Origin: Chiloscyllium plagiosum
Lineage: Eukaryota
Assembly: GCF_004010195.1 (NCBI RefSeq)
Contig: NC_057718.1
Span: forward strand, 88,268,876-88,308,132
DNA length: 39,257 nt
Direction of reading: 5' to 3'
This document shows, one piece after another, positions 1 through 39,257 of this stretch (the stretch's first letter is position 1; each line of letters starts with the position of its first letter). The translations under genes were made by a program, and so were the position numbers. Below the pieces are notes generated by a model, which searched no databases, had not been told where the DNA came from, and saw only the letters and a program-made list of their open reading frames with translations.

Positions 1-349
1 TAAATATTTGGGAATTGACAACAGTTAACCTTCAGTGTATTTTAAATTGGAAAATGAAAAGCAATGCAAATTTCCACATATATGCCAATGCCATTCAGCT
101 GTACCTCATTACTGCATCTTCTACACATCCACTTTCCCTGACTAAATTGTCAGATGGTGCAATAAAGGATGAGCAGAAATGTTCTCAAATTAAGTAATAG
201 CATCACTCTTCCTAATGTCTTTACTTCCCTTGACAAACTGTGTTCCCTTGCCCTTAACTCATTGCTCTCTCTGAGGAGCTGAACCAGGCTGTTTGAAACC
301 TATGTTGTTTGTTCCAAACTTGTGCTTTGGATGTCAATGCCACTGTCAA

Positions 350-700
350 AGTTATTGTTTAATGCCCATCCATAAATACTCTGAGAAGATGATGGAGAGA
401 TGCTTCCTTTAACAATTGCAACCCATGTGGTATAGGTGCCTTCACATCCCTATAGGAAGGAAGGGAGTTCCAATATTTTTAGGCAGCTTCATGATGAAAG
501 AACAGCTATATGTTTCCAAGTTAAAATGGTGTGCGGCTTGCAGGTGAACTTGGAGATGGTTGTGTCTGCATGTTTGTAATGGTTGTGGGTTTGAAGAGTG
601 CTGTTGGAAGTGCTTTAGGGAGACCACCTGTAGAGAGTACACTTTGCTTTTATGCAGAACAGCCCTGGCAGGAAAAGTGAATGTTTAAATTCATGACACG
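350..700 (-). mobile_element. Old dispersed repeat, probably a LINE 3' end in reverse orientation
   Basis: Recognisably similar to 17320-17590 (shared tgct..ctttaacaa.tgca, ggagttcca..atttt, tat.tttc.aagt.a.aatggt). Family assignment and strand are inference. Confidence 0.45.
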
Positions 701-769
701 TAGAAATAAACTTCTAGTCATATATCTGCACAATTGCTAAGTCTGTTTCTACTGCTGTAATGTTGCCTC

Positions 770-912
770 TATCCTTCCGTCAAATCAAATGCAGATGAAA
801 TTATTATCCATGTTTTTGTTACCTCTAAACTCAAGCATTCAGTGCCCTCTTAGCTGGCCTCCCAATCTGATTTTTGTAATCTTCATCCAAATCTCTGTTG
901 CCAGTGTCCTTT
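770..912 (+). mobile_element. Degenerate L2-clade LINE ORF2 fragment
   Basis: Translates across a frameshift to IIHVFVTSKL...ALLAGLP...IQ.SVASVL, resembling the L2 C-terminal motif LIHAFVTSRLDY.NALLAGLP...QNxAAR. Confidence 0.6.
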
Positions 913-1329
913 GAATGTATAGAGTTTGACCAGAAACCAACAGCTCAAAAGACAAATGGGCAATCAGTGGCTGTGGGACAGGGTTATATCAGATAAAGCC
1001 CTGGTGAGTTCAAGCTGGCCTTCATGAGCTTTTAGGATAAATGTTTCTAAGACTGAGAGGATATTCATTGTGCAGATATCTTGAGTGGAGCTCACTGAAT
1101 ATTGATTTTCTTCATCAGCATTTGGTCTTTGTAAAACTAATCAGCAATCACATTTCTTAACATTAGATATTATTTTCTGACTATCTGACCTTGATGGAGC
1201 CCTATATGGCTTCTGTCTGGTGGTTTTTGCCGAGGCCATGACTCAATCACACAAGGAACTACATTGTTGGTATTCGTGCAATCTTGTAACAGTGCAATTG
1301 AGAGTTTTGCAGTAACTATTGGCAAAGCA

Positions 1330-1600
1330 GTGAGCAAATTTTGGCTTAATTACTAGTGCTCACATCTAAGTCGTGAATTCAAGTTCTACTCCAGAGATTG
1401 TGCACACATAAATCAGGCTACGAATCCTGGTGCAGTGCTGTGGGAACATTGCTCTGTCAGAGGTACCATCTTCCAGATGAAACATTAAATTGAGGCACTG
1501 TCTGTGTTTAAAGTAAATATAAAATACCTCATGACACTAATGGAAACAGTAAGGTATTTACCTTAGTGCCCTGGCCACTATTCATCGCTTAAGCACATAA
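1330..1600 (+). mobile_element. Deu-domain SINE remnant (SacSINE1/AmnSINE-like)
   Basis: gtgcagtgctgtgggaacattgctctgtcagaggtaccatcttccagatgaaacattaaattgaggc...gtgccctggccactatt matches the recalled Deu core GTGCAGTACTGAGGGAGTGCTGCACTGTCGGAGGTGCCGTCTTTCGGATGAGACGTTAAACCGAGG. Confidence 0.7.
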
Positions 1601-1732
1601 AAACACAACTTAATCTTTCAGCAATCCTTAAATTCTAGAAAAGACATATAAAAACTGCCTATGCAAGATCTTTATTAAGTAAAGGAAGGAAACTGAAAAC
1701 CGGTAACTATAAGTATTTTGATACAGTGTAAA

Positions 1733-1767
1733 CCCCCCTCCTCCTCTCCTCTCCTCCCCCCCCCCCC
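1733..1767. repeat. C/CT-rich low-complexity tract
   Basis: ccccctcctcctctcctctcctcccccccccccc. Confidence 0.85.
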
Positions 1768-1894
1768 GCCGCACGCTAATTTAAACCTGTAACACAAAAG
1801 ATTTATCCTGTGCAGTAATCTGTGAACATTCAAGAGGGGAGACCCCTCACACTTTCATAACAATAACTTAAAGTCTACTTTGGGGGAAATTTTA

Positions 1895-2346
1895 AAGAAT
1901 TTGATACCAGAGCATTTAGAAATACACAAAAAGATCAGGCAAAATCATTATGGCTTCATGAAGAGGACATTAAAAGCAGGATAGATGACAGGGAAACAAT
2001 GGATGTAATCTATTTGGATTTTCAGAAGGTATTTGATAAGGTGCCATACATTAGGCTACTGAAGAACTCGTGTTGGTGTTAATATTAGCATGGATAGAGG
2101 ATTGGCTAAATAATAAGAGACAGTAGGGATAGCAGTGCATTTTCAGGATGGCAACCTGAAATTAGTTGTCATAGTGATCGGTGGTGTGGCCACAATTATT
2201 GACCGTATATGTTCTAGACTTGTATAAGGAAAGTGAATGGACAATAGCCAAGCTTGCGGATGACACAAAAAGTAGGTGAGAGTGACAGATGGAATGTGAA
2301 ATTATGTATTTTAGTAGGAAGAATAAAGGAGCTGAATATTCTTGAC
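1895..2346 (+). mobile_element. Old CR1 RT fragment, left half of an element split by a younger CR1
   Basis: DVIYLDFQKVFDKVP at about 2002-2046, KLADDTK, and CEIMYFSRKNKGAEY. Continues at 7174 with LERLQKS...IGKANGM. Confidence 0.8.
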
Positions 2347-5300
2347 TTAGAGTCATAATCATAGAGATGCACAGCATGGAAACAGAGGCTTTGCTCGGCA
2401 TGGACAAGTTGGACCGGATATCCCGACCCAATCTAGTCCCACCTACCAGCACCTGGCCCATATCCCTCCAAACCCTTCCTATTCATACACCTATCCAAAT
2501 ACCTTTTAAATGTTGCAAATTATACCAGCCTCCACCACTTCCTCTGGCAGCTCATTCCATATACGTACTACCCTCTGCGTGAAAAAGTTGCCCATTAAGT
2601 CCCTCTTTTTTTTCTTTCCCCTCTCAACCTAAACCTCTGTCCTCTAGTTCTGAACTCCTGCATCCCAGGGAAAAGATTTTGTCTTTTATCCTATCCATGC
2701 CCCTCATGACCTCATAAATCTCTATAAGGTCACCCCTCAGCTTCTGATGCTCCAGGGAAAACAGCCCAATCCTATTCAACCTCTCTCTACAGCTCAAATC
2801 CTCCAACCTTGGCAACATCCTTGTAAATCTTTTCTGAACCTTTCAAGTTTCACAATATCTTTCCAATAGGATGGAGACCAGAACTGCACGCAATATTCCA
2901 ACAGTGGCCTAACCAATGTCCTGTACAGCCGCAACATGATCTCCCAACTCCTGTATTCAATACTCTGACCAAAAAAGGAAGCATACCAAATGTCGTCTTG
3001 ACTATCCTATCTACCTGTGACTCTACTTTCAAGGACCACTCCAAGGTCTCTTTGTACAGCAGCACTCACTAGCACCTTACCATTAAGTGTATAAGTCCTG
3101 CTAAGACTTGTTTTCCCAAAATGCAGCACCTCGCATTTATCTAAATTAAACTCCATCTGCCACATCTCGGCCCATTGGCCCATCTGATCAAGATCCTGTT
3201 GTAATCTGAGGTAACCTTCTTCGCTGACCACTGCACCTCCAATTTTGGCATCATCTGCAAACTTACTAACTATACCTCTTATGCTCAATCCAAATCATTT
3301 ATATAAATGATGAAAAGTAGTGGACCCAGCACAGATCCTTGTGGTATTCCACTGGTCACAGGCCTCTAGTCTAAAAAACAACCGTCCACCACCACCCTCT
3401 ATCTTCTATCTTTGAGCCAGTTCTGTATCCAAATGTCCAGTTCTCCCTGTTTTCCATGAGATCTAACCTTGCTAACTAGTCTCCCATGGGGAACCTTGTT
3501 GAATGCCTTACTGAAGTCTGTATAGATTACATTCACTGTTCTGCCCTCATCAACCTCTTTGATACTTCTTCAAAAAACTCAATCAAGTTTGTGAGACATG
3601 ATATTCTGCGCATAAAGTTATGTTGACTATCCCTAATCAGTCCTTGCCTTTCCAAATACATGTACATCCTGTCCCTCAGGATTCCCTCCAGCAACTTGCC
3701 CACCACCGATGTCAGGCTCACTGGTCTATAGTTCCCTGGTTTGTCTTGACCACCTTTGTTAAACGGAGACATCACTTTAGCCAACCTCCAGTCTTCGAGC
3801 ACCTCACCTGTGACTATTGATGATACAAATATCTCAGCAAGAGGCCTAGCAATCCCTTTCCTAGCTTCCCATGGAGCTTTAGGATACACCTGATCAGGTC
3901 CTGGGGAGTTATCCATTTTTATGCATTTCAAGACGTCCAGCACCGCCATCTCTGTAATATGGACATTTTTTTTCAAGATGCCACCATCTATTTGTCTAGA
4001 TTCTATACCTTCCATGTCCTATTCCACAATAAATACTGTTGCAAAATACTTGCTTAGTATCCCCCCCGCCCCCATCTCTTGTGGCTCCACACAAAGGCCG
4101 CCTTGCTGATCTTTGAGGGACCTTGTTCTCTCCCTAGTTACCGTTTTGTCCTTAATGTATTTGATAAAACCCTTTCAATTTTCCTTAACTCTATTTGCCA
4201 TAGCTATCTCATGTCCCCTTTTTTTCCCTCCTGATTTCTCTCTTAACTATACTCCTACTACCTTTATACTCTAAGGATTCACTCAATCTATCCTGTCTGT
4301 ACCTGACATTTGCTTCCTTCGTTTTCTTAACCAAACCCTCAATTTCTTTAGTCATCCAGCATTCCCTATACCTACAGCCTTTCCTTTCATCCTAGCAGGA
4401 ATATACTATCTCAGGACACTCGTTATTCTCATTTCTGAAGGCTTCCCACTTTACCTGAAAACATCTGCGCCCAATCAGCTTTTGAAAGTAATTGCCTCAC
4501 ACCATCAAAATTGGCAGTAATTCTCCAATTTAGAACTTCAACTTTTAGATCTGGTCTATCGTTTTCCATTTCTATTTTCAAACTAATACAATTATGGTTG
4601 CTGGCCCCAAAGTGCTCCCCCACTGACATCTCAGTCACCTGCCCTGCCTTATTTCCCAAGAGTAAGTCAAGTTTTGCATTTTCTCTAGGTATATCCACGT
4701 ACTGAATCAGAAAATGTTCTTGTACACACTTTACGAGTTCCTCTCCATCTAAAAGCAGCACAGTGGTTAGCACTGCTGCCTCACAGCACCAGGGTCCCAG
4801 GTTTGATTCCATCCTTGGGTAACCGTCTGTGTGGAGTTTGCACATTCTCCCCGTGTCTGCGTGGGTTTCCTCCCACGGTCCAAAGATGTGCAGGTCTAAA
4901 TTGCCCAGTGTTAGGTGCATTAGTCAGAGGGAAATGGGTCTGGGTGGGTTACTCTTTGGAGGGTCGGTGTGGACTGGTTGGGCCGAAGGGCCTGTTTCCA
5001 GACTGTAGGGAATCTAATCTAATATAAACCCTTAACATTGTGGCAGTCCCTTTATATGTTTAGAAAATTAAAATGCCCTACCATAACCACCCTATTGTTC
5101 TTACAGATAACTGAGATCTCCTTACAAATTTGTTTCTCAACTTCCCTCTGACTATTGTGGGGTCTATAATACAATCCCAATAAGGTGATCATCCCTTTCT
5201 TATTTCTCAGTTCCACCCAAATAACATCCCTGGATGTATTTCTGGGAATATCCTCCCTCAGCATAGCTGTAATGCTATCCCTTATCAAAACTGCCACTCC

Positions 5301-7173
5301 CTCTCCTCTCTTGCCGCCTTTTCTGCCCTTCCTGTAACATTAGTATCCAGGAACATTAAGCTGCTAGTCCTGTCCATCACTCAGCCATGTTTCTGTAATT
5401 GCTATGATATCCCAGTCCCATGTTCCTAACCAAGCCCTGAGTTCATCCGCTTTCCCTGTTCGGTTTCTTGCATTGAAATAATTGCAATTTAATTTATCAG
5501 TCTGAGTTTGTTCTCTGCTTTGTCCCTGCCTGCCCTGACTGTTTGTTTGACTCACCTTTGTTCTCAACTGTACCAGTATCAGATTGATCTCTTTCCTCAT
5601 TATCTCCTTGGGATTCCTCCCACCCCCACCCCTGCCCAACTTACTAGTTGAAATACTCCTGAGCAACTCTAGCAAATCTCTCTGCCAATATATTAGTATC
5701 CTTCCAATTTAGGCGCAATCCGAGCTCCTTGTACAAGTCACTTCTATCCCAAAAGAGATTCTGTGATCCAAAAATGTGAATATTTCTTGCATACTCTAGC
5801 TCCTCAGCCAGGCATTCATCTGCTCTATCCTTCTATTCCTGCCCTCAGTAGTTCATAGCACCGAGAGTAATACAGATATTACTACTGTTAAGGATCTCCT
5901 TTTTAACTTCCTACTTAATTCTTTGTAATCTCCCTTCAGAATCTCAACCTTTTCCCCTCCTGTGTTGTTAGTTCCAATGTGTACAATGACCTCCTGGGTT
6001 TTATCCCCCTTGAGAATATTCTGCACCCTCTCTGAGACATCCTTGATCCTGGCACTAGGGAAGCAACACACCATTCTGACCACTTTCTGCTGGCCACAGA
6101 AACGTCTGTCTGTACTCGGACTAGAGAATCCCCTAACACAATTGATCTCTTGCAACTCGACATACCCTTCATTACATTAGAGCCAGTCTCAATACCAGAA
6201 ACATGGCTATTTGTGCTACATTCCCCTGAGAATCCATCACCCCCTATATTTTCCAAAACAGCATACTTGTTTGAAATGGGGATAGCCACTACTTGCCTAC
6301 TTCTCTCACCTTTCCTGGAGTTAACCCATCTACGTGACTGTATCTGCGACTTTTCTCCCTTCCTATAACTGCCTTCCATCACATCCCCTTGCTCTTGTAA
6401 ATTCCTCATTACGTCTAACTGTCTTTCCAACTGATGCATTCGATCTGATAGCAATTGCAACCAACAGCATTTATTGCAGATATAATCCTCAGTAACCCAT
6501 AAATGTTCCCTAAACTCCCGTATCTGACAAGAAGAGCATATCACTACTAAAAGCCATTTTTGCTTCTTTCAATCTACAGACCCAGAAAATCGCTCTGTCT
6601 TATTCCTCTACAAAACTCGATTCCAGGTTAAGTTAATACTGATGGCTTATGTCTCTTGATTAAACTTAAAAATATATTTCAAAATAACATATAATCAAGA
6701 AAGAACCCACTCTACTCACTACTGCAGACTTACTGTGATGCCACACTTAAAATTTTCACTTATCTGTTTATGTACTGTGACCTCTCCCAAACAGGTTCCT
6801 CCAAGATTAGTTGTGAATTTCACTGTTTGTTAATTTTCCCAGATGCACTCCGATGTCTAGCAATACATGAATTCAAACAGCAAAGGGAGTAACTGCGCAC
6901 GTTCACTGCTGTGTCAGTTAGCAATGTGGGTTTCTTTCTCTCTCTGTCTCCTGCCCTGACCTAACCATATGCTTCCTTTGTCTGTTCCTCTCACTTCTAG
7001 AAGTGCTGTTGTTTTGACTTTGTTTTGGAAGTTTGGAGGGGGGAAAAATGCACAGTATATAAAACTCCTGGAATTCGAGGGAATCACCTCCAACACCTAA
7101 AATACCTCAAAAAAGGAGCAGCTGTTGCAGCCAGAAATTTTTCCCATCCTTCATCTTGGATTACCCAGAATCC
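2347..7173 (-). mobile_element. Apparently full-length CR1 LINE (HER1-like), disrupted; ORF1 about 6558-5700, ORF2 about 5495-2600
   Basis: ORF1 has CSSC..ICNKC, a coiled coil, and IVLGDSLVR/CCFPSARIKDV/VHIGTNN (SGNH esterase). ORF2 has APE (YFNAR, IIAITETWL) and RT (NYRPVSLTSVVGK, KFADDAK). The 5' end is collinear with the 19401 copy, and the 3' tail ends in ...atgactct. Confidence 0.93.
4755..5024 (+). mobile_element. HE1/V-SINE nested in the CR1 endonuclease region
   Basis: tRNA-like head cagtggttagcactgctgcctcacagc..ggtttgattcc, V core gtggagtttgcacattctccccgtgtctgcgtgggtttcc, CR1-like 3' end, (aatct)n tail. Interrupts CR1 sequence ctctccatctaaa|cccttaac. Confidence 0.9.
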
Positions 7174-7332
7174 TTTAGAAAGACTGCAGAAATCTTTGGA
7201 ACCAATGGAATCCTCACCCATGAAGCACAAAAAGCTAGCAGCCAAGTTCAGCACTTTAATAGGGAAGGCAAATGGAATGTAGGTCTTTATTTCAAAAATA
7301 ATCAAATATGAAAGCACCAAGGTTTTGCTAAA
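7174..7332 (+). mobile_element. Old CR1 RT fragment, right half
   Basis: LERLQKS...HEAQKASSQVQ...IGKANGM..FISK.IKYESTKVLLK continues the 1895-2346 fragment. Confidence 0.75.
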
Positions 7333-7344
7333 AGCACCACAGCT

Positions 7345-7510
7345 TGAAGCACACTAGCTTTTGGAGCGACGCTCCTGATGAACTACCACCTGATGAAGGA
7401 GTGTCGCTCTGAAAGCTAGAGTGCTCCCAATTAAACCTGTTGGACTATAACCTGGTGTTGTGTGATTTTTAACTTTGTGCACCCCAGTCCAACACTGGTA
7501 TCTCCAAATC
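7345..7510 (+). mobile_element. Short Penelope-like terminal repeat (family B) with inverted 5' piece and hammerhead motif
   Basis: 7349-7380 is a partial reverse complement of 7390-7425. Shares cctgttggactataacctggtg..gtgatttttaa with 12949-12982. Confidence 0.75.
7390..7418 (+). ncRNA. Minimal type I hammerhead ribozyme motif (PLE family B)
   Basis: CTGATGA-A-GGAGT gtc GCTCT-GAAAG-CTA: core intact, stem II present, palindromic loopless stem III (AGCT), weak stem I. Confidence 0.65.
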
Positions 7511-7549
7511 AAAACTAAATGTCCATCTTCTGCTCCTGTTTCTTATGGT

Positions 7550-7720
7550 CTAATTGGTTAGTTATCCCATTGTAGTTTGCGGGAGCTAGGTGTGCGCAAA
7601 CTGGCTGCTGCGATTTCTCCATTCCAACAGTGATTACACTTCAAAAGTACTTCATTAGCTGCATAGTGCTTTGGGACATCTGCCATGAGATTGCTATATA
7701 AGCAGAAGCCTGTTCTTCTT
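7550..7720 (+). mobile_element. Deu-domain SINE 3' part
   Basis: gtttgcgggagct..gtgtgcgcaaactggctgc...acagtgattacacttcaaaagtacttcattagctg...gctttgggacatc...gctatataa. Confidence 0.75.
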
Positions 7721-7805
7721 AAAAAAAACAAATCAACAAGAAAGGGAAGAATATCAAATTATTTGTTCTGTTAATGTTGCAGGAGTTGAACCTTCAGTTC
7801 AGAGT

Positions 7806-10363
7806 ATTGTAAGAATAATAGGGTGGGGATTTTAACTTTCCAAACATAGATCAGGGCTACTACAGTGTTAAGGGTTTAGATGGAGAGGAATTTGTAAAAT
7901 GTGTACAAGAACATTTTCTGTTTCAGTATGTGGATGTACCTACTAGAGAAGGTGCAAAACTTGACCTCCTCTCGGGAAATAAGGCAAGGCAGGTGATTGA
8001 GATGTCAGTGGAGTACCACTTTGGGGCCAGCGACCATAATTCTATTGGTTTTAAAATAGTGATGGAAAAGCATAGACTGGATCTAAAAGTTGAAGTTCTA
8101 AATTGGAGGAATGCTAATTTTGATGGTATTAGGCAAGAACTTGCAAAAGCTGATTTGGGTCAGATGTTCGCAGGTAAAGGGATGGCTGAAAAATGGGAAG
8201 CCTTCACAAAAGAGGTAACGAGAGTCCAGAGACAATATATTCCTGTTAGTGAAAGGAAAGGCTGGTATTTGTGGGGAATGCTGGATGACTAGAGAAACTG
8301 AGGTTTTGGTTAAGAAAAAGAAGGAAGCAGATGCCAGGTATAGACAGGAGAGACCAAGAGAATCCTTAGAGTATAATGGCAGTGGGAGTGTGCTCATGAT
8401 GGAAATCAGGAGGGCAAAAAGGGGACATGAGATAGCAAATAGAGTTAAGGAGATTCCCAAGGGTTTTTACAAATATATTAAGGACAAAAGGATAACTAGG
8501 GAGAGAATAGGGCTCCTCAAAGATCAGCAAGGCAGCCTTTGCTTGGAGCCGCAGGAGATCGGGGAAGATTATTTTGCATCAGTGTTTACGTTGGAAAGGG
8601 TGTGGAACATAAATAATTTGGGGAAATGGATGGTGATATCTTGGAAAAATGTCCATATTACAGAGGAGGAAGTGCTGGATGCCTTGAAAAGCATTAAGGT
8701 AGATACATTCCCAGGGCCTGATCAGGTGTACCCTAGAACTCTGGGTAGCGAGGGAAGTGATTGCTGGGCCTCTTGCTGAGATAATTGTATCATTGACAGT
8801 CGCAGGTGAGGTGCTGGAAGACTGGAGATTGGCTAATGTCATGCCACTGTTTAAGAAGGGTGGTAAGGACACCGCAGGAAACTATAGACCAGTGAGCCTG
8901 ATGTTTGTGGTGGGCAAGTTGTTGGAGGGAATCCTGAGGGACAGGGTTTGCACATATTTGGAAAGGCAAGGACTGATTAGGGATAGTCAACATGGCTTTG
9001 CGCGTGGGAAATCATGTCTCACAAACTTGATTGAGTTTTTTGAGGAAGTAACAAAGAAGATTGAGGGCAGAGCGGTGGACGTGCTCTATATGGAGTCAAG
9101 CATGTGGTGCTGGAAAAGCACAGCAAGTCAGGTGGCATCCGTGGAGCAGGAGAATTGACGTTTTGGGCAAAAGCCCTTCTTCAGGAATAGCGTGATCTAT
9201 ATGGACTTCAGTAAGGCATTGGACAAGGTTCCCTATAGGGGACTGGTTAGCAAAGTTAGATCTCATGGAATACAGGGAGAACTGGCCATTTGGATACAGA
9301 ACTGGCTCAAAGGTAGAATACAGAGGGTGCTGGTGGTGGAGGGTTGTTTTTCAGACTGGAGGCCTGTAACCAGTGAAGTGCCACAAGGGTCAGTGCTGGG
9401 TCCACTACTTCATGTCATTTATATAAATGATTTGGATGTGAACATAGGAGGGGTTGTTAGTAATTTTCCAGTTCAAACCAAAATTGGAGGTGTAGTAGAC
9501 AGCGAAGAAGGTTCCCTCATATTACAGCGGGATCGTGATCAGATGGGCCAGTGGACTGAGAAGTGGCAGATGGAGTTTAATTCAGATAAATGTGAGGTGC
9601 TGCATTTTGGAAAAACAAATCTGAACAGGATCTCTACGCTTGACGGTAAGGTCCTAGGGAGTGTTGCTGAGCAAAGAAACCTAGGAGTGCATGTTCATAG
9701 CGCCTTGAAAGTGGAGTTGCAGGTAGATAGGATAGTGAAGAAGGTAATGATATGCTTTCCTTTATTGGTCAGAGTATTGAGTACAGGAATTGGGAGGTCA
9801 TGTTGCAGCTATACAGAGCATTGGTTAGGCCACTTTTGGAATATTGCATGCAATTCTGGTCTCCTTCCTATTGGAAAGATGTCTTCCTATTGGAAAGATG
9901 TTGTGAAACTTGAAAGGGTTCAGAAAAGATTAACAAGGATGTTGCCATGGTTAGAGGATTTGAGCTACAGGGAGGGGCTGAATAGGCTGGGGCTGTTTTC
10001 CCTGGAGCGTTGGAGGCTGAAGGGTGACCTTTTATAGGCTTATAAAATCATGAGGGGCATGGATAGGATAAATAGACAAAGTCTTTTCCCTGGGGTGGGG
10101 GAGACCAGAACTAGAGGGCATAGTTTTAGGTGAGTTATAAAAAGGGACCTGAGCGTGTTGTGTGTATGAAATGAGCTGCCAGAGGAACTGGTGAAGGCTA
10201 GTACAACTGCAACATTTAAATCTGCATGTGTAAATGAATAGGAAGCGTTTAGATGGATATGGGCCAAGTGCTGGCAAATGGGACTAGATTAGTTTAGGAT
10301 ATCTGTTCGGCATGGACGAGTTGGACCGAGGGGTCTGCTTTTGTGCTGTACATCTCTATAACT
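7806..10363 (+). mobile_element. 5'-truncated CR1 LINE (same young family), from the end of APE through RT to the 3' UTR
   Basis: GDFNFPNID, NYRPVSL, DFSKALDKVP, VPQGSVLGPLL. 3' end ggcatggacgagttggaccga..ctgtacatctctataact. Confidence 0.93.
9095..9190 (-). mobile_element. 96-bp solo PLE terminal fragment (family A) inserted in CR1 RT, with 15-bp TSD
   Basis: Flanked by cgtgctctatatgga (9080-9094) and cgtgatctatatgga (9191-9205). Homologous to 22137-22230. Hammerhead at 9157-9184 (-) carries GAAA>AAAA. Confidence 0.85.
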
Positions 10364-11759
10364 GACGTGCCTGTGCACCTTTTTCCCTATGAATAACGCA
10401 GGCCAAAACATTCTTATTGTTCTCTGGATTAACCAGTGTTCATCTGTCTTGTTTTTGTAGATTTTCTTTCTTCCCATTGATTTCCTCAATTTACAAAAGT
10501 AAATAATTAACGTGCAAGAGTTTTCAAATGCACAAAAGCTGATATTTTTTTTCTGGAAAATTTTTTTTGGAACAATGTCATTCTACTTCTGTCTCTTTTG
10601 ACTTGTCAATTCTACTTTGGAATTCATTGTCAAGAATACTTTTAAAATAATTGAGAGATTAAAATCAAGATGCTCAGAACGCCAGGATTGAGCACAAAGA
10701 ACTCTGAATACTGTGGGACCAAGCAGGTTACATAAATAAGGATTAGGGAGAGTGTGAAGGGGTTTGACCGTGAAAATGAGACATTGCTGAATTGAGAGCC
10801 AACGAATGGTAGCAAGGTTGGGGGTGATGGGAATGAATTAGGATTCAGGCAGAAAAAGGAACTTGATGACAGATATTCGCAATTTACTGAGGAGTGAACA
10901 GCTGCATGATCCACTCGAGTGCAAGTTCAGCAGAGAGCTGATCCATTTTCCTACGGCATTTCCTTTTATTAATGGTCTCAAGCATCCAGTGTGTGGAGTT
11001 ACAATTGCTGTTTCCTTCCTTTTGCACATAATGAGCTTTCTTTCCAAGAACGGATCTGATTTACAATGACTGTACTGGCTGAGGAGGATATGTCGCAGTG
11101 CACAAACTAACTGTGATAAGGATGGCACATTGAGTAGAATCCATCTAATTCCATAAAATTGTTGAGAAATTACTTTACTTCATCTAGCAAACTCGACCCA
11201 CCATGTGGTACTAGTTCAAAGTGAACAAGTTTGTCCTCATATTTAAGGTCTGTCTGTTGGTCTGTGCTGTGCAAGCACTGTGAATTAACCATGATGTTTG
11301 AGGTGCTGATTTAAATAGTGTTGTTGAAAAGCTATATAAAATATCTTAGTTTTCTGCTCTAATTTTTTTTAAGTGTTTCAGAATTTTCATCTTGCTGCTC
11401 CTTTCTCTTGCCTAAAATTGATAATTTATGCAGGACCCAAGTATGCGTGCTGCCAATTTTCAAGGGAGCCCAGCCATAGACATGTTCAGCATTCTCGGAA
11501 TTAGTAGATGGCAAAAGGATAAGAATGAGATATGTGGACTGGAAAGGAAATCCTACTTTTGGAAGGAAACTGAATGGAATCTTGTTTCGAGCAACATGTG
11601 TCGGTCATCTAAGCAAGCCAAACTGAGTTGAAATTTAAACAGTTAAAAATCACGCAACACCAGGTTATAGTCCAACAAGTTTATTTGGAAGCTCTAGCTT
11701 TCGGAACGCTACTCCTTCAGGTGGTTGTGGAGTATAAGATCTTAAGACACAGAATTTAT

Positions 11760-12060
11760 AGCAAAAGTTTATAGTGTGATTTAACTGAAATTGTTTTGAA
11801 AAAGCCCTGGATTGTTTAAGTCTCATCTTTTAGAATGAGCGTGTTGTTTCAGTTCTTTCATATGTAAATCACAGAACTTTAAAGTTACATTCTCAAGTGA
11901 ACTTTAACAAAGCAAAAGTTTATAGTGTGATTTAACTGAAATTGTTTTGAAAAAGCCCTGGATTGTTTAAGTCTCATCTTTTAGAATGAGCGTGTTGGTT
12001 TCAGTTCTTTCATATGTAAATCACAGAACTTTAAAGTTACATTCTCAAGTGAACTTTAAC
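11760..12060. repeat. About 151-bp direct tandem duplication
   Basis: 11760-11910 and 11911-12060 are identical apart from about two single-base indels. Confidence 0.93.
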
Positions 12061-12244
12061 GATTGATGTCATGTCAGCCCAGATGATGCATTTAAGGTGT
12101 GAGGTACCCTGTGTGAAGCTGTCTGTGCCACAGTGTTCAGACTGATTCTAATCTAAAAATGGATTTGCGGAATCTTACATGGATTTGTGCTGTTTTTGAA
12201 CAAAATAAAATGTAATTCTGCAAGTACAAATTCACCCCACAAAC

Positions 12245-12246
<2 letters not shown>

Positions 12247-12286
<40 letters not shown>
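12247..12286. repeat. (TG)n microsatellite
   Basis: About 20 TG units within the fold-back element. Confidence 0.95.
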
Positions 12287-12287
<1 letters not shown>

Positions 12288-12904
12288 TGGGGGATGTTAT
12301 GAGTGTGTGAGAGAGAGTGTAAAGGGGTATAGGTCTGTGAGAGGGTGTGTGCGCTCGCCTGAGTGTGTGGGACTATGTGTGAGCATATGAGAGAGGGTCT
12401 GCGTGGGAATATGGGTCTCTAGGAATGTGTGTCTGTCTGTTGGGCAATGGGGTCACCTGTAGTGTGACATGAACAGACACCGACTGATGCACACTCACAG
12501 AAAGACACAGACACCCATGGTCCTACCTACCTACATACATACATACATACGCGCACACACACAAGTTTGTGGGGTGAATTTATACTTGCAGAATTACATT
12601 TCATTTTGCTCAAAAACTGCATGAATCCATGTAAGATTCTGCAAACCCGTTTCTTAGTTTAGAGTCAGTCTGAACATTGTGGCATAGGGCACCTCACACC
12701 TTAAATGCATTTTCAGGGCTGGCATGACACCAATTGTTAACGTTCACTTGAGAATGTAACTTTAAAGAAGTTCTGCGAATTACATATGAAAGAACTGAAA
12801 CCAACATGTTCATTCCAGGTCTTTTTCAATATGATTTCAGTTATATCACACTGTAAAGGTTTGCTATAAATTTTGAGTCTTATGATCTTGTATTTCACAA
12901 CCAT

Positions 12905-12933
12905 CTGATGAAGGAGCAGCGCTCTGAAAGTTA
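12905..12933 (+). ncRNA. Minimal hammerhead ribozyme motif (PLE family B)
   Basis: cat-CTGATGA-A-GGAGC agc GCTCT-GAAAG-TTA-gtg: core intact, 5-bp stem II, 3-bp stem I. Confidence 0.65.
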
Positions 12934-13029
12934 GTGCTTGCAAATAAACCTGTTGGACTATAACCTGGTGTGTGATTTTTAATTCCGATATCTAGAACTT
13001 AATTTCTTTTGTTTTGAACACTTAGCTTC

Positions 13030-13640
13030 ATTGATAGGGGTCTAGTCCACAACAGCAGGCAGGTCATGTTGAACCTTCATAGAACACTGACTGGATGTCA
13101 GATGGACGATAGTGTACAGCTCTGGACACTATGCTTTTACAAAGAATGTGAATGGACAGTATAGAAGAGGTTTAGAAGAATAGTTTCAGAGATGAAAACT
13201 TCAGTTGTGTGGATACATTGGGAAAAGTAGTGATGTGCTCCTTGGAGAGGCAAACTCTTGAGAGATTTGATGAAAAGTGAATGGTCAGGACATAGTAAAG
13301 AGGAAGAAAATGTACTCTGTCTGAAACCATTCTCAACCACTGAAGATCGAGAACCGGAAAACACTTCTTTAAAAATGTGCTTTGCAAAAGAAGTACATGT
13401 GGGAGTGAGGGCAAAAACACTTTGCATGCCATATTCAGACAACTCATTGTATTAATGTCTGGAAGTGTGGAGGAGGCAGGTTCGCTTGAGGTTTCAAGAG
13501 GGCATTGGATTTTTATTTAAAAAGAAACAGCAAGCAGGATTTTGGGGATAAGGCAGGAGATGGAGCCAAGTCAAAATACTCTGAGCAAATGCAGAACCAA
13601 AGGCCTGAATGGCTACCTTCTGCAACATAATTCTGATATT
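13030..13640 (+). mobile_element. Old degenerate CR1 3' region
   Basis: gtcatgttgaaccttcatagaacactg..gtgtacagctctgg..agaagaggtttagaagaat..gagatttgat resembles the CR1 ORF2 C-terminus and 3' UTR. Confidence 0.6.
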
Positions 13641-14354
13641 CTGTGAAGCGCCTTGGGATGTTTAACTATGACAAAGACACTATGTAAGTACATGTCGTTA
13701 CTTTGTATCTTTCCCAATCCAGAGCCAAAGAGAATTCACCTGGGAGGAAACTATGTAGTATTGAGGCAATCCTGTTGATCAACAGTACGTCATTTTGTAT
13801 CCTCTAGACTTCACAATCCAATCTTAGCAACTGTTTCCCTGGAAATTCAAAATTTTGGCTATACTTGAGTCATTAACAAAGGAATGGGTGGGAATGTTGT
13901 AATGCAACAGTAGTTGGAGTTTGCACGAAATAACAAGCCATTGATATCTGAATGTTAAATGTTGGTGACTCCTCCTTCACATTCAAATTATTCCCTCAAC
14001 CCTGTGAGAAAACAGGAGATTCTTCCTTCTGTCTTAGCAAGAATTGAAGATGATGTATGAACTGGTGAATCTTGGTAACCCTTGATAATCTGTAGTGAAA
14101 ATTAAAACTCCACAGCTATGTGCATAACAGCATTAATATATCTGTGGTCCAGTCACCTGCAAAAGTGGTTGTCCAAAGTTGCTTAATTCAGACTTTTAGC
14201 ATTGAACTCTCACTTGACTATTTAAATTGTTTAAAGGCAATTATTGTGAATACTTTACTTCTTTAGTGTAGAAATAGTTTAATTGTTAATGGACTTTACA
14301 ATATATTGTCATAAATATGTTTACAGATATAATTTGTCAATGCATATGCCAAAA

Positions 14355-14376
14355 TGTGTGTGTGTGTGTGTGTGTG
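14355..14376. repeat. (TG)n microsatellite
   Basis: About 11 TG units directly upstream of a SINE fragment. Confidence 0.9.
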
Positions 14377-14380
14377 TATA

Positions 14381-14536
14381 TTGCCCACAGTGTGCAGGGA
14401 TGTATAGGTTAGGTGCATTAGTCAGGAATAAATTATAGGGTAGGGGAATGGGTCTGAGTGGGTTACTCTTTGCAGGGTTGGTGTGGCCTTGTTGGGATGA
14501 CGGACCTGTTTACATACTATAGGGATTCCAATTCTA
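14381..14536 (+). mobile_element. 5'-truncated HE1 SINE
   Basis: ttgccc.cagtg..ttaggtgcattagtcagg..gggaatgggtctg.gtgggttactctt...agggattc matches the 3' halves of the 4755 and 31262 copies. Confidence 0.8.
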
Positions 14537-14539
14537 AAG

Positions 14540-15640
14540 AAATTTGAACTAATTGAAGAAGTGCAACATTGGTTTATTGAGGTTGGGTCATGTCTTACAT
14601 ATTTAACTTTTTTTTGAGGCTGTACCTAAAATATAGAGGAGGAAATAATCATGGCTATAGTTTGTATGCAATTCTGAAGGTGTTTGAGAACATTCTGCAT
14701 AACAGAATGTTAAATTAGGTTGAGGATTGTAAACAGGAAATTAGGAATAAAATGTACAAATACCCAAACTGGAAGAAAGTAATTGGTGGTGTCTCACAAG
14801 GATATGTCCTGGAGCTTCAACTCATCAATGTTTTCATTAATGATTTGAAATTGTATATCCAAGATTGTAATGACATAGAATAGACAGGAACAGTAAAATA
14901 ATTAAGCATTTTAATAGATTAAGTGAATGGGTAATAAACCCGCAATAAATGAATTTGAACACCCAGTGTGAGGTGTCCATTTTGAATTAAAAAGGTTAAA
15001 TAGTGTCGATCTAAGAACAGTGGTGAGCCAGAATGATTTAGGAGCTTATGTATACTAATCACAAAGACATAGAACAAAAACAGGAATTACTGCAGAAACT
15101 CAGCATGTTTGGCAGACTCTGCAGAGAAAGCAAAGTTAACTTTAACTGGATTCTGAAGAAGGGTCACTCAACTCTAACTCTACTTTCTCCATGCAGATCC
15201 TGCCAGACCTGCTGAGATTTTCCAGGATTATCTGTTCTGGTTTCAGATCTTCAGCATCTGCTGTTCTTCATTTTATTTTACTAAAATGTATAAGTTAGGC
15301 TCAAAGGATAATCCGAAAGGCTAATTGATGTTGGCCTTCATGACTACAAAGTGGAGGAAATTTTGCTGCAGCTTACAAAATCTTGGTTATACCACAACTG
15401 GACTAATATGTACTGTTGGTGAAATCGAGATAGGCTATTTAGGAGATAAATTAGAAAACCCCTCTACACAGAATGGCAGAATTGCAGAACGTACTCCATA
15501 AAATACAATATGGGCAACTCAATTATTAATTTTCGGCCCAAAATCAATAAGCTTTTCTCTAAAGAATATAAAACGATATAGATTCAAGACAGATGGAAGG
15601 AACTTAAGATAAAGATGAGCCATAATTTCAATAAATGGGC
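14540..15640 (+). mobile_element. Old fragmented CR1 RT to 3' region
   Basis: Degenerate GSCL..LTFFE, GVSQG.VL, FINDL, CEV.HF and KAN.MLAF motifs; interrupted by the PLE remnant at 15070-15280. Confidence 0.6.
15070..15280. mobile_element. Short inverted PLE terminal remnant (family C)
   Basis: 15072-15140 is the inverse of 15175-15240. Contains ttctgaagaagggtcact (hammerhead 5' half with the GAAA part deleted) and the tail cagcatctgc. Confidence 0.65.
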
Positions 15641-15717
15641 AGACTGATGACATTTGATTGCATACACAAATCTACATTTTGAATTTCTAGGTTGTCTAAT
15701 TGTGTCTTATTTTTCAG

Positions 15718-15857
15718 TGACTGAAGCAGGCTTTGGTGCTGATATTGGGATGGAGAAGTTCTTCAACATCAAGTGCAGAACATCAGGCCTTAAGCCTAAT
15801 GTGGTAGTGCTTGTGGCAACAATCCGTGCCTTGAAAATGCATGGTGGAGGCCCCAAT
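15718..15857 (+). CDS. MTHFD1L: MTHFD1L internal coding exon (140 nt): (V)[46 protein letters not shown]
   Basis: FTHFS signature [21 protein letters not shown]...[12 protein letters not shown]. Acceptor tttttcag at 15710-15717, donor gtgagt at 15858. Starts in phase 1, ends in phase 0. Confidence 0.95.
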
Positions 15858-16179
15858 GTGAGTAGATGGTGTACACATAGTAATGAGAATGCACCATTCT
15901 GCCCACGAGTCTTTTCTTCTATCCAGTCAGATCTATCTTCAACAGAAGGTTTCTTTTCCCATACATAGACATAGTCAAATAACCAAGACAAGATGCATTG
16001 AGCAGAAATTGATGTCTGGAGAAAGGAAGTAAAGCTTTAAATGTATTGTCATTCACTTAAGATGGTCAGAATATGTCTGTGAACTAGGAATCACCCAATG
16101 GCTCAGGTTCAATGGAGAAATAAGATAGAAATTTGTACCCAATAGTCCAGGGCTGTAATACATCATGATTAAGTGATTC

Positions 16180-16410
16180 TCCGAATCAGAAGGTGATATG
16201 TTGAAAACAACTTCAAGAACCTGAGCACGTAATCCAGTCTGACATCCAAATCCGTACAGTCAATGTTGATAGCTACACTGTAAATGTTGACATTTCAATT
16301 GAGGTATGAAACTAAGGCCCCCATCTGCCCAAAGTTGAATGCAAGAAATCTGATGTCACAATTTGAGGAACAGTACATGAGTTATTCGTGCGATGGCCAA
16401 TGTTTAACAA
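16180..16410 (+). mobile_element. Degenerate Deu-domain SINE
   Basis: gaatcagaagg..ctgagcacgtaatccagtctgaca..aaactaaggcccccatctgccc..tggccaat. Confidence 0.55.
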
Positions 16411-16623
16411 TTATTTAGACATTTTTGATTGATTGAAGTGATCAAAATCTCCTATGGTCACGAAAGGTATTCTGAAATGCTACCTCTTTTGTACTACTTC
16501 TACTGTTTTTATTTTTGTGTTTTTGTTTTGTTTTGTTTGCATTTCACCCAAAAATAGCTTGTATAAAATATAACTTCAGGCATGAACATCTGTGTGAGAA
16601 TCTGTATTTAAGTTAACAAGTGT

Positions 16624-16630
16624 TACTAAC
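16624..16630 (+). promoter_or_regulatory. Consensus U2 branch point TACTAAC upstream of the 42-nt exon
   Basis: Perfect TACTAAC followed by pyrimidine tract ttgttctcttt and cag acceptor. Confidence 0.7.
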
Positions 16631-16644
16631 TTGTTCTCTTTCAG

Positions 16645-16686
16645 GTCACTGCAGGCAAACCTCTATCAAAAGAGTACACTGAGGAG
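16645..16686 (+). CDS. MTHFD1L: MTHFD1L short coding exon (42 nt): VTAGKPLSKEYTEE
   Basis: Acceptor ttctctttcag, TACTAAC at 16624-16630, donor gtatgt at 16687. Translation continues the previous exon in frame and resembles recalled human MTHFD1L VTAGVPLKKEYTEE. Not present in the ORF track. Confidence 0.93.
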
Positions 16687-17019
16687 GTATGTATACATCA
16701 CAAAGACCGGAAGAGTCTTCAGGTTTCCTGTAGTAATGTAATCCAGAATCTTGTATGTGCACTTGTTATGACTGCAGTTGGAGGAGTGCATCATTGCCCT
16801 CGTCCCACTAATCTTAAAGCAGTAATGTAAAATAAAAATGCTTTTATTAGCTTATAAAGATGACCAATTTAAATACCTTATCTACATCAGATTGTAGTCA
16901 AAAGATCTATCAACCAGGATTCTTAATTATCAAATTATGGATTTAATGTCAAAACAAAACTTATTAAACAAGGATACATTGTTTAGTTAACACTTAAATA
17001 ATATAGAAGTAATAAGAAT

Positions 17020-17257
17020 TTGCTAATCCACCTGGACTGCACATCCCTGGACACTATGGACAATTTAGTTTGATCAATCCATCTTACCTGCACATCTTTG
17101 GCCTGTGGGAGGAAACCGGACCATCTGGAGGAAACCCACACAGACACTGGGAGAATGTGCAAACTCCACGCAGACAAGTCATCAGAGGTTGGAATCTAAT
17201 CTGGCACCCTGGCACCATAAGGCAGCGCTCCTAACCACTGAACCACTGTGTTGCCCC
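17020..17257 (-). mobile_element. HE1/V-SINE lacking its 3' end
   Basis: Reverse complement begins ggggcaacacagtggttcagtggttag and contains gtggagtttgcacattctcccagtgtctgtgtgggtttcctcc. Confidence 0.88.
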
Positions 17258-17319
17258 AGTATTGAACAATATTTATTGAGGTCACTGGCATCTTAATTTT
17301 TCTTTCATCCTTTTTAGGG

Positions 17320-17590
17320 GATGAAAGCTTGACTAGCAAGGTCAGCATTTAATACCTTGTCCCAAATTTCACTTAAAGAGGTGGTGATGTGCTTTCTTTA
17401 ACAACTGCAGTCTGTCTAATGAATGGAGCTCTCTTAGTGCTCATGGGTCAGGAGTTCCAGGATTTTGACCAAGCACCGGTGACGATATATTTCTAAGTCA
17501 GAATGGTTGTTGACTTTCCAATGTGTCTGCTTGTCCATCTAAGAGTTAGAGATTACAAGTTTGGGGATGTGCTGTGAAAGAAATCTGTAG
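17320..17590 (-). mobile_element. Old dispersed repeat, same family as 350-700
   Basis: Shares motifs with 350-700; family not identified. Confidence 0.45.
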
Positions 17591-18449
17591 GAATTATGTG
17601 CAAAGTAATGGAAGGATAAGTTTATATTATTTTTTACGCCAAATAAACATACAAATTACTTTTAGATATTCAACATATTGCATTATTTCAACGTATATTT
17701 AAACTGTAAACTCTAAGGTGTAAATATAATTTTCAGGCATGTTAGTCTCAGATTTGAGATGGTGAAAATAAAGAAAATGTTGTAAGTAATGAGAATTTGC
17801 CGCTTATTTTGGAATTAATCTAAATCCCAAAATAATTTAAGTAAGAAATTTAGTGTAGCATTATTTCTGATACAATAAAACTTTTATTTTTTGTGATGTG
17901 ATGGATTGAATGGAGCCAGTGGGTACCACTCATTTCCAGAAGGGATTCTCTATTCACGAGCTTTCTCTGGAGCAGTCATATCTTCGAATAATTTCCAAGC
18001 ATAATGAAACAAGATGGCCTGAGAAATGCCTTAGCTACGTATGCAGGTGCTTTAATACCAGTTAGGATTACATAATCTCATGGGCTTTAACTCCTTCAGA
18101 TGTTCTTGATTAATTTATTCCTTTGTATAAATTGACATAGGCCGAATAAGTCCAAACCATTGAAAGATTTAATAAGATGAGGTTTCACAATTGAGAAATG
18201 AATGCCATTTTATGTAAAAGCACAAGTAGTGAAACTAGCTGACCCTCCCTAATCCAGCTGCATTTGAAGCCATTTATAGGTGTACTTTTCCTGCCAGTAT
18301 ATTTGTTTACAGACTCTGTTTTCTCAATTCAGTTCTGGTGAAATGTTAACTCTGCTTGTCTGTCTGCAGGTGCTTGCTGACCTGTTCAGCATTTCTATAC
18401 TTAACCTTTTAAGTTTCTTTGTTTAAGGCTTATGTCATTGTTTTTGTAG

Positions 18450-18550
18450 AACCTGAAACTGGTGACTGATGGGTGCTGTAATTTGCAAAAGCAGATAGAG
18501 ATCGCTCAGCTGTTTGGGATTCCGGTTGTAGTTGCTGTGAATGTATTCAA
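18450..18550 (+). CDS. MTHFD1L: MTHFD1L coding exon (101 nt): [33 protein letters not shown](K)
   Basis: Acceptor tttttgtag, donor gtaagt at 18551. [14 protein letters not shown] matches MTHFD1L rather than MTHFD1 (KGFSNLKKQI..RMFG), both from memory. Ends in phase 2. Confidence 0.94.
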
Positions 18551-18891
18551 GTAAGTGCTGTGATTTGGGACTCAATGGGGAAGCACTTAATACATTATGG
18601 AGGCCTTGTCCCCTCAACAGAATTTCAAGCTATAGGTTTTCCACCTCTAAGAACTGTCCAGTGTCCAATCAATGTAAACATCTATTAATGAAGGGGCTTC
18701 TCATCACTCAATCTTTTCTCAAACTGAACAGGTATATTGCTGATAGCCAGTTAAATTCACTAACAGGTTGATGCTGCATCACCAGAATCAGTTGTTTGAT
18801 TGAACAGCCCCATTGAGCACCACTTCCGTTCACATCCGTGGTCGCCAGTCTGTTAACTCCAGGTATTCCATCCAATTTAAACACTTTCACT

Positions 18892-19258
18892 GGGCACGGT
18901 GGCCCAGTGGTGGGCGGCACGGTGGCCCAGTGGTGGGCGGCACGGTGGCCCAGTGGTTAGCACAGCTGCCTCACAGCGCCGGAGACCCGGGTTCAATTCC
19001 CGCCATAGGCGACTGACTGTGTGGAGTTTGCACGTTCTCCCCGTGTCTGCGTGGGTTTCCTCCGGGTGTTCCGGTTTCCTCCCACAGTCCAAAGATGTGC
19101 AGGTCAGGTGAATTGGCCATGGGAAATTGCCCGTAGTGTTAGGTAAGGGGTAAATGTAGGGGTATGGGTGGGTTGCGCTTCGGCGGGGCGGTGTGGACTT
19201 GTTGGGCCGAAGGGCCTGTTTCCACACTGTAAGTGTAATCTAAATCTAAATCTAAATC
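18892..19258 (+). mobile_element. Young full-length HE1/V-SINE with triplicated 5' head
   Basis: A box TGGCCCAGTGG occurs three times, B box GGTTCAATTCC at 18990-19000, CpG-rich body, (aaatct)n tail at about 19237-19258. Confidence 0.93.
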
Positions 19259-22198
19259 CTAACATTCAAATGTCGTCTTCACCTCTTCCCTTCGATCGTA
19301 GAAAAGTAAAGGATAGAAATAACCTGTGAAGTCTAAGTGCGCTTTTTGGAAGAATAACCTGGTTAGTTTCATTGTCCTTTGTTTCTCATTTCTCTGCATC
19401 GGATTCTGGGTAATCCAAGATGGAGGATGGGAAAAATTTCTGGCTGTAAGAGCTGCACCTTTTTTGAGGTATTTTAGGTGTTGGAGGTGATTTCCTCGAA
19501 CTCCAGGAGCAGCAATAACTGTTTATATGCTGTTGCATTGTTTTGGAACTTTGGAGGAAAAAACAGTCAAAACAGAAGCACTTTTAAAAGGGAGAGGAAT
19601 AGACAAAGGAAGCACATGGTCAGGTCAGTGCGAGAGAGAGAGTGAAAGAAGCCCACATTGTTAACTGACACAGCAGTGGACCTGCACAGTTACTGCCTTT
19701 GCTCTTGAATTCATGTATTGCTGGACATCGGAGTGCATCTGGGAAAATTAACAGAGTGAAATTCACAACTAATCTTGGAGGAACCTGTTTGGGAGAGGTC
19801 ACAGCACAGAAACAGTGGATATTTTAAGCGTGGCCTTACAGTACATCTGCAGTAGTGAGTAGAGTGGGTTTTATGATTATATGTTTTATTGAGATGTCTC
19901 TTGATTAAACTTAAAATATAAGCCATAAGTATTAATTTAACCTGGAGCACTGTTTTGTAGAGGAATAAGTCAGTGCTATTTTCTGGGTCTGTAGATTGAA
20001 AGAAGCAAAAATGACCTTTAGTAGAGTGATATGCACTTCTTGTTGGATGTAGGAGTTTAGGGGGGGGGTTTGTGTTACTGACGATTATATCTACTATAAA
20101 TGCCATTGGTTGCAAACACTATCAGATCGAATGGATTGGTTGGAGCGACAGTGGTAATGAGGAATTTACAAGAGCAAGGGGATATGATGGAAGGCAGTTA
20201 TAGGAAGGGAGAAAAGTCGCAGATACAGTCACGTAGATGGGTTAACTCCAGGAAAGGTTAGAGAGGTAGGCAGGTAGTGCAGGAGTCTTCTGTGGCTATC
20301 CCCATTTCAAACAAGTAGGCTGTTTTGGAAAATGTAGGGGAGGATGGATTCTCAGGGGAGCGTAGCATGAACAGCCAAGTTTCTGGTATTGAGACTATTT
20401 CTAATGCGAAGAGGGGTACGTCAGGTTCCAAGAGATGGATTGTGTTTAGGGGACTGTCTAGTCCGAGGTACAGACAGACGTTTCTGTGGCCAGCTGCGAA
20501 GAATCGGAATGGTGTGTTGCTTTGCTGGTTCCAGGATCAAGGATGTCTCAGAGAGGGTGTACAATGCTCTCAAAGGGGAGAGGGGCCAGCAGAAAGGGAA
20601 AAAGTTGAGATTCTGAAGGGAGACTACAGAGTTATGCAAGAATTTAAAAAGGAGGTACTCAAGAGTAGTAATATCTGGATTACTCCCAGTGCTACGAGAT
20701 AGTGAGGGCAGGAATAGGAGAATAGAGCAGATGAATGCATGGCTGAGGAGCTGGTGTATGGGAGAAGAATTCACATTTTTAGATCATTGGAATCTCTTTT
20801 GGATAGAAGTGACCTCTACAAGAAGGACGGATTGCACCTAATTTGGAGGGGACTAATATATTGGCAGGGAGCTAGAGCTGCTCGGGAGGGTAAGTTTGGG
20901 GGTGGTGGGGGGGTAGATAATGAGGAAAGAGGTCAATCTGATACTGGTACAGTTGAGAACAAAGGTGAGTCAAACAGTCAGGGCAGACAGGGACAAAGCA
21001 GAGAACAAGGTAGGACTGCTAAATTAAACTGCATTTATTTCAATGCAAGAGGGCGAACAGGGAAGGCAGGTGAACTCGGGGCATGGTTAGGAACATGGGA
21101 CTGGGATATCATAGCAATTATAGAAACATGGCTCAGGAATGGGCGGGACTGGCAGCTTAATGTTCCTGGATACAAATGCTATAGGAAGGATAGAAAAGGA
21201 GGCAGGAGAGGAGGGGGAGTGTCGTTTTTGGTAAGGGACAGCATTACAGCTGTACTGAGGGAAGATATTCCCAGATATACACCCAGGGAAGTTATTTGGG
21301 TGGAACTGAGAAATAAGAAAGGGATGAACACCTTATTGGGATTGTATTAAAGATCCCCGAATAGTCAGAGGGAAATTGAGAAACAAATTTGTGAGGAGAT
21401 CTGTTATCTGTAAGAGGAATAGGGTGGTTATGGTAGGGGATTTTAACTTTCCAAACATAGACCAGGACTACTACAGTGTTAAGGGTTTAGATAGAGAGGA
21501 ATTCGTAAAGTGTGTGCAAGAACATTTTCTGATTCAGTATGTGGATGTACCGACTAGAGAAGGTGCAAAACCTGACCTACTCTTGGGAAATAAGGCAGGG
21601 CAGGTGACTCAGGTGTCAGTGGGGGAGCACTTTGGGGCCAGCGAACATAATTCTATTCGTTTTAAAATAGTGATGTAAAAGGATAAACTACATCTAAAAG
21701 TTGAAGTTCTAAATTGGGGAAAGGCTAATTTTGACAGTATTAAGCAAGAACTTTCAAAAGCTGATTGGGGGCAGATGTTCGCAGGTACAGGGATGGCTGG
21801 AAAATGGGAAGCCTTCAGAAATGAGATAATAAGAATCCAGAGACAGTATATTCCTGTCAGGGTGAAAGGGAAGGTTGGTAGGTATAGGGAATGCTGGATG
21901 ACTAAAGAAATTGAGGGTTTGGTTAAGAAAATGAATGAAGCATATGTCAGGTATAGACAGGATAGATTGAGTGAATCCTTAGAGTGTAAAGGCAGTAGGA
22001 GTATACTTAAGAGGGAAATCAGGAGGGCAAAAAGGAGAACATAGCATTGGCAAATAGAGTTTAGGAGAATTGAAAGGGTTTATCAAATACATTATGGACA
22101 AAAGGGTAACTAGGGAGAGAATAGGGCCCCTCGAAGGTCAAAAATGTGTTGCTGGAAAAGCGCAGCAGGTCAGGCAGCATCCAAGGAGCAGGAGAATC

Positions 22199-22226
22199 GA
22201 CGTTTCAGGTATAAGCCCTTCTTCAG
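22199..22226 (-). ncRNA. Minimal hammerhead ribozyme motif (PLE family A)
   Basis: attc-CTGAAGA-A-GGGC ttat ACCT-GAAAC-GTC-gatt: core intact, stem II partly mismatched. Confidence 0.6.
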
Positions 22227-22824
22227 GAATGAGGAAGGTGTGCCAAGCAGGCTAAGATAAAGGTAGGGAGGAGGAACTTGGGGGAGGGGCATTGGGAATG
22301 CGATAGGTAGAAGGAGGTTACGGTGAGGGTGATAGGCCGGAGAGGGGGTGGGGACGGAGAGGTCGGGAAGATGATTGCAGGTCAAGAAGGCAGTGCTGAG
22401 TCTGAGGGTTGAGACTGAGATAAGGTGGGAGGGTCGGGATTTGGAAATGAGGCAGCTGGAGAAATCTGCATTCATCCCTTGTGATTGGAGGGTTCCTAGG
22501 TGGAAGATGAGGCACTCTTCCTCCAGGCGTCGTATTGCCATGGTCTGGTGATAGAGGACGCCAAGGACCTGCATGTCCTTGGCGAAGTGGGAGGGGGAGT
22601 TAAAGTGTTCAGCCACGGGGCGGTTGGGTTGGTTGGTGCGGGTGTCCCAGAGGACCCAACCGTCCAGTGGCTGAGCACTTTAATTTCCCCTCCCACTCCG
22701 CCAAGGACATGCAGGTCCTTGGCCGCCTCCATCGCCAGACCATGGCAACACGGCACCTGGAGGAAGCGCACCTCATCTTCCGCCTAGGAACCCTCCAACC
22801 ACAAGGGATGAATGCNNNNTACCA

Positions 22825-22852
22825 CTGAAGAAGGGCTTATGCCCGAAACGTC
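22825..22852 (+). ncRNA. Minimal hammerhead ribozyme motif (PLE family A), best-preserved core
   Basis: CTGAAGA-A-GGGC ttat GCCC-GAAAC-GTC: perfect stem II, ACGT palindromic stem III, GUC cleavage triplet. Stem I is uncertain because of the adjacent N gap. Confidence 0.72.
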
Positions 22853-24639
22853 GATTCTCCTGCTCCTTGGATGCTGCCTGACCTGCTGCGCTTTTCCAGC
22901 AACATATTTTTCAGCTCTGATCTCCAGCATCTGCAGTCCTCACTTTCTCCCCCTCAAAGATCAGCAAGGCGGCCTTTGTGTGGAGAGGCAGGAGATGGGG
23001 GAGATACTAAACGAGTATTTTACATCAGTATTTACTGTGGGAAAAGGACATGGAAGATATAGAATGTAGGGAATAAGATGATGACATCTTGAAAAGTGAT
23101 AGCAGAGGAGGAAGTGCTGGATGTATTGAAATGCATAAAAGTGGATAAATCCCCAGGACCTGATCAGGTGGATCCTAGAACCCTGAGGGAAGCTAGAGAA
23201 GTGATTGCTGGGCCTCTTGTTGAGATATTTGTATCATCGATAGTCACAGGTGAGGTGCCTGAAGACTGGAGGTTGCCTAACATGGTGCCACTATTTAAGA
23301 AAGATGGTAACGACAAGCCAGGGGAACTATAGACCAGTGAGCCTGATGTCAGTGGTGGTCAACTTGTTGGAGGGAATACTGAGGGACAGAATGTACATGT
23401 ATTTGGAAAGACAAGGACTGATTAGGGATAGTCAACATGGCTTTGTGCGTGGGAAATCATGTCTCATAAACTTGATTGAGTTTTTTGAAGAAGTGACAGG
23501 ATTGATGAGGGCAGAGCGGTAGATGTGATCTATATGGACTTCAGTAAGGCGTTTGACAAGGTTCCCCATGGGAGACTGGTTCGCAAGGTTAGATCTAATG
23601 GAATGCAAGGAGAACTAGCCATTTAGATACAGAACTGGCTCAAAGGTAGATGACAGAGGGTGGTGGTGGAGCGTTATTTTTCAGACTGAAGGCCTGTGAC
23701 TAGTGGAGTGCTACGTGGATACTTTTCTTAATTTATATAAATGATTTGGATGTCAGCATAAGAGGTATAGTTGGTAAGTTTGCAGATGACGCCAAAATTG
23801 AAGGTGTAATGGACAGCGAAGAAGGTTAGTCCAGATTGCAAAGGGATCTTGACCAGATGGGCCAGTGGGCTGAGGAGTGGCAGATGGAGTTTAATTTAGA
23901 TAAATGTAAGGTGCTGCATTTTGGGAAAGCAAATCTTAGCAGGGGTTGTATACTTAATGGTAAGGTCCGAGGGAGTGTTGCTGAACAAAGCAACCTTGAA
24001 GTGTTGTTTCATAGCTCCTTGAAAGTGGAGTAGCAGCTAGTTAGGATAGTGAAGAAGGCGTTTGGTATGCTTTTCTTTATTGGTCAGAGTATTGAGTAAA
24101 GGAATTAGGAGGTGATGCTGTGGCCATACAGGACATTGGTTAGGCCACTTTTAGAATATTGCATGCAGTTCTGGTCTCCATCCTATTGGAAAGATGTTGT
24201 GGAACCTAAAGGATTCAGAAATGATTGACAAGGATGTTGCCAGGGTTGGAGGATTTGAGCTGTCGGGAGATGTTGAATAGGCTAGGGCTGCTTTCCCTGG
24301 AGCGTCGAGGCTGAGGAGTGACCTCAGAGAGGTTTATAAAATCATGAGGGACATGGATAGTATAAATAGACTTTCCCCTGAGGTGGGGGAGTGCTAAGGG
24401 GCAGCGTTTTCACCCAGAGGGTGGTATGTGTATGGAATGAGCTGCCAGAGGAAGTGGTGGAGGCTTGTACAATTGCAACATTTAAAAGGCATCTGGATGG
24501 GTATATGACGAGGAAGGGTTTAGAGTGATGTGGGCCAATTGCTGGCAGGTGGGACTAGATTGGGTTGGGATACCCGGTTGGCATGGACGAGTTGGGCCGA
24601 AGAGTCTGTTTCCAATATCTTTCATAAGCTTATAGTTAT

Positions 24640-25170
24640 ATCTGTATCTTGCACCCTTGCAAGCAGTAATTTCCAAATCTGAACTTTTCCTTAGTCACTT
24701 CTGGTACTTTTCCCTCCAGTACACTTCTAGCTAATGACTGACATCTATGTTCTCCTGTAATTCAGTCTTCAGGCATTGGAATCGGTTCCTCTTTATTTAT
24801 TTTATCCACATCCTTTACGATTTTAAATGTCTCTATGAAGTTTCCTCTTTGCTTCTCCTCAAAGGAGAGCCCCAACTTCACCAGTATATCCATAAGTGAG
24901 ATCTCTCATCCCTGGAACCATTCCAGTAAAAGGCTCCTGAGCTGTCTTCAAAATCAAAATCATAAAGTTCTTACTAAAATATAGTGTCCAGAGTTGCATT
25001 CAATATTCCAGTGAGGACCAAGCTAATGTTTTAAGTAGGTTTAGCACAGTATCTTGGGTTTTATACTTTCTGCGATCATTTATAAAGCCCGTGATTCCAC
25101 GTGTTATGTGTTAAACTCTCCTGCCACTATCAAAGATTTGTGCATAAATACCCCTGCCTCTCCCATATGT
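24640..25170 (-). mobile_element. Old CR1 3' region
   Basis: Reverse complement gives LVLTGILNATL/EY.MQLW-like sequence, gaatggttccagggatgaga and catagagacatttaaaatc, which resemble the CR1 C-terminus. Confidence 0.55.
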
Positions 25171-25214
25171 TCTTTTGAGTTGGGCTTTTGTGCAATCCCT
25201 CATTTTGTCACTGC

Positions 25215-25440
25215 ACTCTGCTTTCAGCTGTCTTGATCCTAAACTCTGGAATTTTCTCCCTCACCAGTCAGCCTTTATGGTTGCCTTTTTAAAATTGCTC
25301 TTTATAACCTTTCTAATTAGCCAAAAAGTTAATTATCTGCCTTTGCATGTCTATGTGTGTGTCATTGTGTCAGGTAACAATCCAGTGTAGGACCCTGGGA
25401 TTTTACTTAAATTAAAGGCACTACATAAATGCACATTGCT
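25215..25440 (+). mobile_element. L2-like 3' end remnant
   Basis: gctttcagctgtc..cctaaactctggaatt..ctccct (AFS...P.LWN.LP) and tail ccctgggat..ttaaaggcactacataaatgca. Confidence 0.55.
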
Positions 25441-27085
25441 GACTATAAACCGAGAGTTTAAAACAATTCATTTTAACAAAATTACTATAGATGTATGCTG
25501 GAGATATGGTGAACTATAAATGGAGCCTTTGTTTAGCAATCTGCCTCTGATAATTACTGGTTAGTTGTTTTCTGTTAAAGTAGCAATTTCAATTATCCAT
25601 TGATCTGATTTAAAGGATGAAAACAGCATCGGAATTCATTACTTTAAAAAGAATGTTATCTAATAATTAGAAAGATGTGACTTTGAACTTCACAAGGATG
25701 GATTCTAATGGAATTATCCAATGCCTTTAGAAATGGGTCTCACTGAACTGGAAAAAAAATTACTCTGCAATCCACTTATAGTATAAATGAAGATTAGAAA
25801 CTTCATAGGTTGAGTGAAGATTTTTTGAACTATTTTAGAAAAGTTGAATTAGCAATTTATGAATAATTTTCTAGTGCTACTAGTAGCAGCTCAAGACATT
25901 GGACATTTGAGTTTTAATCTGAGAACCAGGACATTCAATTGATGCAGTTCAGCTTTGAAACCTCTACTGAGTTTCTCACACTTTAATTTCTGACACAACC
26001 CCTGGTGGCCACAGTTTATCTTTCCACGTTGAAGTCTGAACCCAGCAGAAGCATTTAATTCTGCATTTATTGATGGTAAGACTATTCTACCTACATGGGA
26101 CATCAAACTAAGAATTTGGTTCAAAAATAGGGAAAAAAAAGCGACTGGAAGGTATTGAGTTGAGACTGAGATGGTGCTGAGTGGAATGTTAAGGCCATTA
26201 GATGCCTGTTGCTTCTGATCTCTAAACAACCTAGGCATTGAAACAAATTGCAAGCTTTATCAAATTTCTGTAATGCTCCAAAATAGAGAGCAGTACATAC
26301 TCTGATAGTAACTGTTAAAGATATACAGGGGATTTATAGGCGTGATGGGAAAAAAAACTAGTGAAAACTAAAATTTAAACTGAGATTTAAAGTTATTCTC
26401 ATGAGTCAAACGATTGTATAACTGAGGAATGATAGTACGCTGTTTGTCCTGTTGAATGCGACATGGTTTTGAAGTATTGCGAAATATAACCAGAACATTG
26501 GGACAAGAGCATTTCGGTCTTGTTTAAATATCACTGCTTTTCTAGGGCAGTATGTTCAGTTTAGTTATAATTCCACAAAAATGCTTAAGTATATTTTGGG
26601 AAAAATGGAAATAAGAGCAACAAATGTAAAGGAAGGATTTACTGTGGGGACTGTTTGGAAAAGTATAACTTTATAGCATAAAAAGGAGCAAGAGATGCAC
26701 AAGTTTAGTTCGCTACTTCAAAGTGAAGTAGATCAGTCGGACTGCAGGTATTAACTTAATTGCATGAAAAGTACATTTCAAGCTGACCTGAAGAATCAAT
26801 CACACTGGCTGGCTGGAATAATTTGTTAGCTGATTTGTTAAGAAAGTTACTGAAATATTATTTATCTTTAAAATGTAATAGGATGCCAGGCTGGGAGTTT
26901 TATTTGCTGTAATGTGTGAAATCTCATTGTCAGGTTTAATCACCTATTCAAGCTGCTGCAAAGCCAGCAGAGTTTGCATTTGACTAATGGGGAGCAAACA
27001 TGCCAATACACAAGTCCAGGAAATCGAGGCATGTGTTAACTGAAGCCAAGTTTTAAAATATTGTTAGGCATGCACAAAAATATAG

Positions 27086-27659
27086 TTGAATAGAACATTG
27101 GTTAGGCTACTTTTGGAATATTGCATGCAATTCTGGTCTCCTTCCGATAGGAAGGATGTTGTGAAACTTGAAAAGATTCAAAATAGATTTACAAGGATGT
27201 TGCCAGGGTTGGAAGATTTGAGCTATAGGAAAAGGTTGAATGGGCTAGGGCTGTTTTCCCTGGAGTGTTGGAGGCTGAGGGGTGACCTTTATAGAGGTTT
27301 ATAAAGTCATGAGGAGCAAGGATAGGGTAAATAGACAAGATCTTTTCCCTGGGGTGGGGGAGTCCAGAACTAGAGAGCATTGGTTTAAGGTGAGAGGGGA
27401 AAGATATTTAAGAGACCTACAGAGCAGCTTTTTCACACAGAGGGTGGTGCATGTGTGGACTAGGCTGCCAGAGGAAGTGGTGGAGGCTGGTACAATTGCC
27501 ACATTTTAAAAGGCATTTGGATTGGTAGATGAACAGGAAGGGTTTGGAGGGATATGGGCCAGGTGATGGTAGTTGGGACTAGATTGGGTTGGGATATCTC
27601 GTCAGCATGGACATGCTGGAACCAAGGGTCTGTTTCCATGTTGTACATCTCTGACTCTA
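27086..27659 (+). mobile_element. 5'-truncated CR1 3' fragment (young family)
   Basis: RTLVRLLLEYCMQFWSP...FFTQRVVHVW.LPEEVVEAGTI; ends gtttccatgttgtacatctctgactctaa. Confidence 0.92.
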
Positions 27660-27949
27660 AATATAGCAGCTAACGTTATAGACTACACAGAACTGGATAA
27701 CTTTTCATTCATCAATGACTACCTTTCTTAAAGGCTAACTGTTTACAGGATAATCTTGTACCTTTGCTTCAGATCTTAATAAATGGGTTAGGTTGTTTTG
27801 GGATACTATATGCACTGAAGTACTGGAAAGTTGTGCCAGTGAGGAATCAGGCTGCCAGATCTGGAGCAGGTCGCTTTCTAATCTTGTGACATCAAGCATG
27901 ACCTGTTGAAACTGAACTTAAAGGTCCTAGGGAAATATTAATTTATATG

Positions 27950-28790
27950 CAGAAGATATGGTGGGGGGGGTGGTTAAGGACTAAACAATAGGTGGAGATA
28001 GAGCCCAAAGAGAAGAACAGCTGGACAGACAAAGGAGTAGATAAGGATCTGGCTAGGAGGGTGAATACCTGTTATTGGAGATGGTTAATGGCTAACCATA
28101 GGTAGTATGTAATGACAGACAGCGATAACAAGGCCTGTTGAGTGGCATAGGGGGCTAGGACGTGGGAGAGTTCAGGCCCTAAAATTATTGAACTCTATAT
28201 TGAGTCCAGAGGGCTTCAGGGTTCCTAAGTGGAAAATTAATTGTTGTTCTTCCAACTTGCGCTGAGTTAACCTTTGCCACTTTAACACGCCACACTTTCT
28301 CCTGGCTAACATTTTTTGTCTCAGGCCTGCTATAGTGTTCCAGTGAAACTCCGCGCAAGCTGGAAGAGCACATAATTTTCTGCTTGGGCACCCGTCGGCT
28401 CTCCAGACTCAATATTGAGTTCAATAATTTTAGGGCCTGAACTCTCCCCATGACCTAGCCCCCTATCCCACATACCAGGCCTTGTTATCATATAGTCTGC
28501 TAGGTAGTACGCACTACCTATTCTTAGCTTTTAATGGAGACTGTTAATAGCTATTTACCCATATTTATCTGTACAACCGCTATTCTGTCTTTGGGCTCTA
28601 TCCCCACTTCTCATTTACTCCTAACCTCCTCCCTGGCATTTTCCTAGCTTCCATCAGTTCTGAGGAAGGCTCACTGGACATGAAATGTTAAGTCTGTTTT
28701 GTCTTCACAGATGCTGCCAGATGGGCTGAGCTTTTCCAGCAATTCTGCTTTTGTTTCTGATTTATAACATCCACAATTATTTGGCTTTTA
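27950..28790. mobile_element. Head-to-head PLE remnant (family C)
   Basis: 27960-28267 is the reverse complement of 28350-28635 (e.g. gggagagttcaggccctaaaattattgaactc versus gagttcaataattttagggcctgaactctccc). RKLEEHIIFCLGT..LNIEFNNF is the endonuclease end. Degenerate hammerhead at 28660-28689. Confidence 0.8.
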
Positions 28791-28850
28791 AAGAGGCTCT
28801 TGTTTGTCTGTCTTTCTTCTTCTCAACCTACCCACTTCGCAACACAATCC

Positions 28851-28934
28851 GCGGATACTGCCTGACCTGCTGTGCTTTTCCAGCACTGCACTCGCAACGC
28901 TAATCTCCAGCATCTGCAGTCCTCACTTTCGCCC
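28851..28934 (+). mobile_element. Solo PLE family A tail
   Basis: ggatactgcctgacctgctgtgcttttccagca..ctccagcatctgcagtcctcactttc matches 22869-22950. Confidence 0.8.
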
Positions 28935-29123
28935 TGTGTAGTCTGTGGTCCAGCAGAAATTGAGTACTAACAAATGAACATTGACAGACTCGCCATCTTT
29001 TGACTTAAGTGCTGACCAAGGCTGAAGACCATTTCAACACAGAATAAAGCATCATGAGTAGGTTGGTCAGCTAGCTCATGGCTGGTTAGATCATCGTAGC
29101 TCTATTTGCCTTGCCTTGTTTAC

Positions 29124-29302
29124 GGAGAAAGGGAGAACTGCAGATGCTAGAGATCGGAGTTGAAAAGTGTAGCACTGGAAAAGCACATCAGGTCAGGCAA
29201 CATCCGAAGAGCAGGAAAATCACGTTTTGGACAAAAGCCCTTCATTAACCCTTCCTGATGCTGCCTGACCTGTGCTTTTTCAGCGTCACACTTTTGGACT
29301 CC
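29124..29302. mobile_element. Short inverted PLE family A remnant
   Basis: Minus-oriented tail plus partial hammerhead at 29124-29245, followed by plus-oriented gatgctgcctgacctgtgctttttcagc. Confidence 0.75.
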
Positions 29303-29789
29303 TATCTTCTGTATATCACTTAATATCCTTACTTAACAACAATGTGATCAATCTTAAACTCTGAAATTTTCAGTTCATCCCCACCAGCCCCAACCTCAGC
29401 AACTTTTTAATGGAGAGGGACCTAGAATATTAACATTGTTTGTGTAAAACAATGCATACACTTCCTTACGGCTGAGCTCTGAGTTTAAGGTTATGTCTGA
29501 TTATTTTGGACTCTCCACCAGACCAAATAATTTCTCTCTCTCTTTTTACCCTGTCAACTCCTTTAATCATTCATGACTATTTCTTCTGTATGGAAGAGAA
29601 TGGAAGCCTACTCTCGTGTTCCTGATCTCAACATTTTAAATCTTGTAGTCCAAGTTTCATTCAGGAGCTGTAGCTCGTCTCCAGATCTAATACCTTTTTA
29701 GCATTTAAAATTGATAATGGGTATGCATGAAGAAGAATTTAAGGTTCACTGTAAGAGTATTAGGTGTGTTGCTTGAGCAATTGAGGTAA

Positions 29790-30079
29790 TGAAAGGCAGT
29801 AGAAGTGCTGTCTTTCAGATGGGTAGAGGTCCCTTGGCACTAGTGGAAGAGGAGTATGGTACTTCATTGTAGCTTGACCAATATTTATCACTTAACCAAT
29901 ATCACAAGAAGAGACCATTTGATTATGATCACATTGCTGTTTTTGGAATCTTGCTGTGCACAAATTGATTGTTACGTTTCTAATACAACACCAGTAACTT
30001 CTCTTCTAAAGTACTTTGGTTCAGTCATTTATGATACTCTAAGATTGTGAAAAGCACTGTATAATCACAGTCTTTCTTT
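29790..30079 (+). mobile_element. Deu-domain SINE ending at the MTHFD1L splice acceptor
   Basis: gtgctgtctttcagatg..ccttggcacta..gaccaatatttatc..atcacattgctgtttttggaatcttgctgtgcacaaattg..aaagtactt..ttgtgaaaagcactgtata..agtctttcttt is collinear with the copies at 7550 and 32010. Confidence 0.75.
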
Positions 30080-30085
30080 GCATAG

Positions 30086-30263
30086 GACTGATACTGAAGC
30101 AGAGATTAATCTTGCCTGTCAAATTGCAAAATGCTCTGGAGCTTATGATGCTGTGCCATGCAATCACTGGTCCATTGGAGGCAGAGGGTCATTACAGCTG
30201 GCTGAGGCTGTCAGGCAGGCTGCAGATCAGAAGAGTAGCTTCAATTACCTTTATGACCTAAAG
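30086..30263 (+). CDS. MTHFD1L: MTHFD1L coding exon (178 nt): (K)TDTEAEINLACQIAKCSGAYDAVPCNHWSIGGRGSLQLAEAVRQAADQKSSFNYLYDLK
   Basis: Acceptor tctttctttgcatag, donor gtaaga at 30264. The first G completes the AA|G Lys codon from the previous exon. DAVPCxHWSxGGxGS is MTHFD1L-like. Confidence 0.94.
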
Positions 30264-30694
30264 GTAAGAACCTTTTCTTTTAAAACTTGTTCTCTATTTA
30301 GATAAGTGTCAAATGTTCCCCTATGAGATACAATGAATATAGTAGCCAAAGTAAGGGGTATGGTGGTAGGAAAACCACAGGCAAACTGCTGGCAATTGCC
30401 TGAAATGTATTTGCTGTACATCAGTAAGAATAAAACAAGACCTGCTTTCAACCTGCTATTTCAGGAAAGCACCGTGGAGTCACATTTGCAGGTATAAAGT
30501 AAACTTACAAAATTCTCATACATGCTGCAGATATCATAAGTTATCGATGTTAATGACTCTGCAGTACTAATGTGGAATTGAGTCACCAATAAGCCAAAAG
30601 TGCTAAGCATAACCATCACTGAACCCCTTGGGCTATGAAAGATAAATAGGAAGTGAAACTGTTAATAACATATGTAATCACAAGTAGACTGGAA

Positions 30695-30895
30695 CACAAT
30701 GAGAATTCTCCTTCTTTTGAATAGTGCTATGGGTTCTTTTGCGTGCAACTGAGAGAACATGTGGCCTCTGTTTACTATTTCACTTCCTGCAATGTAGTCC
30801 TTCCTTGATGTTGCACTGGACAGTCTGCGATACATTATCGAGTGGGTGTTGAACCCATATCCCCTGACTGAAAGAAGAATTCTATCACCTGGTGT
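30695..30895 (-). mobile_element. Degenerate Deu-domain SINE
   Basis: Reverse complement contains gggttcaacacccactc, ccagtgcaac, aaacagaggcc and aaaagaacccatagcactattcaaaagaag. Confidence 0.6.
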
Positions 30896-31261
30896 AGAGC
30901 TGCAGGTTATGACAATAAAACTGCCCTGTGTGCACGTGTACAATGATGCAGGACTGCAACATTAACAGTATCTGTTGCAGTCATAGACTGCAACCAAGAG
31001 AATGAAGATACAAGGTATTTTAATAGACTGGAAGCACTGTAGTATGATCTGGGGGTGGGGCATACTCTTTTTGCCTATCTCGTACAGCTTGGTCTCACTA
31101 TTTGAAAAATGAGGGGCTGAGACAAATAGAGACACATCCTATTAGCACTCCAGGAATTAGACAGAATATTGACAGATAAATAATCCATGATAAGGTCATG
31201 CTAAACCTCTCTCTTACAATTGGATAGAGTGAGGTGTTGGGAATGTTGAAATATTCAAAAT

Positions 31262-31602
31262 GGGGCAGCACGGTGGCTCAGTGGTTAGCACTGCTCTCAC
31301 CGGGACCCAGGTTCGATTCCAGCCTTGGGCAACTGTGTTTAGAGTTTGCACGTTCTCCCTGTGTGTGCGTGGGTTTCCTCCGGATGCTCCAGTTTCCTCC
31401 CACAATCCAAAGATGTGCAGGTTAGGTGAATTGGCCATGCTAAATTGCCCCGTGGTGTTCAGGGATTTGTAGGTTAGATACATAGTCGGGGTAAATGTAG
31501 GGTAATAGGATAGGGGAATGGGTCTGGGTGGGTTATTCCTCCGGAGGGTCGGTGTGTACTTGGTGGGCCAAATGGCCTGTTTCCACACTGTAGGGATTCT
31601 AT
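31262..31602 (+). mobile_element. Full-length HE1/V-SINE
   Basis: A box TGGCTCAGTGG, B box GGTTCGATTCC, V core, and CR1-like 3' end ggcctgtttccacactgtagggattctat. Confidence 0.92.
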
Positions 31603-32009
31603 AAAAGGAAAATTTAAAAATCAGCAATCTGTTCTTCCATTATTTTATTTCACTCAGTCTCATTCCCAACTGGTTCATTCTGATTTGTTGCCAGAATGTT
31701 TCTTAATATGAAAGTAAGCTCTGACAAAGCTGAATGAAATATTTTCACATTTATTTAACCTTTCTTCCTGGGAAAACCATACAATCACTCAAAAAGACAG
31801 TAGGTGGAGCTTCAGTTAGAAAATTCAGCCCTGGGTCTCAGTAACAGGAAGGCTTTCATTCTTTTAGCACTTTTTTAGCCATGGCTGTAAAGATTTTTGT
31901 AACAATTGTGCACTTTTAAGGAGATAGTGACAATCTAACTATACAAGCTAGATTTAATCCAGGATGAAAGAGGCTGTGCTACAAACAAAGGAGTTAGCCA
32001 GTCCTTGTT

Positions 32010-32400
32010 TGACGTGTAGCAGTTGCCTCTGAATGAGAAAGCTATGGACTCAGATTTGAGCGCACAATCTGAGCTGTCACTCCTGAAAATGTACTACAAC
32101 AGTCTTAATGGATGGAGGTCACTATCTTTAGTATGAGACATTAAACTGAGGCTCTGAATGTTCTCAAATGACATTATTTGAAGAAAAGCAGAGAAGTTCT
32201 CCGAAGAAACCAACTCAATATCTATCCTTCACCCATCATCGTTAGAGGCAGTGCAATCTTTTTGTTACCTCTTGCTGTTTGTGGGGCCTTGCAGTGCATA
32301 AATTTCACAGTAATTACACTTCAAGTGATTGCATTGACACTACAGTGCTTTGGTACAAGCTAAGGTTGCAAGATAGCTATAGAAATACAAGTTTTTTTTT
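32010..32400 (+). mobile_element. Degenerate near-full-length Deu-domain SINE
   Basis: tgagcgcacaatct..gctgtcactcc..atgagacattaaactgagg..ttgctgtttgtggg..cagtaattacacttcaa..gctatagaaatacaagttttt. Confidence 0.7.
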
Positions 32401-34140
32401 TAAACGTAGAGGATCAGGCATGGGATTTTCTTTTTCCTTCCTCTGCTTTGATTTTAGTGCTTGAATATTTTCCTTGTATCTTGAGGACCAGAATGTGACC
32501 CAGCTTGATTCTAGTCTGGATAGAGGTATCTACAAAATGAACATAATTCCCTCTAGCTTGAGTCTATTTCTTTTCGTCTATAGTTTTTTCTGCATTTGAG
32601 CAGTCTTTAATAAATAGAACTTCCTAGTTTATTGGGTTTCCTCTGCAGGTTTGCTGCTGACCTAAGCCTTGACTCATTTGCTATTTTTTAAAGTTAAGAA
32701 ACCAAAGCAATCACCCCCTCCTCCCAAGAAAATGATAAAAAGGTTAAAAAATGTCAGTCCAAGCTCAGAAGAAGGCTTTTTTCATATTCCTGGAGTGAAA
32801 TTTTATGCTTTTCAGATACCTGAAAGTGAAAGTAATTATATGGATTTATGCAATAAAATGTAAGATTATTCACTTTATACGCAATCAGAAGTATCCCATC
32901 GGAACCTTCACAATACATGAATACAAATATTTTACCTTGTTATAATTCTTTTTAGGGCATCTTGAAATTTTCCTAACTAGTTGTATCAGGTCATATAAGA
33001 TATAATGAGTAAGTTAGATTTTAAAAGTGAACATCAATGGTGAATGAAAATACCATCATTTTTACGTTTAATGAACATTGAGTAGATAGACTGGAGAAGT
33101 ATGCAGTACTATGGCAGGTGAAATTTAACGTAGCAAAATGAATTGCACAGATTTAAAGTGCGTGTAGGATCAGAGATTTGTGGAGTTTACATACACAGTG
33201 CTTTGAAGGAGCTGAGACAAGTTGAGAAGATTGTTCTTATGAAAGGGTGCACATATGACCCATGCCATTGTTGGGTGAAACACTGTGCTCGGATGTGCAG
33301 TATTGGAGTGACGTTTGGTATGATTCTACTAAAGCAGGAGACCAGAAAAGCATAAGATATTGGAGCAGATATGGGACCAAAAACGCACACTCAATATTTC
33401 AAATGCAGTCTGACCGTAGCCTTATACAACCTCGGAAATATATCCATGCTCTTGTATTCTAGCCCTCTTGAAGTGAATGCCAACATTGCATTTGCCTTCC
33501 TAACTGTCAACTGAACCTGTATGTTAATCTTAAGAAAATCTTGAAGTAGGACTTCTAAGTCCCTTTGGACTTCAGATTTCTGAAGACTTTCCCTATTTAG
33601 AAAATAGTCAATGCTTCAATTCTTCATATCAAAGTGTGTAACCTTATGCTTGCCTACACTGTATTCCATGTGCTGCCACTTTGCCTATTCTCCTAGCCTT
33701 TCCAATTCCTTCTGTAGCCTCTCAGTCTTTAAAGTATAACATGAATAGTGGTAGTCCGAACACTGAGCCCTGCAGAACATCACTACTCACCAGCAACTGT
33801 CATGAAAAAGACCTTTCTACCCCCACCATCTGCTTCTGACAGTCAATCAGTCCTCTCTCCATTCCAGTACCTTACTCTGAACAGTATGGACTGCCTTAGC
33901 AGCCTCCTGTTCAGCACCTTATCAAACGGCCTTTTGGAAATCCAAACAGAGTCCGCTGGCTCCCCTTTGTCTAACTTGCTTGTTACTGTCTCAAAGAATT
34001 CTAACAGATTTGTCAGGCATGAACTCTCCTTGATGGAGCTGTACTGACTCAGTCCTATTTTACCATGCATATCCAAGTATTCTGCAATCCCATCCTTAAT
34101 AATGGACTCTCAAATCTTACCAGCAATCAAGGTCAGGCTA

Positions 34141-36627
34141 GACAAAGCAGGTGGCTAGAAGAACACAGCAAGCCAGGCAGCATCAGGAGGTGGAAAAATT
34201 GACGTTTTGGGTATAACCATTCCTCCTTCAGGACTGGGGGTGCGTGTAAGGAGAGCTGCAGATAAAGGGGGTGGCAGGGGCTGGATGGTGAAGTGGGGAT
34301 AAGTAAAGAAAGGCACAGGGTACGACCTGATTGGTCAATGGGAGGAAAAAATCTGGTAGGTGGCTGGGAGGAGTATAAGGGAGGGGGAGGAGCTGGAGAT
34401 GGGGTTGGGGAAGGGAGATTATTTGAAATTGGAGAACTCAAAGTTGAGTCCTCCAGGCTGTAGGCTGCCCAGGTGCAAGATGAAGTGTTGTTCCTCCAAT
34501 ATGCAGTTTGGTTCGTTGTGGCAATGGAGGAGGCCAGGATGGTCATGCCAGAAAGGGAATGGGAAGGGGAATTAAAATGGGTGGTGACTGGGTGTCTGGT
34601 TGTCCCCTGCAGGCCTGGCTGAGATGCTCAGCAAACTGCTCCCTAAGTTTGTCTCCCCAATGTAGAGAAGACCACATCGGGAGCACCTGAGAGAAGAGAG
34701 GCAGATGAGCCTCTGTCTCACCTGGGAGGACTGTTTGGGGCCCTGCATGGAGGTAAAGGGGGTGGTGTGCTGGCAGGTTTTTCATCTTTTCCAGTTGCAG
34801 GGGAAAGGTATCTGAGAGTTCGGGGGGGTTTGGTGGGGAGAGTGGCGCAACCAAGGACTGGCAAAGATAACGGTCCCTGCGGAAGATGTCTTTGGTTTTG
34901 GAGTCTAGTTGGAGTTTGCCAAAGTGTTTAAGGATCATACGTTGGATGTGGAGACTGGTGGGGTGTTAGGTGAGGACAAGGGGGACTGTCCCTTTTATAT
35001 TTGAAGGAGGGGAGCGTTTAGAGCAATGGAACGGGGATGGGGGTGGTGCAGTGGTGGGCTGTCTGGATGACTGGGGGAGTTGTAAAGCGCAATATTTGAA
35101 ATAGGTGAGCATCTGGGATGCTTGGGAGTGGAATGCCTCCTTTTCTGAGCAGATGTGGCGGAGGCAAAAGGAATTGGGAGAACGACATGGAGTTCTTGCA
35201 GGATACTGGGTGGAAGGTGGTATAATCCAGGTAGTTGAGAGTCTGTGGGTTTATAGTAAACGTGCGCCTGGAGACTGTCGCTGGAGATGCAAATGGAGGG
35301 GTCAAGAATGGGGAGGGAGGTGTCCAAGATTGACCAAATGAATTTGAGGGCAGGGTGGAAGTTGTGCACAAAGTCAATGAACTGCTCCAATTCAGCCTGA
35401 GTGGAGGGTGCTGCACTGATGCGGAAGAGTTGTGGCACAGTGCTGACACAGATACTGACATAGTTGACAAAGAGGCAGGCGTAGCTGGGCCCATCTGAGA
35501 GCCTATGGCCACCCCAAGGATTTGGAGGAAATGGGAGGAGTTAAAGGTTATTTTGGGGTTGAGGACCAGTTCAGCATGGCAGAGGAAGTATTGACAGAGG
35601 GAGACTGGATACTTCTGTTGGAGAGGAAGGAGCTGAAGGCCTGGAGGCCACCCTTAAATGGACGTGTTTATGGACTGCACATCCATAGTGAAGATAAAGC
35701 GCTGGGGAACTCTGCATCCAATGCATCGTCCATAAACACTTGCTCCCACTCGAAACAGACCCCACCTCTCTTTGCCTTCCCAAAGACTGTTCTCTTCACC
35801 AGTCTGAGGTTTGTGCCACTCTCCCCACCCACCCCCTGAACCCCCAGGTACCTTCCCCTGCAACTGGAAGAGATGCAAAACCTGCCAGCATCCCCCGTCC
35901 CTGTCCCCGCCCCACCGACCTCCATCCAGGGCCCCAAACAGTCCTTCCAAGTGAGACAGATGTTCACCTGCCTCTCTTCCAACCTAGTTTACCGTATCAG
36001 GTACACTCGATGTGATCTTCTCAACATCAGGGAGACAAAGCTTAAACTTGGGGAACAGTTTGCCAAGCGTCTCAGCTGGGCCTATCGGTACCCCCAGTAC
36101 CACCCACTTTAATTCCCCTTCCCACTCCCTTTCCGACATGACAATCCTTGGCCTCCTCTGTTGCCAATGTGTTGGAAGAACAACACCTCATCTTGCGCCT
36201 GGGCAGCCTGGAGAACTCAATATTGAGTTCTCCAATTTCAAATAACTTCCCTTCCCTTTCCCCTCTCCAGCTCCTCCCTCTCCATTCCACTCCTCCCAGC
36301 CACCCAGATTCCTTCCTCCCATTGACCAACCAGATCATACCCTCTATCTCCACCTATCCGCACTTCACCACCTTGCCCCCACCACCTCCTTTATCTTCAG
36401 CTCCCCTTAGACCCATCCCAAGTCCTGAAGAAGGGATACACCCCGAAACATTGACTTCTTCACCTCCTGATGCTGTCTGGCTTGGTCAACGTTTCTGGTG
36501 TAACCCTGCTTACGGGACTTGAGGTGGGTCTAAGGGGAGCTGCAGATAAAGGGGGTGGCTTGCTGTGTTTTCAGCATCTTTGTTGTCTACCTTGGATTCC
36601 AGCATCTGCAGTTTTTTTGTCTCTAAC
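34141..36627. mobile_element. 2.5-kb Penelope-like element (family D) with RT and GIY-YIG remnants, inverted arms and 13-bp TSD
   Basis: Minus arm 34141 to about 35710: FTMDVQSINTSI, VAIGSQMGP, FVHNFHPALKF, VYYKPTDS, YLDYT.FHP. Plus arm about 35711-36480: FTCLSSNLVYRIRYTRC..NIRET, HFNSPSHS, EEQHLILRLG. TSD caaggtcaggcta at 34128-34140 and 36628-36640. Confidence 0.9.
36425..36452 (+). ncRNA. Minimal hammerhead ribozyme motif (PLE family D)
   Basis: aagtc-CTGAAGA-A-GGG atacac CCC-GAAAC-ATT-gactt: perfect 5-bp stem I. Stem III has GTT>ATT, consistent with CpG decay. Confidence 0.62.
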
Positions 36628-37264
36628 CAAGGTCAGGCTAACAAGCCCATAATTTCCTGTCTTCTGTCTCCCCTACCTTAAACAGTTGTTACATTAGCCA
36701 TTTTCCCAGTCCGCTGGGCCCCTCCCTGGTTCCAGTGATTCCTGAAAGATCACCACCAATGCCATCACAATCTCCTCAGCTATCACCTTCAAAAGAATGT
36801 TGGTGAATTTTGTAAGTTTTTTTCATGCTTTGGGAGATCACCTGAACACTTCTGCTGGGCTGCCAATACAACTGCATGGCAAAATGTATTGGAATTACCA
36901 TTTCAATATTGGGAAAATCTTTGCTTGATGGTACATGAAAGAGTATTGGGATAGTCACTGTTCGAATTAGAGTGCGTTGTTGTGGGAATAGTAGCTTGAT
37001 AGCCAAATGTCCTTTCTGCCTGCTAAAAGCTTGTGATTCTGATAAGGAAGAATGATGAGCTTGACATGCATGTTAATGTGGAAAATTGGAAGAATCAGAT
37101 TAAACCTTTACCCTTTATTTATGATGTACATGTATTTGCCTTTCCAAATACATGTACATCATGTCCCTCAGTGTTTAACCTTTACCCTTTATTCTGCAGC
37201 ATTAACTGCAACATTATTGAATGCAGTGTGTACAATTACATTCTACCACTCATCATAGTTATTT

Positions 37265-39257
37265 AGAGTCATAGAGATGTACAGCATGGAAACAGACCCT
37301 TCGGTCCAACCCGTCCATGCCGACCAGATATCCCAACCCAATCTATTCCCACCTGATAGCACCTGGCCCATATCCCTCCAAACCCTTCCTATTCATATAC
37401 CCATCCAAATGCCTCTTAAATGTTGCAATTGTACCAGCCTCCTCTGGCAGTTCATTCCATACACGTACCACCCTCTGCATGAAAATGTTGCCCCTTAGGT
37501 CTCTTTTATATCTTTCCCCCTCACCCTAAACCTATGCTCTCCAGTTCCGACTCCCCGACCCCAGGGAAAAGACTTTATCTATTTATCCTATCCATGCCCC
37601 TCATAATTTTGTAAACCTCTATAAGGTCACCCCTCAGCCTCCGATGCTCCAGGGAAAACAGGCCAGGCCTGTTCAGCCTCTCCCTGTAGCTCAGATCCTC
37701 CAACCCTGGCAACATCCTTGTAAATCTTTTCTGAACCCTTTCAAGTTTCACAACATCTCTCCGATAGGAAGGAGACCAGAATTGCACACAATATTCCAAC
37801 AGTGGCGTAACTAATGTCCTGTACAGCCGCAACATGACCTCCCAACTCCTGTACTCAATACTCTGACCAATAAAGGAAAGTATACCAAAGCCGCCTTCAC
37901 TATCCTATCTACCTGCGACTCCACTTTCAAGGAGCTATGAACCTGTACTCCAAGGTCTGTTTGTTCAGCAACACTCCCTCTGACCTTACCATTAAGTGTA
38001 TAAGTCCTGCTAAGATTTGCTTTCCCAAAATGCAGCACCTCGCATTTATCTGAATTAAACTCCATCTGCTACTTCTCAGCCCATCTGGTCCAGATCCTGT
38101 TGTAATCTGAGGTAACCCTTTTTGCTGTCCACTACACCTCCAATTTTGGTGTAATCTGCAAACTTACTAGCGGCACCTCTTATGCGCACATCAAAATCAT
38201 TTATATAAAAGACAAAAAGTAGAGGGCCCTGTACTGATCCTTGTGGCACTCCACTGGTCACAAGCCTCTAGTCTGAAAAACAACCCTCCACCACTACCCT
38301 CTGTCTTCTACCTTTTGAGCCAGTACTGTATCCAAATAACCTTGCAAATCAGTCTCCCATGGGGAACCTTGTCAAATGCCTTACTGAAGTCCATATAGCT
38401 GTGCCCTCACCAATCATCTTTATTACTTCAAGAAACCCAATCAAGTTTGTGAGACATGATTTCCCATGCACAAAGCCATGTTGACTATCCCAAATCAGTC
38501 TTTGCCATTCCAAATACATGTACATCATGTCCCTCAGTATTCCCTCCAACAAGTTGACCACCACTGACATCAGGCTCACCGGTCTATAGTTCCCTGGCTT
38601 GTCTTTACCGCCCTTCTTAAACAGTGGCACCAAGTTTGCCAACCTCCAGTCTTCCGGCACCTCACCTGTGACTATCGATGATACAAATATCTCATCAAGA
38701 AGCCCAGCAATCACTTCTCTAGCTTCCCACAGAGTTCTCGGGTACACCTGATCAGGTCCTGGGGAATTATTCACCTTTAACCATTTAGTATCGCCCCCAT
38801 TTTCTGTGGCTCCACACAAAGGGCGCTTTGCTGATCTTTGAGGGGTAATCTGGACATTTTGCAAGATGTCACCATCTATTTCCCTACAGTCTATATCTTC
38901 CATATCCTTTTTAACAGTGAATACTGGTGTAAAATATTCATTTAGTATCGCCCCCATTTTCTGTGGCTCCACACAAAGGGCGCTTTGCTGATCTTTGAGG
39001 GGCCCTATTCTCTCCCTAGTTACCCTTTTGTCCTTAATATATTTGTAAAAACCCTGTGGATTCTCCTTAATTCTATTTGCCAAAGCGATCTCACGTCCCC
39101 GTTTTGCCCTCCTGATTTCCCTCTTAAGTATACTCCTACTTTCTTTATACTCTTCTAAGGATTACCTTGGTCTATCCTGTCTATACCTGACATATGCTTC
39201 CTTGTTTTTCTTAACCAAACCCTCAATTTCTTTAGTCATCCAGCATTCCCTATACCT
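37265..39257 (-). mobile_element. CR1 LINE ORF2 and 3' UTR (young family), running off the window end
   Basis: NYRPVSLMSVV, TSGVPQGSV.GPLLF..YIND, KFADYTK, LEYCVQFWSP; intact 3' UTR and tail ..ctctatgactct. Confidence 0.93.
38782..39002. repeat. Exact 64-bp non-tandem direct repeat inside CR1 (38782-38845 equals 38939-39002)
   Basis: catttagtatcgcccccattttctgtggctccacacaaagggcgctttgctgatctttgagggg occurs twice, offset by 157 bp. Confidence 0.92.

Follow-up and report, generated by a model that had tools for sequence, protein, structure and literature searches.

Minimal hammerhead motifs in truncated copies of two Penelope-like element lineages in a shark genome

Introduction

Minimal hammerhead ribozymes (min-HHRs) reside in the pLTRs of metazoan Penelope-like elements (PLEs), with about 4,000 motif copies in coelacanth and about 9,000 in Xenopus, and weak dimer cleavage has been reported for such motifs (Cervera and De la Pena 2014, PMC4209133). 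The consensus published in that study already includes an extra base. The hammerhead of a PLE from anole cuts only with protein and is dispensable for insertion in vitro (PMC11167929), and the role of the hammerhead in PLEs is described as still open (PMC8557442). A literature search, which did not cover Lunse et al. (RNA Biol, dimers), found no study of shark hammerheads of this type. A shark row is absent from the accessible part of the PMC4209133 supplement, and one chondrichthyan is included in a 2026 preprint on retrozymes (bioRxiv 10.64898/2026.07.22.740005). It is plausible that the shark ribozymes are uncharacterised, as an earlier note on this DNA had supposed.

Here we analyse a stretch of 39,257 nucleotides from Chiloscyllium plagiosum, referred to as the window. 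Judged from sequence, and with a probability of roughly 0.8, the repeats in it are 5'-truncated insertions of two PLE lineages whose terminal-repeat min-HHR is likely to cleave RNA of the active element, while the window copies themselves are likely dead.

Results

Hammerhead motifs in the window and in the genome

The motif was described as CTGANGA, zero or one extra base, stem II, GAAA and N-N-U-H. With a stem II of at least 4 bp, the window contains three such sites (7390, 12905 and 22825), compared to a mean of 0.015 in 200 dinucleotide shuffles. With at least 3 bp, four sites were found (shuffle mean 0.055). Only one of the three strict sites, 12905, also has a stem I of at least 3 bp. 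Including degenerate copies, C3 of the window cores lies at 7390, 12905, 15153, 22825, 28660 and 36425 on the plus strand and at 9184, 11720, 22226, 34231 and 36515 on the minus strand. The recurrence of the motif proposed in the earlier note is thus borne out by the shuffles, although most window copies turned out to be damaged; the cores lie where that note placed them, except that it gave low coordinates for some minus-strand copies.

In a genome sample of 160 evenly spaced stretches (1,514,573 non-N bases), 92 strict matches were observed; for the first 80 stretches, shuffled sequence yielded a mean of 0.1. Exactly one extra base follows A9 in all 92 matches, and none carries zero or two. 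This base is A in 86 and U in 6 matches. It is therefore a conserved feature and not decay, as had been suggested, but the extra A is no new variant, being part of the 2014 consensus (PMC4209133). All 92 matches have a loopless stem III, with the palindrome CG in 62, GC in 17 and CpG-decayed forms in the remainder. The 15.2-16.2 palindrome and the core CUGANGA...GAAA-N-N-U-H without a stem III loop are those of a min-HHR, as is the G10.1-C11.1 pair (G-C 71, G-U 18, other 3). Stem II comprises 4-5 bp, and 7 bp in family E. The features of a canonical type I hammerhead (curated Rfam model, looped stem III, loop-loop contacts) were not found. The suggested comparison with Rfam models gave no hammerhead family among 11 window matches at E<=10; weak U6, miRNA and snoRNA matches were dropped as below gathering scores. 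Extrapolation of the abundance yields about 2e5 strict motifs and about 1e6 tails per genome. The window repeats are broken-off PLE ends bearing a min-HHR of the published type, real and mostly ordinary.

Lineages, element architecture and window copies

Instead of the four distinct families first proposed, two lineages were obtained by profile search: one tail-only profile recovers A, C and D, and another recovers B. The position of the core 3' of the PLE reading frame was checked for A, B, C and D. The lineage A core comes after RT frames at the RT-selected loci (RVT_1 E=1e-7). In lineage B it lies downstream of RT (RVT_1 E=5e-6, just under the cut-off), CxxC linker and a GIY-YIG-type stretch, and C and D cores follow endonuclease remnants. 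The assignment of the window repeats to PLE terminal-repeat minimal hammerheads is supported by this location 3' of PLE protein remnants. CxxC linker and GIY-YIG-type motifs are visible in the translations; Pfam GIY-YIG gave a sub-threshold E=0.078 for A and no match for B. The RTs of the two lineages are 33% identical, and the hammerhead core is the same. Inverted 5'-truncated copies with the tail at one end and a target duplication were found, as in Neptune-type EN+ PLEs. None of 30 RT loci contained a full-length element linking tail to reading frame, and no tandem array with a hammerhead per unit, the mark of non-LTR retrozymes, occurs within the window. Lineage A accounts for 54,454 exact 35-mers in the genome overall, and its subfamilies A1 and A2 are the most abundant, with tens of thousands of copies.

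The copies in the window are listed in Table 1. The stub at 29124 and the tail at 28848 are additions to the first list, in which the arms 34231-/36425+, 22226-/22825+ and 11720-/12905+ had been taken as separate copies; each pair is a single head-to-head insertion. None of the copies is identical to its own family consensus. The UUA triplet, put forward as a family B alternative, is a change in the 12905 copy only, the lineage B consensus being CUA.

Table 1. PLE copies and host exons in the window.
Feature	Position	Strand	Description
Lineage B stub	7348..7510	+	Short inverted remnant, then sense arm with core and long tail
Core of lineage B stub	7390-7418	+	Extra A at 7397; cleavage predicted 3' of 7418; stem I 1 bp here
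Lineage A solo copy	9095..9195	-	C3 9184, G12 lost; inside CR1-type LINE; 10-bp target duplication
Lineage B left arm	11643..12436	-	3' UTR with CA repeat, 151-bp internal duplication, damaged core 11720 (3 core bases absent), short end
Lineage B right arm	12533..12984	+	Mate of 11643..12436; core 12905-12933
C-type head-to-head stub	15073..15270	+	Core 15153, GAAA deleted
Host exon, formate-tetrahydrofolate ligase domain	15705..15860 (end approximate)	+	Window sits within this gene
Lineage A left arm	22137..22651	-	Endonuclease frame end, 3' UTR, core 22226 (weakened stem II), short end
Lineage A right arm	22654..22950	+	Mate of 22137..22651; endonuclease fragment, 4-N gap (stem I 5' strand absent there), intact core 22825-22852, long tail
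C-type element	28124..28790	+	28124-28268 inverted; C-terminal endonuclease part 28348-28431; then UTR, core 28660 (disrupted stem II here) and tail
Lineage A tail lacking a hammerhead	28848..28933	+	
Lineage A head-to-head stub	29124..29321	-	Damaged core
Host exon, formate-tetrahydrofolate ligase-domain gene	30081..30266	+	
D-type left arm	34135..35707	-	RT, thumb and endonuclease frames, all broken; UTR; core 34231, damaged (insertions or substitutions)
D-type right arm	35776..36625	+	Mate of 34135..35707; endonuclease remnant, UTR, core 36425; tail split by inverted UTR-hammerhead fragment (core 36515, -); insertions or substitutions in both cores; 13-bp target duplication flanks whole two-arm unit

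Covariation between subfamilies and decay after insertion

Pair counts were restricted to eight representatives of A/C/D-lineage subfamilies, since a MAFFT alignment over all lineages misplaced B and E. In this set pairing is kept in 93% of 90 cells, compared to 20-42% in slid controls. Both sides change in 6 of 12 pairs, and the covariation score was reached by none of 500 shuffles, a score that according to the tool is inflated by relatedness, and the representatives are self-chosen and related. Compensatory changes are found in stem I, where three of four pairs change on both sides. Consistent with the earlier claim, the stems covary while pairing holds, and they do so between subfamilies.

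Subfamily F, which lies outside the window, carries a U3-A8 core in 729 exact copies. When either base was permitted there were 806 matches, and the first 100 of these comprised 99 with U3-A8, one with C3-A8 and none with G8. U3-A8 was also considered for the old lineage B and ruled out: there C7-G8 has undergone CpG decay, and among the first 100 of 529 matches most retain C3. The stem I of A1 and A2 has just 2 bp beside the core, beyond which comes a U.U mismatch; selection on this stem is therefore loose. A1b, which is the youngest subfamily (divergence 0.012), has the third pair of stem I restored in 10 of 13 copies. In ViennaRNA predictions, a weak test for a non-canonical core, the active dimer was the lowest-energy fold for none of 14 representatives.

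These variants bear on the question of whether the fold persists because it binds protein or acts as a promoter or priming signal, catalysis being a by-product or already gone, at least among the young A subfamilies of high copy number. The rise of A1 and A2 to tens of thousands of copies although their stem I has only 2 bp would fit such a role, as would uncut RNA behind most insertions, the insertion of catalytic mutants of the anole element in vitro (PMC11167929) and the success of Naiad PLEs without hammerheads (PMC8557442). However, the U3-A8 swap preserves a pair of the catalytic fold, in line with the rescue by C3G/G8C reported in PMC11167929; A1b regained its third stem I pair, and the same core is present in lineages with strongly diverged RTs. 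We therefore regard a pure signal function as unlikely.

Covariation between subfamilies does not extend to individual insertions. Mismatches to the consensus occur in 10 of 543 cells at core positions A13/A14/A15.1/U16.1 and in 52 of 2293 A/T cells of the tail, which argues that there is no protection after insertion; inserted copies decay neutrally. This, together with the damage to the window copies, makes it very improbable that they are co-opted active ribozymes cutting or regulating the pre-mRNA of the host gene with the formate-tetrahydrofolate ligase domain, even though the host sense strand carries six cores and RNA reads of a related species span the motif. In addition, no same-strand pair within 100 nt occurs among 331 A/C/D and 91 B copies (two pairs lie within 200 nt among the 331), and in read-through RNA the 7390 core is predicted to be locked in a hairpin. 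The RNA reads from the related organism cover both strands and drop about fourfold upstream of the core, like genomic copies, with no pile of starts or ends.

5' ends of copies

For A/C/D copies, 90 of 198 5' ends fall at -9..+2 of C3, which is 4.5-13 times the per-base rate of other intervals. The same interval contains 24 of 63 ends in lineage B (3-10 times). Of the ends defined by target duplications, 12 of 23 lie at -17..0. No excess was observed at the cut site, with a rate of 0.0057 at +25..+34 vs 0.0055 at +13..+24. Four copies begin exactly at +28; all are head-to-head, and two are explained by stem I self-pairing, as judged by eye. Copies of subfamily F end sharply at a single A, which by an eye count is kept by about 89 of 100 copies, while about 21 of 100 extend upstream. 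This A, the first of stem I, is invariant in all eight A/C/D representatives and is preceded by a pyrimidine. A transcription initiator has an A after a pyrimidine. The pile-up at the start of stem I, and not at the cut site, probably marks the 5' end of the RNA.

It is also possible, if somewhat doubtful, that the pile-up is no RNA start and arises at a hot spot where RT stalls or folds back on a folded or protein-bound hammerhead. A and B ends scatter over about 15 bases, many palindrome joints use short self-complementary words at the core, and the mark of a cap-derived G is absent: among seven non-consensus bases at the joints of 36 solo copies, a small number, four are G and three A, and none was seen by eye in F joints. 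On the other hand, a structural block would be expected to halt copying 3' of the fold and not past its last 5' base, solo copies with target duplications share the end point, and a sharp end at an invariant A after a pyrimidine is not what a stall suggests.

Discussion

In the mechanism that we propose, the min-HHR would cut the RNA of the active element, aided by a second copy or by the element's protein, and the four-base self-complementary stem III would pair solely between two copies. Most insertions may be templated by uncut RNA, and selection would fall on master elements. If the RNA 5' end is, as seems probable, the first base of stem I, copying primed at the tail would run off after about 90-120 bases. 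The run-off product could then be joined to the target, giving a solo copy, or folded back, giving a head-to-head copy. A tentative extension, which we place a little short of even odds, is that transcription begins at the first stem I base, with the ribozyme as the front of a capped mRNA trimming a leader of about 33 nt, and that most of the roughly one million copies are front-end run-offs. The independent U3-A8 swap and the stem I pair lost and regained over the dated subfamilies would then indicate catalysis under selection despite insertion from uncut RNA.

The motif by itself adds only another host. Useful are its scale and the dated natural variants (with a weak or a restored stem I, or with the U3-A8 core), which make the role of the PLE hammerhead testable, and the genomic footprint that suggests an RNA start. 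If our reading is correct, the subfamilies provide a natural series for probing PLE hammerhead function.

Comparison with known systems

The motif shares with the min-HHR of PMC4209133, as described there, CUGANGA, one unpaired base before G10.1, G10.1-C11.1, a loopless palindromic stem III and a short stem I, as well as numerous consensus families within one genome, copies that are mostly single and truncated, and opposite-strand pairs. The U3-A8 variant is common to subfamily F and the Schistosoma min-HHR of that study. In contrast, strict motifs are far more numerous here than the counts for coelacanth and Xenopus, the descriptors being different, and the 5'-end pile-up is undescribed in the accessible text of PMC4209133.

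Like Neptune-type EN+ PLEs (Arkhipova 2013, PMC3846280; Craig 2021, PMC8557442), to which they are provisionally assigned here by the linker motif, the elements combine RT, a cysteine-rich linker and a putative GIY-YIG-type C-terminus with head-to-head arms, a one-arm tail and 10-16-bp duplications. No full-length partial tandem was recovered here. In the Poseidon element PAc of green anole (Frangieh 2024, PMC11167929), the hammerhead likewise precedes two 3' end points by about 110-125 nt and uncut RNA is the main substrate. The PAc reading frame starts in stem II, whereas the frame of the A2 motif stops within the tail; the true 5' junction was not found here. With non-LTR retrozymes the link is the type I hammerhead and the connection to PLE terminal repeats; retrozymes are tandem with mostly canonical motifs (PMC7229834; bioRxiv 10.64898/2026.07.22.740005), whereas the present copies are dispersed, solo or head-to-head.

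Hammerhead motifs in the window

Every hammerhead core cited in the earlier note (CTGANGA, an extra base after A9, stem II, GAAA and N-N-U-H; named by the position of C3) is present in the window. A strict descriptor requiring ≥4 bp in stem II found 3 sites, compared to 0.015 in shuffles, and 12905+ is the sole strict site that also has a 3-bp stem I. In an Rfam search of the window, no model fitted the hammerhead motif. The majority of the copies are damaged, and several that had been listed separately are the paired arms of single head-to-head insertions. An assembly gap lies immediately 5′ of the 22825 core, where the expected UTR is absent. The tail (sequence 3′ of the predicted cut) of the right D arm holds an inverted piece of the same element's UTR and hammerhead. 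A 151-bp head-to-tail duplication with 99% identity in the B UTR is either recent or an assembly artefact. One B subfamily carries a 2-base insertion directly 3′ of the predicted cut; its GA form, as at 7390, reduces stem I to 1 bp (6 copies).

The whole window lies inside a formate-tetrahydrofolate ligase-domain gene, whose introns abound in CR1-type LINE pieces. The A insertions at 9184 and 22226/22825 are located within such fragments. A different short interspersed repeat, with four copies, has the CR1-type 3′ end too, and a 48-base near-perfect hairpin matches an Rfam miRNA model weakly on both strands.

Features in the window and at loci outside it (L-numbers)
Feature	Position	Strand	Remark
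Two arms, one insertion	34231/36425	-/+	13-bp target duplication flanks whole unit
Two arms, one insertion	22226/22825	-/+	
Two arms, one insertion	11720/12905	-/+	
4-base assembly gap	22816-22819		
Inverted piece in D tail	36485-36558		
Duplication in B UTR	11760-12060		
B 2-base insertion	7419-7420; L034, L045, L046, L050		
Third stem I pair series	L067:169-208, L064:5456-5495, L127:6872-6911		
Type E	L176:1217-1260, L114:6110-6153	both -	also L181, L160
Type F	L200:1375-1415	-	also L140, L165, L135
Host-gene exons	before window, 15705, 30081, after window	+	formate-tetrahydrofolate ligase-domain gene
CR1-type LINE fragments, many	2400-4700, 5100-6600, 7800-10400, 20000-24700, 27000-27650, 37250-39200	both	
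Short interspersed repeat	4928-5018, 14442-14532, 19152-19242, 31513-31603		
Hairpin	37118-37165		

Families and their link to Penelope-like elements

The four families (A to D) proposed from the window are not all distinct. A single profile built solely from sequence 3′ of the predicted cut recovered copies of all three of A, C and D (164 matches in the first 80 of the evenly spaced 10-kb genome stretches), and B copies need a separate profile (49 matches in the same stretches). The RT associated with A and that associated with B share 33% identity over 237 residues. Type E, which has U as extra base, 7 bp in stem II and a tail unrelated to those of A or B, is absent from the window, as is the C-related type F.

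The motifs of A to D stand in the context of Penelope-like elements (PLEs). Among 30 loci chosen by RT query, A-type cores lie downstream of the frame on the same strand in about half, and gaps conceal others. Upstream of B, along a long UTR, follow an RT, a CxxC linker and a GIY-YIG-type stretch. In Pfam, GIY-YIG scored under the cut-off for A and gave no match for B. In the window, D sits 3′ of broken RT and endonuclease frames and C sits 3′ of the C-terminal part of an endonuclease; the UTR of C recurs in an independent copy.

Conservation, covariation and decay

The extra base is conserved, as had been proposed, since all 92 strict matches in 160 stretches have exactly one base after A9 (A in 86, U in 6) and none has zero or two. 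The proposed covariation of the stems also holds between A/C/D subfamilies. Among eight representatives of this lineage, both partners are altered in 6 of 12 pairs, and pairing is kept in 93% of cells, compared to 20-42% in slid controls. The covariation score was reached by 0 of 500 shuffles, which is not a probability because the sequences are related and hand-chosen. The strongest single sign of covariation is type F, in which U3-A8 replaces C3-G8 (729 exact copies genome-wide). On the other hand, subfamilies A1 and A2 speak against tight selection: their third stem I pair is mismatched (U.U) and is regained only in young A1b. This position is G-C in D and C, a U.C or U.U mismatch in A3, A2 and A1, and U-A in A1b, an order that may trace a compensatory path via tolerated intermediates. 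Within subfamilies, decay is neutral: differences from the consensus number 10/543 in the core and 52/2293 in the tail. Inserted copies are without protection, because core decay keeps pace with tail decay.

Where copies begin

In a random sample, 5′ ends fall at -9 to +2 of C3 in 90 of 198 analysable A/C/D copies (233 examined) and in 24 of 63 B copies (73 examined), and no excess was observed at the predicted cut site. High-scoring copies show the same pattern (56/118 and 14/37, respectively). Where target duplications fix the ends (23 of 128 examined), 12 lie at -17 to 0. In A/C/D, 45 head-to-head pairs have cores no more than 30 nt apart, and in B 19 do; same-strand pairs within this distance are absent from both groups. 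By an eye count, the first A of stem I marks a sharp 5′ end in F; about four in five copies start there or just 5′ of it. We infer that the template of most insertions was uncut RNA, with its 5′ end at the start of stem I. The pile-up might instead reflect a stall or fold-back hot spot rather than an RNA start, a reading that we consider possible though less probable and that is favoured by the absence of a cap-G mark, which was looked for at copy 5′ ends. The predicted ribozyme probably acts in the transcript of the master element. The window copies themselves are probably dead, because they are damaged, far apart or hairpin-locked.

Comparison with known hammerheads

The motif is real, but its type is already known. 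PLE minimal hammerheads cleave weakly as dimers (PMC4209133). In two further sources, 1 of 9 Xenopus dimers cleaved (bioRxiv 10.64898/2026.07.22.740005), and an anole element cleaves only with protein, its cut being dispensable for insertion (PMC11167929). No publication on shark PLE hammerheads was found in searches of one open-access literature collection. The extra base after A9 is the same as in the PLE minimal hammerheads of Cervera and De la Pena 2014 (PMC4209133), where it is a general feature; it is already in that consensus and thus not novel, and the paper cites a viroid precedent. U3-A8 of type F is likewise known from Schistosoma (PMC4209133), beyond which the open-access search gave no report. 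The cysteine linker visible in translations, a Neptune-type mark in PMC3846280, points to the Neptune type as a likeness in this motif only.

In this genome of 3.56 Gb, we extrapolate 2.0e5 strict motifs from the 160 stretches (bootstrap 1.6-2.4e5), about 8e4 of them with ≥3 bp in stem I. Tails number about 1e6, damaged copies included, and an exact A pattern of 35 letters occurs 54,454 times. For comparison, the 2014 count, made with a different descriptor, gave about 4,000 motifs for coelacanth and 9,000 for Xenopus (PMC4209133), and axolotl retrozymes reach 120,000 according to a section title.
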